This document shows positions 1-55,191 of a stretch of 55,191 nucleotides of DNA, piece after piece. How positions within the stretch are numbered: the first letter of the stretch is position 1; each line of letters starts with the position of its first letter. The stretch is taken from contig CALMSM010000149.1 of the NCBI GenBank assembly GCA_937872425.1, forward strand, positions 1 through 55,191, given 5' to 3'. The notes below the pieces were generated by a model. The model was not told the DNA's origin and ran no database searches. It worked only from the letters and a program-made list of their open reading frames with translations. The position numbers and the translations under genes are program-made. The stretch is from an uncultured Candidatus Saccharibacteria bacterium. GTDB lineage: Bacteria; Patescibacteriota; Saccharimonadia; Saccharimonadales; CALMSM01.

Positions 1-16
1 TTTTTTTTGAGGCTTT

Positions 17-1345
17 ATGACCGAAGAACTAACCAAAAAAGACGACATGGGCTACCCCATGTTTGGCGTGACTAGCTTTAGCGAACTCGATCAGTTGCAA
101 GGCGTCTACGATGCCACCGAAGCGATTGACGAACTGTGCGATCAATTCTGCATGTTGGCTGGCAACATCGCATTAGATGACACCATTACCGACAAGACCG
201 GCGCTGTACGTGCATTAGCGAAAGAGGTTGCGGGGCGCATTAACGCTACGGTCAAAGCCACAAAAGAGCAGCGTGGTGGATTACTGGCCGGTCTGCGCAA
301 TCTATTGAAGCGCCCGCAACCCGAAGCGAAAGCGGCGCCGGTAGAGCCAGAGACGCCCCCCATCGATACCTCTAAATCTTTCACCTTGTGGAAGACAAAA
401 GAAGGTCAATATCGATGGATGGCGGTCTACTCCAACCAGTTTAGAGACGACGACAACCCGCCAGAGATTCTAAGCGAAAAGGCACACAAAACCTTTGTCG
501 CTATGACCGATGCTGGCTTGGTGGACTACCCAGAGCTATGGCACTGGCATATCCCCGGTACAGCGTGGGGTAAAGCCGACTGGCTGGCTTACGACAACGG
601 CTTTGCCTTAGCCAGCGGCTATGTCTACCCCGGCCACGAAAAAGAGGCTGAATTGGTGTCCCAAATGGGGGATATTCGAGTGTCGCATGGGATGCCGTCC
701 CAGCAAATCATGCGTAACCCTGATGACCCATCCATTATCGATATGTACGTCAGTGTGGAGATCAGCGATCTGCCCGGATTTGCTGCCGCCAACAAGCTGA
801 CAGATTTTGTAGTTATGAACAAGGGAGTAAACGAAATGTTGTCACCTGAAAAACGTGACTATCTGGCGAAAGCTGGCCTAGACGCTGCGACTATCGCGGC
901 GGTTGAGGCTAACCTTGCCACACAAGCAAAGGCGGCAAATGAGGCCGGGATTGAATCGAAAGACACTTCGACAAGCACTGAGCAACCCGTCCCTGAGCAA
1001 CCCGCCTATGTCACCGCCAACGAAGTGGCCGAAGTTCTGGCCAGCATGTTGAAGCCGCTAACTGACGCCGTGAACGGTATTCAAGCATCAATTGTGACCG
1101 TTCAGGCTGAAGTCAAGGCGTTGAAAGAGTCTGACGAGAGCAAGGTCATGGCGAAAGCCGCCGGTACGTCGCGCGCTAGCCTGGCCGAACTCATCAGCAT
1201 GAACTTGATCGGCACGAAAGAAACTCAGTTGGATGGCCGCACGGCTTTAGGTAAAGCTGCACCACGCAGCGCCGCTGAACCTGAAATTACCGGCGTGCCG
1301 CTGATTGACGGTTTGATTCGTCGGTCGCAAGGAGTAACCCAGTAA
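17..1345 (+). CDS. Head assembly protein (scaffold-like; possibly protease-scaffold fusion)
   Basis: 442-aa ORF abutting the capsid-size ORF (TAATG overlap at 1343-1347). The C-terminal third is Ala/Glu/Lys-rich and coiled-coil-like. The call is positional; no protease motif was recognised. Confidence 0.4.
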   Translation: MTEELTKKDDMGYPMFGVTSFSELDQLQGVYDATEAIDELCDQFCMLAGNIALDDTITDKTGAVRALAKEVAGRINATVKATKEQRGGLLAGLRNLLKRPQPEAKAAPVEPETPPIDTSKSFTLWKTKEGQYRWMAVYSNQFRDDDNPPEILSEKAHKTFVAMTDAGLVDYPELWHWHIPGTAWGKADWLAYDNGFALASGYVYPGHEKEAELVSQMGDIRVSHGMPSQQIMRNPDDPSIIDMYVSVEISDLPGFAAANKLTDFVVMNKGVNEMLSPEKRDYLAKAGLDAATIAAVEANLATQAKAANEAGIESKDTSTSTEQPVPEQPAYVTANEVAEVLASMLKPLTDAVNGIQASIVTVQAEVKALKESDESKVMAKAAGTSRASLAELISMNLIGTKETQLDGRTALGKAAPRSAAEPEITGVPLIDGLIRRSQGVTQ

Positions 1346-2778
1346 TGAGCGACATCTTAGAGCGCCTGGTCAATGCGCTTGAAAAAATTGAGACCAAATC
1401 GCAATCGCCGCTGCACACCAAAGCGCCGGCGAGCGTCAATACCTCCACGCTGCTGAGTCAACCTGGCGGTATCTTCTCTGTGGTTGGCATGGAGCAGGAC
1501 ATTATCTCTGCTCATGTTCGGCCTACCGGTTTGGGTTCTACTTTGCCTGCTTTCCCTAGCAATTTGGACGATCCTCGCTACGGGTTTCTGAATGGCTTTA
1601 CTGCTACAGTTGGCAGTGAGCCTACGAATCCCTGTGACGATGCGCCCGCTGGCTTTATGAAGGGTGGCACACTTACCGCTGCCTTTGGCCGTATTGCCCG
1701 TGACACGCAGACCATCGAAATTGGGAAATTGCTACACCAAACTCGCGGTGCAACCACGAATCTCCGCTTGATTGGCGACATGCTGAATATGGGTGATTTT
1801 AACCCTGCGCAGATGAGCCAAAACGAAGTATTGAACATGGTTGTGCAGTCCGAAATGGTGGGCGTTGGTGTGCAGATGGAGCGCAAGCTGTCCACTATGC
1901 TTTGGCAAGGCGTCACCACGAACAATACTGCTGGTGGTGGCTACAAAGAGTTTCCTGGCCTCGATTATCAAATCGCTACTGGCCAGGTAGATGCCGAAAC
2001 CAACACGGCAATGTCGGCTGCTGACAGCTACGTGCTTGACTTCAACTACAATGATCTTGATGGCACTACGCTGGACATTGTTGAATACCTGTCTATGACA
2101 GAGTACCAACTCCGCAACAACGCTGTCCGTATGGGTCTTGACCCAGTGACGTTTGCCGTGGTGATGCGACCTGAGACATGGTTCGAGTTGTCCGCCGTTT
2201 GGCCATGCCGGTATCTTTCGTACCGCTGCGGCAACACGGGCGGCACCAACCCCACCGTGATCAACGATAACGTTAATGTGCAGTTGCGTGACGGTATGCG
2301 CAATGGCATGTATATCGACATCAACGGCAATCGTTACCCTGTGGTGGTTGATGACGGTATTTACGAAAATACCAACATCACAAGCGCCAATGTGCCCGCT
2401 GGCTACTACAGCAGCAACATCTATATGATTCCGCTGCGTGTTCGCGGTAATTTCCCTAGCCTTTACTGGGAGAATATCGATTACCGTGGAGCGCAACAGC
2501 AATTGAGCGCGCTAGGCGCTGGCAACCGTGTTGTGCCCTTCTGGACAACCAATGGGCGCTTTATGTGGGCGTACAAGACGGCGGGTTTCTGTTTTAATCT
2601 GCAGGCCATTGTAGAGCCGCGCATTGTATTGCGCACGCCTCAATTGGCTGGCAAGATTCAAAATGTCCGGTACAGCCCGTTGAGTCACTTGCGTTCGCCG
2701 TTCTCCGATAGTGTCTATTGGGCCGATGGCGGCGTTTCGGTTAGAAGCACCGGCACGTCTTATCACGTCTGGAGCTAG
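1345..2778 (+). CDS. Major capsid protein (positional call)
   Basis: 477-aa ORF immediately after the scaffold-like ORF, with size and position typical of an HK97-fold capsid gene. The antisense ORFs inside it look spurious. Confidence 0.55.
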   Translation: MSDILERLVNALEKIETKSQSPLHTKAPASVNTSTLLSQPGGIFSVVGMEQDIISAHVRPTGLGSTLPAFPSNLDDPRYGFLNGFTATVGSEPTNPCDDAPAGFMKGGTLTAAFGRIARDTQTIEIGKLLHQTRGATTNLRLIGDMLNMGDFNPAQMSQNEVLNMVVQSEMVGVGVQMERKLSTMLWQGVTTNNTAGGGYKEFPGLDYQIATGQVDAETNTAMSAADSYVLDFNYNDLDGTTLDIVEYLSMTEYQLRNNAVRMGLDPVTFAVVMRPETWFELSAVWPCRYLSYRCGNTGGTNPTVINDNVNVQLRDGMRNGMYIDINGNRYPVVVDDGIYENTNITSANVPAGYYSSNIYMIPLRVRGNFPSLYWENIDYRGAQQQLSALGAGNRVVPFWTTNGRFMWAYKTAGFCFNLQAIVEPRIVLRTPQLAGKIQNVRYSPLSHLRSPFSDSVYWADGGVSVRSTGTSYHVWS

Positions 2779-3782
2779 TTGTATATTCTTTGTCCATTAT
2801 GGTTTTTTGTTCTGACCATAGGGACGGGCCAAGATGCTATTACCTGGCGTTTTCTATCTAACCAGGTAATAGCATCTTGGTACATATATTCAATCACTTT
2901 CATCGCCACCTTTCGCCCACTGTACGCCAAATAATACACATCAGATTTTGAATGTCGATTGATTTTTCTATCTGGATTGCTATCAACACCGGCATCTATC
3001 AGGCGTTTACGGATTAATTCAATCAGTATTGAGTCTGCCAAAAAGTTAATACCGCTGTTTGGATTAGTGAAAGCACATCCGTCTCCATCGAATAGACCTC
3101 TAAGCCAATGGTGAAACAGGTGATCTGGTATTCGTTCTATTGTTTCGTTAGGCAAGTGGCGACCGACAGATACCCCGTAAAAGTGCAATCTTTCGATTAG
3201 GTGCCTGTCTGTAACATACAAGCCGGCGCTAGGGTATTTCTTCCCTTTGCATTGCTTTTCCCTCATTACTACCGGCGCATCTGTCCTCAAAAAAGATTTT
3301 AGTTTTTCGAGATGTGTAAAATCTACGCTTTTCAGTGAGACACTTAGGCTTTTGTCGTTTGTGCTGCCATCGGCATATAGAAACCCTAGCCAGTAGGCCG
3401 CACCTTCATTATCGATGGAATCAAAAACCGTATTGTTTAGTTTGTGAATTCTGTTTCTCTCTGGCGCCAGTCTTTGCTCCACGCCCTGCCGCTTAATTGC
3501 GTCAACAATCGATATATGGTGGCTCAATCCGTACAGTTTGGCGATATTCTTCGCACTTATACCGTACAGGTACAGTTTTGCTATTTTCGCCTCCTCTTCG
3601 TCGCTGAAATTACGACTGTATATTCCGGCGCTGCGCATTTGAACGTCGTGTAACTTCAATGTCCGGTTAATTGTGTCAGTGTGTACCCCTAACGCAACGC
3701 CGATTTTAACCGTACTTTCCCCCGCAACATATAATGCCACGGCTTCTAATTCTTGCTTGTCAGATAGTCTTTTCTTTCCCAT
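2775..3782 (-). CDS. LAGLIDADG homing endonuclease with N-terminal HTH repeats
   Basis: Two LAGLIDADG motifs (WLGFLYADGS and WLRGLFDGDGC). It lies opposite in strand to the flanking structural genes, and its stop overlaps the capsid gene stop. Confidence 0.85.
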   Translation of the reverse strand: MGKKRLSDKQELEAVALYVAGESTVKIGVALGVHTDTINRTLKLHDVQMRSAGIYSRNFSDEEEAKIAKLYLYGISAKNIAKLYGLSHHISIVDAIKRQGVEQRLAPERNRIHKLNNTVFDSIDNEGAAYWLGFLYADGSTNDKSLSVSLKSVDFTHLEKLKSFLRTDAPVVMREKQCKGKKYPSAGLYVTDRHLIERLHFYGVSVGRHLPNETIERIPDHLFHHWLRGLFDGDGCAFTNPNSGINFLADSILIELIRKRLIDAGVDSNPDRKINRHSKSDVYYLAYSGRKVAMKVIEYMYQDAITWLDRKRQVIASWPVPMVRTKNHNGQRIYN

Positions 3783-3801
3783 CTTTGTGACTCCAATAAA
3801 A

Positions 3802-3863
3802 ATAGCCTTTTGTTGGTAGATTGCCGTTCTTGTCTAGGGAAGGCGTGACCAACAAAAGGCTAT
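3802..3863 (-). terminator. 16-bp-stem hairpin followed by a T-run on the minus strand, in the 5' leader of the endonuclease gene (attenuator-like)
   Basis: ATAGCCTTTTGTTGGT (3802-3817) pairs perfectly with ACCAACAAAAGGCTAT (3848-3863). Read on the minus strand it is followed by TTTTTATT and then a GGAG RBS. Confidence 0.45.
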
Positions 3864-3911
3864 AGAAATAATACCAGATAAAGGCAATGCTGCCAACCCT
3901 AGACAGTTGTA

Positions 3912-3940
3912 ATTATACTACATTTTTCTAAATTTCGCAA
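3912..3940 (-). promoter_or_regulatory. Leftward sigma70-type promoter TTGCGA-17-TATAAT
   Basis: Reverse complement of 3935-3940 is TTGCGA and of 3912-3917 is TATAAT, with a 17-nt spacer. It points at the endonuclease gene. Confidence 0.55.
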
Positions 3941-3962
3941 CCCAAATAGAACAAAAATTCAC

Positions 3963-3991
3963 TTGACATAATTCGCCATAGGTAGTATAAT
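3963..3991 (+). promoter_or_regulatory. Rightward consensus promoter TTGACA-17-TATAAT heading the sugar island
   Basis: TTGACA at 3963-3968, exact 17-nt spacer, TATAAT at 3986-3991. It is divergent from the 3912-3940 promoter. Confidence 0.7.
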
Positions 3992-4002
3992 TCCTACCAT
4001 GT

Positions 4003-4164
4003 ATGAATGAGCAAGTGACGATCAAAGTGTGGGCAGAGACCCGAAAAATGTTGCGGCTGATTCATGCCATGACCGGCGAGAGCATGGTCACGATATTGCA
4101 TAGGTTGGTTGAAGAAGAATGGAAGAAAGTAAAGCAGGGTTCTATAAAAACAAGCGAGTTGTAG
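4003..4164 (+). CDS. Small ribbon-helix-helix (CopG/Arc-like) protein, 53 aa, not in ORF track
   Basis: Translates as MNEQVTIKVWAETRKMLRLIHAMTGESMVTILHRLVEEEWKKVKQGSIKTSEL, which has a beta-strand/helix/helix pattern typical of RHH proteins. It is the first ORF after the consensus promoter. Confidence 0.5.
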   Translation: MNEQVTIKVWAETRKMLRLIHAMTGESMVTILHRLVEEEWKKVKQGSIKTSEL

Positions 4165-5078
4165 TGACGGGTGGCGCCGGCTTCTTGGGTTCGCATTTGG
4201 TGCAGATGCTAGAGGCGGCGGGGGCTTGTGTATATGTGCCACGTAGTACCGATTACGATCTACGGGATAGAGCGGACGCGCAATTTATGCTTAAGTCTGT
4301 AGGTGGTTTTAAGTGGGACATAGTATTCCATTTGGCCGCCCGTGTATCCGGCATTGCTTCCACCTCTGCAACACCGGCTGACCACATTTACGACAATGCA
4401 ATGATGGCGCTTAATGTGATTCACGCTTGCGCCAAGAATAATATCAAGCTTGTTGTGGCCGGTAGTGTCTGTGCTTATCCTCAACACACGCCCATGCCGA
4501 TGATCGAGGAAAACTTGTGGAATGGCGCGCCTGAACCGACCAACGCATCATACGGGGAAGCGAAACGCCTGGCATTAGCCACACTACAAGCCTACCACCA
4601 GCAACACAATTTGAAATGTGCTTATCTTCTCTCTGCCAACCTCTACGGGCCAAACGACCATTTTGACCCGCAAACTTCCCACGTTATCCCGGCACTTATC
4701 CGTAAAATTGACCATGCACAGGGGGGGGGCGATATGGGCATCTGCGTGTGGGGTAGCGGTAGCGCAAGCCGGGATTTTCTCTATGTGGAGGATGCCGCAA
4801 GAGCCTACATGCTGGCCGGTGAGTTGATTGATTGCCCCACGCCGATCAACATCGGTAGCGGCACCGAAACGCACATAGCATGGTTGGTTGAGGAATTAAA
4901 GAACATCATGGGCTTTCATGGCGATACTGTGTTTGATAGGAGCAAGCCCGATGGTCAACCCCGGCGTTGCTTGCGCATCTGGAAAGCGCAGGATATGTTG
5001 GGCTGGAATCCGACAACGCCGATAGGTGAGGGTTTACGTAAGACGGTGGAATGGTACAGGGAGAATGTAAATGAGTGA
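4119..5078 (+). CDS. GDP-L-fucose synthase-like SDR (GDP-4-keto-6-deoxymannose 3,5-epimerase/4-reductase family; Fcl/ColC-like)
   Basis: VVVTGGAGFLGSHL Rossmann motif, a YGEAK (YxxxK) motif, and SANLYGPNDHFDPQTSHVIPALIRK, which closely resembles the Fcl signature. Confidence 0.8.
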   Translation: MEESKAGFYKNKRVVVTGGAGFLGSHLVQMLEAAGACVYVPRSTDYDLRDRADAQFMLKSVGGFKWDIVFHLAARVSGIASTSATPADHIYDNAMMALNVIHACAKNNIKLVVAGSVCAYPQHTPMPMIEENLWNGAPEPTNASYGEAKRLALATLQAYHQQHNLKCAYLLSANLYGPNDHFDPQTSHVIPALIRKIDHAQGGGDMGICVWGSGSASRDFLYVEDAARAYMLAGELIDCPTPINIGSGTETHIAWLVEELKNIMGFHGDTVFDRSKPDGQPRRCLRIWKAQDMLGWNPTTPIGEGLRKTVEWYRENVNE

Positions 5079-5529
5079 CGAAAAACTTGCATCATTGCTT
5101 GATACGGTTGTTCATATAGCCGCCGTGCAAGGTTTTATGCTAAAAATAATTTGTATTTTGCAAGCCAGAATGATCGATCACGACACAAGCAAATTACAAG
5201 AGCCTGAATTGTCGGGTTATGCGGGGCTATCTCAGGCATTGAAAGGTTTAGCTTATGGTAGTTCAGAGCATAGAGCGGCTTTTACGCCATTCAAAGAAAT
5301 TATTAAGCATCACTACGAAAATAACGATCATCATCCTGAACATTTCGGTAACGGCATTGCTGATATGGACATTATACAGTTCGTAGAAATGCTATGCGAC
5401 TGGAAGGCGGCATCCACCAGAAACTCAGGTTCACTAGGTGACACTATAGACAAGAGTATTGAGAGATTCGGGATTGATACGCAGATGGCAGCGGTTATCA
5501 AAAATACTATTCGTAATCTTGGATGGTAG
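5071..5529 (+). CDS. Hypothetical protein with HD-like His/Asp motifs
   Basis: IDHDTSK and HHYENNDHHPEH motifs; ATG overlaps the upstream stop. Function is not assignable by eye. Confidence 0.4.
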   Translation: MSDEKLASLLDTVVHIAAVQGFMLKIICILQARMIDHDTSKLQEPELSGYAGLSQALKGLAYGSSEHRAAFTPFKEIIKHHYENNDHHPEHFGNGIADMDIIQFVEMLCDWKAASTRNSGSLGDTIDKSIERFGIDTQMAAVIKNTIRNLGW

Positions 5530-5544
5530 ACGGGGGGAATTGTA

Positions 5545-5739
5545 ATGGCTGAAAACGAGAGCATTCACGCATTGCTTATGATGTCAGAGTTGTTGAGACT
5601 TTTACATGGATTAAAAGGCGAAGATAGAAGCGAGAAAGCGAGACGGTATGCCGTGACCATCACGGAGATGGAGAAGGTTTTCGCTTATTTCAATACGTTC
5701 GTGGTTCGTGCCGACACCGATGAAGTGGGCGACAACTAA
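5545..5739 (+). CDS. Hypothetical protein (64 aa)
   Basis: ORF in operon context with a TAATG overlap to the next gene. Confidence 0.4.
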   Translation: MAENESIHALLMMSELLRLLHGLKGEDRSEKARRYAVTITEMEKVFAYFNTFVVRADTDEVGDN

Positions 5740-6458
5740 TGCGTATCTTCGTTCTAACCAGTGACGGTTATTCTCATTCTGTCTTGGGATTCTCCTATTT
5801 GTTCAATAAATATTGGGGCAATGACCAAGAGGTTATTGTTGCCGGTTACAATAAATTCCCGCCTGGACTACCGGCCAACTTCACCAAGCATCGCATAGGC
5901 CGCCAAGAAGATTACCCTGTCAATAAATGGTCAGACGGGCTTATCGGCTTACTGAAAGACTTCCCGCAGGACGAAGTGTTTCTTCTCTTCTTCGAGGATT
6001 ACTGGTTAACTGAACCTGTCCATCTTCGCGAAGTCAACATGCTGCACGATTACATGCTTCAATTCCGCTATGTGCTCAAAATGGACATGTACACCGACCG
6101 GCGCTATGCCGCTGGCGTGCAGAAGTACGGCGCGTGTGGGCATATTCCGCTGCTTAAAAGCGACTACAATAGTCAATATCACTTTTCGCTAATGGCGGGC
6201 ATCTGGAATCGTGAAATTATGATGCAGGTGTTAATCCCTGGTGAGAGTCCCTGGGATGTTGAGATGCGAGGTACAGAACGGCTAGCGCGTTGCGGGGATG
6301 ACGTGCTGGTGCTGGGCACTGATTCATGGGACGATAACCCGAAGACTTGCCCGATCCGTCACACACTAGCATATCGCAACGGCGACCCTAGCAAGTTGTT
6401 GCTTGGTGAAATTAAGCCCGAAGATGTGGATGCCATGAAGGAATCAGGGTATATATGA
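5739..6458 (+). CDS. Hypothetical protein, possible nucleotide-sugar transferase
   Basis: 239 aa, translationally coupled on both sides. An FFEDYW (DXD-like) motif is the only hint of function. Confidence 0.4.
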   Translation: MRIFVLTSDGYSHSVLGFSYLFNKYWGNDQEVIVAGYNKFPPGLPANFTKHRIGRQEDYPVNKWSDGLIGLLKDFPQDEVFLLFFEDYWLTEPVHLREVNMLHDYMLQFRYVLKMDMYTDRRYAAGVQKYGACGHIPLLKSDYNSQYHFSLMAGIWNREIMMQVLIPGESPWDVEMRGTERLARCGDDVLVLGTDSWDDNPKTCPIRHTLAYRNGDPSKLLLGEIKPEDVDAMKESGYI

Positions 6459-6790
6459 AGTTTTTAGTATGCGAAAGGCAAGAATCGCCGGGGTGCGATT
6501 ATACCATTGGGTGTGGCATGCGATACGGATTCATAGACGCCGAAAATATTGACGATGCAATTCAAAAGACTGTTTTCCCCGATGGCCCTGACGAGCTGCC
6601 TACCTTTTTATGGGATGGGGGTATGGCGGAGATTTTGATAGTTCAGATAGATGCATCCACATCCTATAGCTGGGTAGATATAGATTCATTAAAGGCCCAG
6701 CACGATGAGGCCGAATCAGAGGAAAAACGGAAAGCCACAGAAGTAAATGAACGGGCATTACTAGACAAGTTGCGGAAGAAATACGCGTGA
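6455..6790 (+). CDS. Hypothetical protein (111 aa)
   Basis: ATGA overlap upstream and GTGA overlap downstream. Confidence 0.4.
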   Translation: MKFLVCERQESPGCDYTIGCGMRYGFIDAENIDDAIQKTVFPDGPDELPTFLWDGGMAEILIVQIDASTSYSWVDIDSLKAQHDEAESEEKRKATEVNERALLDKLRKKYA

Positions 6791-7938
6791 AAGTTTCATT
6801 AGGCACCTGGCAAAATACGCCGCGAATCGAAGCCGCTGTGCTGTCTGTGCTGCATAGTGGCCGCTTGTCCTATGGGCCGGTATCGCAAGCCTATGAGCGG
6901 CGCTTTGCAAAAATGCACGATTGCGATTATGGCGTAGTCAGCAACAGCGGCACATCTTCTCTGGTAGTGGCATTGCAATCGCTTAAACATATGCATAGCT
7001 GGCAAGACGGCGATGAGGTGATTGTACCGGCGTTGACCTTCGTGGCATCGGTCAACGCCATTTTGCACAATCGACTTACACCTGTGCTGGTTGATGTGAA
7101 TCCCCATACATTTAATATTGAGCCAACATTAATCGAGGGTGGAATCACCGACCGCACGCGCTGTATTATGCCAGTACATCTGTTTGGTCAACCGGCGCAT
7201 ATTGCTAATATTTGCACGTTTGCGCTAAAGCATAATTTGTCAGTAGTGGAAGATAGTTGCGAAGCTGTTTTGGCAAAACAATTTGGTGCATCTGTTGGTT
7301 CATGGGGTGATGTTGGATGCTTTAGCACCTATGCCGCGCATCACCTGGTCACTGGCGTCGGTGGCATGGCAACCACGAACAATCCAGACCTAGCGAAACT
7401 TATGCGCAGCCTGGTCAATCACGGTATCGATTTGACTGAACTGCCCAACGGCGAAAATTATGACCCGTCATTTCTGGCTAGAAAGTTCAGGTTTACCAGT
7501 GTAGGCCATAGCTTCAGAATGACTGAATTAGAGGCGGCGATTGGTCTCGCTCAACTTGATGACCTACCGGCACACATTGAACATCGCCGCAAAAACGCTG
7601 AATATCTCATCACTGGCTTGACCGGCTTAGATGGTTGTCTTCAAACACAAGCGACTTTGTTTGGCGCTCACCACAGTTGGATGGTATTCCCCATTGTGCT
7701 GCGCTATGGCTCCAAGTGGCCGGTTATGAAACATCTGCAAGCGCATGACATCGAATGTCGTGAAATGGTGCCACTAACAAACCAGCCATGCTACAATTTC
7801 AACGAGGCTGATTACCCCGTGGCAAAGAACATCAACGAGCGGGGCTTCTACGTTGGGTGTCACCAGGGATTAACCACGGAGCATTTGGAACATATCATCA
7901 GTACACTACAGGACTATTTCAATGGCGCACACAAGTGA
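6787..7938 (+). CDS. DegT/DnrJ/EryC1-family PLP/PMP enzyme with His in place of the Schiff-base Lys (ColD/E1-type sugar 3-dehydratase-like)
   Basis: Family motifs are VSNSGTSSLVVAL, VPALTFVAS and VEDSCEA. The active-site segment FSTYAAHHLVTGVGG aligns to the usual FSFxxxKxxTTGEGG with H at the K position. It has a GTG start. Confidence 0.65.
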   Translation: MKVSLGTWQNTPRIEAAVLSVLHSGRLSYGPVSQAYERRFAKMHDCDYGVVSNSGTSSLVVALQSLKHMHSWQDGDEVIVPALTFVASVNAILHNRLTPVLVDVNPHTFNIEPTLIEGGITDRTRCIMPVHLFGQPAHIANICTFALKHNLSVVEDSCEAVLAKQFGASVGSWGDVGCFSTYAAHHLVTGVGGMATTNNPDLAKLMRSLVNHGIDLTELPNGENYDPSFLARKFRFTSVGHSFRMTELEAAIGLAQLDDLPAHIEHRRKNAEYLITGLTGLDGCLQTQATLFGAHHSWMVFPIVLRYGSKWPVMKHLQAHDIECREMVPLTNQPCYNFNEADYPVAKNINERGFYVGCHQGLTTEHLEHIISTLQDYFNGAHK

Positions 7939-8518
7939 ATCGTTACGGCAGGCTTTTGGTTATTTTTACCAAAACGAATTGTCCATGCTGAAGTCGTTAG
8001 TCTACCTATGCCCATCGTCACCTATCACTGTGGTCAATATCGGCGCGGGCGCTGGCACATCCGGCTTGGCTTTTTTAGAGACACGCCTCGACCTTCGCCT
8101 GCACACCGTGGATATTACCGACAAAAGCAGTCCGTTCGGATGCCTACACGCCGAACGAGAAGTATGTCAAGCGGCTGGCTTTACGCTCGGTGATAGATGG
8201 CATCAGCACCACATGGACAGTAAACAGCTCGCCCAGTGGTGGGATTATGGGCCGATAGACGTATGTTTTATCGATGGAGATCATACCTACGAGGGCGCAA
8301 GCGGCGATATTGTGGGCTGGTTGCCACACATGCGGACGGGTGGCTTTATGGCCGTGCATGATTATCGTAAGCAGGATGTACCGAGACCTGATGACGGTCA
8401 GGTTAGGCCGAGCAAAGAACTTTGTTCGGATGTAGATGTGGCCGTGGATGAATTTCTAAAATCACAGTTTGAAGTTTTTGCTTTGGTTGAATCGTTGATT
8501 GTGTTCCAGGTGAAATGA
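7922..8518 (+). CDS. Class I SAM-dependent methyltransferase
   Basis: VVNIGAGAGTSGLAF motif I and an FIDGDHTYEG motif typical of small O-methyltransferase-like enzymes. Confidence 0.75.
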   Translation: MAHTSESLRQAFGYFYQNELSMLKSLVYLCPSSPITVVNIGAGAGTSGLAFLETRLDLRLHTVDITDKSSPFGCLHAEREVCQAAGFTLGDRWHQHHMDSKQLAQWWDYGPIDVCFIDGDHTYEGASGDIVGWLPHMRTGGFMAVHDYRKQDVPRPDDGQVRPSKELCSDVDVAVDEFLKSQFEVFALVESLIVFQVK

Positions 8519-8692
8519 TGAAACAATCGATTGCAGAGTTTGCAGCTTCAATAAAGGATTTGCAAATTTCTATAGCAAAGAGCGTTCCCTTCACCTTGTT
8601 TTTTCGGATTGTAAGTTTTTTGGATTGGTTAAGCCGAACTATAGATGAAATTTCGATTACACTGGTCAAATGGTGGTATCAAGCAAAATGAT
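8435..8692. repeat. Direct repeat copy 1 (about 258 bp)
   Basis: Covers the 3' end of the methyltransferase gene plus a small ORF. It is near-identical to 9114-9373. Confidence 0.85.
8515..8691 (+). CDS. Small ORF (58 aa) inside repeat copy 1, not in ORF track
   Basis: MMKQSIAEFAASIKDLQISIAKSVPFTLFFRIVSFLDWLSRTIDEISITLVKWWYQAK. The reading frame is preserved in both repeat copies despite a 3-nt indel. Confidence 0.35.
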   Translation: MMKQSIAEFAASIKDLQISIAKSVPFTLFFRIVSFLDWLSRTIDEISITLVKWWYQAK

Positions 8693-9074
8693 GAGTAGAT
8701 TCAAACGACCTGAGCCTAGCGACGCATCGCCCCAGCAAGTGCTAGATGCCATCGGCGCTATCACTGATTGGGATTGGGAAACGGGATATTCATTCGCTCA
8801 TATAGTTTTGGATGACGTAAATTTGCTAGATAGGCATATTCTATACTGTCTTCATCCACAATGGATTAGCGACGTAATGATGGGGCGAATGGATGACAGC
8901 GTAAAGGAGCATAAGACGTTCGATGATTTAAATGATCATCAAATCAATATTTACCGTCACGCAATCGAACATATGGTGGAAATTGTTACCCTCCTCAATT
9001 GGCTGTTGAATGTGCCAGAGGACACAAGATCGATTGCTGAAGATTTGCATCACGGCACGGATGAGGAACAATGA
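8688..9074 (+). CDS. Hypothetical protein (ORF track start 8670; ATG 8688 overlaps upstream stop)
   Basis: Its N-terminal KRPEPSDASP resembles KRPEPPSDSYAP at the start of the 9572 gene. Confidence 0.45.
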   Translation: MMSRFKRPEPSDASPQQVLDAIGAITDWDWETGYSFAHIVLDDVNLLDRHILYCLHPQWISDVMMGRMDDSVKEHKTFDDLNDHQINIYRHAIEHMVEIVTLLNWLLNVPEDTRSIAEDLHHGTDEEQ

Positions 9075-9113
9075 ACCTAGCACAAGATTAGGCCGCACCC
9101 ACTGGAATGGCAC

Positions 9114-9373
9114 GATGTGGATAAGGCTGTGGATGAATTTCTTAAATCTCAATTCGAGGTATTTGCTTTGGTTGAATCGTTGATTGTGTTCCAGGTGAAA
9201 TGATGAAACAATCGATTGCAGAGTTTGCAGCTTCAATAAAGGATTTGCAAATTGCCCTAGCAAAGAGCGTTCCCACCTTGTTTTTTCGGATTGTAAGTTT
9301 TTTGGATTGGTTAAGCCGAACTATAGATGAAATTTCATCTACTCTAGTTGGATGGTGGTATCAGGTGAAATAA
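9114..9373. repeat. Direct repeat copy 2 (about 260 bp)
   Basis: Begins with a relic of the methyltransferase C-terminus (DKAVDEFLKSQFEVFALVESLIVFQVK) and then a second copy of the small ORF. Confidence 0.85.
9200..9373 (+). CDS. Small ORF (57 aa) inside repeat copy 2, not in ORF track
   Basis: Paralog of 8515-8691 with an in-frame 3-nt deletion. Confidence 0.35.
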   Translation: MMKQSIAEFAASIKDLQIALAKSVPTLFFRIVSFLDWLSRTIDEISSTLVGWWYQVK

Positions 9374-9606
9374 TGGTCTACTTGCACTATGTTCGACATG
9401 GGATAATCTACATGGATGCGTGTGACGATACAGCGGAAGCCGTCGAACAGGCGGCATATCTGGAAGGAGATGGCCTGGCATCTGTCGATTGTGTCAAGGA
9501 TAGTGATGGTAACATTATCCTTGGTAATGCGATGTTGTGGAAGGGCATAGCGGGTATTTGGAGGGAATGGGATGAATCTAGCACAAGAAATGGCAAAGCG
9601 CCCTGA
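9373..9606 (+). CDS. Hypothetical protein (ORF track start 9352)
   Basis: TAATG overlap with the small ORF. 77 aa when counted from ATG 9373. Confidence 0.4.
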   Translation: MVYLHYVRHGIIYMDACDDTAEAVEQAAYLEGDGLASVDCVKDSDGNIILGNAMLWKGIAGIWREWDESSTRNGKAP

Positions 9607-10324
9607 GCCACCTAGTGATAGCTATGCGCCAAACTGGGATTACTGGCGGCATAATCTATGGAGCCGAGCGCAGACCGATGCACCTGAGAATTTTTACAAA
9701 TGGCCGTGCGTGTATCACACAATGCTCGTGGAGCACTGGCGTAGTATTATCACGGAGACCGAGTATAGGTATGTTCTGCGATTCATAGATGTTGACAAAT
9801 GGGCTTTAATACTAACCGAAGATGGCCGCAATCAAATCCACCAACTATACCACCTCCTCCGCTGGCAAGAAGCCAGCGGCAAGCGCATCGCAGATATGCG
9901 GTCAATCTGCGAGTTCGGCGGCGGCTATGGCGCTATGGCGTTGGTGTGCCACCGGCTAGGTTTCAAAGGCGACTACTACATCTATGACCTACCTGAGTTT
10001 TGTTTGCTTCAGCAATGGTATTTAGAGCAAAACGGCATCAAGGTCAAGCACTCAAGTGAGATTGTGCCGCTTGACGTTGAACTGATGATTGCTTGCTATT
10101 CATTAAGTGAAACCGATTACGCTGAACGTGATGAGTTTTTAGACATGGTACATGCAAGCAATCATTTGTTTCTCTACAGCAATAAATTTGAGAAGTTTGA
10201 CAACATCGATTATTTTCAGCAACTTGATTTTGGTGGTCACTGGCAACATAGCCATATTGAGCATTTGCCGCCTGAGAGTTGGTATAGTTTTGGATGGGGT
10301 GATGAGGCGAAATATCATGACTAA
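9572..10324 (+). CDS. Putative SAM-dependent (sugar O-) methyltransferase
   Basis: ICEFGGGYGAMALV is an ExGxGxG-like SAM motif; the ORF lies within the sugar island. Confidence 0.5.
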   Translation: MNLAQEMAKRPEPPSDSYAPNWDYWRHNLWSRAQTDAPENFYKWPCVYHTMLVEHWRSIITETEYRYVLRFIDVDKWALILTEDGRNQIHQLYHLLRWQEASGKRIADMRSICEFGGGYGAMALVCHRLGFKGDYYIYDLPEFCLLQQWYLEQNGIKVKHSSEIVPLDVELMIACYSLSETDYAERDEFLDMVHASNHLFLYSNKFEKFDNIDYFQQLDFGGHWQHSHIEHLPPESWYSFGWGDEAKYHD

Positions 10325-10829
10325 ATTTGTATCTGCCGTGCTTAGTTCACTGGCGCTCGTGATGTTTATGTCTGCCAAAGCCGACTCAACAGTCATTCAA
10401 TGGGACGGTAGCTGTTACAGTAGTGAGGTTGCTACTACCGGCCTTGTCACAATCACGAAAACTTACAACGGCTGGTATTATGATGTGTTGATGACCGGTA
10501 ATTTATCTATAGATGGCACGCCGGATTGGATACGGGCACAAGAATTACCGCCCGGTTTTCTACCTGACACAGACGACCTAACAATGTACGCCTGTGACAT
10601 TGCCTACAACAGTAATGATGTTCGATATTGGCCTATAAGCGCTGCAATGGATGGCACCTACGGCAACGGCGCATTGTATTTTGATAATCACAACGGTGCC
10701 TATGAATTACTCTGCAAGTGGCGCACCACGCAACGCAATCCGTCAATCAGCGTGTGGAATAGCTGCGCCGGTATCAAGGTGCTGAACTATGTACCGTTTC
10801 GCTTGTATGTGCCAGTGATGAGCAACTAG
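10317..10829 (+). CDS. Secreted Cys-containing protein (signal peptide)
   Basis: Internal start MTKFVSAVLSSLALVMFMSAKA/DSTV gives a classic signal peptide. The upstream part of the listed ORF overlaps the previous gene. Confidence 0.55.
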   Translation: MTKFVSAVLSSLALVMFMSAKADSTVIQWDGSCYSSEVATTGLVTITKTYNGWYYDVLMTGNLSIDGTPDWIRAQELPPGFLPDTDDLTMYACDIAYNSNDVRYWPISAAMDGTYGNGALYFDNHNGAYELLCKWRTTQRNPSISVWNSCAGIKVLNYVPFRLYVPVMSN

Positions 10830-11681
10830 ATGCTAGTCAATCTATTTGACTTCAACTTTCGTCAATCCGTGTGTTCGGTGGCCTATCAGACACCCGAACA
10901 TATCCAGTACGTGCGAGACCTGACCACGTTTGATGGTGTGACCATCTTCACCGATGGCTATATCACCGATGGCAGCGTTGACCGTGTACGTAGTCGGTAC
11001 AAAATCGCATGGTTGCACGAGCCATACTGTTTGCATCCTGACACCTATCAGGCAGCATTACTCGACGCACACAAGTTTGACCTGGTGCTGACCTACTATC
11101 AGCCATACTTAGACCTGGGGCGTAATTTTCGCTTTTGTCCCTATGCCGGCACGTGGATAGACAAAAAGGACTGGGGTATCAAGCCGAAAACGAAATTATG
11201 TTCCATGCTCATCGGTAACAAAATGAGCACAGACGGGCATCGCATCCGGCATGACATCGCCAACATGATAGAGCGCGAAGGATACCCCGTGGACTTTTAT
11301 GGCAGCCGTGGCACACCGGTTGGGTATGGGCAAGATACCAAATACAAGGTGCTGGCCGATTACGCTTTTAGTATTTGCACGGAAACATGCTACGAAGAAA
11401 ACTTGTTTACCGAATGGCTACTAGATTGTTTTGCGCTGGGCACAATCCCGATTTACTGGGGGTGCCCAAATCTCAAACGGTTCTTTATCCATGCTGGTAT
11501 AGAACAGTTTGGTTTGGTAAAATCACTGGGATTGTCTTATTTGGATATTGTTTTAACGATGTTGTCGATGAGAAGTTATGAGAATTTTATTGAGTCGGCA
11601 CACAACAATCTAAACATAATGCAAAAATACGCCGTTACCGAGGACTGGCTATACCTGAACATGCTAAAGGAATTTGAATGA
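10830..11681 (+). CDS. Glycosyltransferase with GT10 (fucosyltransferase)-like C-terminal motif
   Basis: YAFSICTETCYEENLFTEWLLDCFALGTIPIYWG resembles the FxLxFENSxxxxYxTEK...IP(I/V)YWG region of alpha-1,3-fucosyltransferases. Confidence 0.45.
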   Translation: MLVNLFDFNFRQSVCSVAYQTPEHIQYVRDLTTFDGVTIFTDGYITDGSVDRVRSRYKIAWLHEPYCLHPDTYQAALLDAHKFDLVLTYYQPYLDLGRNFRFCPYAGTWIDKKDWGIKPKTKLCSMLIGNKMSTDGHRIRHDIANMIEREGYPVDFYGSRGTPVGYGQDTKYKVLADYAFSICTETCYEENLFTEWLLDCFALGTIPIYWGCPNLKRFFIHAGIEQFGLVKSLGLSYLDIVLTMLSMRSYENFIESAHNNLNIMQKYAVTEDWLYLNMLKEFE

Positions 11682-11785
11682 TTTGTGACATAACGGTAGA
11701 GCATATACTTGCGCTAATTCTTGGGCAGATAATCGGCATGACAGTAATATTTATGGCATGGCAGTGTGTAAAAAAATATTTATGA
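11678..11785 (+). CDS. Micro-ORF, 35-aa hydrophobic peptide, not in ORF track
   Basis: MICDITVEHILALILGQIIGMTVIFMAWQCVKKYL. It has ATGA overlaps at both ends, bridging two enzyme genes. Confidence 0.3.
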   Translation: MICDITVEHILALILGQIIGMTVIFMAWQCVKKYL

Positions 11786-12858
11786 TCAACGTCTTCCAGC
11801 CAAACGCCGGTCAAGCCGAGCTGTCCGCCATCGCTGAAACGTTTGAATCCAACTGGCTAGGCAAAGGTAAGCGAGTTGCAGAGTTTGAGGCAGCTTGGGC
11901 CAAACACATCGGCACCACACCGGATCACGTTGTCTCAACCACATCAGCTACGGAAGGATTGTTCCAAATCTGTGAGCTAATCGGGTTGCACCGTGGCGAC
12001 AAAGTGATCATGCCAACCGTCTCATTTATCGGCGCTGCTAATGCCGTGCTTGCTACCGGCGCAACGCCTGTATTCTGTGACGTAGACCGATACACGCTGA
12101 ATCCTAGATTGTCTGATATTCAAGCGGTCTACACCAAACACACTTTTGCGCTTATCCTACTACACTATGGCGGCTCTACTCAGGAGCTGGGCGAGATTCG
12201 ATGCTGGTGCAATGAGAATGACGTGGTAATGATAGAGGATGCCGCTTGCGCGCAGGCTACAGTTTACCGAGGTAAAGCGGCTGGCACCTGGGGCAAGTTT
12301 GGCGTGTGGTCGTTCGATGCCATGAAAGTGATTACGACTGGCGACGGCGGCATGATATACTGTGAGGATGCCAACGACGCGAAACGTCTACGCCAGCGCA
12401 TGTATATGGGAATGGAAGAATCAAGCGGACTGAGTTCGACCGGGGATAAGTGGTGGAAATTTTCAACAAACCACCCTGGGCGGCGTGCTATCATGAATGA
12501 TATGGCGGCTGGTATGGGACTGGCACAGTTACCGAAGTTGGCCGGATTTATCGATAGGCGTAAAAGTATATCATCTGTATACCAAACGGTAGAGGGTGTG
12601 TATTTTGATTGTGGCATATTGCCGTATTATTTCTTTTGGATTCAAACGCTGAACCGTGATGGCCTCGCCAAGCATCTAAAAGCCAACAACATCTATACCA
12701 CCTTTCGTTACTACCCACTACACTGGGCGCTAAAAACCGGCGATAGCTTGCCCAACGCAGAATGGGCGGCAAACAACACGCTATTGTTGCCGCTGCACCA
12801 AGCGCTTAGTGATGACGATGTGATGTTCGTGTGCGATAAGGTTAAGGAGTTTTTTTAG
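11758..12858 (+). CDS. DegT-family sugar aminotransferase (Lys-type; perosamine-synthase-like class)
   Basis: VSTTSATEGL, MPTVSFIGA and IEDAACA motifs, plus SFDAMKVITTGDGG with the catalytic Lys present. Alternative start at ATG 11782. Confidence 0.8.
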   Translation: MAVCKKIFMINVFQPNAGQAELSAIAETFESNWLGKGKRVAEFEAAWAKHIGTTPDHVVSTTSATEGLFQICELIGLHRGDKVIMPTVSFIGAANAVLATGATPVFCDVDRYTLNPRLSDIQAVYTKHTFALILLHYGGSTQELGEIRCWCNENDVVMIEDAACAQATVYRGKAAGTWGKFGVWSFDAMKVITTGDGGMIYCEDANDAKRLRQRMYMGMEESSGLSSTGDKWWKFSTNHPGRRAIMNDMAAGMGLAQLPKLAGFIDRRKSISSVYQTVEGVYFDCGILPYYFFWIQTLNRDGLAKHLKANNIYTTFRYYPLHWALKTGDSLPNAEWAANNTLLLPLHQALSDDDVMFVCDKVKEFF

Positions 12859-13800
12859 TTGAGAGTTAAAATGATACCCTCCGCTCTCAACCTGACATCA
12901 GGCGAAAGCGGCATCCACACGATATGTAGAAAATGGACAGAGCACGGTGCATCTGTCGGCATTGATTTTGTGGAGCCAAATGAGTCAACCTATGATTTGC
13001 TAGCCGTTCATGCGGGCATGAGCAAAGAGTACGCCACAGCCAACGCTCCGCTGGTCAGTCACCTTCATGGAATCTATTGGACGGCGGATTACGATGCTCA
13101 CTACTGGGAGTGGAAAGCCAACCGGGATGTAATCGACTCTATCCGTTATGCCACATCCGTTACCGTGCCAAGCGCCTGGGTGGCTGAACCATTACAACGC
13201 GATATGCACCTGAATCCTTACATCCTACCGCATGGCATCGACTGGCAAGAGTGGCAGCACAAAGAGCCGAACGAAGGATACGTGCTGTGGAATAAAAACA
13301 GATCGGGTGTTGATGTATGTAGTCCCATTGCTGTGGGCAAGCTAGCGCAACGCTTCCTGCAAGTGCCATTTATGACCACCTTTGCACCAGACAACGCCAC
13401 GCCAAATATTAAGGCAACTGGGTTGCTTCCTCATGCCGAAATGAGGGTGGCTGTGCAACGGTCAGCGGTCTATCTGGCATCGGTCAAAGAAACGTTCGGC
13501 ATCGGCATTCTTGAAGCGATGGCTAGTGGCGTGCCGGTCTTGGGCTTTGCACATGGCGGCATTATGGAGATGGTCGAGCATGGCGTGAACGGCTATCTCG
13601 CCAGACCTGGCGATTATGAGGATTTAGCCGAGGGCCTAAACTATTGCTTAAAGCACCGTGATACGCTGGGCGCTAACGGGGCTGAACTTGCCAAGCTGTT
13701 TACCTGGCAAAGCGTCATGCTGAAGCTACGTGGCATCTATGACGCCACGCTTAGAATGTTGGCGCATGGCAGGCCGTACGCGATAGATGAGGGATCATGA
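12859..13800 (+). CDS. GT4-family glycosyltransferase (GT-B)
   Basis: The ETFGIGILEAMASGVPVLG...VNGYL motif (E-x7-E). Start is TTG 12859 or ATG 12871. Confidence 0.8.
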   Translation: MRVKMIPSALNLTSGESGIHTICRKWTEHGASVGIDFVEPNESTYDLLAVHAGMSKEYATANAPLVSHLHGIYWTADYDAHYWEWKANRDVIDSIRYATSVTVPSAWVAEPLQRDMHLNPYILPHGIDWQEWQHKEPNEGYVLWNKNRSGVDVCSPIAVGKLAQRFLQVPFMTTFAPDNATPNIKATGLLPHAEMRVAVQRSAVYLASVKETFGIGILEAMASGVPVLGFAHGGIMEMVEHGVNGYLARPGDYEDLAEGLNYCLKHRDTLGANGAELAKLFTWQSVMLKLRGIYDATLRMLAHGRPYAIDEGS

Positions 13801-14219
13801 GATTAGTTGAAATTTCCGAAGAAACGATACGCGAGCAGATTAAAGAATTGCCAGAGCGGTGGCTTCGGTACGCCACAGTACATAAATCTGAGGTGAATCC
13901 AATCCGGGGTGGAATAGATTGGAGTTTAGGCGCATACAGCACTGATGCAAACGAGGGGGACTGGAAAACTTTCCGGTGGAACGGTCTGACATGCGAGGAA
14001 ATATATAAGGGATTAAAAAATCTGCCAGATAATGCTGGCGATTCAGATGTCATAAAAATTATGGGCGAATATAGGATCAACGAATGGGTTAGGCTGCCAT
14101 TGTGTTGGTCTTGTCAATTAAGAATGAAAAAATATGTCGAATTAGCGGAGGATTCGGATAATGGTTCAATTTGTTTTTGTGAATCCTGTATACGAAAAGC
14201 GTTGCAATTACTGAAATGA
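13797..14219 (+). CDS. Hypothetical protein with C-terminal Cys cluster
   Basis: CWSC...CFCESC motifs; ATGA overlaps on both sides. Confidence 0.45.
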   Translation: MRLVEISEETIREQIKELPERWLRYATVHKSEVNPIRGGIDWSLGAYSTDANEGDWKTFRWNGLTCEEIYKGLKNLPDNAGDSDVIKIMGEYRINEWVRLPLCWSCQLRMKKYVELAEDSDNGSICFCESCIRKALQLLK

Positions 14220-16240
14220 CAGACATTTTACTGCCATTGCCATTGGTCAGTGTCGTGATCCCTTGTTACAACAAATCTGCATCTATTGCTCGTACTATTA
14301 GTAGCGTCAAGAGGCAGTCTTTGTCCAATCTTGAATGCATCATTGTTGACGATGGCTCTACTGACAATTCAAAAGAAATCATTCTGGACGCAATTAAGAA
14401 TGATCGTCGATTTCATTATATCTACCAGGATAATCAGCGCGTGGCGGCGGCACGGAATAAGGGATTTAGGCAATCAACGGGTCTCTATCTATGCATGCTC
14501 GACGGAGATGACGCCATAGCTCCCCTGTTTTTAGAGTTATGCGTTAGAGCGCTAGAGAATGATCGTTCGATGGGTATTGCCTATAGTGGATTGCATTACA
14601 TTTTACCAGATGGAGCGCAGGGTTTAAGCGGATGGCCGGGGCGATTTGATTACAATGTAGTCCTGACAGGCGGCAACCCATTACCGACCTGCAATGTCGC
14701 GCGGCGTGATGTGTGGGAACGAACAGGCGGACAACGGAGCCGATATTGCGAAAGTGGCGCTGGCGAGGAAGATGCTGAGATGTGGTTGCGCGTTGGCGCA
14801 TTAGGGTTCAATGCCATCCAGATTGAACCGGCTGCAACATTGGTTGATATATATGCCGAACTGAAAAAGGTTTTAGGTAGGGAGCCGACCAGGGATGAAA
14901 TCATAGGCACGGGACGAATCAATGGTGAAAATTACGAAAAAGCCGTTAATTCTATGTTTGTTTACTCGTGGAAGTCTGGTCAGGTGAGCGGTAATCCACA
15001 GCACGTAAAATCTAAATATCAATCAGGTCATCCGTGGATGACGGACAAGCGCCACCCGTTCGCTTCGATGGCGCCTGCGACAGAGGGTCGTCAATCGCAC
15101 GCCGTCCGGCAATACGATGAGCCAGCGGTATCGGTGATTATCCCCTGTGGGTCTGACCACGTGCAATATTTGGTAGATGCGCTGGACAGCCTTGAGGCGC
15201 AACAGTATCGCAAATGGGAAGCGATTGTCGTCTTTGACACAGGTGAACGCAATTATGATGCGCTGTTGATGGCTTACCCATTTGTGCGGCCAGTCTATAC
15301 CAACAAAGTAGGCGCTGGCGCCGCACGCAACGCCGGGGCAAAGATTGCTCGCGCCAAGCTGCTATTGTTCCTCGATGCCGATGACTGGCTTAGACCTATC
15401 ACGCTGGAGAAGATGCTAATAGCCTGGAACAATAGTCAAGCGATTATTTACGGCGATTACTACGGCCATGCATTTATTGAGCCAAAAGAAGCCGAGCGCC
15501 TGAAGATGGGCGAGCGCCTTGTATCTTACAACGCCAAAACGCAAGCGGCGGTGATGATTCACAATGCCTCGAATTATGATTGTGAGGAGGCCATTCGACA
15601 ACCACGCTTGATTAAGCCGGATCAGTTCTACATCTGGAACCTGATTTGTTCGCTTGTGCCTAAAGTGTGGCATGATGAAATTGGTGGCTTTGATGAATCA
15701 ATGGCGTCTTGGGAAGACTGGGATTACTGGCTTAGAATGGCGCGGGCGGGCAAGTGCTTCGAGCGCATCACAGAGCCGTTGGTCAATTATCGTTTTTATA
15801 CTGGAAACAGGCGTGAAAGTGGTAGACAAATTGCGGAAAGTCTGCTACAATATATGCGAAGAAAATATGAGGAGATTCCAGCAATGGCGTGTAGCGGGTG
15901 CGGTGGCGGTCGGCCACAACAACAGAATCCAGTAGTTCAGGCGGCGGCATTAGCCATGCCCTTACAGGCCAGCGGCCAACCGGCGCAAAATGTGACAAGC
16001 GCTGACATTGTGTGGGTGAAAGTGGCCGGCAATCGAGTTGGCACACGCCCAACAGTGGGTATGGTAACACGTCAGCAATATGGCTATAAGGATTCTAATA
16101 GCCCAGCGTTCAAAATGTTTCTGGCCGATGTTCGAGCACAACCGACCATTTACATGATTGTGCCTGACCCATCATCGGCTAGAGTGGCAGAATTGACACC
16201 ACAGCAACAGCCGTTGGGTGAGCCAATTAGGATTGCATAG
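14216..16240 (+). CDS. Two-domain GT2-family glycosyltransferase
   Basis: Two GT-A modules. The first is VSVVIPCYNK...IIVDDGSTDNS...DGDD; the second is VSVIIPCGSD...LDADDW...WEDWDYWLR. Confidence 0.85.
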   Translation: MTDILLPLPLVSVVIPCYNKSASIARTISSVKRQSLSNLECIIVDDGSTDNSKEIILDAIKNDRRFHYIYQDNQRVAAARNKGFRQSTGLYLCMLDGDDAIAPLFLELCVRALENDRSMGIAYSGLHYILPDGAQGLSGWPGRFDYNVVLTGGNPLPTCNVARRDVWERTGGQRSRYCESGAGEEDAEMWLRVGALGFNAIQIEPAATLVDIYAELKKVLGREPTRDEIIGTGRINGENYEKAVNSMFVYSWKSGQVSGNPQHVKSKYQSGHPWMTDKRHPFASMAPATEGRQSHAVRQYDEPAVSVIIPCGSDHVQYLVDALDSLEAQQYRKWEAIVVFDTGERNYDALLMAYPFVRPVYTNKVGAGAARNAGAKIARAKLLLFLDADDWLRPITLEKMLIAWNNSQAIIYGDYYGHAFIEPKEAERLKMGERLVSYNAKTQAAVMIHNASNYDCEEAIRQPRLIKPDQFYIWNLICSLVPKVWHDEIGGFDESMASWEDWDYWLRMARAGKCFERITEPLVNYRFYTGNRRESGRQIAESLLQYMRRKYEEIPAMACSGCGGGRPQQQNPVVQAAALAMPLQASGQPAQNVTSADIVWVKVAGNRVGTRPTVGMVTRQQYGYKDSNSPAFKMFLADVRAQPTIYMIVPDPSSARVAELTPQQQPLGEPIRIA

Positions 16241-16441
16241 ATGAATGACGAAATGAAAATCCTATTCAGCGACGAAAAAGATGGCAGCGTAAAAATTTTA
16301 TTTGTTGATCCTGCACTGTTGTCCTGCGGGCAAAACTTGAAGATAGACTTTACTGGCTGGACTAATTTGGATTTTCATTATCGGCCATCGACCCTCAGTA
16401 TAGCACGTAGTCAATTCGTAGCGAAGGAAAACGCTAGCTAG
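16241..16441 (+). CDS. Hypothetical protein (66 aa)
   Basis: Last ORF before the intrinsic terminator. Confidence 0.4.
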   Translation: MNDEMKILFSDEKDGSVKILFVDPALLSCGQNLKIDFTGWTNLDFHYRPSTLSIARSQFVAKENAS

Positions 16442-16489
16442 AACGATTCTAATCAGTACAATTAAATAGTACCCGCGTTCGTAGTTATG

Positions 16490-16526
16490 AGGCGCTATCT
16501 CAGAAATGGGATAGCGCCTTTTTTTA
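16490..16526 (+). terminator. Rho-independent terminator
   Basis: AGGCGCTATC (16490-16499) pairs with GATAGCGCCT (16510-16519) and is followed by a T7 run. Confidence 0.8.
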
Positions 16527-16535
16527 TTCAAAATT

Positions 16536-16838
16536 ATGGCTTATCTAATTTTAGCGCTGGCAACCTGGCGCATTACATCGCTACTCGTAAATGAATACGG
16601 GCCATTCAACCTATTAGAACGTATGCGCTACTGGTTAGGCGTGCGCTATGACGAAGATTTGAGGCGCATTGGTACGAACGTTGTAGCTGAAGCTTTTACG
16701 TGTGTGTGGTGCCTGTCGGTGTGGGTTGGACTGGTATTGTCTGTTGCGCTTTATGCCATGCCGGTTCTGTCGGTGTGGTTGCTTCTGCCTTTTGCGCTAT
16801 CGGCGGGCGCTATCGTTATTGATCGCCTGAAGGGGTAA
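16536..16838 (+). CDS. DUF1360-like small membrane protein
   Basis: ALATWRITSLLVNEYGPF...CVWCLSVWVG pattern with multiple TM segments. Confidence 0.5.
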   Translation: MAYLILALATWRITSLLVNEYGPFNLLERMRYWLGVRYDEDLRRIGTNVVAEAFTCVWCLSVWVGLVLSVALYAMPVLSVWLLLPFALSAGAIVIDRLKG

Positions 16839-16840
16839 AC

Positions 16841-17308
16841 ATGAATCAGGATGGTATTCGAGTTAAAGGTTTTTTCCGCCTTCATATTGAGGAGAACGGC
16901 GAGCTAGTTGGCGATTCCGGCTGGCGACAAAACCAGGTAACAAACGACGGGTTTAACAACTTTCTCTGCAAACTGCTAGGTGCTATTGCCGGTAGTAGTC
17001 AGATCACCCATGCGCTACTCGGTACAGGTGGCGCACCAGCGGCTAGCGATACAACGCTATCGGGTGAAGTGGTCAAGCGCCAAGCGATCACGGCGGCTAC
17101 ATCAAGCACAAGCAAAACCGTGCAATTTACGGCCACTTTCAGCAGTGCTAACAGCTTCGTAACAGCGACCGCCAACATCAGCAATATTGCGTTGGCGGCT
17201 ACGAGCACGCAAGGTGCTGCTACTATTTTCGCAGGAAATACTTATGCCAGTAGTTCGGTAGCGACAAATCAAAATGTCAACGTGACATACAGTATTACAT
17301 TTGCTTAA
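16841..17308 (+). CDS. Ser/Thr/Ala-rich 155-aa protein of unknown function
   Basis: The C-terminal 90 aa are dominated by S/T/A/N (AATSSTSKTVQFTATFSSANSFVTATANIS...). It lies between sugar-island genes. Confidence 0.45.
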   Translation: MNQDGIRVKGFFRLHIEENGELVGDSGWRQNQVTNDGFNNFLCKLLGAIAGSSQITHALLGTGGAPAASDTTLSGEVVKRQAITAATSSTSKTVQFTATFSSANSFVTATANISNIALAATSTQGAATIFAGNTYASSSVATNQNVNVTYSITFA

Positions 17309-17357
17309 ACAGTAAGTTTTATCATTTTTTATTTCCAAGTGAGGACGCGCAAGGAAA

Positions 17358-17984
17358 ATGAACATTAACAAATTGTTGGAAAAAAACAGCGGTATTCGAC
17401 TCGACATTGGGTGCGGCGGCAATAAGCAGCACGGCTTCGTGGGTATGGACGTGCGAGACTTGCCCGGCGTGGATATTGTGCATGATGTGACGATGTTTCC
17501 GTGGCCGCTGCCAGACGAATCAGTTTTGACAGCCATCGCTAGCCACCTGCTTGAGCATATCCCGCCATTTCAGGCCGACCCGAAATTGCTTGGATTAATT
17601 CGTCTCTTGATTGACAAAGGGCTAATTAGCCCCACAGAAGTTATGGAGTATGTGGGCATCTATAATACTGGCCCTATGTTCATTGCATTCATGGATGAAG
17701 CTTGGCGGGTGCTCAAAGTGGGCGGCGAGTTCGCCATAGCCGTACCACATGGTCGCAGCGATGGATTTTTGCAAGACCCGTCGCATTGCAACGCTATTAA
17801 TGAGGCGCGCTGGGCATATTTCGACCCGTTTGTTTTGGCTAATCCTGCCGATCCTAACACGCAGGGTCTATTGTGGAGTATCTACAAGCCTAAGCCGTGG
17901 CGCATCAAGCACCTTACGTGGTCTCCTGATGCCAACATTGAAGTTGTGTTGGTTAAGCGCAGTTTGGATGAGGTGGCATTATGA
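17358..17984 (+). CDS. Class I SAM-dependent methyltransferase
   Basis: LDIGCGGNKQHGFVGMD motif I and the SHLLEHIP motif. Confidence 0.75.
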   Translation: MNINKLLEKNSGIRLDIGCGGNKQHGFVGMDVRDLPGVDIVHDVTMFPWPLPDESVLTAIASHLLEHIPPFQADPKLLGLIRLLIDKGLISPTEVMEYVGIYNTGPMFIAFMDEAWRVLKVGGEFAIAVPHGRSDGFLQDPSHCNAINEARWAYFDPFVLANPADPNTQGLLWSIYKPKPWRIKHLTWSPDANIEVVLVKRSLDEVAL

Positions 17985-18766
17985 CCACTTCACCAGTCAG
18001 GGAATACCGCACGGTCATTCAAGACAGCGGTGATCCTGGCTACGTTAACCGGCTGCTCATTGGGACGGCTACAACCGGCTTAGTGCATATCAAATGGGTG
18101 CAGGCCAGGTACGGGCAAATCATTCCGACGAACTGGAGCATGGTCAACATGTTGCAGTTTATGAATAGCTACATGCCACTACGCTACCAGGTGGCCGACG
18201 CTCAAAATCTGATTGTCAAAGAGGCAATTGAGCATGATTTTGAATGGTTATTTCTGCTAGAGCATGATGTGATTTTGCCGCCTGATGGCTTCATTCGCAT
18301 CAACGAATACATCAGGGAGAAGCGGCACCCGATTGTTAGCGGGCTTTACTATACCCGTTCGATGCCAAGTGAACCACTGCTCTACCGTGGCCGTGGAACA
18401 TCTTTTGTAACAGACTGGAAATTAGGCGACAAAGTGTGGTGCGACGGTGTACCGACTGGCTGTTTGTTAATCCACATGGGTATCATTCGAGAGATGTGGA
18501 AAGACAGCGAAGAATATTCGCTGAATGGCATTAAAACCAGGCGAGTATTTAACACGCCCAACAACATTTGGATCGACCCACAGACTGGCACCTTCAACAC
18601 AATGAGCGGCACGAGTGATTTGGACTGGTGTACAAAAGTGATTCAAGGTGACTATTTTGCGAAGGCCGGTTGGAGCGAATACCAAAATATGAAGTGGCCG
18701 ATGCTGGTGGATACCAACATTTTTTGCAAGCACATCAATATGAATGGTCAGGAATTCCCGGTATGA
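17981..18766 (+). CDS. Putative GT-A-fold glycosyltransferase
   Basis: WLFLLEHDVILPPDGF (DXD-like) and CDGVPTGCLLIHM motifs; ATGA coupling on both sides. Confidence 0.4.
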   Translation: MTTSPVREYRTVIQDSGDPGYVNRLLIGTATTGLVHIKWVQARYGQIIPTNWSMVNMLQFMNSYMPLRYQVADAQNLIVKEAIEHDFEWLFLLEHDVILPPDGFIRINEYIREKRHPIVSGLYYTRSMPSEPLLYRGRGTSFVTDWKLGDKVWCDGVPTGCLLIHMGIIREMWKDSEEYSLNGIKTRRVFNTPNNIWIDPQTGTFNTMSGTSDLDWCTKVIQGDYFAKAGWSEYQNMKWPMLVDTNIFCKHINMNGQEFPV

Positions 18767-18972
18767 AAATTAGCGAATTGATTCCGCAATTGCAAACGGC
18801 GCTAGACATTCATGGCGACGTAGATGTAGTGACACATTTGAACGGCAAATATCGACCGCTGCGCACGGCGTTTTTTTGGTCAACCTTATTTGTGCTGACT
18901 GATCGCTCTATGAGTGACACAATCAATATCGAGGTGGCCGATACTATTTCGCTTGGTGAATCTGTAGGCTGA
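18763..18972 (+). CDS. Hypothetical protein (69 aa; internal start of listed ORF)
   Basis: ATG 18763 overlaps the stop of the previous gene. Confidence 0.4.
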   Translation: MKISELIPQLQTALDIHGDVDVVTHLNGKYRPLRTAFFWSTLFVLTDRSMSDTINIEVADTISLGESVG

Positions 18973-18974
18973 TC

Positions 18975-20258
18975 ATGGCAAGAGCATCCGTACCAACGAT
19001 TGTCAGTTTGGATACATTCGCTAGATTACTGGCGATCAACCCGGTGCATTTTAACGGCGCTAGGGCTGATACCTGTTGGCCGTTGTTGGGTGGGTGCTCC
19101 GATGTGTGGCCGCAACACGCTTGGCAATCTCAAGGCGAGTTGGTTGGCCGTGAGGAAGTGGCTCAAGCGCTCTATGACGCCGAAACTGAAATACGCCATG
19201 TGCTAGGCTATGCGGTGGGGCCTGAGTGGGTAGTGCAAGAAGTCCATGATTACCCTCGTTTTTATCGGCGTGATTTGTCGGCTTACGGGCAGGACATCAG
19301 AGGACTAGGTAAGTCGGTTGACGCTACCTGGGGCAAAGTTATCAGTCCAGGCCAACGGGCGGTATCGGCCATTGCGACTAGCACAACTGTCACCTATAGC
19401 GATGCCGATGGCGACGGGTGGAAAGAACTAGCGACAATTACCACAAGCACGGTGCTTGACGATGTAGACGAAATTAAACTTTACACGGCTGGAAAATCCG
19501 GCGCTCCTGAATGGGAGATTAGGCCGGTAAAATCAAAAACCATTAGTGGCACCACCTTGACCATTACCGCTGATAGCTGGCTATTCATTAATCCCTCGCT
19601 TTGGGAAGCCTACCCGACCAGCAATGATTTTAGCGCTGTGGATATTGAGGCGACAACGAACTTTGTCACGACCGTGGATGTGTACCACGAGTACGCAGAT
19701 ACCAGTAGCACGAGCGCAACATTTTACTGGGAACCAACGCATACAGCGCCGTTCGCCTGTCCAGAATGCGCCGGGGTCGGTTGCACAGTTTGCACGCTGA
19801 CCACACAGACAGGTTGTTTTGCCATTCGTGATGCTGAAGCCGGGATTATCGCGCCGTTCCCTGGTAGTTACGATGAGGATACAGGATTGTGGGTTAGCGA
19901 AGGGTTTAGCGTGGCGCGTGACCCTGACCAGGTAAAGCTTTATTACCAGGCTGGGCATTTGTCGAATCGATTCTTGTCTGGGCAATCGCTTAATCCTGTT
20001 GATGATTATCTGGCTCAGGCAGTGGTGTGGCTAGCCGTGGCACGCATGGAATACTCAGTATGCAGTTGCAACAACGTGCGCAACGTCACGCAAGAGCTAC
20101 GCCGCGACCTGACCGAAAGCACGAAGGATGCCGCCTATGTTCGCACGCCCAACATGGATATTTTTACAAACCCATTTGGCACCCGTGTAGGTGAGGTCAA
20201 AGCATGGCAACGGGTGGCGAAACTCATGCCGAACAACTGGAAAGGTGGCGTGGTCTAA
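18975..20258 (+). CDS. Virion-module protein of unknown role (427 aa)
   Basis: First ORF after the sugar island and ahead of the neck/tail genes. Contains CPECAGVGCTVC. Confidence 0.4.
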   Translation: MARASVPTIVSLDTFARLLAINPVHFNGARADTCWPLLGGCSDVWPQHAWQSQGELVGREEVAQALYDAETEIRHVLGYAVGPEWVVQEVHDYPRFYRRDLSAYGQDIRGLGKSVDATWGKVISPGQRAVSAIATSTTVTYSDADGDGWKELATITTSTVLDDVDEIKLYTAGKSGAPEWEIRPVKSKTISGTTLTITADSWLFINPSLWEAYPTSNDFSAVDIEATTNFVTTVDVYHEYADTSSTSATFYWEPTHTAPFACPECAGVGCTVCTLTTQTGCFAIRDAEAGIIAPFPGSYDEDTGLWVSEGFSVARDPDQVKLYYQAGHLSNRFLSGQSLNPVDDYLAQAVVWLAVARMEYSVCSCNNVRNVTQELRRDLTESTKDAAYVRTPNMDIFTNPFGTRVGEVKAWQRVAKLMPNNWKGGVV

Positions 20259-20761
20259 TGGCATCCGCTTTAGCCTGGAAAACAATAAAACCGGCAAGAC
20301 TCAAGGATAAATCTTTGCGAATCACGCTCATTAACAAAGCTCGTAAAATCGGAAACGCCATGAAGCGTGACTTCCTAGAGACCACAAAAACTTGGGAGCA
20401 TAAAGTCGAATTCTCCATCGATGTGAGTACAAAAGGCCAGGGGCCAGCCGTTTTGGTTGGCACTGATGACGAAATTTACGGATACGTCAACGATGGTACG
20501 CCACCGCATATCATCAGACCAGTACATGCGAAGATGTTGCGTTTTGCTACCGGCTACGCTGCAAAGACATCACCCGGCGTACTTGCATCAGGTAGTGGCG
20601 GCGCGTCAGGCAGCATTGCATATGCAAAGATCGTCCACCATCCCGGCACGAAAGCAAGAAACTTTGACAAAGTGATTGCCGACAAATGGCAATCCCGCTT
20701 CAAGAGTGAGATGGAAGACGCCTTGCGGGAATTCAGAAAAGAATCAGGACACGCAATTTAA
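20258..20761 (+). CDS. Neck/tail-completion-type protein (weak HK97 gp10-like resemblance)
   Basis: Internal start with a TAATG overlap. Position is between head and tail genes; the YGYVNDGTPPHIIRP...HHPGTKARNF pattern is the only motif hint. Confidence 0.35.
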   Translation: MASALAWKTIKPARLKDKSLRITLINKARKIGNAMKRDFLETTKTWEHKVEFSIDVSTKGQGPAVLVGTDDEIYGYVNDGTPPHIIRPVHAKMLRFATGYAAKTSPGVLASGSGGASGSIAYAKIVHHPGTKARNFDKVIADKWQSRFKSEMEDALREFRKESGHAI

Positions 20762-21126
20762 TGATCATAACCAAACTTGTGCAACAGCACAATGACATAT
20801 ATCTCGTGGAATGGATAGAGGACGGTGTTTCCCAACGGGCATTGGTGACACCTGACATGATTGTTGATATATCGGGACAATCCGCAATCGTGAACTATCC
20901 AGAGCGCGGGATACCGTTTGGTGAGGACTGGACAGCCTACATTAGCCAGGTGGTCACGCCATCTATGTTTAATGCCAGGCTCAAACAGTCCGGTATCTGG
21001 ACTATAGAAGATTTGCAGAGTAGACCTAACGAAGTGCATGGGGCATTGCTGGCCGCAACTGCTAGCATACTTCAGGAGCTACTTAGCAATGTGAAGTTAC
21101 AAAGGAGTTCTCAAAATGGCTCGTGA
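20761..21126 (+). CDS. Head-tail joining region protein (121 aa)
   Basis: Positional call only. Confidence 0.35.
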   Translation: MIITKLVQQHNDIYLVEWIEDGVSQRALVTPDMIVDISGQSAIVNYPERGIPFGEDWTAYISQVVTPSMFNARLKQSGIWTIEDLQSRPNEVHGALLAATASILQELLSNVKLQRSSQNGS

Positions 21127-22597
21127 AGCCTTTTCAACGAAAGACGGTGCTGCCTGGATTCAAACAGGCGGGCCAAACACTATCCCCTACTATCTGGGGT
21201 GTACAGACGTGGACAGCATCGACGAATCGGGCGGCTTAATTGACACGCTCTATCGATGTTTTACCACGGATGGCACCGGCTGGCGCACGGTAGGCGCATC
21301 GATTAGCCCGCCTGACCCAGTGAAGACGGCGCTTACTACGTACATCGGCGAGGTCGCCAGTTATCTGGAAACGATTAGCTGTCCAGTGACGCTGTTTTTC
21401 CACAGCCGGGACGCTGGCAAAGCGGATTTGTTCACTAACTATAAGCGCACTTATGTTCTAAATAACTGCCTTGTGGGTGACAAATCCTATGAAAATGTGG
21501 TAATGAAAGAGACCGACGATCTCGGTTCTCAGAAATTCAGCATTTCTGCCTTTCCGCCAGTTCACAAGATTTATCAGGTGACACCGGTTCGTCAGTCCAT
21601 CAGTAGCACAATTTCGCTAAACAATATTCAGTTTTGTAATAGCGTGCGTTGTGCCACTGACAGCGGTGCGGCGCAAGCTATCTGCACTACTGGCTATGCT
21701 ACCGGCAATGCGCCGACCGGCTCGCCTTCTACCACGACCGACGTGCTGTATACCAGTGACGCCGGTTCCACATGGACGGCTACCGCTACCGACCCATTCG
21801 CCGTAACCGAGGATATCCGAGGCATCACATGCTTCCCTATTTCTTCAACCGTCACCCGTGTCATTGTTTCTCGTGGCACAACTGACGCTGGTAATCCGGC
21901 TGAAGTCGCCTACAGTGACGACACCGGCACCACCTGGAATCTAGTCAACGTTGGCTCGACCAACGCACAGTATACGCAAAACAGCGAGGGTTTATTCTCT
22001 CTGGATCAGTATACCGTGTGGATGGTCACAAATGGCGGCTACATCTATTTCAGCAGTGACGGCGGCGTTACTTGGTCAACGCAGAGCGCAGGCGTGGCTA
22101 CAACCAACGCATTGCATTGCGTCCATGCGGCATCAAACCGTGTGGTGTGGGCGGCCGGTGCATCTGATACCATTCTACGCAGTTTGGACGGCGGCACAAC
22201 CTGGGCGACGGTAACGGCCAGCGGCGCAGGCTCTACCATCAATAGCATTTTCGCTTTGGATGCGCAGCGCGCTTGGGTTGGCACGGCCAACGGTCGATTG
22301 TATTACACGTTGGATGGCGGCACCACCTGGACAAGACGCCGTTACACCGACGATACAGCCGGTAGTACGCACGCCATTAAGTTTGTTAACAGCCTAATCG
22401 GTTGGATGATCCACGATACCGCTTCACCGGTGGGTAGCATTTTTCGCACCATTGATGGCGGCTATACCTGGGAGAAATACACCACACCGACCAACGCCGG
22501 ACTTAATGACATCAGTGTTTGTAACAATAACTTGGTATGGGCTTGCGGCAATGTCAGTGGAACGACTGGCGTTGTCATCAAGGCGACCAACATCTAA
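21116..22597 (+). CDS. Major-tail-position protein fused to a six-Asp-box (BNR) beta-propeller-like domain
   Basis: Six SxDxGxTW repeats: SDAGSTW, SDDTGTTW, SSDGGVTW, SLDGGTTW, TLDGGTTW, TIDGGYTW. It lies immediately upstream of the chaperone-position ORFs and the tape measure. Confidence 0.6.
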   Translation: MAREAFSTKDGAAWIQTGGPNTIPYYLGCTDVDSIDESGGLIDTLYRCFTTDGTGWRTVGASISPPDPVKTALTTYIGEVASYLETISCPVTLFFHSRDAGKADLFTNYKRTYVLNNCLVGDKSYENVVMKETDDLGSQKFSISAFPPVHKIYQVTPVRQSISSTISLNNIQFCNSVRCATDSGAAQAICTTGYATGNAPTGSPSTTTDVLYTSDAGSTWTATATDPFAVTEDIRGITCFPISSTVTRVIVSRGTTDAGNPAEVAYSDDTGTTWNLVNVGSTNAQYTQNSEGLFSLDQYTVWMVTNGGYIYFSSDGGVTWSTQSAGVATTNALHCVHAASNRVVWAAGASDTILRSLDGGTTWATVTASGAGSTINSIFALDAQRAWVGTANGRLYYTLDGGTTWTRRRYTDDTAGSTHAIKFVNSLIGWMIHDTASPVGSIFRTIDGGYTWEKYTTPTNAGLNDISVCNNNLVWACGNVSGTTGVVIKATNI

Positions 22598-22611
22598 TTT
22601 ACTTTGTGGCA

Positions 22612-22685
22612 AAACGGCTTCGTGTGATTGGGCTGCGTCCTCAGTTCAGCACGAAGCCGTTTCGCTAAATATGAACTGAGGACGC
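22612..22685 (+). promoter_or_regulatory. Interleaved 13-bp and 14-bp perfect helices; the second sequesters the RBS of the next gene
   Basis: 22612-22624 pairs with 22650-22662. 22635-22648 pairs with 22672-22685, which contains GAGGA 5 nt upstream of ATG 22687. Confidence 0.55.
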
Positions 22686-22686
22686 A

Positions 22687-23334
22687 ATGAGTAAAACGAT
22701 TGACCAGGCGGACATTTTTACCGCCGAAAATGGCACGGCGATTGAGCTTTTAGCTATTCGACCATTTGAAATGGCAATGGTCACTGAAGCGCTACGCAAG
22801 AAGTACCCCATCCCGGCTATTCCCACCTACGAAGTGGAGACCATCGGCGGCGGGAAAGAACTGCGAGAGCATGATGAAACCACCGCAACTGATGACGCCG
22901 ACAAAGCGCTGTGGAAACGCTATCTTGCCAACAAAGCTGAAGCCGAGGGCAAGATTAATCAAGAGATGAACGATTACATCTTGGCGGCTGGCACCCATAC
23001 ACAATTCACCGTTGACCTTGATGCGCCGTGGACAAAGATACAGCGCAAGTTTGGTGTCATTATCCCTGACGACCCCGAAGACTTACGGGTGCATTATCTC
23101 AAAACCCGTGTGCTGAACGTAGACGACATCAACGAATTGCTGACCCGTATCATGTCGAAAACGGGCATCAAGGCCGACATGGTGGAGACGGCGAAAGACT
23201 CCTTTCGCGGTACGGTACGGCGGCAGCGACGGGAAACCGGTAGACTCACTGTTGATTCGGCAGAAGGGGAAGTGGTGGACAGCGAGCAGATTCATGGAGT
23301 TGAAGACGGCGAAGGCGTGGGGCTTGACGCCTGA
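22687..23334 (+). CDS. Tail assembly chaperone (positional)
   Basis: 215-aa acidic ORF directly upstream of the tape measure. Confidence 0.5.
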   Translation: MSKTIDQADIFTAENGTAIELLAIRPFEMAMVTEALRKKYPIPAIPTYEVETIGGGKELREHDETTATDDADKALWKRYLANKAEAEGKINQEMNDYILAAGTHTQFTVDLDAPWTKIQRKFGVIIPDDPEDLRVHYLKTRVLNVDDINELLTRIMSKTGIKADMVETAKDSFRGTVRRQRRETGRLTVDSAEGEVVDSEQIHGVEDGEGVGLDA

Positions 23335-23473
23335 CCAGTGGGATAACGAGAGTGACGCCAGCAAAGCGCAGATGCTAGGCTATGAGGATGTATCCGCAAC
23401 AATGGCCGCATACGATGACCAGGTGCATGAGGACAAAATGGAATCTGAGCGCAGTAAAGGTAGAGGTCGGTAA
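23252..23473 (+). CDS. Overlapping ORF ending at the tape-measure start (chaperone extension or separate 59-aa gene from ATG 23294)
   Basis: It is in the +1 frame relative to 22687-23334 and overlaps it by 83 nt. Its stop abuts ATG 23474. Confidence 0.35.
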   Translation: MIRQKGKWWTASRFMELKTAKAWGLTPDQWDNESDASKAQMLGYEDVSATMAAYDDQVHEDKMESERSKGRGR

Positions 23474-26400
23474 ATGGCAAAGCAGATAGGACTACAAGCC
23501 ACACTTGATATAGATGCTTTTCTTCGTGGCGCTGGGCAGTATCAAAGCGCTATCGATGACATGAACGGCAAGACGGCTAGTTTTGCCGGTGCCGCTGTTG
23601 GTCACTTTCAAGACTTTGGCGGGGCGGCGCTCAGGGCGTCTGCTGTAGTTGCCACAGCTTCGGCTGCCGTGATTGCCGCTATCGGTGCTTGGGTCGGCAA
23701 AGGAATTTTAAATGCCGCTGATTTGGAGGAAAAGATCAGCGGCATTGTATCGATTTTGGATGGCGATACCGTCAAGGCATTTGGTGGTGCAGAGAAGGCG
23801 GCAGCAGCATTTGATTCAGAGATTACCGATTTGGGTTTAGACCCAAATCTAAAGGTGACGGCAACCGAAGCGGCTGACGCCATCAATCAGCTTGTTTCGG
23901 CGGGCGTCCCTGCGCAAGCCGTCCTTGATGGTGCTGCCCATTCCACGGTTTTACTCGCCAATGCTACCGGCGCAGACCTAACGATGGCCGCCAATATCGC
24001 CGCGCATTCAATGTCTATCTTTGGTATTAAAACTGGAGATTTAGAGGATGCCGTAAGTAATATTGCTGGTGTAGTAGGTAAATCCACTTTTACTATTAGT
24101 GATTACAGTATGGCGCTGGCCGCTGGCGGCGGCGTGGCCGCTTCTGTTGGTGTAAGTTTTGAGGATTTTAACGCTACCATCGCTGCTACATCGCCATTGT
24201 TTTCCAGTGGCAGTGATGCCGGTACGAGTTTCAAAACATTCCTACAACGTTTGACGCCACAAACAGACAAAGCAGCCACGGAAATGAAGAGGCTAGGGCT
24301 TAACTTCTATAACGCCGATGGCTCTATGAAGTCCATGACCGAGGTTTCTGGATTGCTTCAGAAGGCTTTTAGTGGATTAACCGAAGAACAAAAAAATCAG
24401 TCCGCCTCTATCATTTTTGGCACTGATGCCATGCGTACAGCGTTTGCGCTGGCAAGCACCGGTGCCGAAGAATTCGACAAACTGAAAAATTCCATTGATA
24501 GCGTAGATGCAAACCAACAGGCTATCATCCGTGTAACAAATCTCAAAGGCGCTTTCGAGATTCTACAGGGTCAAATTGATGCTGTTCAATCGGCCATTGG
24601 TAAGAAGTTTTTACCCGTGCTTAGAGAGTTGACACAATGGGCCAGCGAGTGGGTTTCGCAGTACGGGCATCAACTGATCGATTTCTTTGGTCAGGTCGCT
24701 ACCGCTGTTGATGCATTTAGAAATGCGCTGACTGCTGGTGTATCACCAATGAGCGCTTTTTTCATAGCCATGTCTGGGTTCGGCGAAACCGGCATATATG
24801 TGGCGACGATTATTCAAAACATCGTTGAAAAAACACAGTCGTTTGTCATGGCGGCAACAGCAATATTGTCTCCAATTATCAGCGCTATTGCCTCATTTGT
24901 ATCGTGGAAAGACGTACTCATTACGGTTGGCCTAGCCATTGCTTCCGTGGTTATCCCTGCAATTTATGGCTTTATTGCAGCACTACTGCCGGTGATAGCC
25001 ACGGTGGGCGCTGTATTGTTGGCCGTTGCCGCATTGCGCAATGCGTGGGAATCCAATTTCCTGGGCATCCAAACCGGCACAATTGCAGCCATCACCTATA
25101 TCACTGGCGCTCTTGCTCCATTTACATCCTCGGTTGCCGAGCATTTTGGCGGCGCATTAACTGAGATTAAAAATTTTGCGCTAGGCAATCAAACGGAATT
25201 TACCAACGTTGCGGCCATTTGGGAAGGCGCTAAAACTTCAGCCACTACACTATTTACCGATTTATCATCTTTGGTCACAACCTATCTGCCCGTCTGGACG
25301 GCCAAGCTCACAGAGTGGAGTGTAGCCGCTTCACAGTGGATTACAGATGCTATCCCGATTGTTACGCAAAAATTGACAGAGTGGTATACCGCACTAGCGA
25401 CCTACATTGTCACAAATTACCCGACCTGGTTGGCTGCTATGGCATTGTGGGGCAATGCGGTATGGCAATGGATAGTTGATGCCACGGCGTTAGTTGTCGC
25501 ACAATTGGGTGCATGGTACACCGAGTTATCCACATACGTCTCTGGTCAGCTACCCACATGGCAAGCGGAATTGGCATACTGGGCTACAGCTACCTGGCAA
25601 TGGATTGTCGATGCTACCGGGTTGATCGGGGCAAAGCTTGGCGAGTGGTACACCAGATTATCCAACTACATAGCAGGCCAGTTACCTACCTGGAAGGCAA
25701 GCTTCGTTAAATGGGCGGAAGCAACATGGCAATGGATTGTTGATGCTACAACTGAGGCCAAATCAAAAATCACGATATGGGCGATCAGTATCTTGTCGTA
25801 TATCGCAGAGAATTTACCGGACTTGCTGATTGCGATGATCAAGTGGGCTGAGGCTTTAGTATCATGGATTGTCAAGGCATCAGCCGACATTGTTCCAAAA
25901 CTCGGCTTGTACATAGGATATATCCTCGGATGGATATTAGGACAAACGCTAACAATTGCATCCTATTTGCTACTGTGGGCCTCGGCTTTCTTGAGTTGGA
26001 TAGCTGACGTGATTGTCAAGATTGCGCCGGAGTTAGGGAAACTAGGCGCTGCAATTATCGCTGGCATTATCAGCATAGGCGCTGACATATTAAAAGCCTT
26101 TGGTAACATGGCGCTTGGCTGGGCCTACGCTCTGGTAACAACCGTAAACTGGACACAGGTTGGCATGAATTTAGCATTGGCGCTATGGAATGGATTGCGA
26201 TATGTCATAGTATTTACAGCGGCTATATTTAAAACGGCAATCGATGGAATTTTAAGCCTACTTGGTATCGCAGGGAATGCGGCATCTACAGTATTTACCA
26301 CTGTAGGCAAAAGCATCCTTGATGGTGTTGTGGCCGGTATCGGCGCACTCGTTGAAGGGAAAAGCCCGGTAGTTGCGAAATTTGACGAAATCATTACAGC

Positions 26401-28378
26401 CGCCAAAAAAGTTTGGACTGATTCCGTTGCCTCATTCAAACAGCTTGGCACAGACATCATCGACGGCATTACCGCTGGCCTAGAAGCGGCTAAAGATGCG
26501 CTGAAGCAGAAAATGCTTGACATCGCAAACGCTCTGCCGAGTTGGGTAAAAAAGGCGCTTGGTATTGAATCGCCATCGAAAGTATTTATGGCAATAGGCC
26601 GCTACGTCATTCAAGGTTTCGTGGCTGGGCTCAAAGATGAATGGGCGATTCGTCAAGGCGAGTTTAAGGATTTGTTTTTATTCGCCATGCCAAAAGGTAA
26701 CATCGGTGGTAGTGGTTACTGGGATTTACCCACAGGACTCGCCAAAACAAAAGACGTAGCCAGCGGGCTGCTTAGTGTATTCAAAAAACTAGCTGACATG
26801 TCGCCTAGCGCGAATCATTCCGGCATGTCTGCGGCGGTGCAAAGTATCAATGACTCGCTTACTGTCCAGCTTGACCTGCTTGACCAAATCGAAAAAGCTG
26901 GCCTAGACCCGCGTGGCGTGTTGGGTGATACATGGATGGGTATCGGTGCCGACCCTGGCAAGCTGGCCGATTCCATTTTTGAGGTGACAAAACTTGCGCA
27001 GCAAAAGTTGAACAATGAAGTCATCAACCGGCGCAATTCGTTAATCAGTAAATTTGTATTGCAACCGTTCACAGATGCGCTGACCAACCAAGCGCAAGTT
27101 ATCGCTGACACGCTGAAAAATGTCGCTACCGATTTCGGTAAAATCCGCATCGATAGATTGTTGGCACAAATCGCAGACGTAGACAAACAGATTGCCACCT
27201 ACACGCAAATTAGTGACCGACAGGGCTTGACTTTTGATGAACAAAACCGCTTTAGAGATTTGGTCAATCAACGCGGCACTTTGGCTGCACAAATCGGAGC
27301 CACAAGCAATATTGAGGGATTTTTCAATATCTCCGATGAAGCCACCCGCCTCGACCAAATGAAAAAGCAGGTTGACCTGCTGAAACAAGCAAGAGACTTG
27401 TCGGCCGACATTCCCGCTGACGCCTTTGGTAATATTGCGAATGACAGCACGCTTCGGGCGCTGGTTGAAGTCTATGCTCATGTTCAGAATGCGCAGTTGA
27501 ATCAATTGCAATCGCAACTATCCACGCTGCAATCAAATAACATTCAGGCACAACTCAACCAGTACAAAGCGCAACAGGCATCACTGGACAGTCAAATTGC
27601 ATTGCTGCAAAAAGCCAGAGACCTGGGCTTGCAGTTATCTGGTGAGTCCACCTGGGGCGCAAATACGCCACAATCTGACATCAATAATCTGACCTTGCGC
27701 ATTGCGCAAGAGCAGCTACGGCGCACGCAAAACGAGCTAAAGTTAATCCAGGGCATCCCTGCCAACCTGCTAAATTTATCGCCTACTAACTCAGTAGCGC
27801 AATTGTACAAGACGCAGGTGCTTGACCCGATGCTGAAGACCTTGCGGGAAGCTGTGTTACTGGACAGCCAGCGCGCTGACCTAATGGCGAAATATGTGGC
27901 TGGTGCAGAGAAGGTGCAAACGCTGAATGACAAGCAAAGTCAACTGGATTATCTCAAATTTCAAACCGATCTGATCAAGCAGGTCAATGACACTTTTTCT
28001 GCGGCTGGTGCTCAAACCGTGCTGGCTGATACCCATTTTGGCCTTGATGCCTCACTAGATGACCTGTTAGCCTTTGCCACTCGCATGGTTAACGGCATGG
28101 TCGACAAGGTCAAAAACGGGTTAGGTATCGCATCGCCATCGAAAGTGTTTATCGACATCGGGCAGCGGGTAATGCAGGGCTTTAGTCGGGGCATGGAATC
28201 GATGGCCGACAAACCGATCATGGCAATTAACCAGGCATTGCGACCGTTGCCTTACGCCTATGCCGGTGGGCAGCGAACGATGAATGTCAACATGGGTGGC
28301 GTGTCAATCAGCAACGGTATGGACGATGTAATGTTTGAGCACAGAGTGCGCCAGGTGGTAGAGGGGATGATGGCCTAA
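23474..28378 (+). CDS. Tape measure protein
   Basis: 1634 aa, Ala/Gly-rich with TM-like central segments and a long coiled-coil C-terminal part. It carries two LGI(E/A)SPSKVF...QGF motifs and follows the chaperone ORFs. Confidence 0.9.
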   Translation: MAKQIGLQATLDIDAFLRGAGQYQSAIDDMNGKTASFAGAAVGHFQDFGGAALRASAVVATASAAVIAAIGAWVGKGILNAADLEEKISGIVSILDGDTVKAFGGAEKAAAAFDSEITDLGLDPNLKVTATEAADAINQLVSAGVPAQAVLDGAAHSTVLLANATGADLTMAANIAAHSMSIFGIKTGDLEDAVSNIAGVVGKSTFTISDYSMALAAGGGVAASVGVSFEDFNATIAATSPLFSSGSDAGTSFKTFLQRLTPQTDKAATEMKRLGLNFYNADGSMKSMTEVSGLLQKAFSGLTEEQKNQSASIIFGTDAMRTAFALASTGAEEFDKLKNSIDSVDANQQAIIRVTNLKGAFEILQGQIDAVQSAIGKKFLPVLRELTQWASEWVSQYGHQLIDFFGQVATAVDAFRNALTAGVSPMSAFFIAMSGFGETGIYVATIIQNIVEKTQSFVMAATAILSPIISAIASFVSWKDVLITVGLAIASVVIPAIYGFIAALLPVIATVGAVLLAVAALRNAWESNFLGIQTGTIAAITYITGALAPFTSSVAEHFGGALTEIKNFALGNQTEFTNVAAIWEGAKTSATTLFTDLSSLVTTYLPVWTAKLTEWSVAASQWITDAIPIVTQKLTEWYTALATYIVTNYPTWLAAMALWGNAVWQWIVDATALVVAQLGAWYTELSTYVSGQLPTWQAELAYWATATWQWIVDATGLIGAKLGEWYTRLSNYIAGQLPTWKASFVKWAEATWQWIVDATTEAKSKITIWAISILSYIAENLPDLLIAMIKWAEALVSWIVKASADIVPKLGLYIGYILGWILGQTLTIASYLLLWASAFLSWIADVIVKIAPELGKLGAAIIAGIISIGADILKAFGNMALGWAYALVTTVNWTQVGMNLALALWNGLRYVIVFTAAIFKTAIDGILSLLGIAGNAASTVFTTVGKSILDGVVAGIGALVEGKSPVVAKFDEIITAAKKVWTDSVASFKQLGTDIIDGITAGLEAAKDALKQKMLDIANALPSWVKKALGIESPSKVFMAIGRYVIQGFVAGLKDEWAIRQGEFKDLFLFAMPKGNIGGSGYWDLPTGLAKTKDVASGLLSVFKKLADMSPSANHSGMSAAVQSINDSLTVQLDLLDQIEKAGLDPRGVLGDTWMGIGADPGKLADSIFEVTKLAQQKLNNEVINRRNSLISKFVLQPFTDALTNQAQVIADTLKNVATDFGKIRIDRLLAQIADVDKQIATYTQISDRQGLTFDEQNRFRDLVNQRGTLAAQIGATSNIEGFFNISDEATRLDQMKKQVDLLKQARDLSADIPADAFGNIANDSTLRALVEVYAHVQNAQLNQLQSQLSTLQSNNIQAQLNQYKAQQASLDSQIALLQKARDLGLQLSGESTWGANTPQSDINNLTLRIAQEQLRRTQNELKLIQGIPANLLNLSPTNSVAQLYKTQVLDPMLKTLREAVLLDSQRADLMAKYVAGAEKVQTLNDKQSQLDYLKFQTDLIKQVNDTFSAAGAQTVLADTHFGLDASLDDLLAFATRMVNGMVDKVKNGLGIASPSKVFIDIGQRVMQGFSRGMESMADKPIMAINQALRPLPYAYAGGQRTMNVNMGGVSISNGMDDVMFEHRVRQVVEGMMA
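25310..25885 (+). repeat. Trp-rich tandem repeats (about 38 aa, about five copies) within the tape measure
   Basis: Recurrent units of the form TWQWIVDAT...LGEWYT.LS.Y..GQLPTW. Confidence 0.6.
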
Positions 28379-30324
28379 TGCTATCACTATTTGTAATCAC
28401 GGACGGCACAACCACGGTTGACCTAATGGCGCTCAACAAAAACGGGTGGGGCATCGGTATTGACAGCTACACGCCCGGTCGCGCACAGATGAAAGACGGC
28501 GGCTACTGGCAAGATTCGCCGCTGGCGACTGGCAGACATTTAGCCTACAGCGTGAAGGGAAACGTCAATGACGCGCTGACGATTAAATTTAGCTACCGTA
28601 GTCACAATGAAATTATTCAGGAGCAAGAGCGGCTTGACGGGCTGATTGAAAAGGCGGCAAATTACTGGCAATCCGAATGGGCTGATGAGCCGGTGTATAT
28701 CAAAGCGCAAGCACAAGGTGAGTCTAACCCGCGCTATGCCATCATCTACAATATTACTTTCCCCGAATATCAAGACCCCTATGCGCAGCCATTCAACACG
28801 GCATCACCGCCCTATGTGGCGGATGGTATCGTGTTGGGTATTGAGCATGGTGCATGGACAGAAAATGCGCCGGGGACGGGGACGGCGGTTGCCATCTCGC
28901 ACACAAAGCATAGCACGGCGTCAACCACTGGCGTCTATGTGGCAAGTGCGCGCAATGATGGTCTGTCGCACATCTATTCGTTTACGGGTAGTTTTGGGTC
29001 AAATCTGTTGTCCGGTGCCACGCCATATAATTTGTTTTCAGGTACAATCGCCGTGGGGAGTATCTGTTATTTTGGATCGTCCTATCCGTTCAGGGGTTTA
29101 ATCCTCGACCTTTCGACGGCAATGTCTTCCACGACATCCTATACATTAACGTGGGAATTCTCCGATGGCGCGGCGGGTTGGCCGACCATCGGCTCATCAC
29201 CGCAAGGCACGCCGCAGCTAAATAGCACAGGTATCATTTTTGTCTTGCTCTATCCTGATTACACCTGGGCTACCGAAACGGTCAACGGTGTGGCTTCAAA
29301 ATATTGGATACGGGCTAGAGTTTCGGCAAAAACCGGCACGGTGACTTCGGCTAGGCAGCAGAATCGTCATGTGTATTCGGCGGTAATTCCGTATGTGAAT
29401 GTGGCGTCAACTCAGATAACAGGATCAATCAATGCATTAGCCAGAATCAAGACGTTGATCACGCGCATTGCAGCAGAGAATCCCGGCTCCATTCTGTTTG
29501 GTATAAGAGACAATGATCGGGGGTCAAGTTTCACGGCGTATATCAATGTGAAGACGGCTGATAATCCAAGCGGGGTATCGGTAACAACCAGTACTGATAC
29601 AGCTTATTACACCTATTCTATCTCTCCAACAGGATTTTTGATTAGGTACACAAGCATAAGCAGCACAACATTTGAAGAGCGCTTCAACGTGCAATTCACG
29701 TCAGCAATTGCTAATCAATTTTATGGCCGCTTTCGATTGTTTGTCAGGGTGAATATTGGGAACGTTGGCGGGACAACGCAAATTAGATATAAATTGTATG
29801 CGCCTCTAACCAACCCAGTGGTCATTGCGACCAGTACGTTAGCTTTCACTGGACAAACAAAAACCATTACAAATCCACAGACATTGATCGATCTGGGCTA
29901 CATCCAGATCCCCCCAACAAATTTAGTTCGCCAAAGCGAAAACTTTGGCAGCTTCGCCATATCAATTGAGGCGGTGACGGTCAATACCTACACGCTTGAT
30001 TTTTATGATTTGATTTTACTGCCGGTTGACGAATGGAGCGGTACATTCACAAGCGTAGCTTACACTGACGTTGCATCTGCCACTGTGGATATTGATAGCA
30101 TCACCTACCCCAAATACGAGTTAAGAGCACTGCAAAAAACATTAGCCGGGACAAGAATTGATAAGGTTTTGTCGGCTGTATACAGGAATTCAGCATCCTT
30201 GCCAGCCAACACCAGTACAAATATCTGGTTTGTTCAGGGCGATAACATCGTCGGTTATGATGTAAATATCGCACAAATTCAGATTAGCCGCCAACAGCGC
30301 TATTTAGGCTTGCGTAGTTCCTAA
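28378..30324 (+). CDS. Distal tail protein (positional)
   Basis: 648-aa ORF with a TAATG overlap onto the tape measure stop. Confidence 0.4.
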   Translation: MLSLFVITDGTTTVDLMALNKNGWGIGIDSYTPGRAQMKDGGYWQDSPLATGRHLAYSVKGNVNDALTIKFSYRSHNEIIQEQERLDGLIEKAANYWQSEWADEPVYIKAQAQGESNPRYAIIYNITFPEYQDPYAQPFNTASPPYVADGIVLGIEHGAWTENAPGTGTAVAISHTKHSTASTTGVYVASARNDGLSHIYSFTGSFGSNLLSGATPYNLFSGTIAVGSICYFGSSYPFRGLILDLSTAMSSTTSYTLTWEFSDGAAGWPTIGSSPQGTPQLNSTGIIFVLLYPDYTWATETVNGVASKYWIRARVSAKTGTVTSARQQNRHVYSAVIPYVNVASTQITGSINALARIKTLITRIAAENPGSILFGIRDNDRGSSFTAYINVKTADNPSGVSVTTSTDTAYYTYSISPTGFLIRYTSISSTTFEERFNVQFTSAIANQFYGRFRLFVRVNIGNVGGTTQIRYKLYAPLTNPVVIATSTLAFTGQTKTITNPQTLIDLGYIQIPPTNLVRQSENFGSFAISIEAVTVNTYTLDFYDLILLPVDEWSGTFTSVAYTDVASATVDIDSITYPKYELRALQKTLAGTRIDKVLSAVYRNSASLPANTSTNIWFVQGDNIVGYDVNIAQIQISRQQRYLGLRSS

Positions 30325-30327
30325 CCT

Positions 30328-32574
30328 ATGGCCCCATCGATTCAAACCGGCAATATAACCGGCTTTAACTCATCAAATACAACCAGTGTAACGGTAGTGC
30401 ATCCAAGCACGTCACCGGCTAACGACCTGGTTTTTATTTGTATGGGGTCTGACCTAAACGCACAGACATTTACTTACGATGGCAGCTTTACCGAACTGTA
30501 CATCGATGAGGCATTTCAAAGCGCAGCAACGGCTAGCGTAGCATACAAAACAAGTGGCGGCGCTGAGTCCGATTACACGGTCACGATGGGCACCACGGAG
30601 CGCCAAGCGTGGCAAGCGTTCAGCGTGACAGGTGGCAGCGGCATCAACGCTAGCCCGGCATCTTCAAGCGGCAGCAGTGGAACGGCAACCTTCCCGGCCA
30701 TCACAACCACAGTAGATAATTGTCTAGCCATCCGTGTTTGCATCACGGATGTGTCAGCGGGACTCACTACACCATTTGGCGCAATGTCTGGTTCGGGTTG
30801 GACGCAGCTTGCGGAGGTCAGTGGCACATCGGCGGCGGCAGTCGGCGTTTGGTACAAAACTGTTACCACGGCCACAACAGAAGCCAGCACAACGGCGACC
30901 TTGAATATCAGCGAACAATGGTGGACGGCAAGTTTTGCCATTGCTCCTTCGGCAACTGGGCCGGTGGGTACGGACACAGTAACGATTACTGAAAGCATTG
31001 CGGCCACCCTGGTCAGTCTGATTAGCAAAAGTGAAACGGTAACGATTGCCGAGAGTGTGTCTGCTACACTGGTGCAAAATGTCAGTGTGTCTGATGCAAT
31101 TACTGTATCGGAATCAGTCAGCTTGGCAGTCATTAATCCGACCGACGCCAGCAAAAGCGAAACAATCACGGTAACCGAGACGGTCAGCGTTACTGTTTCC
31201 TCACCAGCGGTCAACGTATCCGATACCATTACTGTATCGGAATCGGTGTCTGTTTCGCGTGGTGGGCCTAGTGCATCAGACACCATTACTATTACTGAGA
31301 CGGTATCGGTATCGGTAGCCACGCCACGCATTAGCGTCAGCGAAACCATTACCGTATCGGAATCGAAAACTGTAACTTTCCCTGGTGCGGCCAGCACGCC
31401 GGTGCTAATTAAAAGTTACAGTGCTTCTGGCAGAGTATCGATTTCGGCTTACGAACCGCTGGCAACCGGCAATGGCTATGTGGGCGATTTGACCAGCCGG
31501 ATTAATGGCTATGAGCACGAAACAGCGGCGATGGGCGGCTACTGGTCGGCAAAGATTCAGATGACCGACAAGCAGATTGCTTTGGAAGATTGGTACGAAA
31601 ATGGATTAGGCAGACGCATTGTCACCACGTCACCGGATGGTGAGACGATCTGGGAAGGTTTTGTTAACGAAATTTCTCTGTCATTAGGTGGACTGTCAAT
31701 TAAACTTGGGCCGTTGATCGGCATCGCTAACAAAGTAAAATTAATCTATTCTACATTCGATACAACATCAGGCACACCGACCACCGGAGTTCGGGCTGAA
31801 ACTGGCTATTCACAGGATGCCGCATCACAAGCAAAATATGGCATCCTGACGCATGTTCTATCCTCTGGTGGTGCAACATCAATCACAGCATCGGCGCTGG
31901 TTGACGAGTATTTGCGCATCTACAGAGACCCCGAAGTTGATCAGGAGCGCACTTTTGCCGGTAGCGGCAGTGCTCCGAGCATGACACTAGACTGTCTAGG
32001 CTATGTGCATTTTCTGGACACCTACAAATACAATCAGACTGTCAGTAGTGGCACAATGGATTTGAGCGCAAAAATTAATGCCGTACTCGCCGCTGAACCA
32101 AACAATTTTATTAGTCATGCCACTGGCGATATTGCATCAAATGTGGTTGCCGTTCCTCAATACGAGAATGATGACAAAACCGCCTGGGCCATTATCAAAG
32201 AATTGACCTCACTTGGCGACGGTTCAGATGCTAAATACATTTTTGGTGTGTACGAAAATCGTATTTGTCACTATGGCGCAATCCCCACAAGTGCCGATTA
32301 TTTCCAACATCTAGCCGACCCTGGGCAGCGCATCCTGACTGACACGGGACAAATTATCATGCCGTGGCAAGTGTTGCCGGGGCGCTGGATTATGGCGAGA
32401 GATTTATTGATAGGCCGTGTGGCCGACTCTGTGCTGATTGAAGATGACCCACGGGTAATGTTTGTGGAATCGGTCAACTATGCCATACCAAATAAGGTTA
32501 ATCTGCGGGGTAGCAAGGTGAGACGATTAGATCAAAAGCTGGCTAAACTTGGGCTGGCCGGGATAGGTGGGTAA
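30328..32574 (+). CDS. Tail tip/baseplate protein with Ser/Thr-rich repeat region
   Basis: 748 aa, second ORF after the tape measure, with an internal (S/T)ETITV(S/T)ESVS repeat block. Confidence 0.5.
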   Translation: MAPSIQTGNITGFNSSNTTSVTVVHPSTSPANDLVFICMGSDLNAQTFTYDGSFTELYIDEAFQSAATASVAYKTSGGAESDYTVTMGTTERQAWQAFSVTGGSGINASPASSSGSSGTATFPAITTTVDNCLAIRVCITDVSAGLTTPFGAMSGSGWTQLAEVSGTSAAAVGVWYKTVTTATTEASTTATLNISEQWWTASFAIAPSATGPVGTDTVTITESIAATLVSLISKSETVTIAESVSATLVQNVSVSDAITVSESVSLAVINPTDASKSETITVTETVSVTVSSPAVNVSDTITVSESVSVSRGGPSASDTITITETVSVSVATPRISVSETITVSESKTVTFPGAASTPVLIKSYSASGRVSISAYEPLATGNGYVGDLTSRINGYEHETAAMGGYWSAKIQMTDKQIALEDWYENGLGRRIVTTSPDGETIWEGFVNEISLSLGGLSIKLGPLIGIANKVKLIYSTFDTTSGTPTTGVRAETGYSQDAASQAKYGILTHVLSSGGATSITASALVDEYLRIYRDPEVDQERTFAGSGSAPSMTLDCLGYVHFLDTYKYNQTVSSGTMDLSAKINAVLAAEPNNFISHATGDIASNVVAVPQYENDDKTAWAIIKELTSLGDGSDAKYIFGVYENRICHYGAIPTSADYFQHLADPGQRILTDTGQIIMPWQVLPGRWIMARDLLIGRVADSVLIEDDPRVMFVESVNYAIPNKVNLRGSKVRRLDQKLAKLGLAGIGG
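30973..31380 (+). repeat. Degenerate tandem coding repeats (about 13-15 aa units, about nine copies)
   Basis: Units include TVTITESIAATLV, SETVTIAESVSATLV, SDAITVSESVSLAV, SETITVTETVSVTV, SDTITVSESVSVS, SDTITITETVSVSV and SETITVSESKTVTF. The repeats also create a long antisense ORF artefact. Confidence 0.8.
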
Positions 32575-33215
32575 TGGCAACACAAAAACGCAATCAGGAG
32601 ATGGTGTCAATCCTGTCAGTGGATTTTCTGCGTAATCTTCTGGGCGCTGTGGTAGACGGCAATCTGAAAGAGGTCTATGCGCTACTGGCTGGTAGATCGG
32701 GTGGGCAAACGCTCAACGGAGACACGGCGGCCAGTGGCAACCTAACCCTGAGTAGCACAGCGCACGCCACGAAGGGGAAAATTCTGCTAGGCACGGCTAG
32801 TGCTTACGATCAGGCAAACGATAGGCTGGGAATCGGCACAACGTCGCCAGACGGCGTGCAAATCAATACAGGAGTCAGCGAAACGGCCAGGGGTGCGGAC
32901 AATGTACGTATGGGGGTCACCAGTGGCTCCCCTCGTATCATTTTAGAGGATAACACCTACACGCAATGGCAGATCGACAATAATGCTGGATTGTTTCGCA
33001 TTTTTAATCCAGGCGTCGTCAAATTATCCATTGACACATCCGGTAATTTAGGCCTGGGCGGAACGTCGTTCGCCAGCGGCGTGCTTGTGATTTTCATTGC
33101 CAACGGCACGGCTCCCAGTGGCACGCCCAGCGGTGGTGGTGTGCTTTACGTGGAAAGCGGTAGCCTTAAATTTAAGGGCAGTTCAGGAACGATAACCACG
33201 ATAGCCGCCGCCTAA
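32574..33215 (+). CDS. Tail fibre-like protein
   Basis: 213 aa, Gly/Ser/Thr-rich, last ORF of the rightward structural operon. Confidence 0.45.
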   Translation: MATQKRNQEMVSILSVDFLRNLLGAVVDGNLKEVYALLAGRSGGQTLNGDTAASGNLTLSSTAHATKGKILLGTASAYDQANDRLGIGTTSPDGVQINTGVSETARGADNVRMGVTSGSPRIILEDNTYTQWQIDNNAGLFRIFNPGVVKLSIDTSGNLGLGGTSFASGVLVIFIANGTAPSGTPSGGGVLYVESGSLKFKGSSGTITTIAAA

Positions 33216-33223
33216 AACACGAA

Positions 33224-33246
33224 AGCCAGGTCATAACGACCTGGCT
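33224..33246. terminator. Hairpin between convergent operons
   Basis: AGCCAGGTC-ATAAC-GACCTGGCT. The T-rich tail (TTCGTGTTTT) is only on the minus-strand reading. Confidence 0.4.
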
Positions 33247-33265
33247 CACACAGAATACCTTCAGC

Positions 33266-33346
33266 TTACCTACGCCTATGCCAAACCTTTGGCCTAAAAT
33301 CCAACGAACGAAACCGACGACGGGCGAACAACGGTGCGTAAACCAT
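33266..33346 (-). CDS. Possible 26-aa highly basic micro-ORF
   Basis: AAGGAG lies 8 nt upstream of the ATG. The peptide is MVYAPLFARRRFRSLDFRPKVWHRRR, followed by the 33224-33246 hairpin. Very speculative. Confidence 0.2.
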   Translation of the reverse strand: MVYAPLFARRRFRSLDFRPKVWHRRR

Positions 33347-33420
33347 TTGGAGCGCTCCTTTCGTGACTGCGTTGACGCTGGCGACAACTGATTAGATTGT
33401 AGCAGCGCTAGGCGTGGGTG

Positions 33421-33690
33421 TCAAGATGGCGTCACCATAATTCCGCTTGCGTTGCGCCATTCCATATACATCGCTTTGTAATCGACTCTCTTTCTGCGCC
33501 CGCCGCGATGGTCAAGCGTGGCTAGAAAATCACGCCATCTCTCAATGGCGGCGTCCTCATAGTGCATGTCAGAAGTGGCATTGCCCGCCTTGAAAGCCTC
33601 ATGCAGGGCAATCATAACGGGCTGAATTTTATGTAGAAGTGTGGAGCGGCTAACCCCCAGTAGGTTAGCCGCTTTTTGTTGGCCTGTCAT
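33421..33690 (-). CDS. Small Fis-type HTH DNA-binding protein
   Basis: The N-terminal QQKAANLLGVSRSTLLHKI motif. Confidence 0.55.
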   Translation of the reverse strand: MTGQQKAANLLGVSRSTLLHKIQPVMIALHEAFKAGNATSDMHYEDAAIERWRDFLATLDHRGGRRKRVDYKAMYMEWRNASGIMVTPS

Positions 33691-34064
33691 TTCCGCTTCA
33701 CTTCCATCACATTCTGTGATGGGATATTGGGGACTTCTACTAGGAAATTATTCCGCAATTTCGTTTTGGTGTAGCGGTCGCCCAGTGCGCTGGGCCGAAA
33801 AATCCGACCATCCGCAGTTCGGAATGCCTTCATTGAGGATTGCGTCCGGCTTGCACCCACACCGGGCCAGTCATTGAACCACTCGTCACCATCATAACCG
33901 CGCACCCATACCGGGGTCAGCGTGTCGCCATTGCAGTATTGTTCTACTGCCATATCGAACATTGCATCCGATGAATCCGCCATCATTGTGTTCGCGACAT
34001 ATTCGCGTTGCACAAAATCAAAAACCTTGCTGCAATCATTGTTGTAATTTCGATAGCTTGTCAT
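33687..34064 (-). CDS. Hypothetical protein (125 aa)
   Basis: First gene of a short leftward operon, with an ATGA overlap to the next gene. Confidence 0.45.
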   Translation of the reverse strand: MTSYRNYNNDCSKVFDFVQREYVANTMMADSSDAMFDMAVEQYCNGDTLTPVWVRGYDGDEWFNDWPGVGASRTQSSMKAFRTADGRIFRPSALGDRYTKTKLRNNFLVEVPNIPSQNVMEVKRK

Positions 34065-34109
34065 TTTTATTTCTCCTGTGAATTAACTTTCTTCGTATTT
34101 CCTACAGGT

Positions 34110-34138
34110 AGTATAACACACTATTTTCGTCTTGTATA
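34110..34138 (-). promoter_or_regulatory. Leftward extended -10 promoter TATACA-17-TGtTATACT
   Basis: Reverse complement of 34133-34138 is TATACA and of 34110-34118 is TGTTATACT. Confidence 0.45.
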
Positions 34139-34236
34139 TAGTTTTTGCTGACAATTTAGATTACAGTATTCGATTAAACACCGAATAAACCATCGGATAT
34201 TGTAATGAATACTGTAAGCAAAAACTATATACAAGA
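34130..34236. repeat. 107-bp composite palindrome (20-bp outer arms plus 10-bp inner arms)
   Basis: 34130-34149 pairs with 34217-34236, and 34162-34171 pairs with 34207-34216. Each outer arm carries the -35 element of one of the two divergent promoters. Confidence 0.8.
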
Positions 34237-34256
34237 ATGAATAAAGGTGATATACT
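34228..34256 (+). promoter_or_regulatory. Rightward extended -10 promoter TATACA-17-TGaTATACT
   Basis: TATACA at 34228-34233, and TGATATACT at 34248-34256. It is a mirror image of the leftward promoter about position 34183. Confidence 0.45.
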
Positions 34257-34286
34257 AATGTTACGAAGTAGTTAGGAAATAAAAAA

Positions 34287-34336
34287 CCGGCTGAGTGCTC
34301 TAAACACTCAACCGGCCATTCAAAAGGAGAACTTTC
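34287..34336 (+). promoter_or_regulatory. 5' leader element: hairpin then CCATTCAAAAGGAGA
   Basis: Stem 34287-34297 / 34305-34315 followed by CCATTCAAAAGGAGA and ATG 34337. The same architecture occurs at 45237-45300 and 45550-45619 on the other strand. Confidence 0.45.
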
Positions 34337-34549
34337 ATGAGCAATTATACCACAGTGCGCACAGAACGCAAAGCAAACCGAGACGGGCGCAAGGGCAACG
34401 AGTTCGGAATCACCACAGCGACGAAGTTCAATCGCAACGCTGCGAAACGGGAAGCCGACCGACAGGCGGCACAACGTAACGAAGCGAACCGAGCGCAGAT
34501 GGCAGCGTGGGGCTTGAATCCAAATGATGCAGACATGTTGTTTGCGTAA
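34337..34549 (+). CDS. Basic 70-aa protein
   Basis: Arg/Lys/Asn-rich with a good RBS. Confidence 0.45.
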   Translation: MSNYTTVRTERKANRDGRKGNEFGITTATKFNRNAAKREADRQAAQRNEANRAQMAAWGLNPNDADMLFA

Positions 34550-34597
34550 TCAATCAATGCTGCGGGGTGACTAAGCAGCGATAAAGGAGAGTGGAAA

Positions 34598-34915
34598 ATG
34601 AGCAATCAATTTATCGTCGTAATTGGCGAAAATGTATCCCTCAATGGGTGGTACGCTCCAAAGGGGAAGTCTGGTGGGTGGAATTGCAATCGATGGGGGA
34701 AAGAAATCTCTCGTATCAAAATTTACAAAACAGAGCTGAATGCAAACAATGCCATCAAACGTAATAAATTAAATCAGGGCGTTTTCCCTGCAAGGGTGAT
34801 CCCCCTGTCTGCATGGGACGCAGACTATTGCCCTCGTTGCGATAATAGGTTAGAGGAGGATGCGGACGGCGACATGGTTTGCGCAGATTGCCTGTACATT
34901 CAGGCGCGTAAATAA
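34598..34915 (+). CDS. Hypothetical protein with C-terminal zinc ribbon
   Basis: CPRCDNRL...CADC motif, with RBS AAGGAGAG upstream. Confidence 0.45.
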   Translation: MSNQFIVVIGENVSLNGWYAPKGKSGGWNCNRWGKEISRIKIYKTELNANNAIKRNKLNQGVFPARVIPLSAWDADYCPRCDNRLEEDADGDMVCADCLYIQARK

Positions 34916-34921
34916 TAGCAT

Positions 34922-34956
34922 AAATAGCGGGATAGTGATGAGCTATCCCGCTATTT
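34922..34956. terminator. Bidirectional intrinsic terminator between convergent genes
   Basis: 14-bp stem AAATAGCGGGATAG / CTATCCCGCTATTT with A/T tracts on both sides. Confidence 0.7.
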
Positions 34957-35073
34957 ATTTCTCCACTACCACACGCTGCGGCCTGCGCTTGTCCACAGCG
35001 ACAAGCACGTTTGCGCCTGATACTCTCACTACAATGCCATTGCGCCGGTAGGGTTTGCCATTACGTTATTCTC

Positions 35074-36693
35074 CTATGCTACTAATTTCATGCCTTTTGG
35101 TATACTGTCGGAAAACCCAAATTTCCCTGCAATTTTAGATTTGTCCCCCTGTAGTGAATACATGTGAAACCACTTAAACGCTTCAGTTTTGAATGTATCA
35201 GGGTCTCTACCGTCAAGATTCGACATTGCCTTGCGTAGCTGCGCTTGCGTGGTTTCTGGATAGATAGACAGATAGCCTTTACAAAAACTCTCCCAACACC
35301 GTAAACGCATAAACGAACGCTCGAGGGAGGGGGGTATTGGTAAAAAATCAACAGAAACCCCACCGGCGTTTATAGCGTTTACTGGCGTTTCTACCACCTG
35401 TAAACGGTCGTTTTCGCCATCGTTTACAGGTGCTTCTGTGTCGTTTATCGTTTCTACTGGCGTTTTCAAACATCGCCACTGCAACGGCGGATACTCACGG
35501 CGGATATCAATCAACTCTGCTGTGTGCCAAGCATTATAAAACACATTATCTTGGCTGAACACCCCTACATGAGGCAAGCGATCAACATGATACTCGTTGA
35601 ATGCGTTGGCCACCATCCCCTTGAGCTTGTAGCATGTCACGAATTTGGCGTTGCCACGCATTTGGGCTGTCCATTTTTCAGGCGCCTGGTCAATCAGGCA
35701 CAATACAATACCAGTAGCGCGGCCTAATCGAAACAATCGGTCAACCTTTTGCGCTAAATCTGCTCTAGCGGCCTTGTCCAACGTCATCCACACAGACCCA
35801 AATTCCTCTATAATGACAAATAGAGTAGGCGGGCGCTTGCCAGTTGCCTTGTAAATTGTCGATAGGTTATTTTTCTGCAACCACCCCCAGCGCCTATCAA
35901 AGATTGTCATCAGTTGATCGAATTGATTGACGACAGTACCAACACTCATAGCGTGCCACTCGGCCACGCCATTAAACGCACGCCAGTCTATGCCCTCTTT
36001 GCCATCCAACACGATGGGGTGCAAGTTATACTTGCGCGCATAGGCTACCATAAGCATTGCCGTGCTTTCGGTTTTACCGCTACCGGTGCCACCAATGATT
36101 GCGGCGTGCGTGGTTCGGTAGTCAAACATCAACATTTGGCCGGCGAGTTTACTGGCTTCAGGTGTCGGCTGAATATCGGCAGCTTGCCCGATAATCCACG
36201 CACGCTCTGTCGATTGATTGATGGCCTGCTGTAGTGTAATGGCGGCTGGCATTTGCTCTACGGCTGGTTGTTCGGTCGTGTATCGCGCCATCTCTTTTGC
36301 TTCCCGTTCCTCGGCTGCACGTAGCAAATTTCCAACCTGCAACGATTTGTGCTCTTTCTGTTTAGCCTTATATTCTTTCTCTTCCGCATACACGCCCTCA
36401 GCGCGCTTGGCGGCTGCTACACTCAGTTTGGCAGGGTATTTTACCATTACATAAACTTTTGCAAATACATAGGCGGCAACGCACACAATAGTCAAAAAAA
36501 GCGCTGATGGCGCTGCCCACCACATGGCCGTGGCCCAAGCGGATGATTCAACAGGCGGCGCATACGCTACTACGCCCACCGGCTGCGCCGCCGTCAGATT
36601 GTCGATGGCGATGTTTAATGGCCTCAATCCGCCAGCGGCGATTGTGCCAAGCACGCCGATGCCAGCGGTTAAAATGGCGTTTTTGAATCCCAC
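35074..36693 (-). CDS. FtsK/SpoIIIE (TraB-like) DNA translocase ATPase with N-terminal TM segments
   Basis: Walker A IIGGTGSGKTES and Walker B LFVIIEEFGS, with a hydrophobic N-terminal 90 aa. Confidence 0.8.
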   Translation of the reverse strand: MGFKNAILTAGIGVLGTIAAGGLRPLNIAIDNLTAAQPVGVVAYAPPVESSAWATAMWWAAPSALFLTIVCVAAYVFAKVYVMVKYPAKLSVAAAKRAEGVYAEEKEYKAKQKEHKSLQVGNLLRAAEEREAKEMARYTTEQPAVEQMPAAITLQQAINQSTERAWIIGQAADIQPTPEASKLAGQMLMFDYRTTHAAIIGGTGSGKTESTAMLMVAYARKYNLHPIVLDGKEGIDWRAFNGVAEWHAMSVGTVVNQFDQLMTIFDRRWGWLQKNNLSTIYKATGKRPPTLFVIIEEFGSVWMTLDKAARADLAQKVDRLFRLGRATGIVLCLIDQAPEKWTAQMRGNAKFVTCYKLKGMVANAFNEYHVDRLPHVGVFSQDNVFYNAWHTAELIDIRREYPPLQWRCLKTPVETINDTEAPVNDGENDRLQVVETPVNAINAGGVSVDFLPIPPSLERSFMRLRCWESFCKGYLSIYPETTQAQLRKAMSNLDGRDPDTFKTEAFKWFHMYSLQGDKSKIAGKFGFSDSIPKGMKLVA

Positions 36694-36695
36694 AA

Positions 36696-36872
36696 TTATT
36701 GCACCCCAACATAAACCAGTAACAAACCGACCGTTGCAAACGCCAGCGTCCGCCCTAACCAGACCATCGTTAATCGCCTCGACCGCCTATCATTCGACGC
36801 AGCATAGGCTAGCGTCATGCCCGAACAAATGACACCACACATGGCACAAAGAAAAATGATAGCGAGATTCAT
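36696..36872 (-). CDS. Small two-TM membrane protein (internal start of listed ORF)
   Basis: MNLAIIFLCAMCGVICSG... preceded by a GAGGA RBS. Confidence 0.4.
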   Translation of the reverse strand: MNLAIIFLCAMCGVICSGMTLAYAASNDRRSRRLTMVWLGRTLAFATVGLLLVYVGVQ

Positions 36873-36933
36873 GGCTAGTCCTCGATTGCGAACGTACACA
36901 ACAGCATGGCGAATAGGAGCATGTAGATCATAG

Positions 36934-37713
36934 CTACTCGTTGATCCGATAATCTGTTCCGCCATTGGCAAGTACGCCAGACGCAACTAATTGCGGCAAG
37001 CGACCGATATAGGAGCCATCCTTTTGCTTGCGCTTAAGTGTGGTTTGTGCGATGCCGGTAAACTTGCTGATAGCATAGGGTGTCGCATTGCCTGCACCGA
37101 TAGCAGCGATGATTGCTTGCGTAGTATCATCATGCGCAACCTCAACTACTTTCGCCGGTTGTGGTTCAATTACTTGCATTGACTCAGCAAGCATCGCACT
37201 CACTTGCTTGCGTGGCTGCTTGCGTACTTGCGTGCGCATACTGCGTGCATTGTGCCAACGTAGCAGGCCAATGCCTACCGACGTGCAAGCGCTCAATACT
37301 GGCAATGTTGCAAGCACCGTTGCGCCACCCGCCATTTCTTCGATCTTGTACACAATCACCATAACCACAATCACGCATACAAGCGAGACGGAACACATTG
37401 CAATCAGTGGATACTTGTACTGTTCATCCTCCTGGTAGCCGTCCCATTGTTTGAGCGTGATCTCGAACATGATAAAAAATATGCACTCAACAGCAAGCGA
37501 CAATGCAAGTGCCGCGCCATTGCTCCAATGCAATGATGTAAGCGCGGCATTGTAGACACCTAGCGCATTAGGCACAGGCACAATCAGCGGAATACTACGT
37601 GACACAATCTCTAGCGCTGTGTTTCCCATGTGCTCCGCCACCCGTTGCAATATCACCATGATTGCGCCGAAGTGCTTGTCAATCCATAGTACATAATTTG
37701 GTTGTTCGTTCAT
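36934..37713 (-). CDS. Polytopic membrane protein with C-terminal HTH-like tail
   Basis: About five hydrophobic segments; the C-terminal ATPYAISKFTGIAQTTLKRK segment is HTH-like. Confidence 0.5.
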   Translation of the reverse strand: MNEQPNYVLWIDKHFGAIMVILQRVAEHMGNTALEIVSRSIPLIVPVPNALGVYNAALTSLHWSNGAALALSLAVECIFFIMFEITLKQWDGYQEDEQYKYPLIAMCSVSLVCVIVVMVIVYKIEEMAGGATVLATLPVLSACTSVGIGLLRWHNARSMRTQVRKQPRKQVSAMLAESMQVIEPQPAKVVEVAHDDTTQAIIAAIGAGNATPYAISKFTGIAQTTLKRKQKDGSYIGRLPQLVASGVLANGGTDYRINE

Positions 37714-37820
37714 TCTCTCCCCCTACGCAGCCGCTTTCGTTGCGCCTCGATTAACGCCATCAGCACGGCCACTTCTGCGACGGCAACCGCAATCAAACTG
37801 GCTATAATAATGTCACTCAT
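37710..37820 (-). CDS. 36-aa single-TM micro-ORF, not in ORF track
   Basis: MSDIIIASLIAVAVAEVAVLMALIEAQRKRLRRGRE, with ATGA overlaps at both ends. Confidence 0.35.
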   Translation of the reverse strand: MSDIIIASLIAVAVAEVAVLMALIEAQRKRLRRGRE

Positions 37821-38029
37821 TGCAATCCTCGATTGTGGCGATGTTTTTCAGGTTGACAGTTTTTACATACCCACATCTGGGGCTTACCACGCTTTGACCA
37901 CCCGCCGTTGTGAAAAATCTTAGTAGCAGCCGTTAGTGACCGACGAACAACCTGCTCTGATTTTCCGCAAACATTACAGGTGATTGTGCGTAGATTTGTT
38001 CCACGCTCTGAAGTAATTTTTCCCCTCAT
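37817..38029 (-). CDS. 70-aa zinc-ribbon protein (internal start of listed 179-aa ORF)
   Basis: CNVCGK...CKNC motif. Its ATG overlaps the stop of the 38026-38256 ORF. Confidence 0.45.
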   Translation of the reverse strand: MRGKITSERGTNLRTITCNVCGKSEQVVRRSLTAATKIFHNGGWSKRGKPQMWVCKNCQPEKHRHNRGLQ

Positions 38030-38256
38030 GCCGCACACCCCACGGCTACTGGCCAGCGGCGGCCATGATATGATTGCGTTGCGTTGGTGTAGGTTCGGCG
38101 CGAGCGCGCCACCTTGAGCACCGGTTGTGGCTGCGGAAACAGGACTAGATAAAGCAACGCACCGGCCACGGCTGCGGCAATGCACAGCCACGCCAGCGGG
38201 GGAACGAATGAAGCCAGGTAGCCAGAAAATAGGAATAAAACTGTGGTGATGTTCAT
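38026..38256 (-). CDS. 76-aa two-TM membrane protein
   Basis: MNITTVLFLFSGYLASFVPPLAWLCIAAAVAGALLYLVLF, with AGGAGA 7 nt upstream. Confidence 0.45.
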   Translation of the reverse strand: MNITTVLFLFSGYLASFVPPLAWLCIAAAVAGALLYLVLFPQPQPVLKVARSRRTYTNATQSYHGRRWPVAVGCAA

Positions 38257-38373
38257 GTTGTTGTCTCCTGTGTTTGGATCGGAGGACAACGGAGGTTATA
38301 CTACAGCCGCCATTGCCCAGGTATGTTGGGTTTTGGTACTGCCTGTCACCGGCCACAACCGATAACAGGCTCT

Positions 38374-38676
38374 TTATTTATCTTCTAAGCTCTCGCAACC
38401 ATCAAGTTTTACCTTGATATAATTAACACTACCGATCAAGTCCTTTACCAAATTGAGTAGTTCCGCAATCAACTTAGCACTACTGCCCACCTTCGTTTTC
38501 ATGCCGCCGCCATCTTCGCGCGCTATCTGATATTCGCGCAAAGCCTTGCGGATCAAGCTGCTGGCGTCCGGCATTTCCGGGTGCGCATCATGGATGGATT
38601 TCAATACACCGACATCGTATGATGTCGGCCTGAATCCGATGGTTTTACCAGCTTCCAAATCGATAAAATTGTTCAT
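38374..38676 (-). CDS. Hypothetical protein (100 aa; internal start)
   Basis: GAGGAG RBS ahead of MNNFIDLEAGK. Confidence 0.45.
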   Translation of the reverse strand: MNNFIDLEAGKTIGFRPTSYDVGVLKSIHDAHPEMPDASSLIRKALREYQIAREDGGGMKTKVGSSAKLIAELLNLVKDLIGSVNYIKVKLDGCESLEDK

Positions 38677-38874
38677 CGCTCCTCTTAATCTGCTATCATC
38701 GGTTAATTTTGCCGCTTTATGATAGCAGATTACTGTCCGCTTGTCAATCACCCGCTGCCAGAATACGCACAACCACACTGCCAGATTCCCAACAATCTTA
38801 CTGCCAGAAATCTGGCAGCGTTTTGGGGATAGTCATCGTGTTGTCGCAATAAAAAAGCCGGGACAATCCCGGCT

Positions 38875-39300
38875 CTACCCACACCCACAGCAAACGTCAT
38901 TCGCCACTGTTGACCGAAACACGGCGCCGCACTCGCCACAAATACAATCCCACTCATGCCCATATTCGTACCATGCTAGCCCGTCTAGTCGCTCCGTGTT
39001 GGTCAGTGCTAGAGCGTGCTCGATGCCTAGTCCTCGGTTGCCATCCTCGAAAAACGCTTTGAGCATCTCGGCATAATGACGGCTAATTTCGGGGTCGCAG
39101 CCTACCGGGATAACGGGTATGTGACTCTGCGGCCAGCCAGCGGCTTGGAGCACCGGCTTACCGCTGCGCGTGCGGCTACCTGGTAATTTGACCTCAACAA
39201 ACCAGTACATTTGGCCTAGCGTGTTGCGCCTGCGTGCGGTGTCTAGGATCTTGGCTATCTCAGTTTTGGTAGTGAGATAGGTGCGGTCAAAAATTGTCAT
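38875..39300 (-). CDS. Hypothetical protein with C-terminal Cys cluster
   Basis: The WDCICGECG...CCGCG motif. Confidence 0.45.
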   Translation of the reverse strand: MTIFDRTYLTTKTEIAKILDTARRRNTLGQMYWFVEVKLPGSRTRSGKPVLQAAGWPQSHIPVIPVGCDPEISRHYAEMLKAFFEDGNRGLGIEHALALTNTERLDGLAWYEYGHEWDCICGECGAVFRSTVANDVCCGCG

Positions 39301-39773
39301 CTGCTAACAACCGGCACCCACATCCGGCACGAAGCATCTGCCTGTTGTAGCACCTGCGCTTGCACTTCGCCTATCTCCACAGATTGCACCAGGCACCCAG
39401 CGTACAACGTCCATGTACCTGTAGCAATGCCACTGACGTGAATCATACCCGCCTCATCGGAAAAACCGTGTAGCAGCGCACGACCTGGCACGCTGACTGC
39501 ATCGCCGTCTAGCGTGTATTCCACCTGTGCGGCTGGCTTGCCGCTAACCAAAATTTGCATCGATAAATCAGCGGCGTGAAGACTGCCGTAGAGCAGCGCA
39601 GCAAACAGTATCGACAATAAAAACGCCGTCAGCGCAACAGCCAGTAGTCTCCCTGGCTGGTGGCGCCGCTGTGGATTAATGATGCTGCGCAGATGGTACG
39701 CTCGTGCAGCGTAGCAGGTAGAGCACAGGCCATCGCTGTCTGTTGATGCACCGCATTTTTGACACGTGTTCAT
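39297..39773 (-). CDS. Zinc-ribbon plus single-TM protein
   Basis: CQKCG...CSTC followed by LLAVALTAFLLSILFAALLY. Confidence 0.45.
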   Translation of the reverse strand: MNTCQKCGASTDSDGLCSTCYAARAYHLRSIINPQRRHQPGRLLAVALTAFLLSILFAALLYGSLHAADLSMQILVSGKPAAQVEYTLDGDAVSVPGRALLHGFSDEAGMIHVSGIATGTWTLYAGCLVQSVEIGEVQAQVLQQADASCRMWVPVVSR

Positions 39774-39982
39774 TTCACCTCCGCAAATTCCTCTTTGACC
39801 CTGGCAAGATTATCGCCATAGGCCAACAAATAGATTGACTTCCCGCCTCGCAGCTTGACAACCGCTCTATCAACGTCATGCTCTATCAGGTTTTTAATCA
39901 CCCGATGCTGCCCTATGACGTTCAAATGTCCCCCGTCTAGGCGTAGAAAAAAAGCGTTTTTGGTGTCACCTGCTATTGCCAT
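39770..39982 (-). CDS. Hypothetical protein (70 aa)
   Basis: Coupled ORF in the leftward operon. Confidence 0.4.
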   Translation of the reverse strand: MAIAGDTKNAFFLRLDGGHLNVIGQHRVIKNLIEHDVDRAVVKLRGGKSIYLLAYGDNLARVKEEFAEVK

Positions 39983-40503
39983 ATCTTCAACTCCTCCGGA
40001 TAGTCACTCATTGCTCGACTGGCGTGTTTCCAGGCTAGCCGGTGCCAACATTTGCGTAGCTCGGCTTCAACGTTCATGCCGGGATAACGAGAGATGACAA
40101 CCATCGTATCTGCCGTCCATAAAAACCAACAACCAGAATCCACAACAAAGAGAATCGCGGCCTGATTTGCCATGTCACAGATGGCGTCCATCGCAACATC
40201 GTCATCATCGCTCAATTGTCTAATCCACTTGTCGGGATCAGGTAACGCCGTCAGCGCCAGCATGAGCGCGTCGGCTAGCTCCTCATGCACAGTATTCTCT
40301 CTGCCATTGTTTCGCGGATGTTTTGACAACCTATTGCGCAGTTCAACGTCAGCCGCCTCATTGCACTCAATTCTAAGATACCGGAGTGTGTCAATAGTTT
40401 CTGGCGTTGCAAACTCGCTATTCTCTTCCATCCATTGCCGCCATTGTCGATTCAGCCGCCATAGGTGCGGCCAGTCAATTGCGTACATTTGCTCCATCTT
40501 CAT
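39973..40503 (-). CDS. MazG-like nucleotide pyrophosphohydrolase (tentative)
   Basis: ECNEAADVE...HEELADALMLAL resembles the EExxE...ELADxL helices of MazG/dCTPase-type proteins. Confidence 0.4.
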   Translation of the reverse strand: MKMEQMYAIDWPHLWRLNRQWRQWMEENSEFATPETIDTLRYLRIECNEAADVELRNRLSKHPRNNGRENTVHEELADALMLALTALPDPDKWIRQLSDDDDVAMDAICDMANQAAILFVVDSGCWFLWTADTMVVISRYPGMNVEAELRKCWHRLAWKHASRAMSDYPEELKIWQ

Positions 40504-40678
40504 CCTCCCTTACTGTGTTGCCGGTAACAATAAATGCGTGGTCGTCATCTTCGACCTCATCATAATGAATAAACAATATCTTCAAACTACCATCCTCGAC
40601 CCAGGCATCAAATAGAAACTCGCCATCGCCTGAGCGCTGTTTGTCGATTCGTCGCCTGATATATTCCTCTAGCGTCAC
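40475..40678 (-). CDS. Hypothetical protein (67 aa)
   Basis: Acidic small ORF. Confidence 0.35.
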   Translation of the reverse strand: MTLEEYIRRRIDKQRSGDGEFLFDAWVEDGSLKILFIHYDEVEDDDHAFIVTGNTVREDEDGANVRN

Positions 40679-40739
40679 TGTGTTGCTCCTTTTTCGTCAT
40701 CGTTATGGGATTGCCTACTAAAAAAAGAGTTCTCGCGCA

Positions 40740-40973
40740 CTATCTCACCGCCTCAATCGCCTTTATCAATCCTTCCATTGCCGCCAACACTATGTCTATC
40801 TTCCTTGTCACACAATCCCCATACGCTGCACTATCCCGCAACATTGCTAGCGTATGGCGTTGCGTCTGGACATTAGCAGCTAGCAATTGCATAGGCGGCA
40901 AACGCTGGCAACCAGGGTGTTTTTGAGGTGACAAATCTTGGATGTAACGCTTGCCGTCTTTGCGAATTCTCAT
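40740..40973 (-). CDS. Hypothetical protein (77 aa)
   Basis: ORF in operon context. Confidence 0.35.
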   Translation of the reverse strand: MRIRKDGKRYIQDLSPQKHPGCQRLPPMQLLAANVQTQRHTLAMLRDSAAYGDCVTRKIDIVLAAMEGLIKAIEAVR

Positions 40974-40996
40974 GCTAACACCAATCGAACATAATA

Positions 40997-43555
40997 CTAA
41001 GCCGCAACTTTTTGCAGATCCATTAGGTCAAACAGTGTAGGCGTTGTGCGTTCGGCTTCAGCCTCGCGCAGATATTTGCAGCTATTCTCCCAATAAAGCG
41101 AGTTAAGTTCAGTCCCTAGAGCAGAACGCCCCAACTTTAACGCCATATAACCGACCGTGCCAAGACCATGAAACGGGTCAAAAATCAACTCATCAGGGTT
41201 GCTATAACGCACAATCAAGCGCTCTACAATATCTAGCGGCAACGGGCATACGTGTTTCTCTACGCGTCGCCGGGCCTGATTCATGTTGAGCGTGCGCATA
41301 AACAGTACATCTGTCCAGACCGTTTCTTCATACGCATCTGGCGCTTGTGGTGGCATCAGCATGAATTTCGCCGGGAGCCGGTCCCCCATCGTCTCATTGA
41401 AGGCGACGTGCTGGTGATAGTCGTAGGGTTGACCTTTGCTCCAATCACGATACCAGTTGTATACCTGGCTACCGTCCATGTTGGCTAGCAGCGACGGATC
41501 ATCTGCCGGAGTAGGCGCTAGCGCTTTGCCATTGCTACGCCAGAGGCTGTGGGCGTCAATCTGCCATTGTCCGCGGCTGTAATCCTTTTTGTCTTTGCGC
41601 ACCGGTTCATCAGCATAACTGCGACTTTTGTCAGTCTGTGGTTTTCTAAAGAGCAACACCTTTTCACTCAGACCGACGCCCATTTTTGAGCCATCCTTGC
41701 AGCACTCAGACCAGCCCAGCCGGTTCGTGCTGTTATTCTCTCGCACTACGTCAGTGGGGATAAAAATTTCTCCATAACTGACAAAGCCGTGCTTCTTGAA
41801 CGCTCGCGCGCAATCATGCGTGAAGTAATCCACTTCCATCATGCCGTGTGGCGTCTGGTGGCCGTAGAGCAGACGGTCTTTGACGTGGATACAGGCCATG
41901 CGTCCTGGTTTCAACACACGTAGCAACTCAGGAATTAGGAAATCCATCTGCGTCCAAAAATCGTTATCGGCCTGGTTGTGGCCGAAGTCGTTGAGACTGG
42001 CGACGTATTCGTAATGGTTGCCGAACGGAATTGATGTAACAATTTCATCAACGCTATTGTCCGGCATGGCCATCGTTTCAATGACGCAATCGTTATTAAT
42101 GGCAGTCCAGTATTGCCCACGCTGCTCTTGGCGCGTGACGCCTAGCGTACGCTGCATCCCTGCGCTCAAAGCCTCGTTGGTCAGGCCAAACTCCTTGATA
42201 ATGGCTTTCATGCGAGCAACCATTTCGTTGTGCTGTTGCCATTTCTTAAGCAACACTTCAACAACGTGATCTTCGGCGTCCGTGTGGACAATATGAATAT
42301 TCACGGCCCTTGTTTGACCGTAACGTAAAAGCCGATGCACGGATTGAATAAAATCACGGAATTTATACCCAACTCCCAGGTAAATCGCGTTGTGGCAATA
42401 ACCCTGAAAATTGCAACCAGAACCACTCAGTTGAGGTTTTGTCGCTAAAATAGGCAGTTTTCCATGCTGAAAATCCAAGATAATCTGTTCGCGCTCATCA
42501 ATGTCTTGACTACCGTAAACTTCCTTCGCGAGAGGAATAGCCTTTTTGATGGCTTTGCGCTCATCTTCTAAATCGTGCCAAATCACCCAATGCTCCGTCT
42601 TGTCAGCCTCAACAATTTCAGCAGCCTTTCCTACTCGCATGGACATACTGTCCCGTTTTTCACGGATGGCTTGCGTTGTGCTCATAGAGGTGTCTTTGAG
42701 CAAAAAGGCTTGACCGTCTCTATTTGCAATATTCCATGCCTTTTCGTGATCAGCTGTAATGCGATGCCAGTGGATTTTTAGCTCCGGCATAATGTATCCG
42801 TCGTCGCTATAGCCCAAGTCACTGGGCTTATCCAAAAATAATGCCCAGCTTGCCACGGATAGCCAAAATTCATTTTCCATGTGCGGCAACAACTCTAAAT
42901 CGCCAGCCTCATCAGGGTTGCGACCAAACCACCGCGTCAAAGCTTGCCCGTCGTCCATTGCGCCAAGGAAATCAGCAAAATAAATCAGTTGGCGGTAATC
43001 GTTCGGAGCGGGCGTAGCCGTGGCAACCCAACGGTAGGGTATACCAGTCAGGATATAATTAAATTGTACCTGCGTCTCAGTTCCCAAATTCCCCAAAATT
43101 GCGCCTTCATCAAGGCAAACGCCACCTATCTCACTGAGCAGGAATTCAATGCTTAAATTTCCATCGCGAACGCGTTCATAGTTCGTGATAAGATATGGAG
43201 TGCCCGCCGATAATGCTTCGTTATCGTTTCGCACATAACGAAAATCGCACCCCATCGCCGGGCCATCTTCGTAAATGAATTGCTGCCGTACACCGAGCGG
43301 ACAAATAACCAACACGCTCTTGCCTGTAATTCTATGCACCTGACGCAATAACTCAATCTGCATTCTGGTCTTGCCCATACCGAAGCTGGCCGCAATCAGC
43401 GCTTTGCCGCGCTGCAACGCCCACATTACGGCATCGCGCTGATGCGGAAATAGCGACGGGTGCAAATCTTCAGGCTTGACCGTCAGTCCACCGCTAGTCG
43501 TTAGCGTGTTTTTGTTGCGTAAAAAATCAATGTACTGCTGCTGTTTGTTCATCAT
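40997..43555 (-). CDS. SNF2/DEAD-like helicase fused to an amino-type (N6-A/N4-C) DNA methyltransferase
   Basis: The N-terminal part has FGMGKT (motif I) and LDEGA (motif II). The C-terminal part has a TSIPFG catalytic-type motif and the SAM motif DPFHGLGTVG. Confidence 0.8.
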   Translation of the reverse strand: MMNKQQQYIDFLRNKNTLTTSGGLTVKPEDLHPSLFPHQRDAVMWALQRGKALIAASFGMGKTRMQIELLRQVHRITGKSVLVICPLGVRQQFIYEDGPAMGCDFRYVRNDNEALSAGTPYLITNYERVRDGNLSIEFLLSEIGGVCLDEGAILGNLGTETQVQFNYILTGIPYRWVATATPAPNDYRQLIYFADFLGAMDDGQALTRWFGRNPDEAGDLELLPHMENEFWLSVASWALFLDKPSDLGYSDDGYIMPELKIHWHRITADHEKAWNIANRDGQAFLLKDTSMSTTQAIREKRDSMSMRVGKAAEIVEADKTEHWVIWHDLEDERKAIKKAIPLAKEVYGSQDIDEREQIILDFQHGKLPILATKPQLSGSGCNFQGYCHNAIYLGVGYKFRDFIQSVHRLLRYGQTRAVNIHIVHTDAEDHVVEVLLKKWQQHNEMVARMKAIIKEFGLTNEALSAGMQRTLGVTRQEQRGQYWTAINNDCVIETMAMPDNSVDEIVTSIPFGNHYEYVASLNDFGHNQADNDFWTQMDFLIPELLRVLKPGRMACIHVKDRLLYGHQTPHGMMEVDYFTHDCARAFKKHGFVSYGEIFIPTDVVRENNSTNRLGWSECCKDGSKMGVGLSEKVLLFRKPQTDKSRSYADEPVRKDKKDYSRGQWQIDAHSLWRSNGKALAPTPADDPSLLANMDGSQVYNWYRDWSKGQPYDYHQHVAFNETMGDRLPAKFMLMPPQAPDAYEETVWTDVLFMRTLNMNQARRRVEKHVCPLPLDIVERLIVRYSNPDELIFDPFHGLGTVGYMALKLGRSALGTELNSLYWENSCKYLREAEAERTTPTLFDLMDLQKVAA

Positions 43556-43657
43556 AATTTTCCTTCCCCCATCAACCCGGCTACCGTCGTGATAGCCCGG
43601 GCCGTGGGGATGAATGGGGTATTGTAACCGGCGAGTGAAGGCCGGTTGGGGACTAAT

Positions 43658-44038
43658 TTAACACTTCAACGTTTCGGCAACCCGTTTTTGAAGTGCTGGC
43701 ACTATCGACAGATTAATGCCACTAAACTTTTCTTTTGCCATCTCTGCAATTTTGGGCATCAACTGCACAATTTCACATTTTCCGAGGTTCCCAATCTGGA
43801 TGCCATTGACCGCCATGTCAATCACGATATTCATGCGACGCGCGGCGGCGGCGACTGTCGGTTCCGGCCTACCAGCAGCTAACCCGCTGGCGATGTGAGT
43901 GACGCTAAATTCATCGTCGATTAACACGCCGTGACTCGTTACAGCATTGTGAATGGCAAAACCATCTTTTGCCATGATTGGTTCTACGTCGAGAAAAAAA
44001 ACACCATTAACTTCCTCGATTAATGCTATTGTAATCAT
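43658..44038 (-). CDS. Hypothetical protein (126 aa; internal start)
   Basis: AGGAGG RBS ahead of MITIALIEEV. The longer listed ORF lacks support. Confidence 0.45.
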   Translation of the reverse strand: MITIALIEEVNGVFFLDVEPIMAKDGFAIHNAVTSHGVLIDDEFSVTHIASGLAAGRPEPTVAAAARRMNIVIDMAVNGIQIGNLGKCEIVQLMPKIAEMAKEKFSGINLSIVPALQKRVAETLKC

Positions 44039-44111
44039 CGTTCCTCCTAAAAATTTGATGCCACCCGCCCAGGCTGCCAGCCGGTTTCGATGTTGGCGAC
44101 GGGTGGCGAAA

Positions 44112-44315
44112 TTAATCGTCTTGGCTTTCATCCTGCGCATCACCGGCGCAATCCACACAAACAAAACTACCGTCAATAATCCGCATATCATTGCGGCCAT
44201 AATGCTGACCACACACAGGACATTTGTGCAATGTCTCCTGTCGTGGCTTGGCATAGTTCAGGGTGAAGCCGTGTTGGGTAAATTTACCAGTGAGTAGGAT
44301 TTGTTTGGTTGTCAT
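44112..44315 (-). CDS. Zinc-ribbon protein (67 aa)
   Basis: CPVCG...CVDC motif with an acidic tail. Confidence 0.45.
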   Translation of the reverse strand: MTTKQILLTGKFTQHGFTLNYAKPRQETLHKCPVCGQHYGRNDMRIIDGSFVCVDCAGDAQDESQDD

Positions 44316-44575
44316 GATTGTGCATCCTCTATCAAATGTATTAGATAATCCAGCGCAACAAAATCAAAAAAAAGTATTTTATCCTTTGCGCCCAAATCAA
44401 TCATTGTCCATTCATCTTTGTCGTTTGGATCTGACCACTCATTAATCTTGCGCCAGATCGCTTGCGCTTGCGGACTATTCCTGATATAGAAATCATTGCA
44501 GACATTGTTGGCGGCATTCTCGCTGACCCACTTTAGAATCGGGATGAGCGGTTTTAGTTCAGCCAGTGTGGTCAT
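44312..44575 (-). CDS. Hypothetical protein (87 aa; internal start)
   Basis: ATGA overlap with the upstream gene at 44572-44575. Confidence 0.4.
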   Translation of the reverse strand: MTTLAELKPLIPILKWVSENAANNVCNDFYIRNSPQAQAIWRKINEWSDPNDKDEWTMIDLGAKDKILFFDFVALDYLIHLIEDAQS

Positions 44576-44769
44576 TTCTTTACCTGGTAGGGCCGATACA
44601 CAATGTTTACCCACCATGCCCCGTGAACGTTTTCGTCTTTCTCTGCAAAAATGTGATGTACCGCCTCCTCACCAATGCGCTCAACAAACTCACTGGCCTG
44701 CAGTAGTGCCGCCGCCAGATCTCCGTTGCTGTAGCACTGTTCCATGTCGATAATTTTTTCGTTTTTCAT
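44572..44769 (-). CDS. Hypothetical protein (65 aa)
   Basis: ATGA coupling on both sides. Confidence 0.4.
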   Translation of the reverse strand: MKNEKIIDMEQCYSNGDLAAALLQASEFVERIGEEAVHHIFAEKDENVHGAWWVNIVYRPYQVKK

Positions 44770-45023
44770 GCGTACACCCTATCCCCATTCTCGGCATACG
44801 GGGCAGCGTTGGTTTTGACCAACATGGCGCTATCACGGCGCGTGCTGTCTTCCCGGCGCTTGACTTCCTCCAAAATCGCCTCGGCTGATTTAGCATGGAT
44901 TGCGAACTGCTCGCCAAACCCAACCTCACACTGGCATTGCGCCCAGATGATGCGGGCGTGGGCGTTGAATAACTCGACAAAAGATAATTCACTTAACAGC
45001 TTAGTTCTAATAATTGTGTTCAT
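44766..45023 (-). CDS. Hypothetical protein (85 aa)
   Basis: Operon context only. Confidence 0.4.
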   Translation of the reverse strand: MNTIIRTKLLSELSFVELFNAHARIIWAQCQCEVGFGEQFAIHAKSAEAILEEVKRREDSTRRDSAMLVKTNAAPYAENGDRVYA

Positions 45024-45071
45024 AGTTGATTGTGCCGGTTTGCCACCCGCCGGCTAGGGCTAAACTTACAA

Positions 45072-45236
45072 TTACATCCCCACGTAATCGGACCGATTCC
45101 ATGCTGGCTGTACATCGCTGTAATCGCCTGTCCACATCGGCGTAACCCTGAGCAGCCCCAGGATGATCATGACCACCTGTAGGCCACTCCAATAACGCGT
45201 GTTGACTGGCTCTCGAACTTCTGATACAATATTCAT
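45072..45236 (-). CDS. 54-aa membrane peptide (internal start of listed ORF)
   Basis: GGGAGGA RBS ahead of MNIVSEV, with one hydrophobic segment. Confidence 0.35.
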   Translation of the reverse strand: MNIVSEVREPVNTRYWSGLQVVMIILGLLRVTPMWTGDYSDVQPAWNRSDYVGM

Positions 45237-45300
45237 GTTAGTTCCTCCCATCTGAATGGCCTGGCCGGTGTTCACTGCACTGACCAGGCTTCTTGTTTTA
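45237..45300 (-). promoter_or_regulatory. Leader element copy: A-rich tract, hairpin, CCATTCA, RBS
   Basis: Minus-strand reading is AAGAAGCCTGG...GTGAAC...CCAGGCCATTCAGATGGGAGGA. Confidence 0.45.
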
Positions 45301-45549
45301 TTATCGATTCCAGAATGTTTGCCCGGTGAATTCAACCTTACGCAGCCCATCTGCGTAAATTGTTGCCTTGACGCCATCAGCGCGATACTCTGCGCATCCT
45401 GGCATCCGCCTTGTGATTACATCAGCCACCACAAGGCGAGTTTTCATTTCCGAATGCAGAGAAACTAATTCGACAGCATTTAGCACCGTCATGCCTAGTG
45501 GCGCAACATACGTCTCGCCAATGATAAGGTTCTGTATTTTCTTGCTCAT
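45301..45549 (-). CDS. Hypothetical protein (82 aa)
   Basis: GAGGAGA RBS upstream. Confidence 0.45.
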   Translation of the reverse strand: MSKKIQNLIIGETYVAPLGMTVLNAVELVSLHSEMKTRLVVADVITRRMPGCAEYRADGVKATIYADGLRKVEFTGQTFWNR

Positions 45550-45619
45550 GATTCCCGTCTCCTCTTTTGAATGGCCTGACCAACGTTCACAGCGAAGGTC
45601 AGGCTTCTTTTTTATACTG
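45550..45619 (-). promoter_or_regulatory. Leader element copy: A-rich tract, hairpin, CCATTCA, RBS
   Basis: Minus-strand reading is AAGAAGCCTGACC...GTGAAC...GGTCAGGCCATTCAAAAGAGGAGA. Confidence 0.45.
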
Positions 45620-45835
45620 CTAATTTACTTTTGCTGTACCAACCTCGATAGCCTTGAGTAACGTAACCATCGAGACATTCATTTGATTGTCCTGATTTGG
45701 CGTCAGCAATTGGCCTTTCTTGCCAAATTTAGCTAACCACACCTGACCATCATTCCATATCTTCATAATCTTCCATGCCCCGTTACCCCTAACCAGTTGG
45801 CTATTAAAGGTTACTGTTTGATTTACGGTTAGCAT
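45620..45835 (-). CDS. First gene of leftward early operon (71 aa)
   Basis: AGGAGA RBS, downstream of the 45885-45913 promoter. Confidence 0.45.
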   Translation of the reverse strand: MLTVNQTVTFNSQLVRGNGAWKIMKIWNDGQVWLAKFGKKGQLLTPNQDNQMNVSMVTLLKAIEVGTAKVN

Positions 45836-45884
45836 GATTGTTTCTCTCCTGTTTCACTTTTTGTTACTGCGCTTTGATAAATCC

Positions 45885-45913
45885 AGTATAATACAAATCT
45901 TGCCATTTGTCAA
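45885..45913 (-). promoter_or_regulatory. Leftward consensus promoter TTGACA-17-TATACT (PL-like)
   Basis: Reverse complement of 45908-45913 is TTGACA and of 45885-45890 is TATACT, with a 17-nt spacer. Confidence 0.7.
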
Positions 45914-46051
45914 GGGGCAATTTCGATATTTTAGAAAATTCATAAAAACAAAATCCCTCATTGCATGAAAATTGCCTGAAGGATTTTTTACCATTATGCG
46001 ATTAAATATTAGTCCGCTATTTACAGCGAACTAAACTGCGTAAGGATTTTT

Positions 46052-46165
46052 ATGGACGAAGAAGAAAATACCGAAGTTGACGAGACCGGTGATGAACTCG
46101 ATATTGACGATTTGGATTTAGAGCAACTGGAAGAATTGCCAACGCCCCCAGAGGGTGAGCATTAA
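46052..46165 (+). CDS. 37-aa extremely acidic micro-ORF, not in ORF track
   Basis: MDEEENTEVDETGDELDIDDLDLEQLEELPTPPEGEH has 18 D/E residues and no K/R. AAGGA lies 6 nt upstream, and its stop overlaps the repressor stop. Confidence 0.35.
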   Translation: MDEEENTEVDETGDELDIDDLDLEQLEELPTPPEGEH

Positions 46166-46644
46166 AAAAGCTTGACTCCATTATCAAGCTCCCATTTTTC
46201 TAGCCCATCCTCGCTCAGTTGTTGCCCATATTCTAATAGGCGCCGCTTTTCACGTTCGATTGCATCTGTCGCCATATCTGCGATTTTAGGCAGATGACGA
46301 ACGATTGTGCGTCTTTCTGGCTTGCCCAGCGCCAGAAGATATTTTGCCGCCTCCTCAACCTCTGGAGGGTAGGCCACGCGCTGCCCTGAATCGTCAACCC
46401 ATTGCGGCTTGTCAGCACCGGGGGCGCATAGCAGATAATCCACAGTGACCTTGAAAAATTGAGCCAGCATGACGGCATTTTCGACGCTTGGTTCAATCGT
46501 GCCCAATTCCCACGCGCACAACGTTGTGTTGCCAATTTCAAATGGTAACTTTTCCACTAACTGAATTTGCGTAAGGCCCAAGCGCTTACGCAAGCCCTTG
46601 ATCCTTTTCCCGCTTCTAATTGCTCTTGTCTCATTTTCTACCAT
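46162..46644 (-). CDS. XRE-family HTH repressor (CI-like position)
   Basis: LRKRLGLTQIQLVEKL...AWELG HTH_3 motif. ATG 46644 has a GAGGA RBS; the listed TTG start at 46674 lies inside the rightward promoter. Confidence 0.75.
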   Translation of the reverse strand: MVENETRAIRSGKRIKGLRKRLGLTQIQLVEKLPFEIGNTTLCAWELGTIEPSVENAVMLAQFFKVTVDYLLCAPGADKPQWVDDSGQRVAYPPEVEEAAKYLLALGKPERRTIVRHLPKIADMATDAIEREKRRLLEYGQQLSEDGLEKWELDNGVKLF

Positions 46645-46667
46645 TTCTGTATCCTCGAAATTCGCTA

Positions 46668-46695
46668 TTGACAAAAGTAAAAAATTGAGTATAAT
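46668..46695 (+). promoter_or_regulatory. Rightward promoter TTGACA-16-TATAAT (PR-like)
   Basis: TTGACA at 46668-46673 and TATAAT at 46690-46695. Confidence 0.65.
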
Positions 46696-46711
46696 TTCAT
46701 ATTATAGCAAT

Positions 46712-46942
46712 ATGAGGAAAATGCAAAATATGAGCGCATCATTTTCGAGTGATAACTTAAAAAAATTGATGGAAGAAAAAAATCTGAGTTTAGGTCAGCT
46801 AAGTCGGGATACCGGCATTTCTGTGCCAATGCTCAGTAGGATGCGCGGCGGCGAGCGCTGCAAACGGCCATCCTATAATACGCTGCAAAAGTTGTCGGTG
46901 GCGCTCGCTGTGTCAGTAGAACATCTGTACAATCAAAACTAA
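46712..46942 (+). CDS. Cro-like XRE-family HTH protein
   Basis: The LSLGQLSRDTGISVPMLSRMRGGE HTH motif. The start is ambiguous among ATG 46712, 46721 and 46730. Confidence 0.65.
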   Translation: MRKMQNMSASFSSDNLKKLMEEKNLSLGQLSRDTGISVPMLSRMRGGERCKRPSYNTLQKLSVALAVSVEHLYNQN

Positions 46943-47166
46943 CAATCTAGGGCGCTCTGCAACCGGCTTTCTCTTTCCTTTCGCCGGGGCTTGCCAGCAC
47001 TATCGAGGTGTCAACGCTGCTCATGGCGGCGATGGGAGCTAGAGGAGCGCCAGTATACCTGGGCGCTAGTTGTTTAGAGTAGGTGTAGAGTAGCCGGATG
47101 ATGCTAGCCTATCGCCGGTGAGGGTGCGCACGGATTTGGCCTAGGCCATCGCCCAGGGACATATAT

Positions 47167-47239
47167 GGCAGTGTAGCTCAAATGGATAGAGCACCAGATT
47201 GACTGGAGCGTGTTGGTTCGACTCCAACTATTGCCACCA
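47167..47239 (+). tRNA. tRNA-like gene with encoded CCA but a truncated anticodon arm (central triplet UUG)
   Basis: Has a 7-bp acceptor stem, U8, a GCTC/GAGC D stem with a GG loop, a GTTGG/CCAAC T stem with a TTCGACT loop, discriminator A and CCA. The anticodon arm is only 13 nt (CCAG-ATTGA-CTGG). Confidence 0.5.
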
Positions 47240-47318
47240 TAACCTGTACGGCTAAATGTGTGCAGTTTCTCTCAGGGGAATAGCGGGCGGCGGGGCCTGA
47301 GTAACCCGCCGCAATACA

Positions 47319-48227
47319 GTGAGGATGATCTATGCGTACAGCGACCATGTCAGTGGTGGTGGATTGGTAGATGTTGGCATGATCCAGGCCGACCATACGC
47401 CGACGTGGGCCGTAGAGTTTAATCAGTCCATCGCTGACGTGTACCGGCGCAACGTAGGTGATCACATCATTGTGGCCGACGTTGCCGATGTGGATTATGC
47501 CGCATTGCCGAGTGTGGACTGGCTGCACGCGTCGCCATCCTGTATTAATGCCAGCCATGCAAAAGTGGATAATGGTGAGGCTGGATCAGACATCCATAGC
47601 GCCCATGCAGTAGTACGTGCATTAAGAGCGCAGCGCCCCCGCTTTTTTACATTGGAGAATGTTTGGGAGTATCGCAATTTTCAGGCATTCAGATTGATTC
47701 TAAATGCCGTGGCCGATATGGGCTACATGTACGATTTCAATCATGTCAACATGGCAAATTATGGCGTGCCTCAAAATCGCTGGCGATTATTCCTGGTGGC
47801 ATCGAGGGGACTACTGCCGACAATCCCGAAATCAAAGCCGGTAGGCTGGTTGGCGGCAATTGAGGATTTGGCGCCTGGGCTGAAAGAATCCACGTTTCCG
47901 GCTTGGCAGATCGCGAAATTAGCGGGGAACAAAAAGCGAGAATTTGTGATCAACGGGGCTAATGCGAGTTCAAAGTTTTCATTCCCCATCGTTGCGCCTG
48001 GCGCGCCGATCTTCACAATCACGTCGAATTTCGGAAAAATTGCAACCAGGATGCAGATCGGTGGGAAGATACGCATGGCGTCGCCTCGATGCTATGCCCG
48101 CTGGCAGACCATGCCGGACAGTTACGCGCTACCGTCCGATAAAAAACTGGCCTGCACAATCATAGGTAATGGTGTTCCCTGCGAGTTTGTCCGTAGGGTA
48201 GGTGTAAGTTTTAACGAGGCAACATGA
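47319..48227 (+). CDS. DNA (cytosine-5)-methyltransferase
   Basis: SGGG (motif I-like), SPSC (motif IV, PC), TLENV (VI), QNRWR (VIII) and GNGVP (X). Confidence 0.85.
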   Translation: MRMIYAYSDHVSGGGLVDVGMIQADHTPTWAVEFNQSIADVYRRNVGDHIIVADVADVDYAALPSVDWLHASPSCINASHAKVDNGEAGSDIHSAHAVVRALRAQRPRFFTLENVWEYRNFQAFRLILNAVADMGYMYDFNHVNMANYGVPQNRWRLFLVASRGLLPTIPKSKPVGWLAAIEDLAPGLKESTFPAWQIAKLAGNKKREFVINGANASSKFSFPIVAPGAPIFTITSNFGKIATRMQIGGKIRMASPRCYARWQTMPDSYALPSDKKLACTIIGNGVPCEFVRRVGVSFNEAT

Positions 48228-48433
48228 AGCGCAAATTTATTCCACTACCGGACACCGACGCCACCAGCATTACTCCTGTAATAATCGCCGGTGAATTGCC
48301 GATCGCGTGGCGCAACAGGCACGGATTTATTGTGGTTGAGCGCTGCTATAGTGGCGCATCTGCGCGATGGACGGTTGAGCACCGCGAAAATGTGCTGTCA
48401 AAACGATTCAATTTCGCCAGTGACGCACAATGA
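48224..48433 (+). CDS. Hypothetical protein (69 aa)
   Basis: ATGA coupling on both sides. Confidence 0.4.
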   Translation: MKRKFIPLPDTDATSITPVIIAGELPIAWRNRHGFIVVERCYSGASARWTVEHRENVLSKRFNFASDAQ

Positions 48434-49038
48434 ACTACGAGCGCATCATATCCGCACGCAAGAGCGATTCGCACACCAGGAAGGTGCATGTGGTTGCCAA
48501 GTGCGCACCACTGACGCTATGTGGAAAAAGCGCCGTTCAGCGCCACTGGCGAGCGGCAAATGATGCCGATAGCGTCCACTGCGTAAATTGCCAACGGTTG
48601 CTGAAGAAAATCACCGGTGGTACGCCTAGCGCACCGCTAAAGGTTGTCAGACTTGAGTTGACACCGACAGAATACAAAATGATTGCGCTGATGAAAACGG
48701 GTGTACCCACGTTTGAAATTGATAAAATAATGGGTTGGAAGCGCGGGTGTACATCCTTCCTGCGCACCATCGGCAAGCGAAACGGCATTACAACGCCAGA
48801 ATTACGAACCATGCTGGCTTATATCCAACCCATAGACCCGGCATCAAAAAAAGGTTACAAGCCAACTGTATGGCGTTACGCTGGGCGCTATGCCGCGGTG
48901 CTTAGCCGTAAGGAGAATGGTAAGCGCAAAATAAAACAAATAGGCATGTATGACACCGAGGCTGAAGCAATAGAGGCGGGACGTAAAGCCAAGCGTGACG
49001 GTATTTACGTACCTGGACAGGGGCTTGTGAAATTTTAA
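48430..49038 (+). CDS. DNA-binding protein with LuxR/sigma-r4-like HTH and C-terminal AP2-like domain
   Basis: LTPTEYKMIALMKTGVPTFEIDKIMG, then WRYAGRYAAVL...KIKQIGMYDTEAEAIEAGRKA. Confidence 0.5.
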   Translation: MNYERIISARKSDSHTRKVHVVAKCAPLTLCGKSAVQRHWRAANDADSVHCVNCQRLLKKITGGTPSAPLKVVRLELTPTEYKMIALMKTGVPTFEIDKIMGWKRGCTSFLRTIGKRNGITTPELRTMLAYIQPIDPASKKGYKPTVWRYAGRYAAVLSRKENGKRKIKQIGMYDTEAEAIEAGRKAKRDGIYVPGQGLVKF

Positions 49039-49143
49039 AATGCTCAATTTAAATAACTATTGCATCACCACTAGCCAGACCACAAGCCATCGCAATGGCC
49101 TTCGTGACCTCTGCGTGTTGGAGAAGTTTTGCGGGAAGAAACC

Positions 49144-49503
49144 ATGAATACACCACCAACCATCACAGTTGCCTGGTCACCAGACGATAACTGTTACATT
49201 GCCAGGCACAACGAACACCGCTACCTATCAGGGCATGGCGACACGCCACTGAAAGCACACGGCGAGTTGACGATAGCGATTAGGGCGAGCGACAAGATAA
49301 AGGCTATGAGCAACGTCAAACACACCGTTACCTGTCTGCATCTAAATAGTGACATCTACGTCGTTGGCTATCTCATCAGCAGCGATAGTGACAGGGTGAT
49401 TATAGCTCAAACGGTAGACAGAGATGGCAAGACGACGGACGATGTAGTAATACCACGCCAGGCCATCGTCCAGCGCTATGACATTCCCGTTACGTGGTGG
49501 TAA
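49144..49503 (+). CDS. Hypothetical protein (119 aa from ATG 49144)
   Basis: The listed ORF starts at TTG 49129; the ATG has a GGGAAG RBS-like stretch upstream. Confidence 0.4.
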   Translation: MNTPPTITVAWSPDDNCYIARHNEHRYLSGHGDTPLKAHGELTIAIRASDKIKAMSNVKHTVTCLHLNSDIYVVGYLISSDSDRVIIAQTVDRDGKTTDDVVIPRQAIVQRYDIPVTWW

Positions 49504-49507
49504 TCGT

Positions 49508-49579
49508 GCCGGGTGTGGTGTAACGACAGCACGCACGGCGCATAGTCGTGAGGATGGGGTTTGACTCCCTCGCCCGGCA
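49508..49579 (+). tRNA. tRNA-like gene, anticodon CAU, non-canonical (G33, U at T-loop position 56, 3-nt acceptor-D connector, no CCA)
   Basis: Acceptor GCCGGGT/GCCCGGC, D stem GTGT/GCAC, anticodon stem CACGG/TCGTG with loop CGCATAG, and T stem (T)GGGG/CCCT(C) with loop TTTGACT. Confidence 0.4.
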
Positions 49580-49617
49580 ATATTAGTAATGTGCCTTCTC
49601 GCGTAGAATCATTTTTG

Positions 49618-49821
49618 TCAAGCCGGTGGATTTTGCCGGTTGAAATTTACAGTTTGGGGAGTATTGTAATCCTTTGCCCGTTGAAGGATGACGGCGATCT
49701 GAGAGTTCAACGATCTTTGTTCTCTCTGAGCTTGCTCTCTCAGCCATTCATGCAATGTGGCATCTAGCCTAAGCGTAATCGGGATGGTATTGATAGTATA
49801 GGGTGTTCTCTCTCGTTTCAT
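49618..49821 (-). CDS. Arc/CopG-type ribbon-helix-helix protein (67 aa; C-terminal part of listed 178-aa ORF)
   Basis: MKRERTPYTINTIPITLRLDATLHEWLREQAQREQRSLNSQIAVILQRA. The upstream part of the listed ORF overlaps the non-coding unit. Confidence 0.6.
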   Translation of the reverse strand: MKRERTPYTINTIPITLRLDATLHEWLREQAQREQRSLNSQIAVILQRAKDYNTPQTVNFNRQNPPA

Positions 49822-49873
49822 GGGTTTGCTCCAGATCGTATATGAATCGTACGGAAACTCTAACAAAACTATA

Positions 49874-49902
49874 TTGACACCATAGCGCAACCGTGCTATA
49901 CT
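49874..49902 (+). promoter_or_regulatory. Consensus promoter TTGACA-17-TATACT driving a non-coding unit
   Basis: TTGACA at 49874-49879 and TATACT at 49897-49902. Confidence 0.7.
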
Positions 49903-49908
49903 GTTTTC

Positions 49909-50413
49909 AGTTCTTAATGGTTGCAATAATACACTACATAGAAGCTGTAACGCAAACCTTGAGGACTCAGTAATTAAAAATGCATACTGCCTGATTCGTG
50001 ACGAACGTGACACACTCATGAGACGTTGCTGAACAGCTAGACGGTCAGGCGGTAGCAGAAATGACTTTTGGCAGTACAGCGACCCGAAACGGTGCAGGAT
50101 CGCTACCGAATCAAAAATCGGAGAACTGGCTGTACGCGATGGCACTGCCGCCAACTGTCAATAAATGCTACTTTCTGATACGTGACGACGTTGGGGCGTG
50201 ATCAGCCCGCAGTCCCGTACTTTGGACGGTCAGGCGGTAGCAGAATAGAATCGCTAGAACTGTGGTAGGGACTGGCGAGGATTAACAATTAGTAGGTATG
50301 CATACAGTAATACGAATCCCGTCTTACTGGGGGCGAATCAAGCACAGCTACCACCTGTGAATGCCTACTAAATCTTGATTCGCAGTCCCCAGTAGTACGG
50401 GATTTATTTTTTT
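49909..50413 (+). ncRNA. Candidate roughly 500-nt structured non-coding RNA of unknown class
   Basis: Bounded by a consensus promoter and a very long terminator hairpin, with no RBS-supported ORF. It contains an internal duplicated module with conserved boxes at 49991-50004 / 50175-50188 and 50040-50060 / 50225-50245. Confidence 0.5.
50315..50413 (+). terminator. Very long interrupted hairpin (about 28 bp) followed by TTTATTTTTTT
   Basis: 50315-50342 pairs with 50374-50404, with one 3-nt bulge and one mismatch. Confidence 0.75.
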
Positions 50414-50457
50414 GGAGGTGAAATTGCATAGATTTTGGCGGATGGCTTGCTGGGAAG

Positions 50458-50529
50458 TGGCGTAAAGTTTGATGGTAAAACGCTGGCCTTGCACGCCAGA
50501 GACCGCTGGTTCGATTCCAGCTACGCTCC
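50458..50529 (+). tRNA. tRNA-Ala(UGC)-like gene with canonical core but A8 and a mismatched first acceptor pair
   Basis: D stem GTTT/AAAC with a GG loop, anticodon stem CTGGC/GCCAG with loop CTTGCAC, variable loop AGACC, and T stem GCTGG/CCAGC with loop TTCGATT. The acceptor TGGCGTA/TACGCTC pairs at 6 of 7 positions. Confidence 0.55.
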
Positions 50530-50721
50530 AGAGGGGCGCAATCCCCTAGCCGAAAAACCCGCCAGTTTAGTTTTACCCTAGCCTCTATATCTTTCGATGT
50601 AGGGGACGGGGTGCAACTAAGGCACCAAAAAAACCCGAAAGATTCCCACAGAATCAATCGGGCCAACCAAATGTTTTGTTCGAGTGCAGTATACAAGATA
50701 TTCAAGAAAGAGGATAATTTT

Positions 50722-51405
50722 ATGATTCATGATCCGTGGGCCTCAGCAGTAGAAGACGCCGAACGCGGCGACTATTTATGGGGACAAATTCAAATCGATG
50801 TGGGTTTCGTCATTCTGAAAAAAGGTCAACCCAAACATACGTGGATTGAAGGAGACGATCCCAAAGATCGCAGCACAGAGATCAGCTTTACGCTGAATCC
50901 CATTGGCGAAATGGGCTTGACCAAGCTGATTCAGCGCTCCGTGCTCAGTGATGCGCGTGGCGAATGGGGCCGCATTGTATGGCCGTCATTGCGCGATGGG
51001 TGTGGGCTGAAAGAACTTCGACCGTTAGAGGGGAAGTTTGTCAAAATTGAGACTGTTAAAAATGGTCGAAAATGGACAAATAAAGATGGCGACCTGATGG
51101 AAGGAACAACCTTCAAATTTCATGCCATTTTTGATAGCGAAAAAACTTGCGTTGACAACTATCTCGGTGAGGGCAATGTATCAAAAGCCACAGTGCCAGA
51201 AGGCAATCCCGCTATGACGGTTGACATGGATACACCCGTGGTTAACCAGGAGCGCGAAACGGCATTAGCATTTTTGCCCGCTCTGGTCAAACAGACCAAA
51301 GGCAATATCGACATGCTGAAAACCATGCTTGACGGGATGCCGATGATCTCGAAATTCTTCACCGTGGATTCACCTGAAGTCAAACAATTGATTGGAGCAA
51401 CATAA
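50722..51405 (+). CDS. Hypothetical protein heading the recombination module (227 aa; internal start)
   Basis: AGAGGA RBS ahead of MIHDPWAS. The upstream part of the listed ORF overlaps the tRNA-like region. Confidence 0.45.
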   Translation: MIHDPWASAVEDAERGDYLWGQIQIDVGFVILKKGQPKHTWIEGDDPKDRSTEISFTLNPIGEMGLTKLIQRSVLSDARGEWGRIVWPSLRDGCGLKELRPLEGKFVKIETVKNGRKWTNKDGDLMEGTTFKFHAIFDSEKTCVDNYLGEGNVSKATVPEGNPAMTVDMDTPVVNQERETALAFLPALVKQTKGNIDMLKTMLDGMPMISKFFTVDSPEVKQLIGAT

Positions 51406-51530
51406 TGGACATTCAATTTATTTTGGCGTTAGTCCCTGATTCAGAATTCTTCAACTCCTACGCAGAACTCTACACAGCCGCACTCCTCGCAGATGAAGAA
51501 GCCGCCCAACAATTTTTGTTCAGTCTGTAA
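51405..51530 (+). CDS. 41-aa micro-ORF, not in ORF track
   Basis: TAATG overlap with the upstream gene. The peptide is MDIQFILALVPDSEFFNSYAELYTAALLADEEAAQQFLFSL. Confidence 0.3.
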   Translation: MDIQFILALVPDSEFFNSYAELYTAALLADEEAAQQFLFSL

Positions 51531-51532
51531 TT

Positions 51533-51571
51533 AAAAATGGCCTCATCTGTTAAATTGATGAGGCCATTTTT
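51533..51571. terminator. Intrinsic terminator, A/T tracts on both sides
   Basis: AAAAATGGCCTCATC / GATGAGGCCATTTTT. Confidence 0.75.
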
Positions 51572-51585
51572 AACAGGAAGCAACT

Positions 51586-52353
51586 ATGCTAACAGCAATA
51601 ATGATTGATACAAATGAGCTAGCGACAGCGCCCTGGCTCAATAAATTGACGTTCGGCGGTGTGCCAAAGATGCCAGCTAATTTAGAGTATGGCGACATTT
51701 TGGCAACCACAGACACAGGTGATTTGATTTGTATTGAGCGTAAGACGCCAACAGACTTGCTCAATAGTATCAAAGATAAACACATCTTCTATCAAGCTGC
51801 CGGGATGCGTGACAAATCACCGTGGTCTTACATCGTTGTCACTGGGATTATACGACCTATCGGTTGCAATGTGATGACCGATAGCGGGGTGACTGGTTGG
51901 GGTTGGAATTCTTTGCAGGGTGCATTACGTGAAATTCAGGAAATGGGCGTTGTGATTATCTATTGTCTGGGTGATGAGGAATATGAAGCAACTGTGTTGG
52001 GACTGTGCAATCGAGATTTATCAAAAGAGAAAGTCTTGCAACCGGCAATGAAAAGCCGGGAAATGTCCTACGGTGAAATCATGCTGACTAGTCTACCGGG
52101 CATTGGCATTGAACGGGCGAACACGTTGTTGTGTCTGTTCAACTACAACCCTGCCAAAGCCTTATCGTGGTTGACGCATAAACAGTCAACTATCAACGCT
52201 CAAGGTTTCGGGGATGGCATCAAGCGATCTGTCAAATCCGCTTTGTCACTCGGAGAATACGACGAACTGTTCATTGTGAACAGTGCTCACTATCCAGAAA
52301 TAGCAGAGTACCTTCACAATGCTGAAGAAATTGAAAAGGAATTGAACAAATGA
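51586..52353 (+). CDS. ERCC4 (XPF/Mus81/Hef)-type structure-specific nuclease with C-terminal HhH
   Basis: The GDILATT...LICIERKTPTDLLNSIKDKHIFYQ signature (GDxn-ERKxxxD), plus LTSLPGIGIERANTLL. Confidence 0.8.
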   Translation: MLTAIMIDTNELATAPWLNKLTFGGVPKMPANLEYGDILATTDTGDLICIERKTPTDLLNSIKDKHIFYQAAGMRDKSPWSYIVVTGIIRPIGCNVMTDSGVTGWGWNSLQGALREIQEMGVVIIYCLGDEEYEATVLGLCNRDLSKEKVLQPAMKSREMSYGEIMLTSLPGIGIERANTLLCLFNYNPAKALSWLTHKQSTINAQGFGDGIKRSVKSALSLGEYDELFIVNSAHYPEIAEYLHNAEEIEKELNK

Positions 52354-53102
52354 ACGCAATTGTTAAACACGAATTACAACCAACCACATGGGCGATGATT
52401 CAAACCATCGCATTGAGCGCGAAAGCTTCAGGGAAATTAGGATTGTTCAGACAAGAAGAAGCCGAAATCAAAATGCTCACAGCCTGGGAGAATGGCCTGC
52501 CGCTTACGTCAGCCTTTCAAACTGTGCATGTAATTAACAACGTGCCAGCACTATCGCCAAAAGCTATTTGGGGGAAAATTGTAATTAGTGGTGAATTCGA
52601 CGGCTATCAAGAGGAACGTCTTGTTGATAAGAAAGGCGATTTTCTTGGATACAAAATTTCCCTCAAGCGCAAAAATGGAGTTAGCGCTACCCGTCAATTT
52701 ACTTTGGAAGATGCCAAGCGCGCCAAGCTAGACACAAAAGACAATTGGTTGATGTACGCTGAAGCAATGTGCTACTGGCGCGCACAAGGTTTCGTTCAGG
52801 ATGTGGTTTTCCCTGACATTACTTTGGGCATGGTGCGCGCTGATGCTTTAGGCGCAATGGTAACAACCGAGGGTGATGTAATTGATGGCTCTTGGACTGT
52901 AACACCAGTGCAAAAACCACAGACGCCCCGCATGACTATGAATGAACTGTTGGCTAAATATGGCGCAGATCAAATCCTTCTGATCAACGATGGAAAAATC
53001 CCGCAAACACCAGAAGACATAGAGCGAGTCAATGCCCTGCTAGCGCGGCAAGACAAAAACCTTGAATTCACAATGGCCGATGTGGTTGAGGCAAAACCAT
53101 GA
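52350..53102 (+). CDS. RecT-family single-strand annealing protein (tentative)
   Basis: General RecT-like pattern including NWLMYAEAMCYWRAQGF; ATGA coupling to the nuclease gene. Confidence 0.5.
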   Translation: MNAIVKHELQPTTWAMIQTIALSAKASGKLGLFRQEEAEIKMLTAWENGLPLTSAFQTVHVINNVPALSPKAIWGKIVISGEFDGYQEERLVDKKGDFLGYKISLKRKNGVSATRQFTLEDAKRAKLDTKDNWLMYAEAMCYWRAQGFVQDVVFPDITLGMVRADALGAMVTTEGDVIDGSWTVTPVQKPQTPRMTMNELLAKYGADQILLINDGKIPQTPEDIERVNALLARQDKNLEFTMADVVEAKP

Positions 53103-53689
53103 ACACAATGCAGTTGTTTGAAATTCGCTATATCGGACGGTGCAAAAACCGCCAGGATGGATCGCAGACGGCTTACGGATGGTGTCAAAATGCGTGGTCA
53201 GTAGCTATTAGTAAATCAGCTTTATATGCCTGGTTTGGACTATCAGAAAAGCCGGGTGAATCGTCAACGCTCTACAATGTACTTAGTGTTGAATCAAGCG
53301 TTAGCGCTGATGAGATCAAAAAGGCTTATCGACGCTTGGCTAAACAATGGCACCCAGACGTTTGTAAGGAATTGGATGCAAGAAAACAATTCGACGCTAT
53401 CCAAAACGCCTACACAATCCTGACTACCAAGCGTGAAAAATATGATGCCGGTCTAGCTCTACAGGCCAGCTTACCACGCACAGAGAACGCCAGCGACCTG
53501 TTAAATCAGGACTATGGCTATCGTTCGCCGCTCCGCTGTGGGTATATTTTAGGAGAGGGGCATAGCAAGAGCGGTAAATTTATCGTTGAAAAAATCTTGC
53601 AATGGACTGACATTTTCGATAGTCAGGGTAGAGTTTTGGTGTCGTCCTGGCCAATGGGCAGTGAGAAACCTATGGAGCAATGGCTATGA
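53099..53689 (+). CDS. J-domain (DnaJ-like) protein
   Basis: LYNVLSVESSVSADEIKKAYRRLAKQWHPDV, with the HPD tripeptide. Confidence 0.8.
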   Translation: MNTMQLFEIRYIGRCKNRQDGSQTAYGWCQNAWSVAISKSALYAWFGLSEKPGESSTLYNVLSVESSVSADEIKKAYRRLAKQWHPDVCKELDARKQFDAIQNAYTILTTKREKYDAGLALQASLPRTENASDLLNQDYGYRSPLRCGYILGEGHSKSGKFIVEKILQWTDIFDSQGRVLVSSWPMGSEKPMEQWL

Positions 53690-54255
53690 ACAATTTAATG
53701 AAAACCACAGTGGTCAAGGGAAGTTTGAGCCAGGTGTCAAAAGACACAGGGATCGCGCTAGCTGAATCATTCCTAAATGCAGATTGCATTGTCCTGGTAG
53801 ATGTTTCGAGCAGCATGGAAGACAAAGACGCGCAAGGCGGAAAATCACGCTATGAGGCGGCTTGCACTGAACTGGCTGCACTGCAAGCCAGTATGCCGGG
53901 TAAAATCGCCGTGCTCGCCTTCAGTAACGATTGTGTGTTCTGTCCATCTGGAACACCGCTGATGATGGGTGGCGGCACAGACCTAGCCAAAGCCTTACAG
54001 TTTGCAAAAGTGGCAGATGTGCCTGATATGCGCTTTATTGTGATTAGCGACGGTCAACCTAACGAGCCTGAAAGGACGTTAACTATTGCCAAAGGTTACA
54101 AAAACCGCATCGATACAATTTACGTGGGGCCTGAAGTTTCGCGCACAGGTCAAGACTTTTTGGCACGGTTGGCAAAGCAAAATTCAGGTCAAACTGTTAC
54201 AGCGGATAGAGTTTTACAATTGAGCAGTAAAATGAAATTGTTATTAGCGGCTTAG
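53680..54255 (+). CDS. von Willebrand factor A (vWA) domain protein
   Basis: The MIDAS motif VLVDVSSSMED, plus downstream GGGTDL and ISDGQPN. Confidence 0.75.
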   Translation: MAMNNLMKTTVVKGSLSQVSKDTGIALAESFLNADCIVLVDVSSSMEDKDAQGGKSRYEAACTELAALQASMPGKIAVLAFSNDCVFCPSGTPLMMGGGTDLAKALQFAKVADVPDMRFIVISDGQPNEPERTLTIAKGYKNRIDTIYVGPEVSRTGQDFLARLAKQNSGQTVTADRVLQLSSKMKLLLAA

Positions 54256-54265
54256 GGAAGTTCTT

Positions 54266-55191
54266 ATGATTGATCCTCGTTTTGCAGACTTCACGAAGTG
54301 TCTTTGGCGCGGCGGCTCTTTCGCTTATTGGTGGTCTCCAGATGGTGACGAAGGAAATTTGTCTTCATGGTTTCCAGTAGATAAACAGCGCTCGGTGTGG
54401 AACTCCAACACAATTAATATTTATTTTGGCGTCCACCCGTCCATTGTAAAGCGCGGAATGCGCCAGCGGGCATTACTAGAAACCATCGAAGCCGTCAACT
54501 GTTTATTTGCCGAGTTTGATTTAATCGAGGGTCAATCAAAAGAACATTTGTTGCAGTCCATTAGCCAGTTAGACACACCGCCCAGTGTGGTTATATTCAG
54601 CGGGGGCGGCTATCATACATATTGGCTGCTAGAACAAACCTATCATATTGACAGTCCAGATGCTCGACAGCGCATTATGGACATTCAATACGCCTGGGTT
54701 GATTTTGTTGGCAGTGATAACGCGGCGAAGGACATTACGCGCGTCTTGCGCGTACCAGGCAGTTACAACCGTAAACCACAGTACGATCCAGACTATCCAC
54801 AGGTGCAGATTGTTAAATTCGACATGGATTTGATTTATAGTTTGGATGATTTTACCAAACAGATTGAACCATTAATTGAGCAGACAAAAACAAAACGGGT
54901 TGCAGTAGCAAATCAGGACACCGTACCTGTGGAATTAGACGACCAAACCATCCTTGAGAAAATGCAGCAGAAAGACTCTGTGGCCGCTGCTCTGTGGTCT
55001 GGCGATATGTCAGACTACAAAGACGATCACAGCGACGCTGACATGGCGCTGTGCAATCGTTTGGCGTTTTGGTTTGGCCGAGACAAAGACCGTATTGACA
55101 AGGTGTTTCGCCGGTCTGGGCTATTTCGTCCAAAATGGCTTAGAGACGATTACCGCAATGCTACTATTGATAAAGCCGTGGCGTCATGCGC
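54266..55191 (+). CDS. Primase-polymerase (prim-pol) with PriCT-like region, 3'-truncated by window end; absent from ORF track
   Basis: The frame is open from ATG 54266 to the window end. Motifs: FSGGGYHTYW, VLRVPGSYN, DHSDADMALCNRLAFWFGRD..IDKVFRRSGLFR. Confidence 0.75.
   Translation, partial: MIDPRFADFTKCLWRGGSFAYWWSPDGDEGNLSSWFPVDKQRSVWNSNTINIYFGVHPSIVKRGMRQRALLETIEAVNCLFAEFDLIEGQSKEHLLQSISQLDTPPSVVIFSGGGYHTYWLLEQTYHIDSPDARQRIMDIQYAWVDFVGSDNAAKDITRVLRVPGSYNRKPQYDPDYPQVQIVKFDMDLIYSLDDFTKQIEPLIEQTKTKRVAVANQDTVPVELDDQTILEKMQQKDSVAAALWSGDMSDYKDDHSDADMALCNRLAFWFGRDKDRIDKVFRRSGLFRPKWLRDDYRNATIDKAVASC

Follow-up and report, generated by a model that had tools for sequence, protein, structure and literature searches.

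Gene content of the island

The window (the whole stretch of 55,191 nucleotides that was analysed) carries an island of about 15 kb at 4003-18972 of the plus strand, whose 25 ORFs are all co-oriented and include genes for sugar-making, sugar-transferring and methylating proteins (Table 1). A preliminary description had reported about 25 co-oriented ORFs, most of them translationally coupled, between a capsid-size gene and the ORF starting at 18975. Both points hold, since 19 of the 24 junctions between neighbouring island ORFs are overlaps, abutments or gaps of at most 2 nt, with the ATGA, GTGA and TAATG types being frequent. The perfect promoter at the island start and the strong intrinsic terminator were likewise recovered, while the RHH assignment of the first ORF was not, as this ORF had no profile match in Pfam. 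The two copies of a local duplication each hold a small ORF of 57-58 aa, and the duplicated segment is missing from an otherwise 99.8% identical contig (L027).

Table 1. Genes and sequence features of the island and its surroundings (positions in the window)
Feature	Positions	Strand	Basis
Major capsid protein, HK97 fold (upstream anchor)	1345-2778	+	AF2 pLDDT 74; Foldseek PDB
LAGLIDADG/HTH homing endonuclease, outside sugar function	2775-3782	-	phrog_4645 4.5e-49; LAGLIDADG_3 3.2e-7
Perfect sigma-70-type promoter, TTGACA-17-TATAAT	3963-3991	+	sole 12/12 match within 2700-19100
53-aa ORF, putative RHH-like sequence pattern	4003-4164	+	51%-identical ORF in L002
Fcl/ColC-type GDP-4-keto-6-deoxyhexose 3,5-epimerase/4-reductase	4119-5078	+	Epimerase 2.3e-52; 1bsv 1.3e-56
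DUF5662 protein	5071-5529	+	PF18907 2.1e-30
GT-A-fold glycosyltransferase, unnamed family	5739-6458	+	AF2 pLDDT 93.7; Foldseek GnT-I 2.9e-6
ColD-like PMP-dependent sugar 3-dehydratase candidate (DegT fold)	6787-7938	+	DegT family 6.8e-87
Methyltransf_24 SAM-dependent methyltransferase	7922-8518	+	2.5e-16
Local duplication	8429-9375	+	two ~265-bp copies, ~90% identical, flanking 134-aa ORF 8670-9074
Putative sugar O-methyltransferase, weak call	9572-10324	+	TIGR04371 1.2e-5, 24.9 bits vs cutoff 44
170-aa protein, signal-peptide-like N-terminus	10317-10829	+	hydrophobic N-terminus MTKFVSAVLSSLALVMFMSAKA
GT10-type (alpha-1,3-fucosyltransferase-like) glycosyltransferase	10830-11681	+	Pfam GT10 23.1 bits vs cutoff 23.9
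TlmJ-like sugar aminotransferase	11758-12858	+	DegT family 1.4e-71; 5uid 2.8e-99; catalytic Lys kept
GT4 glycosyltransferase	12859-13800	+	Glycos_transf_1 2.5e-17
140-aa Cys-rich ORF, splits GT fusion in present phage	13797-14219	+	ATGA overlaps at both ends
Double GT2 with C-terminal CxxCG/YGY(K/R) module	14216-16240	+	Glycos_transf_2 5e-54, 2 stretches
Intrinsic terminator-like hairpin and T-run	16489-16526	+	14-bp stem, longest in region
DUF1360 membrane protein	16536-16838	+	profile match
Recurrent three-gene module (155-aa Ser/Thr/Ala-rich, methyltransferase-like and GT2-like proteins)	16841-18766	+	phrog_5417; phrog_6636 3.4e-8; family Pfam scan
Methyltransferase-like protein, marginal call	17358-17984	+	phrog_6636 3.4e-8
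Divergent GT2-like GT-A protein	17981-18766	+	Glycos_transf_2 matched by 7/42 family members
Conserved 427-aa protein (downstream anchor)	18975-20258	+	homologue after cassette at 54/68 loci
C5 cytosine methylase	47319-48227

Profile and structure searches of the ORFs confirmed the content of sugar activation, glycosyl transfer and methylation that had been read from motifs, including the Fcl/ColC-like enzyme and both DegT-family enzymes. All five catalytic residues of the E. coli GDP-fucose synthetase 1bsv (S107/C109/Y136/K140/H179) align with the epimerase-reductase, which scores 259.7 bits to the NCBIfam Fcl model and thus lies below the cutoff of 500. In the ColD-like candidate a His replaces the catalytic Lys and is kept in 5 orthologues; its motif FSTYAAHH lines up with FSFFGNK of PerA and SFYPAHH of E1, whereas the Cys-rich stretch of E1 is absent from the phage protein. 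From these active-site signatures we infer putative identities of the sugars. Three class I methyltransferases had been proposed, of which the Methyltransf_24 protein is well matched and the other two are marginal; the predicted number is two to three. Homologues of the Methyltransf_24 protein occur at 23/68 related loci and those of the putative O-methyltransferase at 14/68.

The island encodes six glycosyltransferase domains, in agreement with the double GT2, the GT4, the FucT-motif transferase and the one or two GT-A-like proteins named earlier. The Pfam score of the GT10-type protein falls just short of the cutoff, and the PDB matches of its family profile are fucosyltransferases only (5zoi 5.5e-14, 2nzw 9.6e-14). 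The GT-A-fold protein at 5739 had no match in the Pfam search; its model resembles GnT-I/POMGnT1 (Foldseek ~3e-6, TM ~0.5), and in an alignment of 56 sequences D87 is invariant and E86 nearly so. Its homologues were present at 14/15 and 38/68 loci, usually as the first or second gene past the capsid gene. No TM-like segments were predicted in the glycosyltransferases or sugar enzymes of the island.

The GT4 and double GT2 genes are separated by the 140-aa Cys-rich ORF, for which no homologue was found in related loci and around which the 99.8% identical contig shows identical gene calls. The C-terminal module of the double GT2 protein is homologous to a stand-alone ORF immediately downstream of the capsid gene at a related locus (L021; hhalign 97.7%, E 2.2e-12), which means that the GT domains became joined to a gene lying beside the capsid gene.

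A signal-peptide protein and small membrane proteins had also been listed, and the 170-aa protein (without match in family searches) and the DUF1360 protein answer to these. The DUF1360 gene adjoins the 427-aa gene even in L021, which has no island, and because this adjacency persists there the protein probably belongs to a structural or other module and not to the sugar pathway. The order of the three-gene module that follows is kept in one relative (L042), and the module is relocated in another (L091).

Phage context and authenticity

The gene suspected from its size to encode the capsid protein does so: the best 50 Foldseek PDB matches of its model are all of the HK97 fold, comprising 49 capsids of phages or phage satellites and one encapsulin (9cul 7.7e-10). 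The protein belongs to a family of 1429 unnamed proteins. In the 99.8% identical contig it is preceded by TerL (phrog_2, 1.6e-31), a portal-size gene and a 442-aa gene, and according to the order in that contig a tape-measure gene lies downstream of the island. The 427-aa protein, whose placement on the neck or tail side by the preliminary description is putative, had no match in Pfam, PHROG or PDB. The window thus derives from a genuine tailed phage, and the island is embedded in its head-to-tail morphogenesis region. The earlier placement inside a morphogenesis operon stands as to the region and not as to the operon, since a homing endonuclease gene on the opposite strand separates the capsid gene from the island, which has its own promoter. 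Co-transcription with the structural genes is putative and, for the same reasons, so is late co-expression with the capsid gene.

The island's own consensus promoter and strong terminator and the mobile homing endonuclease at its flank could suggest host DNA that was misassembled onto the phage or inserted very recently. We rejected this explanation as extremely improbable. The junctions recur in other assemblies, with 100% identity over 9-8553 in one contig (L028), 99.8% identity from the upstream side of the capsid gene through 17143 in L027, and 100% identity across the covered island parts in two Logan contigs (L029, L030). The GC content of the island (0.48) is close to that of the rest of the phage (0.495), and its tetranucleotide correlation with other phage segments (0.85-0.88) is the same as among those segments. 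The position is furthermore kept in 50 divergent loci, and the island is accordingly a phage island and not a chimera.

Distribution of the cassette in related loci

The synteny comparison with relatives revealed a GT4+GT2+GT2 fusion between homologues of the capsid and 427-aa genes at 50 IMG/VR loci, whose capsid identity to the window goes down to ~30%. The core of these cassettes is one soluble protein of ~1000 aa with GT4 as its N-terminal domain, and in the minimal cassette this fusion alone directly follows the HK97-fold capsid gene and precedes the 427-aa gene. The sugar-tailoring genes between the capsid gene and the fusion differ from relative to relative, and the accessory genes include sulfotransferases, FkbM and class I methyltransferases, Polysacc_synt_2, GFO/IDH/MocA proteins and hexapeptide transferases. 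Such variable accessory genes fit a diversifying pressure on an exposed glycan.

The gap between the capsid and 427-aa genes ranges from 2.7 to 16.7 kb at the 50 loci and is 16.2 kb in the present phage. One relative (L046) has a long gene order identical to that of the window with proteins 35-52% identical (capsid 48%), and P-SSM2 carries 24 LPS genes, so that the size of the island, previously described as far beyond precedent, was overstated. The present island is the long form of this cassette, which is the defining trait of a large tailed-phage lineage with uncultured members; neither the capsid protein nor the GT-A protein, nor those encoded at 16841 and 17981, had a match among GenBank phages.

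Putative target of the sugars

Cytoplasmic glycosylation of virion proteins is in our analysis the best reading, with about even chances of being correct. GDP-4-keto-6-deoxy-D-mannose would be drawn from the host, because GDP-mannose 4,6-dehydratase is not encoded by the phage, and would be converted to a fucose- or colitose-like 6-deoxy or 3,6-dideoxy-L-hexose plus a 4-amino-4,6-dideoxyhexose, some positions of which may be methylated by the island methyltransferases. While the virion is being assembled, the six cytoplasmic glycosyltransferase domains would then build a hetero-oligosaccharide on its proteins, with the capsid protein or a small island-encoded protein rich in Ser/Thr as the likeliest acceptor. 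Profile searches and TM prediction found no priming transferase, multi-TM flippase or polymerase among the island proteins.

The solubility of the enzymes is also compatible with a lipid-linked acceptor, because O-antigen glycosyltransferases are likewise peripheral proteins without TM segments. The enzymes might in this case alter the O-antigen, capsule or another lipid-linked glycan of the host through its own priming and export, thereby blocking superinfection or reducing the sticking of progeny to debris. The gene content is indeed like that of an O-antigen cluster (NDP-sugar tailoring, GT2, GT4, GT10, methyltransferases), and the block holds a signal-peptide protein and a membrane protein. 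The LPS genes of the cyanomyovirus P-SSM2 have been interpreted as host-envelope remodelling (PMC1079782). We nevertheless regard an envelope target as quite unlikely, as the island yielded no initiating phosphoglycosyl transferase, Wzx/Wzy, ABC transporter, ligase or GtrABC-type membrane protein and no integrase was found in the window or 10 kb upstream. The DUF1360 gene occurs independently of the sugar genes, as L021 shows, and strict synteny with the capsid gene at 50 loci is not expected of a host-directed module.

A third candidate target, missed by the preliminary description, is the phage DNA, on whose hydroxymethylated bases the cassette sugars and additional glycosyltransferases would extend a sugar shortly before packaging, giving protection from nucleases of the host. 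Phage glycosyltransferases related to LPS enzymes place mono- to trisaccharides on 5hmC, and some of these clusters adjoin structural genes (bioRxiv 10.1101/2023.12.21.572611); RB69 and DLP3 are a precedent for phage sugar-nucleotide genes, which there serve DNA arabinosylation (PMC13326640). The 99.8% identical contig has a split gene for a TET-associated glycosyltransferase (TAGT, PF20691) upstream of TerS/TerL, and the window encodes a C5 cytosine methylase. The linkage of the cassette is, however, to the capsid gene and not to TAGT, methylase or base hydroxylase: a TAGT homologue was seen in 0/105 related loci (portal visible in 61/105), and TET_JBP was not found in the window ORFs at 33-55 kb or 10 kb upstream. 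The C-terminus of the GT fusion is formed, in 8/12 relatives of the alignment, by an (HhH)2 domain of DNA-binding type (RAD51-N 1.8e-7), which also matches RNAP alpha-CTD and Dpo4. This tail is, however, absent from the window's own GT protein, and in L021 the HhH protein stands alone with no GT domain attached. DNA hypermodification therefore appears unlikely.

For virion glycosylation, the shorter or equal cassettes at the same spot in more than fifty distant relatives point to a variable virion sugar coat on a putative target, and the outcome would be a glycan coat that differs between lineages. The mycobacteriophage Corndog has an analogous cassette of a TylF/Methyltransf_24 methyltransferase and three glycosyltransferases between its portal and protease genes, with no sequence homology to the island detected in the two protein pairs compared. 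Capsid and tail-tube proteins of mycobacteriophages are glycosylated by phage glycosyltransferases, according to the citations of Freeman 2023 in PMC11600133 and PMC12363180.

Phage identity and genomic setting

By sequence, the 477-aa protein encoded at 1345-2778 had no match in Pfam, PHROGs or PDB, so structure prediction was needed to assign its fold. An AF2 model based on 45 homologs (pLDDT 74) was searched with Foldseek, and the top 50 matches were all HK97-fold proteins, namely 49 capsids of phages or phage satellites and one encapsulin (best match 9cul, 7.7e-10). Judged by this model the protein is an HK97-fold major capsid protein; its family comprises 1429 proteins. The region upstream of the window start is covered by a 67.9-kb ENA contig (99.8% identical to the window), in which the gene order from just upstream of that point is TerL (phrog_2, 1.6e-31), a 723-aa portal-size gene, a 58-aa gene, a 442-aa gene and the capsid gene. 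No match was obtained for the portal-size protein in PHROGs, for the 442-aa protein in Pfam or PHROGs, or for the 427-aa protein encoded downstream of the island (18975-20258) in Pfam, PHROGs or, by profile, PDB. With the capsid fold, TerL and the tape-measure gene the sequence is confirmed as that of a phage, and the island of sugar-activation, glycosyltransfer and methylation genes (4003-18972) lies inside its morphogenesis region, as the preliminary description had proposed.

Megablast of positions 1-25000 against GenBank phages gave no match, nor did tblastn of the capsid protein, the GT-A-fold protein and the proteins encoded from 16841 and 17981, and the double GT2 protein gave partial domain matches only. 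The lineage thus appears, in these searches, to resemble no GenBank phage. A genome collection scan returned one 3.9-kb contig, binned in a Candidatus Uhrbacteria MAG and too short for a host call.

The gene following the capsid gene, which the preliminary description had passed over, encodes a homing endonuclease and is convergent with the capsid gene. Homologs occupy the same spot in two related loci (L013 and L014) and lie within the island of a third (L005, where exact-pattern extension added only about 900 bp). Within the 3' end of the homing-endonuclease gene, some 50 nt beyond the stop codon of the capsid gene, lies a perfect inverted repeat (19 bp, 14-nt loop; 2829-2880) that may represent a terminator or an endonuclease-related site. 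Two genes ahead of the tape-measure gene, a 493-aa protein with BNR/Asp-box repeats is encoded (21116-22597), which is kept in relatives (L032, L033; 49 of 68 loci) and is possibly a tail tube or tail-associated beta-propeller protein.

Features of the island and its surroundings, in window coordinates
Feature	Position	Strand	Evidence and remarks
LAGLIDADG/HTH homing-endonuclease gene	2775-3782	-	Overlaps capsid stop codon by 4 nt
Promoter TTGACA-17-TATAAT	3963-3991	+	Sole 12/12 match in 2700-19100
GDP-fucose-synthase-type enzyme	4119-5078	+	1bsv, 1.3e-56; S107, C109, Y136, K140 and H179 all align
GT-A-fold protein (predicted)	5739-6458	+	No Pfam match; AF2 pLDDT 93.7; GnT-I and POMGnT1, about 3e-6
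DegT-fold protein, His at Schiff-base lysine position	6787-7938	+	FSTYAAHH aligned with FSFFGNK of perosamine synthase (PerA) and SFYPAHH of E1 dehydrase
Methyltransferase (Methyltransf_24)	7922-8518	+	Firm call
Putative methyltransferase	9572-10324	+	Weak call
GT10-type	10830-11681	+	Family profile against PDB: all five significant matches fucosyltransferases (5zoi, 5.5e-14)
Sugar aminotransferase	11758-12858	+	Very close to tallysomycin TlmJ (2.8e-99); catalytic Lys kept
GT4	12859-13800	+
Two GT2 domains	14216-16240	+
Terminator-like hairpin and T-run	16489-16520	+	14-bp stem, longest among terminator-like sites
Putative methyltransferase	17358-17984	+	Weak call
GT2-like	17981-18766	+	Family of 691 representatives; 7 of 42 scanned members match Glycos_transf_2
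Tape-measure protein	23474-28378		PhageMin_Tail, 1.7e-38

Layout of the island and soundness of the assembly

The island consists of 25 ORFs, all on the plus strand, and at 19 of the 24 junctions successive ORFs overlap, adjoin or lie no more than 2 nt apart; the ATGA, GTGA or TAATG type is frequent among these junctions. A chimeric contig or an origin of the island from host DNA, which the preliminary description had named as a concern, is ruled out by (i) near-identical contigs of other assemblies that reproduce the junctions (L028, 100% identical over 9-8553; L027, 99.8% identical up to 17143) and (ii) matching composition, with a GC content of 0.48 in the island vs 0.495 elsewhere and tetranucleotide correlations between the island and other phage segments (0.85-0.88) at the same level as among those segments.

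A direct repeat of about 265 bp (8429-8693 and 9114-9375, about 90% identical) flanks a 134-aa ORF (8670-9074), and each copy contains the 3' end of a methyltransferase gene and a small ORF. L027 has one repeat copy and is missing 8682-9113, which indicates a strain-level insertion or deletion.

Enzymes encoded in the island

Profile and structure-prediction searches of the island ORFs found the sugar-modifying functions that had been read from motifs. The residues aligned in the GDP-fucose-synthase-type enzyme are those of the Ser/Cys/Tyr/Lys/His set of Fcl-like 3,5-epimerase/4-reductases, as in the GDP-L-colitose pathway, and have catalytic roles established for GMER. The protein scored 259.7 against an NCBIfam Fcl equivalog cutoff of 500, so that Fcl and ColC are indistinguishable in this case. 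The DegT-fold protein aligns its AHH with AHH of E1 (H220), at the position of NK in PerA; the His is kept in five orthologs, and the Cys-rich stretch of E1 is absent. It thus has the make-up of the His-type DegT 3-dehydratase without Fe-S insertion of the colitose pathway, carries the sequence signature of ColD-type 3-dehydratases and is a candidate for this function. An E1-type Fe-S dehydratase is ruled out by the lack of the Cys-rich insertion. The Pfam scan covered the ORFs of the island, its flanks and the 33-55 kb region together with the larger tail and replication ORFs; in this set the GDP-fucose-synthase-type enzyme was the sole SDR- or nucleotidyltransferase-type match, and neither GDP-mannose 4,6-dehydratase (GMD) nor mannose-1-P guanylyltransferase (ManC) was found in the island.

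The GT10-type protein belongs by profile similarity with the GT10 fucosyltransferases (alpha-1,3-FucT motif region); its single-sequence Pfam GT10 score lies 0.8 bit below the cutoff. In the family of the predicted GT-A-fold protein a nearly invariant E86 stands beside an invariant D87. In the GT2-like family, 4 of 42 scanned members are fused to Methyltransf_11. Homology between these two GT-A-like families was rejected (hhalign probability 0.8%). Inteins (Intein_splicing, Hint, LAGLIDADG) were observed in seven or eight of the 42 scanned members of the GT2-like family (P0241-P0390).

Segments resembling transmembrane helices were confined to the DUF5662, signal-peptide and DUF1360 proteins and were present in none of the enzymes. 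Enzyme types, solubility and a conserved position next to the capsid gene are established for the island.

The GT2-like gene is also part of a three-gene module that travels together (16841-18766 in the window, L042 6921-8747, L091 57-2079; in L091 upstream of the head genes) and encodes a Ser/Thr/Ala-rich 155-aa protein, a methyltransferase-like and a GT2-like protein. One possibility for the Ser/Thr/Ala-rich protein is that it serves specifically as a substrate for glycosylation.

Distribution of the cassette in related phages

Capsid relatives in IMG/VR (38-66% identity) carry homologs of island genes at the same place, and the GT4 and the two GT2 domains form one protein of about 1000 aa in them. 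In the window this GT fusion is split by a Cys-rich 140-aa ORF (13797-14219) with two CxxC pairs and ATGA overlaps on both sides; the ORF has no homolog in any related locus, and the same split was called in L027. IMG/VR was scanned with the GT fusion, the alignment of the 427-aa protein being too variable for this purpose. The scan yielded 184 stretches, from which 77 loci were kept (68 non-duplicate). A capsid homolog was located at most 10 kb upstream in 54 of the 68 loci and a 427-aa homolog downstream likewise in 54; 38 loci contained the GT-A family, 27 the His-type DegT and 23 Methyltransf_24. Synteny in related phages is thus borne out by 50 loci with the cassette between both anchors, and the island is a trait of the lineage.

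In these 50 loci the distance from the capsid gene to the 427-aa gene ranged from 2.7 kb (fusion alone) to 16.7 kb (L046), with a median near 7 kb and 16.2 kb in the window. In L046 the genes follow the same order as in the window, with protein identities of 35-52%. The preliminary description was accurate as to sugar gene content and placement, and its interpretation is supported in part; its claim of a size far beyond precedent was overstated in view of the relatives' cassettes and of the cyanomyovirus P-SSM2.

The variable slot in relatives is occupied by genes for sulfotransferases, FkbM methyltransferases, a RIO1-like kinase, Polysacc_synt_2, GFO/IDH/MocA and hexapeptide transferases, and also by HNH endonucleases, DNA methylases and TnpB. 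The tailoring genes vary among the phages in their chemistry (methyl, sulfo, amino, acetyl, deoxy). Two sulfotransferase genes in the slot of L033 (11970-14085) suggest sulfated glycans in that phage.

Comparison with known glycosylation systems

The six GT domains between the capsid and downstream structural genes correspond in placement to mycobacteriophage cassettes, whose GT genes are in or next to the structural operon. According to Freeman 2023, as cited in PMC11600133 and PMC12363180, products of such cassettes (Corndog; Che8 gp108-110; Myrna) glycosylate capsid and tail-tube proteins. In Corndog, four genes (gp35-38, 2.75 kb) stand between those for portal gp34 and protease gp39, one encoding a TylF/Methyltransf_24 methyltransferase and three encoding GTs, and phage GTs with a methyltransferase of this type within the head morphogenesis region are common to both phages. 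However, the four Corndog genes include no nucleotide-sugar enzymes and precede the capsid gene, whereas the island follows the capsid gene and packs about 25 ORFs into 15 kb, genes for dehydratase, epimerase-reductase and aminotransferase among them. Homology was rejected for the two Corndog pairs compared (BLASTP E 1.3 for the 7922 protein vs gp35; hhalign probability 0.2% for the GT-A family vs gp36). The Corndog cassette is analogous to the island, which keeps its place beside the capsid gene across a large lineage of uncultured phages and lacks homology to the Corndog proteins compared.

Chlorovirus PBCV-1, a giant virus of eukaryotes whose capsid fold differs and whose glycosylation genes are dispersed, makes its own capsid glycan using the multi-domain GT/methyltransferase A064R and a virus-encoded GMD and GDP-fucose synthase. 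Compared by description only, it resembles the phage in cytoplasmic multi-domain GTs, methylation and GDP-6-deoxyhexose enzymes and differs in that the phage has no GMD and has its genes in one cassette.

The His-type DegT near an Fcl-like enzyme recalls ColD and ColC of the GDP-L-colitose route (O-antigen of E. coli O55 and Yersinia pseudotuberculosis), and the GT10 enzyme would use a GDP-L-sugar donor, which fits this route. Unlike colitose clusters, the island has neither GMD nor ManC, and its His-type DegT matches perosamine synthase (1.8e-50) and E1 (1.5e-47) more closely than it matches ColD (about 1e-35). Whatever its target, the island would provide a candidate phage-borne ColD/ColC-type deoxysugar route, and it defines an unnamed GT-A family and a conserved GT4+GT2+GT2 fusion with a capsid-adjacent C-terminal module.

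Putative function of the island

To our knowledge, the only phages for which virion glycosylation by their own enzymes has been demonstrated are a few mycobacteriophages, whose cassettes are small. In the pathway that we propose for the island, host GDP-4-keto-6-deoxymannose would serve as precursor of both a fucose- or colitose-like sugar and a 4-amino-4,6-dideoxy sugar, methyl groups would be added at some positions, and the six GT domains would build a glycan on a virion protein. We give this pathway as a whole an even chance of being correct. The C-terminal residues of the modeled capsid protein (461-477) are predicted to be disordered and contain Ser/Thr, which is only suggestive of a glycan site. 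If the target is the virion, phage glycan coats would be commoner and chemically more diverse than thought, with a bearing on the evasion of adsorption traps, grazers and immune recognition, and would supply parts for capsid glyco-engineering.

One relative without the cassette (L021) has a 177-aa ORF (11377-11910) after the capsid gene, followed by a DUF1360-like ORF and the 427-aa homolog. The product of the 177-aa ORF is a homolog of the GT fusion's C-terminal module (15860-16237 in the window; hhalign 97.7%, E 2.2e-12). The module consists of a CxxCG motif and a YGYRxxGexF domain, with a terminal (HhH)2 domain of DNA-binding type in 8 of 12 aligned relatives (RAD51-N, 1.8e-7); the HhH part is absent from the window copy. 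A profile search with the module returned one protein from a large protein database, and in PDB only the HhH part was matched. Capsid docking and DNA binding are candidate roles of the module. Possibly, if doubtfully, this once stand-alone, decoration-like module tethers the triple GT to the assembling capsid, the swappable tailoring genes giving each phage its own capsid-glycan 'serotype'. Such an arrangement would amount to an O-antigen-like hypervariable locus on the virus particle, widely distributed among uncultured environmental phages other than actinophages.

Remodeling of the host envelope during infection, as suggested by the O-antigen-like gene content, has a precedent in P-SSM2, a T4-like myovirus likened here by gene content only, for which PMC1079782 describes 24 LPS genes in two major clusters; P-SSM2 and this phage both have a large sugar-gene set and no demonstrated lysogeny. 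We nevertheless consider remodeling quite unlikely, as the cassette stays with the capsid gene, priming and export genes are lacking and no integrase was seen. No Pfam match to a priming transferase, flippase (Wzx), polymerase (Wzy) or ABC transporter was found among the ORFs scanned, so that the island differs from O-antigen and capsule clusters, in which a phosphoglycosyl transferase accompanies Wzx/Wzy or an ABC transporter. Nor is it a seroconversion module (GtrA flippase, GtrB bactoprenol GT and membrane GtrC, or Oac, with a lysogeny module): the gtrABC/Oac families and an integrase were absent from the window and the 10 kb upstream, a view that covers all but about 2.7 kb of the genome.

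Alternatively, the island's sugars might be destined for hypermodification of phage DNA. A TET-associated glycosyltransferase (TAGT; 4898-5779 of the 99.8%-identical contig L031, split into 73-aa and 192-aa ORFs before TerS/TerL, about 4.2-5.1 kb upstream of the window start) and a C5 cytosine DNA methylase (47319-48227) occur in the same genome, as in DNA sugar-hypermodification clusters (C5-MT/5mYOX/GT; TAGT), the (HhH)2 tail of the relatives' GT fusion points the same way, and published DNA-glycan gene clusters include accessory GTs and epimerases (bioRxiv 10.1101/2023.12.21.572611). In those clusters, however, GTs are grouped with a base-hydroxylating enzyme (5mYOX or ThyS homolog) and/or a C5 methylase, whereas the cassette has its anchor in the capsid gene, apart from the TAGT and about 28 kb from the C5 methylase. 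TAGT was found in none of the 105 related loci and TET_JBP was not matched, with no TET/JBP dioxygenase detected among the ORFs at 33-55 kb and in the 10 kb upstream. We therefore regard DNA as an unlikely target; if it were the target, known DNA-glycan chemistry would widen to deoxy-amino sugars. The phage may also modify its own DNA, to judge from its gene content, which includes a fusion of an SNF2 helicase with an N6/N4 DNA methylase (40997-43555, minus strand). Genes for tRNA-Met (CAT) and tRNA-Ala (TGC) were observed at 49508-49579 and 50457-50530, respectively.

Follow-up and report, generated by a model that had tools for sequence, protein, structure and literature searches.

PMP-dependent NDP-sugar 3-dehydratases are DegT-fold enzymes in which a His replaces the Schiff-base Lys, with ColD following a hydrolytic route and E1 and SpnQ an Fe-S-dependent one (PMC8987622). 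In the GDP-L-colitose pathway of E. coli O55 and O111, which consists of Gmd, ColD (WbdK), ColC (WbdJ), and a GT11 colitosyltransferase, such an Fe-S-free His enzyme is paired with an Fcl-family epimerase/reductase. A phage-borne counterpart is present in Synechococcus phage S-CAM7 (KU686213), a 214-kb T4-like cyanomyovirus in which a cluster of gmd, fcl, a "CDP-4-keto-6-deoxy-D-glucose-3-dehydrase" gene, and a GT11 gene adjoins tail-fibre genes.

The stretch of DNA analysed here (the window; 55,191 nt) is, judged from its gene content, DNA of an uncultivated tailed phage with a ~68-kb genome, as marked by a tape-measure protein at 23474-28378 and in agreement with the first-pass annotation. 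The four ORFs that this annotation had flagged within 4119-12858 (4119-5078, 6787-7938, 10830-11681, and 11758-12858) are all present on the + strand, but that span covers only about two thirds of a unit that reaches ~16.4 kb, and it omitted a new GT-A glycosyltransferase, a GT4, a double GT2, methyltransferases, and the head-to-tail position of the unit. We propose that 3963-16520 forms a single promoter-to-terminator "glyco-island" of ~12 kb, whose features described below are all on the + strand. A sigma-70 consensus promoter-like site (TTGACA-17-TATAAT; 3963..3991), lying 128 nt before the first island gene, is the sole 12/12 match in 20 kb; it is a consensus match only, and the total count of promoter-like sites in 20 kb is not above that in shuffles. 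At the island end, an intrinsic-terminator-like hairpin with a 14-bp stem and a T-run (16489..16520) has the best terminator score in 20 kb. A related island (L005) has an equivalent hairpin in the matching relative place (18365-18391), and no promoter-like site between the island and its upstream 471-aa gene.

The island is flanked by a conserved 442/477-aa gene pair, probably head genes, on one side and by tail genes on the other. The 477-aa protein directly upstream (1345..2778, + strand) is syntenic in all lineage members (32-62% identity) and is a putative major head protein by position only, as Pfam, PHROG, and PDB searches, profile search included, gave no match and no detectable capsid-protein similarity. 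The placement between head-side and tail genes is kept across the whole lineage, and synteny of the island extends to IMG/VR contigs and to a phage contig with a 63% identical His enzyme. Elsewhere, the phage encodes a DUF1360 membrane protein just past the island terminator, several DNA methyltransferases, and a cI/Cro-like divergent HTH pair at 46162-46942, which hints that the phage may be temperate. The genome parts scanned contained no integrase.

The ORF at 6787-7938 (383 aa, GTG start) matches Pfam DegT_DnrJ_EryC1 (292 bits, E 7e-87) and carries CFSTYAAHHLVTGVGG, in which the first His is H185. HMMER aligned H185 to Lys186 of Caulobacter GDP-perosamine synthase (Per; FSFFGNKIITTGEGG) and to the catalytic His of E1 (VSFYPAHHITMGEGG), and it likewise aligned to His188 of E. 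coli O55 ColD (FSSFYSHHIATMEGG), so that His, not Lys, occupies the catalytic position, as the first-pass annotation had claimed. The His is family-wide (116/116 motif-matched close homologues and 80/81 cellular relatives) and invariant in our alignment A1, which supports the membership in the PMP-dependent sugar 3-dehydratase class also proposed there. The segment with the [2Fe-2S] Cys cluster of E1 is absent, pointing to a ColD-like mechanism; the suggested likeness to ColD therefore holds for the mechanism type but not for orthology. Identity to ColD is 25-28%, compared with 30% to E1 and 37% to Per, the closest solved relative by score (175.7 bits, vs. 166 bits for E1 in the PDB search), and the top NCBIfam model is RfbH (E1) at 225.8 bits, far under its cutoff of 423. 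By these comparisons the enzyme is not a ColD orthologue but belongs to its own clade without a characterised member, and is predicted to be an Fe-S-free PMP-dependent NDP-4-keto-6-deoxyhexose 3-dehydratase.

As the greatest overall similarity is to an aminotransferase, the His enzyme might instead be a Lys-less PMP-dependent transaminase, in which a side activity like that of SpnQ has become the main one, or an epimerase; it might also have no catalytic role and bind sugar nucleotides as a partner of the neighbouring GT-A protein. SpnQ without its reductase indeed shows aminotransferase activity, although ColD and E1 do not under the same conditions (PMC8987622). About half of the lineage islands contain the His enzyme as sole tailoring enzyme, with no recognisable SDR or aminotransferase, which would leave a 4-keto product without a phage-encoded reductase to finish the 3,6-dideoxy sugar and hints at differing chemistry. 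The enzyme is also always coupled to a glycosyltransferase, either the adjacent w_239 in phages or a GT2-like domain to which cellular relatives are often fused (25-28 relatives). We nevertheless find these alternatives very doubtful, since all characterised DegT-fold enzymes that carry a His here are 3-dehydratases (PMC8987622), the residue does not vary across hundreds of sequences, and recurrent gmd - SDR - His-enzyme - GT11 operons among relatives of the phage enzyme mirror the E. coli O55 colitose operon.

The Fcl/ColC-like reductase that had been paired with the His enzyme (4119-5078) is indeed an Fcl-family extended SDR, predicted to be of the GDP-4-keto-6-deoxyhexose 3,5-epimerase/4-reductase type (Pfam Epimerase, 178 bits), and retains all of the Fcl catalytic residues (S107, C109, Y136, K140, and H179). 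It is, however, nearer to Fcl than to ColC (27.8% identity): in the PDB it best matches E. coli GDP-fucose synthase (1bsv; 195 bits, 36.9% identity), and its best NCBIfam model is GDP-L-fucose synthase (GDPFucSynFcl; 259.7 bits, under the 500-bit equivalog cutoff).

Without a sugar-1-phosphate nucleotidyltransferase or a 4,6-dehydratase, the island must take its NDP-4-keto-6-deoxyhexose from the host. In tblastn searches with E. coli Gmd, ManC, ManB, RmlA, RmlB, RmlC, and RmlD, the sole match in the window was the Fcl-like gene, consistent with the earlier remark that no GDP-mannose 4,6-dehydratase is visible there. L001 and L089, which bring the coverage to all but ~1.2 kb of the ~67.9-kb genome, gave no further match, so that none of gmd, manC, or rml was found in ~98% of the genome, and ~25 related phage contigs (IMG/VR lineage) likewise have none of these genes within 10 kb of their islands. 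Within 10 kb of the cellular relatives of the His enzyme (n = 81) lie 17 Gmd-type ORFs (38-62% identity to E. coli Gmd), of which 8 are adjacent, and 26 phage-subtype SDRs, of which 17 are adjacent; neither a true RmlB (at least 40% identity) nor ManC was found there. Across bacteria, archaea, and other viral contigs, His-enzyme relatives (42-51% identity) adjoin this SDR subtype and a genuine Gmd, which is 39-64% identical to that of E. coli or S-CAM7, and non-lineage IMG/VR contigs show the order GT11 - Gmd (49-64% identity) - phage-type SDR or RmlC-like cupin - GT10-like - His enzyme. This recurrent association with gmd and the Fcl subtype makes GDP-4-keto-6-deoxymannose the best-supported candidate for the entry substrate.

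The first-pass annotation had extended this substrate to all three tailoring enzymes, the third being regarded as of perosamine-synthase type. The ORF at 11758-12858 (Pfam DegT, 242 bits) does keep the Lys, in VWSFDAMKVITTGDGG (the K standing in SFDAMKVITTGDGG), but by PDB score it is a TlmJ-like, Lys-type sugar 4-aminotransferase (TlmJ 5uid, 335.7 bits, E 3e-99; ArnB, 138), and we rejected the perosamine-synthase type (Per, 118 bits). Same-phage gene calls and the start of the TlmJ alignment point to the ATG at 11782 as the probable true start of the ORF. TlmJ (PDB 5UID), of the 4-amino-4,6-dideoxy-L-talose branch in tallysomycin, aligns end to end (~48-55% identity) and shares the SFDAMK..TGDGG motif, but comes from an actinomycete natural-product cluster rather than a phage. 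We know of no biochemical definition of the substrate of this nearest named relative, which we take probably to act on an L-configured sugar, the nucleotide being uncertain.

The product of TlmJ, 4-amino-4,6-dideoxy-L-talose, is stereochemically simplest from a dTDP-4-keto-L-rhamnose-type intermediate, and the strong TlmJ match thus counts for a chemistry that is partly or wholly non-GDP, in which the His and/or TlmJ-like enzyme would act on host dTDP- or CDP-4-keto-6-deoxyglucose (Rml/Ddh) and give abequose/paratose-like or 4-amino-L-talose/rhamnose-like sugars. The RfbH and PDB scores of E1, a CDP enzyme, and the AHH motif that it has in common with the His enzyme are in line with this, as are a related island (L094) with a formyltransferase and FdtA, which is typically a dTDP-sugar isomerase, and a few archaeal relatives that adjoin RmlA/RmlB-like genes instead of Gmd. 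We consider it quite unlikely, as the 81 cellular relatives have no true RmlB nearby and frequently have Gmd and Fcl-type genes, often adjacent, while viral relatives have Gmd in the same operon; moreover, the partner SDR comes from the Fcl family, for which only GDP-sugars are known as substrates, neither the Fe-S motif of E1 nor an E3-like reductase is present, and Per, the nearest relative with a solved structure, works on a GDP-sugar.

Five glycosyltransferase domains are encoded in the island (w_239, GT10-like, GT4, and GT2-GT2). The protein w_239 (5739..6458), whose gene immediately precedes that of the His enzyme in most of the ~25 IMG/VR lineage contigs, had no match in Pfam, PHROG, or NCBIfam and only 137 homologues in 5.8 billion proteins. 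Its AF2 model (pLDDT 91.9), with GnT-I, POMGnT1, B4GALNT1, and SpsA as top Foldseek matches (E down to 3e-6), identifies it as a GT-A-fold glycosyltransferase-like protein of a new family. The fucosyltransferase-like motif noted earlier at 10830-11681 reflects a weak but real GT10 similarity of this GT-B protein (Pfam Glyco_transf_10, PF00852, 23.1 bits, just under the cutoff of 23.9; H. pylori alpha1,3-FucT, 2nzw, E 2e-7 over residues 153-219), and its orthologue in L093 matches PF00852 without a mark. The GT4-type GT-B glycosyltransferase (12859..13800; Glycos_transf_1, 63 bits; Glyco_trans_1_4, 61 bits) is fused in L005 and L094 to the double GT2 (14216..16240; Glycos_transf_2, 183 bits in two stretches), whose two GT-A domains form the island core in all lineage members. 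A class I SAM methyltransferase (7922..8518; Methyltransf_24, 60.9 bits) recurs in related islands, and a putative methyltransferase, w_250 (9572..10324), has a weak NanM-like sugar O-methyltransferase signal (NCBIfam TIGR04371, 24.9 bits, under the cutoff of 44), as well as weak Methyltransf_2 and Methyltransf_23 matches, and co-varies with GT10 and Lys-DegT across the lineage. The remaining genes encode a DUF5662 protein (5071..5529; PF18907, 105.8 bits), also found in L094, and a 170-aa protein with an N-terminal signal peptide (10317..10829; hydrophobic N-terminus MTKFVSAVLSSLALVMFMSAKA), which has no family match and is not conserved in related islands. Transmembrane segments are absent from all island enzymes.

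In the pathway that we propose, host Gmd would supply GDP-4-keto-6-deoxy-D-mannose, the most probable NDP-4-keto-6-deoxyhexose. With PMP, and H185 as acid/base, the His enzyme would expel the 3-OH to yield GDP-4-keto-3,6-dideoxymannose, in a ColD-type turnover that needs neither an Fe-S cluster nor a reductase partner. The Fcl-type SDR may then epimerise and reduce this at C4 to a colitose-like 3,6-dideoxy-L-hexose, and/or convert the 4-keto-6-deoxy intermediate directly to GDP-L-fucose, while the TlmJ-like enzyme may transaminate a 4-keto intermediate, and the resulting 4-amino-(3,)4,6-deoxyhexose may be methylated by the two methyltransferases. The five soluble Leloir-type glycosyltransferase domains would then build a glycan on an acceptor in the cytoplasm, for which virion proteins are the most likely candidates.

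Since every enzyme is soluble and head-side and tail genes bracket the island, virion glycosylation appears the likeliest role. In mycobacteriophages, too, soluble glycosyltransferases are presumed to act in the cytoplasm, where they would decorate proteins of the capsid and tail (Freeman et al., 2023, as cited in PMC12619734). Alternatively, the island might remodel host surface glycans (LPS O-antigen, capsule, or S-layer glycoprotein) as a moron for lysogenic conversion or superinfection exclusion with its own host-type promoter. The perfect sigma-70 promoter-like site and strong terminator give it a moron-like look, the HTH pair hints at a temperate phage, and O-antigens classically contain colitose, fucose, and perosamine-type sugars (PMC8987622); the GT2-like fusions of cellular relatives, the signal-peptide protein, and the DUF1360 protein would fit as well. 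We think this rather unlikely, given that no flippase, polymerase, ligase, initiating phosphoglycosyltransferase, or GtrA/B-like gene accompanies the soluble glycosyltransferases, no integrase was seen in the scanned parts, the L005 island directly follows its 471-aa gene without its own promoter, and the head-side/tail placement is kept lineage-wide. Phage glycosyltransferases often glycosylate DNA (PMC12619734), and this genome has several DNA methyltransferases; decoration of hypermodified phage DNA is nonetheless extremely improbable, as no scan found a hydroxymethylase or other base-hypermodification gene, the island lies among morphogenesis rather than replication genes, and five glycosyltransferase domains with methylated deoxy-amino sugars far exceed known DNA glycans. 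Taken as a whole, a host-fed GDP-sugar tailoring island serving virion glycosylation is somewhat favoured, its substrate, products, and acceptor being read from the observed folds, catalytic residues, conservation, neighbourhoods, and absence of gmd.

The mycobacteriophage glycosylation systems, to our knowledge, comprise glycosyltransferases only, with no sugar-nucleotide tailoring pathway, whereas this island, for which virion glycosylation is predicted, combines within 12 kb five glycosyltransferase domains with three tailoring enzymes and two or three methyltransferases. E1 (DdhC/RfbH/AscC) and SpnQ share the fold, the His substitution, and an A-H-H motif with the phage enzyme, which lacks their [2Fe-2S] cysteine segment and an E3/ferredoxin-reductase partner, and whose family has GDP-pathway rather than CDP or dTDP genes as genomic partners. 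Relative to E. coli O55/O111, the His enzyme and the SDR fall in clades separate from ColD and ColC (CFSTYxAH..TGVGG vs. FSSFYSHH..MEGG in the His-enzyme motif), and the phage has no gmd, manB/C, or GT11 and adds an aminotransferase, methyltransferases, and five other glycosyltransferase domains. S-CAM7 also encodes a His-type DegT enzyme (FSFYFGHHMTTVEGG) beside an Fcl-type SDR and a fucosyl/colitosyl-type transferase, but has its own Gmd (63% identical to that of E. coli), and its His enzyme, a member of the ColD clade, is 32% identical to ColD and 29% identical to the window enzyme. Phage-encoded ColD-type chemistry is thus already in databases together with gmd, and the island described here would be a variant without the first enzyme of the pathway, built from known enzyme types but with its key His enzyme from an unstudied branch.

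The ORF at 6787-7938 (+) encodes a protein that matches Pfam PF01041 over its full length (292.4 bits) and has 55 PDB relatives, and it adopts the fold-type I aminotransferase (DegT/DnrJ/EryC1) fold. The first-pass annotation reported that a His substitutes for the Schiff-base Lys in this DegT-fold enzyme, and the alignments bear this out. When aligned by HMMER to the Caulobacter GDP-perosamine synthase (Per), CFSTYAAHHLVTGVGG lies opposite FSFFGNKIITTGEGG, so that the Per Lys (K186) pairs with the first His, H185. The same segment lies opposite VSFYPAHHITMGEGG of E1, with H185 at the E1 catalytic His, and FSSFYSHHIATMEGG of ColD aligns likewise, pairing H185 with ColD H188 (ColD and ColC reference sequences were taken from E. 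coli O55:H7). A His occupies the Lys site in all 116 motif-matched proteins among the best 120 homologs (52-100% identity), is invariant in a 24-sequence alignment, and is kept by 80 of 81 relatives in GTDB genomes from many bacterial and archaeal phyla. Judged from these sequences, the His-for-Lys substitution is no one-off.

By fold and by this His, the enzyme (hereafter the His enzyme) is predicted to belong to the PMP-dependent NDP-sugar 3-dehydratase class and to catalyze C3-deoxygenation of an NDP-4-keto-6-deoxyhexose. The four-Cys [2Fe-2S] motif of E1 (C-Y-C-x-x-x-C...C) is replaced by a Cys-free loop, and no reductase partner gene for E1/SpnQ-type chemistry was found in the island, i.e., the block of glycan genes in which the His enzyme is encoded. 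Under the criteria that separate the two types in a review of these dehydratases (PMC8987622), the His enzyme is predicted to be ColD-type (hydrolytic, glutamate-recycled) and not E1/SpnQ-type. It is not a ColD ortholog: it shares 37% identity with Per, 30% with E1, and 25-28% with ColD (25.5-27.8% for E. coli and Yersinia ColD), and in a neighbor-joining tree without bootstrap, with branch order indicative only, the CFSTYxAH..TGVGG proteins group tightly in a separate clade, outside both the E1 clade and the clade that holds ColD and the DegT protein of Synechococcus phage S-CAM7. In 25-28 of the 81 cellular relatives (L006, L014, L042, L043, L066, L079, and about 20 other GTDB loci), the enzyme is fused to a C-terminal GT2-like domain of ~240 aa that scores 20-23 bits against Pfam Glycos_transf_2, slightly below the cutoff.

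GDP-4-keto-6-deoxymannose is well supported as the substrate of both the His enzyme and the Fcl-family short-chain dehydrogenase/reductase (SDR) encoded at 4119-5078 (+), based on gene neighborhoods in cells and viruses and on the residues of the SDR. Seventeen Gmd-type ORFs, 38-62% identical to E. coli Gmd and in 8 cases adjacent, lie within 10 kb of 80 cellular His-enzyme relatives, together with 26 SDRs best matching the phage SDR (17 adjacent) and 11 canonical Fcl genes; neither ManC nor RmlB of >30% identity was seen there. UDP- or dTDP-sugar clades had been named as the placement that would count against a GDP-sugar origin; these neighborhoods point to the GDP pathway, with a minority alternative represented by a few archaeal relatives that adjoin RmlA/RmlB-like genes. 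The GDP-linked substrate also agrees with IMG/VR viral contigs outside the lineage (the lineage being ~25 related phage contigs with such an island), which carry GT11, Gmd (49-64% identity), a phage-type SDR or RmlC-like cupin, a GT10-like gene, and the His enzyme in this order, Gmd being present in most non-lineage viral loci with the His enzyme. In one cellular locus (L079), Gmd, a phage-type SDR, the His enzyme, and a canonical Fcl stand in a row, which indicates that the phage-type SDR is a distinct paralog working with the His enzyme, as ColC works with ColD.

The Fcl-type signature previously noted in the SDR holds at the level of catalytic residues. Alignment with E. coli Fcl and ColC showed that Ser107, Cys109, Tyr136, Lys140, and His179 of Fcl are all conserved, and hence both the Ser-Tyr-Lys triad of extended SDRs and the Cys109/His179 epimerization pair. 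Its best model is GDP-L-fucose synthase (NCBIfam NF047922), yet at 259.7 bits against an equivalog cutoff of 500 it falls below the level of that enzyme, and it represents a subtype (GGAGFLG, G[ST][VI]C[AS]YP) found together with the His enzyme. We also considered whether the SDR could be a 4,6-dehydratase in disguise, and rejected this, as it carries the Ser-x-Cys of Fcl and not the Thr-Ser-Glu of Gmd, which is visible in the Gmd of S-CAM7; a tblastn search with E. coli Gmd gave no match to the SDR at E<10.

As stated in the first-pass annotation, no Gmd is visible in the window: tblastn queries for Gmd, ManB/C, and RmlA-D, all from E. coli, turned up none of these genes, and Pfam scans of the larger ORFs are in agreement. 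The window matches a circularly permuted metagenomic contig of ~67.9 kb, and the same tblastn queries found none of these genes in the remainder of the genome, all but ~1.2 kb of which was covered. Gmd is likewise absent within 10 kb of the island in all of the about 25 lineage contigs, although Gmd does occur in other viruses that encode this enzyme family. Dependence on a host 4,6-dehydratase therefore looks like a trait of the lineage. Our literature search returned nothing relevant on phage and GDP-mannose dehydratase.

The island spans about 3963-16520, and its genes form a tight array on the + strand (4119-16240). Following the SDR gene are genes encoding a DUF5662 protein (5071-5529, +), a 239-aa protein with a GT-A-like predicted structure (w_239; 5739-6458, +), the His enzyme, a Methyltransf_24 methyltransferase (7922-8518, +), a 250-aa protein with a weak NCBIfam match to NanM-like methyltransferases (9572-10324, +), a weak GT10 (10830-11681, +), a second DegT-fold enzyme, of Lys type (11758-12858, +; 242 bits), and the Pfam-assigned GT4 (12859-13800, +) and double GT2 (14216-16240, +). 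The only perfect sigma-70 consensus in 20 kb lies at the island start (3963-3991), and the strongest terminator hairpin in 20 kb at its end (16489-16520). In the related phage contig L005, the island directly follows a 471-aa gene with no promoter-like site between them, ends with an equivalent terminator, and has no counterpart of the LAGLIDADG gene at 2775-3782. Across the lineage, w_239, the His enzyme, GT4, and GT2-GT2, followed by a DUF1360 gene, form an invariant core, while the SDR, methyltransferases, GT10, Lys-type enzyme, a sulfotransferase, FdtA, and a formyltransferase vary; the island is thus a variable glycan cassette.

Several further features of these islands were observed. The LAGLIDADG/HTH homing-endonuclease-like gene (2775-3782, -) is inserted between a 477-aa gene and the island; in L005 it is missing, and the counterpart of the 477-aa gene lies 57 nt from the island gene. 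GIY-YIG or HNH genes occur inside the islands of other members, e.g., the 65-kb contig L093, whose island also has an additional sulfotransferase and lacks the SDR. The 45.5-kb contig L094 has an island without the His enzyme, containing an FdtA-like isomerase, a short DegT, a formyltransferase, a GT47-like gene, and three Methyltransf_24 genes. Between the Methyltransf_24 and 250-aa genes (8519-9571), the window has ~0.7 kb of additional small ORFs, 8670-9074 among them, that are present in a sister-sample contig (L002) and absent from NODE_8, the 67.9-kb contig of the same phage (L001), a strain-level indel within the island. The DUF5662 and SDR genes overlap by 8 nt, and a DUF5662 gene also adjoins a TlmJ-like gene in L094; the His-rich motif of the DUF5662 protein (KHHYENNDHHPEHF) is suggestive of metal binding. 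Immediately past the terminator, a DUF1360 membrane protein with 2-3 TM helices is encoded (16536-16838, +), and 19 related IMG/VR contigs have the gene at the equivalent place.

The core protein w_239 has no family match, and only 137 homologs were found in 5.8 billion proteins, all on contigs no longer than ~79 kb, which fits this phage group. Its AlphaFold model with MSA (pLDDT 91.9) resembles the GT-A glycosyltransferases GnT-I, POMGnT1, B4GALNT1, and SpsA, and an invariant Asp is found in an L-E-D-Y-W motif. Going by this model, w_239 is a putative GT-A glycosyltransferase of a new, phage-only family. Its gene precedes that of the His enzyme and is the immediate upstream neighbor in most members of the lineage. 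Kinship of w_239 with the GT2-like domain of the cellular fusions was rejected (hhalign probability 0.7%).

Two other assignments of the first-pass annotation, both in the variable part of the island, stand only in part. The enzyme at 11758-12858 does retain the catalytic Lys, but Per is not its closest relative, the best solved one being TlmJ (335.7 bits, E 3e-99), compared with 138 bits for ArnB and 118 for perosamine synthase. We take TlmJ to act in the 4-amino-4,6-dideoxy-L-talose branch of tallysomycin. In the product of 10830-11681, the fucosyltransferase-like motif reflects a similarity to GT10 that appears real but marginal at the sequence level: the Pfam score is 23.1 bits against a gathering cutoff of 23.9, the match to HpFucT has an E of 2e-7, and of the HpFucT residues E239 and E249 are kept, Y246 is changed to L, and K250 to W, these four being presumably residues of the alpha1,3-FucT nucleotide-binding motif. 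Across the lineage, the presence of the Lys-type enzyme goes together with that of the GT10-like gene and of the 250-aa methyltransferase-like gene, independent of the SDR. This co-variation would fit a branch leading from 3-dehydratase to 4-aminotransferase to methylation, by analogy with the logic of SpnQ/SpnR/SpnS.

With regard to the fate of these sugars, the island lies between a conserved 442/477-aa gene pair and the tail genes, none of its enzymes has a TM segment, and no flippase, polymerase, or initiating transferase is encoded in the island. Given this position, the soluble glycosyltransferases, and the lack of export machinery, we infer that cytoplasmic glycosylation of virion proteins is the most likely role. 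A precedent is the glycosylation of mycobacteriophage capsids and tails, as cited in a passage of PMC12619734. A serious rival is that the island remodels the host surface; the membrane or secreted proteins encoded here are only the DUF1360 protein just past the terminator and one signal-peptide protein within the island. In the case of virion glycosylation, a capsid identity of the 477-aa protein is a positional guess, since searches of Pfam, PHROGs, and PDB were all blank, including those with a 21-sequence profile and per-member PHROG scans, and its single-sequence AlphaFold model (pLDDT 28.8) has no confident fold.

A tape-measure protein, encoded at 23474-28378, marks the window as part of a tailed phage. 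Against 50,697 GenBank phage genomes, the island had no DNA match (megablast), the 477-aa protein no tblastn match, and the His enzyme no tblastn match above 31% identity. PHROG scans of eight further window ORFs and two from the rest of the genome, including a putative portal, yielded only an FtsK/terminase-like ATPase and one weak tail-fiber match. With only the tape-measure protein recognizable among the morphogenesis genes, the lineage is very poorly charted.

Other genes were also observed. The morphogenesis genes (putative portal of 723 aa, and 442, 477, 427, 648, and 748 aa), at 17-33215 of the window and in L001, have almost no PHROG or Pfam match. Just upstream of the tail tube/tape-measure region, a 493-aa protein with BNR/Asp-box repeats (21116-22597, +; sialidase-like beta-propeller signals) is possibly a tail component that binds or cleaves glycans. 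Also present are an FtsK/HerA-like ATPase (35074-36693, -), an 852-aa SNF2-helicase/N6-N4 DNA methyltransferase fusion (40997-43555, -), and a separate C5 cytosine methyltransferase (47319-48227, +); L005 has an additional N6_N4 methyltransferase within its glycan island. A divergent pair of HTH (cI/Cro-like) genes (46162-46942) suggests a putative genetic switch; the scanned regions yielded no integrase.

A more far-reaching reading, which we regard as doubtful when its parts are taken jointly, is that the CFSTYxAH enzymes are a third lineage of Lys-less PMP enzymes. They would be derived from a perosamine-synthase-like scaffold and functionally tied to glycosyltransferases, by the GT2-like fusion in cells and by the adjacent phage-only GT-A in this lineage. 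In minimal phage islands the His enzyme is the only tailoring step, so the transferred sugar could be undescribed; on the virion it could be a 4-keto-3,6-dideoxy or otherwise unusual hexose. An elaborate, variable capsid glycan coat would then be built throughout the lineage from a precursor supplied by host Gmd.

If the virion is indeed glycosylated, this would be a bacteriophage lineage that equips its own coat with rare deoxy and amino sugars which it makes itself, beyond transferring common host sugars, and we know of no described example of a phage lineage doing so. It would matter for how phage and host recognize each other, for escape from immunity or grazing, and for stability in the environment, and dependence on host Gmd would link host range to a specific metabolic trait of the host. 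The His-enzyme clade itself is large and widespread in bacteria, archaea, and viruses, has no characterized member, and is a target for deoxysugar enzymology and glyco-engineering.

Phage-encoded ColD-type chemistry is not new in kind, since S-CAM7 already contains a gmd - fcl - His-type DegT - GT11 cluster. The DegT protein of that cluster, annotated as a 3-dehydrase, shares 32% identity with ColD and shows the motif FSFYFGHHMTTVEGG. What is new here is that the committed-step enzyme is missing throughout the lineage, that an island of this size and variability sits among morphogenesis genes, and that the His enzyme belongs to an uncharacterized clade and is coupled to a phage-only GT-A family.

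What the first reader, a model, noticed from the sequence alone, without database searches (positions are those of the whole stretch)
21116..22597. Tail-tube-position protein carries a six-Asp-box (BNR) beta-propeller-like domain
The ORF directly upstream of the chaperone-position ORFs and tape measure is 493 aa. From about residue 200 it contains six evenly spaced SxDxGxTW Asp-boxes, which is the signature of BNR/sialidase-like or Ycf48-like propellers.

Tail tube proteins are often decorated with Ig-like domains. A complete propeller on each tube subunit would be an unusual, bulky, probably carbohydrate-binding sheath along a tail of roughly 245 nm (1634-aa tape measure at about 0.15 nm per residue).

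It could also be a glycan-recognition partner of the island. This is inference.
Basis: partly seen in the sequence, partly recalled or inferred. Interest (0 to 1): 0.65.

Follow-up and report, generated by a model that had tools for sequence, protein, structure and literature searches.

The report
Phage tail tube protein carrying a propeller
This gene most likely encodes the main building block of a phage's long tail, fused to a large seven-bladed propeller domain of a kind not previously described on tail tubes. The same design recurs in hundreds of uncultured phages.

Summary
ORF 21116-22597 (493 aa) contains six Asp-boxes, and they are the only six in the whole window (0.07 expected by chance).

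Residues ~193-493 form a Ycf48-like propeller:
- Pfam PSII_BNR scores 56 bits.
- The PDB profile search gives E=5e-24.
- The AlphaFold model has pLDDT 92 and matches Ycf48 with TM 0.72-0.76.

Residues 1-~172, modelled alone, match only tail-tube-fold proteins (Afp1/Pvc1, 80alpha, lambda gpV, Hcp).

The gene sits just before the chaperone-like gene and the 1634-aa tape measure. That order holds in about 60 of 72 related viral contigs.

The tube domain is almost never found without the propeller: 257 clusters, nearly all 480-505 aa. The propeller is also the more conserved part (49% vs 41% pairwise identity).

In a few relatives, tube and propeller are two adjacent genes. So the N-terminal part is a self-contained tube protein and the propeller is an attached module.

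There are no sialidase motifs. No cultured phage has the fusion, and I found no paper describing it.

The function is inferred: a surface-binding array, a stiffening outer layer, or both. A link to the glycan island is not required, because only about a third of relatives carry a glycosyltransferase nearby.

The parts
21116..22597 (+). Whole gene: tail tube protein fused to a propeller (493 aa plus stop)
   Evidence: ORF. Full-length AlphaFold model has pLDDT 91.9 and pTM 0.88. At least 909 full-length homologues of ~490 aa were found.
21101..21107 (+). Shine-Dalgarno sequence AAAGGAG, 8 nt before the ATG. The start codon overlaps the end of the upstream ORF by 11 nt.
   Evidence: Sequence read; ORF coordinates.
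21116..21631 (+). Tube domain, residues 1-172 (beta-sandwich tail-tube fold)
   Evidence: The model of residues 1-192 has pLDDT 82.6. Foldseek against PDB: Afp1/Pvc1 tube TM 0.64-0.69, 80alpha, A-1(L), NF5, Sf11, R4C, lambda gpV TM 0.58-0.60, Hcp; best E=2.6e-6. In relatives L067, L068, L069 and L086 this part is a separate ~170-aa ORF.
21632..21742 (+). Linker, residues 173-209. It is Cys-rich (C174, C179, C190) and ends in the Ser/Thr-rich stretch GNAPTGSPSTTTDV.
   Evidence: Translation; cysteine conservation of 62-80%. This is the least conserved segment (37% mean pairwise identity). It is absent in some homologues.
21743..22594 (+). Ycf48-like BNR/Asp-box beta-propeller, residues 210-493. 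The first propeller strand probably starts near residue 193.
   Evidence: Pfam PSII_BNR and Sortilin-Vps10 score above their cut-offs. PDB profile hits Ycf48 at E=5e-24. Foldseek hits Ycf48 at TM 0.72-0.76 over about 300 residues. Strand pattern.
21752..21775 (+). Asp-box 1, TSDAGSTW (aa 213-220)
21914..21937 (+). Asp-box 2, SDDTGTTW (aa 267-274). It is preceded by the most conserved segment of the protein, RGTTDAGNPAE.
22052..22075 (+). Asp-box 3, SSDGGVTW (aa 313-320)
22181..22204 (+). Asp-box 4, SLDGGTTW (aa 356-363)
22307..22330 (+). Asp-box 5, TLDGGTTW (aa 398-405)
22448..22471 (+). Asp-box 6, TIDGGYTW (aa 445-452)
22612..22662 (+). Strong RNA hairpin just after the stop codon. It may be an attenuator or a stabiliser between the high-copy tube gene and the low-copy downstream genes.
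   Evidence: Arms of 13 nt at 22612-22624 and 22650-22662. Folding 22595-22700 gives -37.3 kcal/mol, z = -4.07, with 0 of 200 shuffles as stable. The function is inferred.
20204..20761 (+). Upstream conserved 185-aa gene, in neck or tail-completion position
   Evidence: A homologue lies directly upstream in 75 loci. No Pfam, PHROG or PDB match.
20761..21126 (+). Upstream conserved 121-aa gene, in tail-terminator position
   Evidence: A homologue lies directly upstream in 52 loci. No PDB match. No profile similarity to the tube protein.
22687..23334 (+). Gene in the tail-assembly-chaperone position (215 aa). An overlapping +1 frame is open from 23144 to 23473.
   Evidence: A homologue follows the tube gene in 60 loci. 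The second frame ends 3 nt before the tape-measure ATG.
23474..28378 (+). Tape measure protein (1634 aa)
   Evidence: Pfam PhageMin_Tail E=1.7e-38. PHROG tape-measure families down to E=2e-58.

Best explanation
This is the major tail tube protein of an uncultured siphovirus-type phage.

Residues 1-~172 are the canonical tube beta-sandwich. This domain would stack as hexameric rings around the 1634-aa tape measure.

Each subunit continues through a Cys-rich linker into a closed, non-enzymatic, Ycf48-type propeller. The propeller has six Asp-box blades plus one closing blade. It must lie on the outside of the tube.

At roughly 245 nm of tail and about 4.3 nm per ring, the tail would carry some 340 propellers and be about twice the usual thickness.

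What is shown:
- both folds
- the gene position
- the near-universal coupling of the two domains
- the existence of relatives in which the two parts are separate adjacent genes

What is inferred:
- hexameric assembly
- copy number
- what the propellers do

My best guess for function (about 45%) is a multivalent, low-affinity array that holds the phage on host envelope or matrix polymers before the tail tip commits. This is what Ig-like and carbohydrate-binding decorations of other tail tubes are thought to do. A stiffening or protective outer layer is nearly as likely (about 30%). The two roles are not exclusive.
For: Folds:
- The full-length model has pLDDT 91.9 and pTM 0.88.
- The propeller matches Ycf48 with TM 0.72-0.76 and E=5e-24 by profile.
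- The N-terminal model matches only tube-fold proteins, E down to 2.6e-6.

Position:
- The gene lies directly before the chaperone-position gene and the tape measure.
- The order is the same in about 60 of 72 IMG/VR loci, and in L001 and L002.

Siphovirus type:
- Only three genes follow the tape measure on that strand.
- No sheath or baseplate Pfam family is recorded for neighbours in L001 or L002, and L002 has Sipho_Gp37.

Modularity:
- In L067, L068, L069, L057 and L086 the tube (~170-190 aa) and the propeller (~280-320 aa) are separate adjacent ORFs, the second with its own ATG; an SD-like motif precedes it in L057 and L067.

Coupling:
- A search of 1.84 billion representatives with the tube domain alone gives 257 clusters, almost all 480-505 aa.

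Not an enzyme of the sialidase type:
- None of 80 members has a FRIP motif.
- BNR_2 scores below its cut-off.

Expression signals expected of a high-copy structural gene:
- a strong Shine-Dalgarno sequence
- a stable hairpin right after the stop codon
Against: - There are no virion proteomics or images, so 'major' and 'hexameric' rest on homology and gene order.
- The tube domain hits no Pfam or PHROG tail-tube family. Membership is structural only, with TM 0.5-0.69.
- The best structural matches are tubes of contractile systems. The non-contractile reading therefore depends on the absence of a recognisable sheath. The 427-aa upstream protein (18975-20258) is unidentified.
- Against a host-specific adhesin: the propeller is more conserved than the tube domain (49% vs 41%), and it is not seen swapped for another domain or shown to be lost in the relatives examined (one 187-aa tube-only ORF, P0147, has no downstream context). 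Known adhesive decorations are sporadic and variable.
- No ligand-binding site has been identified.
Confidence: 0.75

Rival explanations
1. The architecture is the same, but the propeller layer is mainly structural. Neighbouring propellers contact each other and the tube. Together they form a continuous second wall, a non-contractile pseudo-sheath, that stiffens or protects a long tail rather than binding the host.
For: - The propeller is more conserved than the tube core (49% vs 41% mean pairwise identity).
- The most conserved stretch, RGTTDAGNPAE at aa 253-263, is outside the Asp-box motif.
- The domain is present in nearly all 257 clusters.
- pTM 0.88 suggests a fixed orientation of the two domains.
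- In split-gene relatives the propeller behaves like a separately added decoration protein.
- YSD1 shows that extra tube domains can create large ring interfaces (PMC8718954).
Against: - No multimer model or structure exists, so conserved residues could not be mapped to interfaces.
- Tape-measure lengths in the family range from about 785 to 2120 aa, so the propeller is not tied to exceptionally long tails.
- Some members carry extra inserted segments in the propeller (P0151, P0196). That looks more like a binding platform than a tightly packed wall.
Confidence: 0.3
2. The propeller is functionally tied to the phage's glycan-biosynthesis island. Either it binds a glycan the phage makes, or it or its Ser/Thr-rich linker is the substrate that gets glycosylated.
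For: - The window has a 12-kb sugar-modification island at 4119-16240: an epimerase, two DegT aminotransferases, GT1, GT2 and GT10-like transferases, and methyltransferases.
- A large GT2-type transferase lies on the same strand 2-6 kb upstream of the tube gene in 25 of ~72 related loci.
- The linker is Ser/Thr-rich.
- From my own knowledge, not checked here: virion glycosylation of capsid and tube subunits by phage transferases is known in mycobacteriophages.
Against: - About two thirds of loci have the fusion but no detectable transferase within 10 kb, for example L002.
- The propeller is equally conserved with or without the island.
- There is no direct evidence of glycosylation or glycan binding.
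Confidence: 0.1
3. The propeller is an enzyme, such as a glycosidase or depolymerase, that clears capsule or matrix along the length of the tail.
For: - Asp-box propellers include sialidases and GH74 xyloglucanases, which appear as weaker matches.
- Other phages carry BNR propellers in fibres annotated as sialidase or xyloglucan hydrolase.
Against: - The best matches by far are the non-enzymatic Ycf48 proteins (E=5e-24, against 1e-6 or worse for sialidases).
- None of 80 members has the FRIP motif.
- BNR_2 is below its cut-off.
- GH74 catalysis needs two propellers forming a cleft, and there is only one here.
- The blades are short (42-47 aa), which leaves little loop material for an active site.
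Confidence: 0.05
4. It is not the major tube protein. Instead it is a minor tube-fold component, such as a distal tail protein, tube initiator or terminator, that carries a binding domain.
For: - The tube fold is shared by Dit, terminator and hub proteins. Some PDB matches come from baseplate or cap entries.
- Dit proteins often carry carbohydrate-binding insertions (my own knowledge).
Against: - The gene lies before the chaperone and tape measure, not after them.
- Large candidates for Dit and the tip protein exist downstream (28378-30324 and 30328-32574), with homologues in 23-26 loci.
- If this were a minor protein, no tube gene would be left in the module.
- The 121-aa and 185-aa upstream proteins show no similarity to tube proteins.
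Confidence: 0.05

Closest known systems
Decorated siphophage tail tube proteins (lambda gpV, T5 pb6, YSD1_22, SPP1 gp17.1*)
   Same: An N-terminal tube beta-sandwich is followed by an extra domain that projects outward from every, or many, subunits (review PMC8718954). The gene sits before the chaperones and tape measure.
   Different: The known decorations are small Ig-like or beta-sandwich domains of about 90-100 aa. Here the decoration is a ~300-aa closed propeller, larger than the tube domain itself. The word 'propeller' does not occur in that review. The decoration is also more conserved than the tube core and essentially obligatory in the family.
Ycf48/HCF136 photosystem II assembly factor (Pfam PF14870; PDB 2xbg, 5ojr, 5oj3)
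   Same: A seven-bladed Asp-box propeller of about 300 residues with short blades. It is the best match by sequence (E=5e-24) and by fold (TM 0.72-0.76). It is non-enzymatic.
   Different: Identity is only 12-18%. The window protein is fused to a phage tube domain, sits in a tail gene module, and has no photosynthesis context. IMG's label 'photosystem II stability/assembly factor-like' on homologues is a domain-level name, not a function.
BNR/Asp-box propellers in other phage proteins (cyanophage baseplate wedge initiators, Vibrio phage VP2/phiVC8 'outer capsid protein', tail fibres of Caulobacter and Achromobacter phages)
   Same: The same propeller type is used on the outside of virions.
   Different: Those are fibre, baseplate or capsid-surface proteins. 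None of the deposited-phage matches covers the tube domain. One unnamed UniProt viral protein, A0A1P8DJ39 (497 aa), does match across both domains (TM 0.71, 16% identity). It may be a distant member of the same design.
Tube proteins of contractile injection systems (Afp1, Pvc1) and Hcp
   Same: These are the best structural matches to residues 1-192 (TM 0.64-0.69).
   Different: Those tubes are naked and enclosed by a separate contractile sheath. No sheath or baseplate gene is recognisable here or in L001 and L002.

Membership tests
Long-tailed phage tail tube protein (gpV / gp19 / Hcp fold superfamily) | Beta-sandwich tube fold with a flanking helix and a long hairpin | tested here: met
   The model of residues 1-192 (pLDDT 82.6) matches tube proteins almost exclusively among the best 50. 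Best E=2.6e-6, TM 0.5-0.69.
Long-tailed phage tail tube protein (gpV / gp19 / Hcp fold superfamily) | Gene lies immediately upstream of the tail assembly chaperone(s) and tape measure | tested here: met
   Window order. The same order holds in about 60 of 72 related loci.
Long-tailed phage tail tube protein (gpV / gp19 / Hcp fold superfamily) | Sequence membership in a curated tail-tube family (Pfam or PHROG) | tested here: not met
   No Pfam or PHROG match to the N-terminal part. No PDB sequence match to it either.
Long-tailed phage tail tube protein (gpV / gp19 / Hcp fold superfamily) | Polymerises into stacked hexameric rings and is the most abundant tail protein in virions | not testable with these tools
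   Needs proteomics, cryo-EM or a multimer prediction.
BNR/Asp-box beta-propeller, Ycf48-like (Pfam PF14870) | Repeated SxDxGxTW Asp-boxes at blade spacing | tested here: met
   Six boxes, 42-54 residues apart, where chance predicts 0.0003.
BNR/Asp-box beta-propeller, Ycf48-like (Pfam PF14870) | Score above the Pfam gathering threshold | tested here: met
   PSII_BNR scores 56.4 bits against a cut-off of 27.
BNR/Asp-box beta-propeller, Ycf48-like (Pfam PF14870) | Closed seven-bladed propeller fold | tested here: met
   pLDDT is 90-97 across the domain. TM is 0.72-0.76 to seven-bladed Ycf48 over its whole length. The blade count is inferred from the strand pattern and the match, because model coordinates could not be inspected.
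BNR/Asp-box beta-propeller, Ycf48-like (Pfam PF14870) | Role in photosystem II assembly (cyanobacterial or plastid context, lipoprotein) | tested here: not met
   The domain is fused to a tube domain inside a phage tail module. It is filed as a structural relative, not a functional Ycf48.
Sialidase / GH33 | FRIP motif with its arginine triad, and a BNR_2-type catalytic propeller | tested here: not met
   None of 80 family members has a [FYW]R[IVL]P motif. In homologues, BNR_2 scores 25-31 bits against a cut-off of 31.4. Sialidase PDB hits are E=1e-6 or weaker.
Distal tail protein (Dit) | Encoded directly after the tape measure; tube-like N-domain plus a galectin or carbohydrate-binding domain | tested here: not met
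   The gene precedes the chaperone and tape measure. Separate large genes occupy the post-tape-measure positions.

The most novel reading that the evidence does not exclude
The propellers of neighbouring subunits lock together into an ordered, non-contractile second wall around the tube. That would be a new tail architecture, intermediate between naked siphovirus tubes and sheathed myovirus tails. In some lineages the wall is added as a separate protein encoded right after the tube gene. The wall might also be the scaffold that displays or binds the glycans made by the phage's own sugar island.
Probability: 0.25. Interest if true: 0.75.

Novelty: new variant of a known kind. Interest (0 to 1): 0.58.

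Why it matters
Tail tube decorations described so far are small Ig-like or beta-sandwich domains. A full propeller on every subunit would give a tail with several hundred identical binding or bracing modules, a design not represented in any solved phage structure.

The family is large: at least 909 clusters at 90% identity, on viral contigs of 40-85 kb. It has no cultured member. Public databases label it 'photosystem II assembly factor-like', which could be mistaken for a photosynthesis auxiliary gene.

The fused and split versions together give a ready-made experimental system. Tube and propeller can be expressed together or apart to test how tail decorations attach and what they do.

Tried and rejected
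Searches that found nothing useful:
- PHROGs gave no hit for the tube protein or its upstream neighbours.
- tblastn against 50,697 deposited phage genomes found nothing with the window protein. With the family consensus it found only partial propeller hits in fibre, baseplate or 'outer capsid' proteins.
- The three conserved upstream families (427, 185 and 121 aa) could not be identified. They have no PDB sequence match, no Pfam match in any member and no phage-database match. A 5.8-billion-protein search with the 427-aa profile returned only 'hypothetical protein' entries with no domains. The capsid protein therefore remains unassigned, and the 427-aa protein is excluded as a sheath only indirectly.
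- The first two window ORFs (17-1345, 1345-2778) also have no matches.
- Profile comparison of the tube protein with the 121-aa family was negative.
- Literature searches for tail tube with BNR, propeller or Ycf48 found no prior description. One query was malformed.

Partial or weak results:
- The genome-collection scan failed with the broad alignment. With a narrower one it found only five short MAG contigs, three of them binned as Chloroflexota/Anaerolineales. That is a weak host hint at best.

Ideas I rejected:
- I guessed that the insertion in P0151 was LamG-like. Pfam did not confirm it.
- I looked for a -1 slippery site for a chaperone frameshift. The open overlapping frame is +1, and no in-frame heptamer was found.
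- I first read the split genes in L067 and L068 as programmed frameshifts. I rejected that because the downstream frame is closed by a stop just before its own ATG, and the frame relation differs between relatives.
Full report
**1. The observation**

ORF 21116-22597 on the + strand runs from ATG to TAA and encodes 493 residues. An AAAGGAG Shine-Dalgarno sequence lies 8 nt before the start, and the start overlaps the end of the upstream ORF.

Six Asp-boxes start at residues 213, 267, 313, 356, 398 and 445. A regular-expression scan of all six reading frames of the window finds exactly six matches to [ST]xDxGx[ST]W, all in this ORF. Composition predicts 0.07 for the whole window.

Independent support:
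- Pfam PSII_BNR scores 56.4 bits (cut-off 27) and Sortilin-Vps10 52.5 bits (cut-off 33).
- A profile of 80 homologues hits Ycf48 crystal structures at E=5e-24. Sialidases are many orders of magnitude weaker.

**2. The two folds**

An AlphaFold model built on 80 homologues is confident throughout (pLDDT 91.9, pTM 0.88).

*Propeller.* Against the PDB, the best matches of the whole model are all Ycf48, the seven-bladed photosystem II assembly factor. TM is 0.72-0.76 normalised to the target, over its full ~300 residues. The strand pattern gives five complete four-stranded blades between residues 234 and 455. About six further strands at the two ends of the domain fit a seven-bladed ring closed by strands from both termini. 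The blade count is my inference, because the model coordinates could not be inspected.

*Tube domain.* A second model of residues 1-192 alone (pLDDT 82.6) was searched against the PDB. Nearly all of the best 50 matches are tail-tube-fold proteins:
- Afp1 and Pvc1 tubes (TM 0.64-0.69)
- the phage 80alpha major tail protein
- cyanophage A-1(L), NF5, Sf11, monocin and diffocin tubes
- roseophage R4C
- lambda gpV (TM 0.58-0.60)
- Hcp

The best E-value is 2.6e-6.

**3. Context**

The gene is followed by three features:
- a stable hairpin (13-nt arms at 22612-22624 and 22650-22662; -37.3 kcal/mol, z = -4.07)
- a 215-aa gene whose 3' end overlaps a second open frame, which stops 3 nt before the next ATG
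- a 1634-aa tape measure

Only three more genes follow on that strand before the orientation flips.

At least 909 full-length homologues of about 490 aa exist in public metagenomes. Seventy-six IMG/VR viral contigs, mostly 40-85 kb, carry one.

Comparing the window's proteins against all ORFs of these loci shows a fixed order in about 60 of 72 loci:
1. a 350-430-aa protein
2. a ~170-aa protein
3. a ~125-aa protein
4. this gene
5. a ~200-aa protein
6. a tape measure of 785-2120 aa

Precomputed Pfam hits for neighbours in L001 and L002 include no sheath or baseplate family, and L002 has Sipho_Gp37. I read this as a siphovirus-type tail module with this gene in the tube slot.

**4. How tightly the two halves are coupled**

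I searched 1.84 billion cluster representatives with the tube domain alone. This returned 257 clusters at E<=0.001, and almost all are 480-505 aa. The tube domain of this family is therefore almost never found without the propeller.

Within 80 aligned members, mean pairwise identity is:

| Segment | Mean pairwise identity |
|---|---|
| Tube domain | 41% |
| Linker | 37% |
| Propeller | 49% |

The most conserved stretch is RGTTDAGNPAE just before the second Asp-box.

A few members are longer. They carry extra segments inserted in the propeller (P0151, P0196) or a second BNR region in front (P0246).

**5. Natural split genes**

In L067, L068, L069 and L086, the tube domain ends at a stop codon after about 170 residues. 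A new ORF with its own ATG begins 5-14 nt later. It encodes the Cys-rich linker plus the propeller.

In L057 the break comes after the linker instead, and a GAGGTG ribosome-binding site precedes the second ATG.

The frame relation differs among these relatives (-1, +1 and in-frame), and the downstream frame is closed just before its ATG. These are therefore separate genes, not programmed frameshifts or sequencing errors.

This shows two things. The N-terminal ~170 residues are a self-sufficient tube protein. The propeller is a module that stays physically associated with the tube whether or not it is covalently joined.

**6. Mechanism**

*Shown:* tube fold, propeller fold, gene position, coupling, modularity.

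*Inferred:* the tube domains form hexameric rings around the tape measure, with the propellers on the outside.

Using 0.15 nm per tape-measure residue gives about 245 nm of tail. At roughly 4.3 nm per ring (the value quoted for YSD1 in PMC8718954), that is about 57 rings and about 340 propellers.

The propeller is unlikely to be an enzyme:
- None of 80 members has the sialidase FRIP motif.
- BNR_2 stays below its cut-off.
- A single propeller cannot form a GH74-type cleft.

I consider two roles, which are not exclusive:
- *Binding array.* A multivalent low-affinity array for host surface or matrix polymers, by analogy with the Ig-like and carbohydrate-binding decorations of other tubes.
- *Structural outer layer.* The high conservation and obligatory presence argue for this.

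I put these at about 45% and 30%.

**7. The glycan island**

The window carries a 12-kb sugar-modification island (4119-16240) between the first two ORFs and the tail genes. A large GT2 transferase lies 2-6 kb upstream of the tube gene in 25 of ~72 related loci. That recurrence is notable.

However, two thirds of the loci have the fusion without a nearby transferase, for example L002. The propeller is therefore not an obligate partner of the island. A role as glycosylation target or glycan binder in the island-bearing subset remains possible but untested.

**8. Comparison with what is known**

The review of major tail proteins (PMC8718954) lists Ig-like Big_1 and Big_2 domains and the YSD1 domain2 as tube decorations. 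It does not contain the word 'propeller'. Full-text searches combining tail tube or major tail protein with BNR or propeller found no description.

None of the 50,697 deposited phage genomes has a full-length relative. They contain BNR propellers only in fibre, baseplate or 'outer capsid' proteins.

Among predicted viral structures, one unnamed UniProt protein (A0A1P8DJ39, 497 aa) matches across both domains at TM 0.71 and 16% identity. The design may therefore already sit unannotated in a deposited viral genome.

**9. Verdict**

It is a new variant of a known kind: a decorated tail tube protein whose decoration is a full Ycf48-like propeller. It defines a large uncultured phage lineage. The function of the propeller layer is open.

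Interest is moderate to fairly high for phage structural biology. It is limited by the lack of a cultured member and of any direct evidence on assembly or ligand.

Noticed in passing
L067:10496-10515; L068:10511-10521; L057:10571-10592; L069:~100-125; L086:~1400-1415: In these relatives the tube domain and the propeller are two separate adjacent ORFs. The second has its own ATG; an SD-like motif precedes it in L057 and L067. The break falls before the Cys-rich linker in four loci and after it in L057.
   Followed up: yes
window 4119-16240: A sugar-nucleotide and glycosyltransferase island of about 12 kb lies on the structural-gene strand. It encodes an NAD epimerase, two DegT aminotransferases, GT1, GT2 (double domain, 674 aa) and GT10-like transferases, two methyltransferases and DUF5662. 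GT2 homologues recur upstream of the tube gene in 25 of ~72 related loci.
   Followed up: partly
window 16489-16520: A textbook intrinsic terminator (14-bp stem, 7 G-C pairs, T-run) lies right after the glycan island and before the DUF1360 gene.
   Followed up: no
window 22635-22647 and 22673-22685: There is a second perfect 13-nt complementarity. One arm lies inside the loop of the post-tube hairpin, and the other covers the ribosome-binding region of the chaperone-position gene (ATG 22687). This gives a pseudoknot-like or alternative-pairing topology that could throttle downstream translation.
   Followed up: partly
window 23144-23473: A frame +1 relative to the chaperone-position gene is open for 110 codons and ends 3 nt before the tape-measure ATG. 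This resembles a G/GT chaperone pair but would need a +1 or -2 shift. No slippery heptamer was found in the right frame. An internal ATG also exists, so it could be a separate small protein.
   Followed up: partly
window 18975-20258: A conserved 427-aa Cys-rich protein (for example an EPCGCD motif) has more than 230 metagenomic homologues but no Pfam, PHROG, PDB or phage-database match. Detectable homologues occur largely in the same loci that carry the GT2 transferase. It sits in the capsid-or-adaptor position, and its identity is unknown.
   Followed up: partly
window 2775-3782 (- strand): A LAGLIDADG-type homing endonuclease with N-terminal HTH domains is encoded on the opposite strand, between the second window ORF and the glycan island.
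   Followed up: no
P0151 (723 aa), P0196 (696 aa), P0246 (894 aa): These family members carry inserted segments of about 200-230 aa inside the propeller, or an extra BNR-like region in front of the tube domain. Pfam does not name the insertions.
   Followed up: partly
window 21116-22597 (residues C29, C48, C89, C174, C179, C190, C239, C469): Eight cysteine positions are conserved in 62-100% of 80 homologues, including an invariant C29 and C48 in the tube domain. They may form disulfides that stabilise an extracellular structure.
   Followed up: no
window 54330-55191 and 40997-43555 (- strand): A primase-polymerase-like ORF runs off the 3' end of the window. An 852-aa helicase and DNA methyltransferase fusion lies in the leftward replication module. 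No terminal repeat was found, so the window is probably not a complete circular genome.
   Followed up: no
L079-L083: Only five contigs in the genome collection encode the fusion, and all are short MAG contigs. Three are binned as Anaerolineales/Chloroflexota, one as Methanomassiliicoccales and one as Gemmatimonadota. These are probably binned phage contigs and give only a weak host hint.
   Followed up: no

Follow-up and report, generated by a model that had tools for sequence, protein, structure and literature searches.

How does a tailed phage obtain tube subunits by the hundred alongside only a few assembly factors when all of them are translated from one polycistronic message? Tailed phages need such a ratio, and the way in which it is set is largely unstudied beyond a few model phages. 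The question is raised by a locus in the window, which is the whole stretch of 55,191 nucleotides analysed here (contig CALMSM010000149.1 of an uncultured Candidatus Saccharibacteria bacterium), where a preliminary description had pointed to two interleaved helices able to hide the ribosome-binding site of a chaperone gene. We consider, with a probability of roughly 70%, that the region is a cis-acting element of the late (tail) mRNA that limits, and possibly switches, initiation of the gene after the tail-tube gene. The parts of the locus are listed below; the genes are ORFs, and the spacer, the stop codon, the 3' arm of helix A and the linker were read directly from the sequence (SD, Shine-Dalgarno sequence; A5', A3', B5' and B3', arms of helices A and B).

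21116-22597, + strand, upstream gene in the tail-tube position, whose 493-aa product has a BNR beta-propeller of Ycf48 type at its C terminus
22595-22597, + strand, stop codon TAA of the 493-aa gene
22598-22611, + strand, AU-rich spacer from the stop codon to hairpin A
22612-22625, + strand, 5' arm of helix A, with 13 Watson-Crick pairs and the T22625-G22649 wobble
22629-22635, + strand, 5' strand of the inner stem, UGGGCUG, pairing with 22642-22648 when hairpin A is formed (MFE, isolated hairpin)
22634-22648, + strand, 5' arm of helix B, the anti-SD strand, reverse complement of B3'
22649-22662, + strand, 3' arm of helix A
22663-22671, + strand, 9-nt linker between A3' and B3', CGCUAAAUA
22672-22686, + strand, 3' arm of helix B, which includes the SD GAGGA (22678-22682) and ends at position -1 of the start codon
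22687-23334, + strand, downstream gene encoding a 215-aa protein in the tail-assembly-chaperone position, an ORF between the tube and tape-measure genes
23252-23473, + strand, overlapping ORF in the +1 frame, ending at the tape-measure ATG 23474
23474-28378, + strand, tape-measure gene (ORF)

As had been described, helix A pairs AAACGGCTTCGTG (22612-22624) perfectly with CACGAAGCCGTTT (22650-22662) over 13 bp, and the arms follow each other in the order A5', B5', A3' and B3', with G22649 alone between B5' and A3'; a wobble of this G with T22625 is possible. The perfect pairing of helix B, TGCGTCCTCAGTTCA (22634-22648) with TGAACTGAGGACGCA (22672-22686), was also seen, but the helix is 15 bp long and not 14 bp, being one pair longer at each end than first noted. 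Likewise, the SD GAGGA is indeed covered by helix B, whereas its spacer to ATG 22687 is 4 nt instead of 5 nt. Helix B spans the complete ribosome-binding site of ORF 22687, from the SD through position -1. The extended hairpin A consists of 14 bp, a 3-nt internal loop, a 7-bp inner stem and the apical hexaloop CGUCCU (22636-22641), which is the core of B5' and the exact complement of AGGACG (22679-22684), and 22608-22610 are able to add three outer pairs with 22664-22666, as seen in the centroid fold and the prefix folds. The inner-stem strand UGGGCUG mimics the 5' part of B3' (UGAACUG); it gives no covariation evidence because it is invariant in the 5 closest relatives. The arm order is that of an H-type pseudoknot without shared nucleotides (22612-24, 22634-48, 22650-62 and 22672-86), and by a rough distance estimate the 9-nt linker allows B3' to extend as far as the loop.

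We next consider the genes on both sides. The 493-aa protein matched PSII_BNR, Sortilin-Vps10 and BNR in Pfam and Ycf48 as a PDB profile (residues about 200-490), and its gene is located two genes 5' of the tape-measure gene, relatives of which contain PF10145. ORF 22687-23334 has the layout of a tail assembly chaperone gene of the lambda gpG/gpGT type, namely, a place in the interval between the tube and tape-measure genes and an overlapping +1-frame ORF (23252-23473), for which a frameshift is putative. On the other hand, Pfam and PHROG searches gave no match for the 215-aa protein, or for the small proteins encoded next to its gene, and its AlphaFold2 model (pLDDT 74.8) found no fold match in the PDB (best E = 0.07, TM-score 0.13). 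Relatives of this protein were not found in viral and genome contigs, BLAST of 21100-23500 against GenBank phages gave no match, and a scan of metagenome contigs for the pattern GTCCTCAG…CTGAGGAC returned 120 chance palindromes, none of which encoded a relative. Thus, the name "chaperone gene" used in the preliminary description holds for the position of the gene, but a family or fold match for the 215-aa protein was not obtained, and the label is positional only.

The interleaved helices are far beyond chance. The best interleaved stem pair had a z value of 12.0, which was reached by 0 of 200 dinucleotide shuffles. Furthermore, when positions -18 to -1 of all 65 gene starts in the window were compared with the upstream 120 nt, the longest Watson-Crick complement was 15 bp at ORF 22687, 9 bp at the runner-up and most often 4-5 bp, so that the 15-bp mask is the lone outlier of the 65 gene starts. 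In the near clade of 7 relatives, 99.4 % of cells were paired, a value inflated by the fact that the arms were picked by complementarity, and a shift of the partner by 1-3 columns cut pairing to 35-49 %. In this clade 13 pairs were changed on both sides, a count matched by none of 500 shuffles, and compensatory changes were found at 11 of the 13 pairs of helix A. Note that anchored arms were used for these comparisons, as the arms of divergent members end up in the wrong place when MAFFT is applied to the intergenic region as a whole. The core of helix B was largely invariant in the near clade (8/11 pairs) because this core is the SD, and therefore direct near-clade covariation for helix B rests on few positions; the case for its covariation is carried by the family-wide co-variation of loop and SD words described below. 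Among interior non-Watson-Crick positions, G·U was found 36 times and A·C 11 times (p = 3e-4), indicating that the folding strand is the sense mRNA. Taken together, these patterns show that both helices are selected mRNA structures.

The same layout, a long hairpin 3' of the stop codon of the tube gene, recurs in a large phage family despite unalignable sequences. We collected 51 loci, defined as non-redundant intergenic regions of 55-175 nt, and in 39 of them the loop of the strongest hairpin could pair over 6 or more Watson-Crick bp with the last 18 nt ahead of the downstream start codon. This complementarity was individually significant in 34/51 loci, with a combined p of about 5e-35, although the loci are related by descent and combined p-values overstate their independence. 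The loop matched the downstream SD of its own locus (SD2) by 6.4 bp, as compared with 4.4 bp for the ribosome-binding region of the tube gene (p = 4e-6) and 4.7 bp for SD2 of other loci (p = 6e-7). Tube genes carry a canonical AAGGAGGT, and the flanks of SD2 are atypical and match the loop. These results indicate that loop and SD words co-evolve. The anti-SD core was unpaired in the apical loop in 30/39 loci, and the family-wide conserved core of the element is a hairpin with an anti-SD on its apical loop. The device was found throughout the main 56-row clade of tube proteins, with the labels clustering on the tree, and the motif spans divergence down to about 25-45 % protein identity among uncultured siphophages; the distribution on the tree shows a layout that is ancient in the phage family and vertically inherited. 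The family of tube proteins as a whole counts more than 900 members.

Can the two helices form at the same time? For the window, folds with helix A reach -37.3 kcal/mol at best and folds with helix B -37.0 kcal/mol, so that the two are nearly equal, and the gap between them is at most about 5 kcal/mol in 7/7 near relatives. In most of the distant relatives, hairpin A is more stable by about 12 kcal/mol (median) than any nested fold containing B, and therefore masking of the SD would only be possible there as a pseudoknot; note that these energies are from nested folds, as pseudoknots are not scored by the folding tools. In folds predicted for transcripts of growing length, A had the minimum free energy at every 3' end from 22658 to 22700, and B became the MFE only once 22706 or beyond was included. 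Hairpin A is thus predicted to form first in growing transcripts, with 7 of the 15 B5' nucleotides paired in its inner stem. The nested refolding barrier from A to B was about 38 kcal/mol, which is an upper bound. The two helices had been regarded as probably mutually exclusive rather than as a simple pseudoknot. This view is retained for the full 15-bp helix B: established pseudoknot geometry implies that full stems of 14 and 15 bp are alternatives, because each exceeds one helical turn and both together would be a true knot. It does not extend to a shorter helix of 6-9 bp between loop and SD, since SD2 can reach the loop with the hairpin intact in 28/39 loci, including the window, and cannot in 11/39 (rough distance estimate). 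Sterically, most loci could keep the hairpin intact while its loop forms a pseudoknot of 6-9 bp with the SD.

From these results, we propose the following mechanism. Hairpin A would form just 3' of the tube-gene stop codon and present the hexaloop CGUCCU, which complements the downstream SD. The loop would pair with the SD in cis as a pseudoknot, competing with 16S rRNA for the ribosome-binding site, and such pairing would lower 30S binding in vivo. In the window's clade, the complementarity appears to have grown to 15 bp, and therefore the full helix B is an iso-energetic alternative to hairpin A; the ribosome-binding site would be closed and hairpin A open in the helix B state, and the site would be free in the hairpin A state. 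Either state may be the dominant one, and a signal may shift the balance between them. The net effect would be that the gene in the chaperone position is translated in a fixed, lower proportion to the tube protein, which is very abundant, and the masked site probably keeps the output of the next tail gene below that of the tube protein. A translational switch or coupling device setting the ratio of tube protein to chaperone had been suggested before; control of the ratio is still the best explanation, but classical positive coupling is not supported, as B5' is out of reach of the terminating ribosome. A point against this proposal is that a weak SD alone could reduce translation, with no need for so elaborate a device.

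Several other readings of the intergenic region were tried and rejected. An intrinsic (Rho-independent) terminator does not fit, as there is no U-run (in the window only UUU after A3') and no consensus match, L217 being an exception among relatives with respect to the U-run. A stimulator of stop-codon readthrough or frameshifting was rejected as the frames close fast, with TGA 22622-22624 in frame with the tube gene; readthrough is also disfavoured by the different frame of the downstream gene, and only L029 has both genes in one frame. A leader peptide was rejected too: the frame from TTG 22604 has 7 codons and lacks an SD, and TTG is followed directly by TAG in L002. An RNA thermometer was rejected since the A/B balance in predicted folds was constant from 10 to 45 °C, and a recent MITE-like insertion with target-site duplication since the element is vertically inherited on the tube-protein tree and the loop co-varies with flanking words. 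Consensus scans found no terminator in 22300-22900 and no promoter. Rfam at gathering thresholds identified two tRNAs and nothing else in the whole window, and a permissive Rfam search of 22540-22740 gave only miRNA-type and hammerhead-type matches of 12-20 bits against thresholds of 37-91 bits. No published description of this intercistronic device was found in the literature.

The signal that sets the limit could be translation of the tube gene itself. Coupling would then be inverse, and the element would act as a sensor of ribosome flux. A stop-proximal opener, which is an SD-like decoy (SD1) in many relatives and the base of hairpin A in the window's clade, would be occluded whenever a ribosome terminates on the tube gene, so that the anti-SD loop is freed and the downstream site is closed. 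Downstream initiation should then fall as tube translation rises, and the throttle proposed above would be refined by naming its input signal. SD1 was found near the stop codon in 16 loci, where it pairs with the same loop word as SD2. It starts at a median of 6 nt past the stop (10 nt or less in 10/16 loci), it sits at 0.23 of the space open to it (p = 6e-4), and it is able to reach the loop in 15/15 loci by a rough distance estimate. The three-way co-variation of SD1, loop and SD2 extends to non-SD letters, as in L050 (GGATGCG, CGCATCC and GGATGCG, respectively). In loci without SD1, hairpin A begins just 9-17 nt past the stop, and a published screen is consistent with this reading in that coupling was lowered by structure just downstream of the upstream stop codon (reviewed in PMC12548453). 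However, SD1 may be a remnant of an ancestral stop-SD-ATG arrangement, which is seen in relatives without the device (L027, L057 and L024), and the remaining 6 of the 16 SD1 copies are 11-25 nt from the stop codon, past the footprint of a terminating ribosome. In addition, SD1 is absent from the window, whose hairpin A core starts 14 nt past the stop, probably beyond the unwinding reach of the ribosome. We consider inverse coupling somewhat unlikely, and are slightly more doubtful still about a complete three-part sensor, in which the stop-proximal decoy or hairpin base would occupy or cage the anti-SD loop, termination would uncover the loop and the loop would shut the next site. We know of no described example of negative coupling via a decoy SD adjoining a stop codon. 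If the three-part sensor were true, the output of assembly factor would be a fixed low fraction of tube synthesis at any mRNA level, and the decoy would extend the known forms of translational coupling by a negative one.

Timing offers another explanation, which we regard as rather unlikely. Here, hairpin A would first trap the anti-SD while ribosomes load on nascent mRNA, and helix B would later silence old transcripts, for which the maturation gene of MS2 is a precedent (PMC4615214). The order of the predicted folds in growing transcripts and the refolding barrier given above fit such a delay, and UGGGCUG, as a mimic of B3', could be displaced via the hexaloop as a toehold. However, B is no more stable than A in the window and much less stable than A in most relatives, therefore giving no family-wide thermodynamic drive to a final closed state, and pseudoknotted intermediates could speed up the exchange. 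Less likely again is that hairpin A mainly serves as an mRNA stabiliser, a processing barrier or a partial terminator that raises the tube message relative to downstream genes, with the loop-SD match being secondary. Most relatives do have a stable hairpin of 13-22 bp directly 3' of the tube gene, a very highly expressed structural gene, the spacer is AU-rich as is typical of RNase E sites, and U-runs follow A3' in a few loci (L217, L042, L016 and L018); yet few T follow A3' in most loci (0-3 among the next 8 nt), the window lacks the terminator consensus, and both the locus-specific co-variation of loop, SD2 and SD1 and the 15-bp helix B are left unexplained. It seems very improbable that the feature acts in the DNA or on the antisense strand, be it as an inverted repeat to which protein binds, as a cruciform or through an antisense RNA, or that it is an operator hairpin for a phage protein. 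Phages commonly use autogenous protein repressors that bind hairpins, and a stable fold is predicted for the reverse strand as well (-40.2 kcal/mol, z = -4.1), as is expected of any inverted repeat; but the excess of G·U over A·C fits only sense-strand RNA, the loop co-varies with the SD, and the arm sequences turn over fully while pairing is kept, unlike a sequence-specific protein site. Equally hard to credit is classical positive coupling, in which translation of the tube gene would open up the structure hiding the downstream site. Pairing does mask this site, a feature shared with many coupled gene pairs (PMC12548453), but the masking B5' lies wholly outside the upstream ORF, starting 36 nt after the stop, and opening of the nearer hairpin A would favour helix B.

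The element, as a limiter of initiation after the tube gene, would be a natural example of a bistable or pseudoknotted mask of a ribosome-binding site between cistrons. It is a defined motif with testable parts, namely, the hairpin, the anti-SD loop, the SD and the optional decoy, and is a candidate for RNA family databases. In synthetic operons, so compact a natural element may also serve to tune expression ratios.

Elements with comparable designs are known from several systems. The preQ1-II and SAM-II riboswitch platforms and the E. coli rpsO (S15) operator are H-type pseudoknots that sequester the SD, and the present element resembles them in its arm order and in the pairing of a loop with a downstream SD strand. 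It differs in having no evident ligand pocket or protein partner, much longer stems (13-22 bp and 6-15 bp), a place between cistrons and no Rfam match. The lambda cIII mRNA (Lambda_thermo in Rfam) adopts alternative structures in which the ribosome-binding site is occluded or exposed, so both are phage mRNAs with two near-iso-energetic folds that hide or expose the site. However, the alternative cIII structures use overlapping sequence, and both temperature and RNase III affect them, whereas the predicted balance in the window is unshifted between 10 and 45 °C and Rfam gave no match. Plasmids of the IncI-alpha and IncB groups have a repY/repZ leader in which a hairpin loop forms a pseudoknot beside the repZ ribosome-binding site, under the control of termination at the leader ORF. 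Long-range pairing of a loop at a downstream site, and an influence of nearby upstream-ORF termination on the structure, are shared features, but the repZ pseudoknot activates translation and is targeted by antisense RNA, while the loop in the window pairs with the SD itself and should repress, and no antisense RNA is known here.

Coupling by RNA unfolding, as in f1 genes VII/IX, MS2 coat/lysis and rpmI-rplT (reviewed in PMC12548453), likewise involves a downstream site hidden in the structure of a polycistronic message. In coupling of this type the mask should be within the upstream ORF or the ribosome footprint; in the window, by contrast, the masking strand is outside the upstream ORF and beyond the reach of the terminating ribosome, and the predicted sign of coupling is negative. 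The leader of the Levivirus MS2 maturation gene, in which a metastable hairpin holds back the pairing of the SD with an upstream complement (Groeneveld 1995; van Meerten 2001; reviewed in PMC4615214), is also similar. In both, a low-copy structural-assembly gene has an SD that can pair with a word upstream of it (15 bp in the window and at least 6 bp in 39/51 loci), an earlier hairpin, known here from predicted folds, holds that word and leaves the SD free on the nascent RNA, and the arrangement is conserved by covariation among phages, its purpose being a low ratio to the major structural protein. On the other hand, the element in the window is intercistronic and belongs to the tail operon of a dsDNA phage, its hairpin and SD helix share no nucleotides, so that exclusion would be topological or steric, and many of its relatives add an SD-like decoy. 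Furthermore, its closed state is not thermodynamically dominant as a dominant inhibitory fold would be, being iso-energetic in the window and weaker in most relatives.

The window is a complete 55-kb tailed-phage contig that was binned into a 1.59-Mb metagenome-assembled genome, and it carries two tRNA genes (47167-47236 and 50458-50529; Rfam RF00005, 48.9 and 55.8 bits, respectively). The features of the gene junction are listed below.

Genes and helices at the junction
21116-22597, + strand: upstream gene at the tube position, 493 aa, stop codon TAA at 22595-22597
22612-22624 / 22650-22662, + strand: helix A, AAACGGCTTCGTG pairing perfectly with CACGAAGCCGTTT
22634-22648 / 22672-22686, + strand: helix B, TGCGTCCTCAGTTCA pairing perfectly with TGAACTGAGGACGCA, 15 bp
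22687-23334, + strand: downstream gene at the chaperone position, 215 aa, ATG at 22687
23252-23473, + strand: ORF overlapping the end of the 215-aa gene in the +1 frame, terminating exactly at the tape-measure ATG 23474

The 493-aa gene lies two genes ahead of the tape-measure gene (23474-28378), relatives of which contain PF10145. The C-terminus of its product is a Ycf48-like BNR beta-propeller (Pfam; PDB profile), and its first ~200 residues gave no sequence match. The 215-aa protein had no match in Pfam or PHROG, and its AlphaFold2 model (pLDDT 74.8) had none in the PDB, so that "chaperone" is a positional label only, taken from the location and the overlapping +1-frame ORF. That ORF occupies the place expected of a chaperone extension, yet the usual frame would be -1. 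Note that the 215-aa family keeps a motif, ~P-T-Y-x5-GG-x6-H-D-E-T-T, even among very distant loci (homologues in L015, L029, L053 and L059), and it may represent an undescribed fold of chaperone-position protein.

Both helices lie in the 89-nt gap between the stop of the 493-aa gene and the start of the 215-aa ORF. Direct reading of the sequence bore out the preliminary description of two perfect, interleaved helices; helix B, given there as 14 bp (22635-22648 / 22672-22685), is 15 bp, each arm being extended by one paired position at its end. The arms are ordered A5', B5', A3', B3', with only G22649 between B5' and A3'. Helix B spans the Shine-Dalgarno (SD) sequence GAGGA (22678-22682), as had been noted, and all bases to start-codon position -1, and the spacer to ATG 22687 is 4 nt instead of the 5 nt described. 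Such an interleaved pair far exceeds chance expectation: the best one scored z = 12.0, a value reached by 0 of 200 dinucleotide shuffles. As an internal control, we took 65 gene starts of the window and searched the 120 nt ahead of each for the longest Watson-Crick complement to positions -18 to -1; it was 15 bp at ORF 22687 and 9 bp at the runner-up, with a mode of 4-5 bp. The extended hairpin is predicted to run from 14 bp of helix A through a 3-nt internal loop and a 7-bp inner stem (22629-22635 / 22642-22648) to a hexaloop, CGUCCU (22636-22641), that is perfectly complementary to AGGACG (22679-22684).

A second interleaved inverted-repeat pair, 3802-3817/3848-3863 (16 bp, perfect) with 3831-3844/3892-3905 (14 nt, 86 % complementary), occupies a divergent intergenic region between a - strand gene (2775-3782) and a + strand gene (4119-5078). 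In this different setting, operators or promoters are likelier than masking of a ribosome-binding site.

By BLAST, no GenBank phage was alignable with the locus; relatives were located through protein searches and their contigs were then retrieved. Both helices were kept with altered arm sequences in relatives at 95 %, 88 %, 84 %, 73 % and 72 % protein identity.

Helix arms in three relatives' loci
L003: helix A arms AAATGGTCTCGTG / CACGAGACCATTT; helix B arms same as in the window
L206: helix A arms TTAGTGGCTGGTGTG / CACACCAGCCATTAA; helix B arms GTGTCCTCGGTTA / TAACCGAGGACAC
L006: helix A arms ACAATCT(T)GGCGTG / CACGCCAGATTGT; helix B arms TGTGTCCTCAGCA / TGCTGAGGACACA

In a formal count over the anchored arms of 7 distinct sequences, 99.4 % of cells were paired, a percentage that is inflated because the arms were selected by complementarity. 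Two-sided changes occurred at 13 pairs, a number reached by 0 of 500 shuffles, and sliding the partner by 1-3 columns lowered the pairing to 35-49 %. Compensatory changes were present at 11 of 13 pairs in helix A and 2 of 11 in the helix B core, where the other pairs are invariant because they form the SD. At interior non-Watson-Crick positions of all loci, G·U exceeded A·C (36 vs 11, p = 3e-4), indicating that the folding molecule is the sense-strand RNA, and leaving a DNA-level or antisense-strand role unsupported. From this sequence comparison, helices A and B are both selected RNA structures. In L217 (72 % identity; 2622-2712), a perfect 16-bp helix A is followed by UUUUGUUUUG; this element resembles an intrinsic terminator, still with an anti-SD word, UGAUCCC, in the loop.

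Alignment of tube-protein homologues yielded 76 IMG/VR loci at 24-45 % identity. Their intergenic sequences are unalignable with that of the window; most share the same plan, namely a long hairpin after the stop with a loop word complementary to the downstream SD (hereafter, the device). We tested 51 non-redundant intergenic regions (55-175 nt). In 39 of them, the strongest hairpin's loop could form 6 or more Watson-Crick bp with the 18 nt preceding the start codon, and 34 were individually significant (500 loop shuffles each); the combined p of 5e-35 overstates independence because the loci are related by descent. The tube genes of these loci have canonical SDs, e.g. AAGGAGGT, and the downstream SDs have atypical flanks matching their own loop (GGGAGCAA, GGAGAGT, GAGCGAG, GGATGCG). 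The loop-SD match is locus-specific: mean loop complementarity was 6.4 bp to the own SD vs 4.4 bp to the tube-gene ribosome-binding region (p = 4e-6) and 4.7 bp to the SDs of other loci (p = 6e-7). Hairpin A (helix A with its enclosed loop), folded on its own, is predicted to leave the anti-SD core single-stranded within the apical loop for 30 of the 39 loci.

A tree built from 66 tube proteins shows the device across the whole of the main 56-row clade but not in the divergent outgroup; the element is thus old, inherited vertically and lost several times. In relatives without it, stop, SD and ATG are closely spaced. In L034 (IMG/VR 3300028840_002412), the device precedes a different gene (~130 aa, HExxH motif) inserted before the usual downstream gene, and is therefore tied to the tube-gene junction, not to the downstream gene.

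Sixteen loci have an SD-like decoy (SD1) located after the stop codon and before the hairpin; its pairing partner is the loop word that also pairs with the true SD (SD2). SD1, loop and SD2 co-vary three ways, non-SD-like letters included, as in L050 (GGATGCG, CGCATCC and GGATGCG, respectively). SD1 lies close to the stop: it starts a median of 6 nt downstream, no more than 10 nt away in 10 of the 16 loci, and falls at a relative position of 0.23 within the space available (p = 6e-4). The window belongs to a 12-row clade (support 100/100), all members of which have the device without SD1; there, the inner-stem strand UGGGCUG, a mimic of the 5' part of B3', may be the counterpart. In the first 120 nt past the tube-gene stop of L029 (IMG/VR 3300037518_000230), both genes are in one frame, split only by TAA, and an in-frame ATG lies downstream of SD1, so that this one relative could, formally, make an N-terminally extended product or a readthrough fusion.

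Nested prediction for the window gave -37.3 kcal/mol for the best A-containing fold, in which the downstream ribosome-binding site is open, vs -37.0 kcal/mol for the best B-containing fold, and this balance did not shift over 10 to 45 °C. Co-transcriptional folding, proposed earlier as a check, was represented by predicted folds of transcript prefixes: A was the minimum free energy fold in every prefix from 22658 to 22700, and B only with sequence past 22706. The nested refolding barrier, ~38 kcal/mol, disregards pseudoknotted intermediates and is therefore an upper bound. The two states lie within ~5 kcal/mol of each other in seven near relatives; in the remaining relatives, A is the more stable by a median of 12 kcal/mol (nested folds), so that the SD would be maskable there only through a loop-to-SD pseudoknot on the intact hairpin. 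By a rough distance estimate, this pseudoknot is feasible for SD2 in 28 of 39 loci and for SD1 in 15 of 15. In the window, each full helix exceeds one helical turn, and both at full length would form a true knot; hairpin A and helix B in its full length are thus alternatives, as the preliminary description held probable, and a partial helix B of 6-10 bp could coexist with hairpin A.

The best-supported reading is that the element acts as a cis-acting ribosome-binding-site mask. The mRNA would display its own anti-SD on a hairpin, competing with 16S rRNA for the SD and throttling the gene that follows the tube gene. The mask of the window's clade would have been lengthened until open and closed folds balance, and this balance is best read as the signature of a switch. 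Of the translational switch or coupling device suggested at the outset, the switch agrees with the balanced folds, and classical positive coupling by RNA unfolding is unsupported, since B5' lies 36 nt beyond the stop codon. Two refinements of this reading are plausible. One is inverse coupling, in which a ribosome that terminates at the tube-gene stop codon would occlude SD1 or the hairpin base and release the anti-SD. The other is a kinetic window after the model of the MS2 maturation gene (PMC4615214), with nascent RNA open and older RNA closing. A terminator in the window was unsupported by the family loci and a consensus scan. Neither recoding nor a leader peptide is supported.

There are well-known precedents for SD masking, for bistable leaders and for SD pseudoknots. 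The element matched no Rfam family, and we found no description of it in the literature. Unlike known SD-masking systems, it is fixed between the tail-tube gene and the following tail gene, displays the anti-SD on a hairpin with two helices that share no nucleotides, has, within the window's clade, a long form that is iso-energetic, and in many relatives is accompanied by a decoy adjoining the stop codon.
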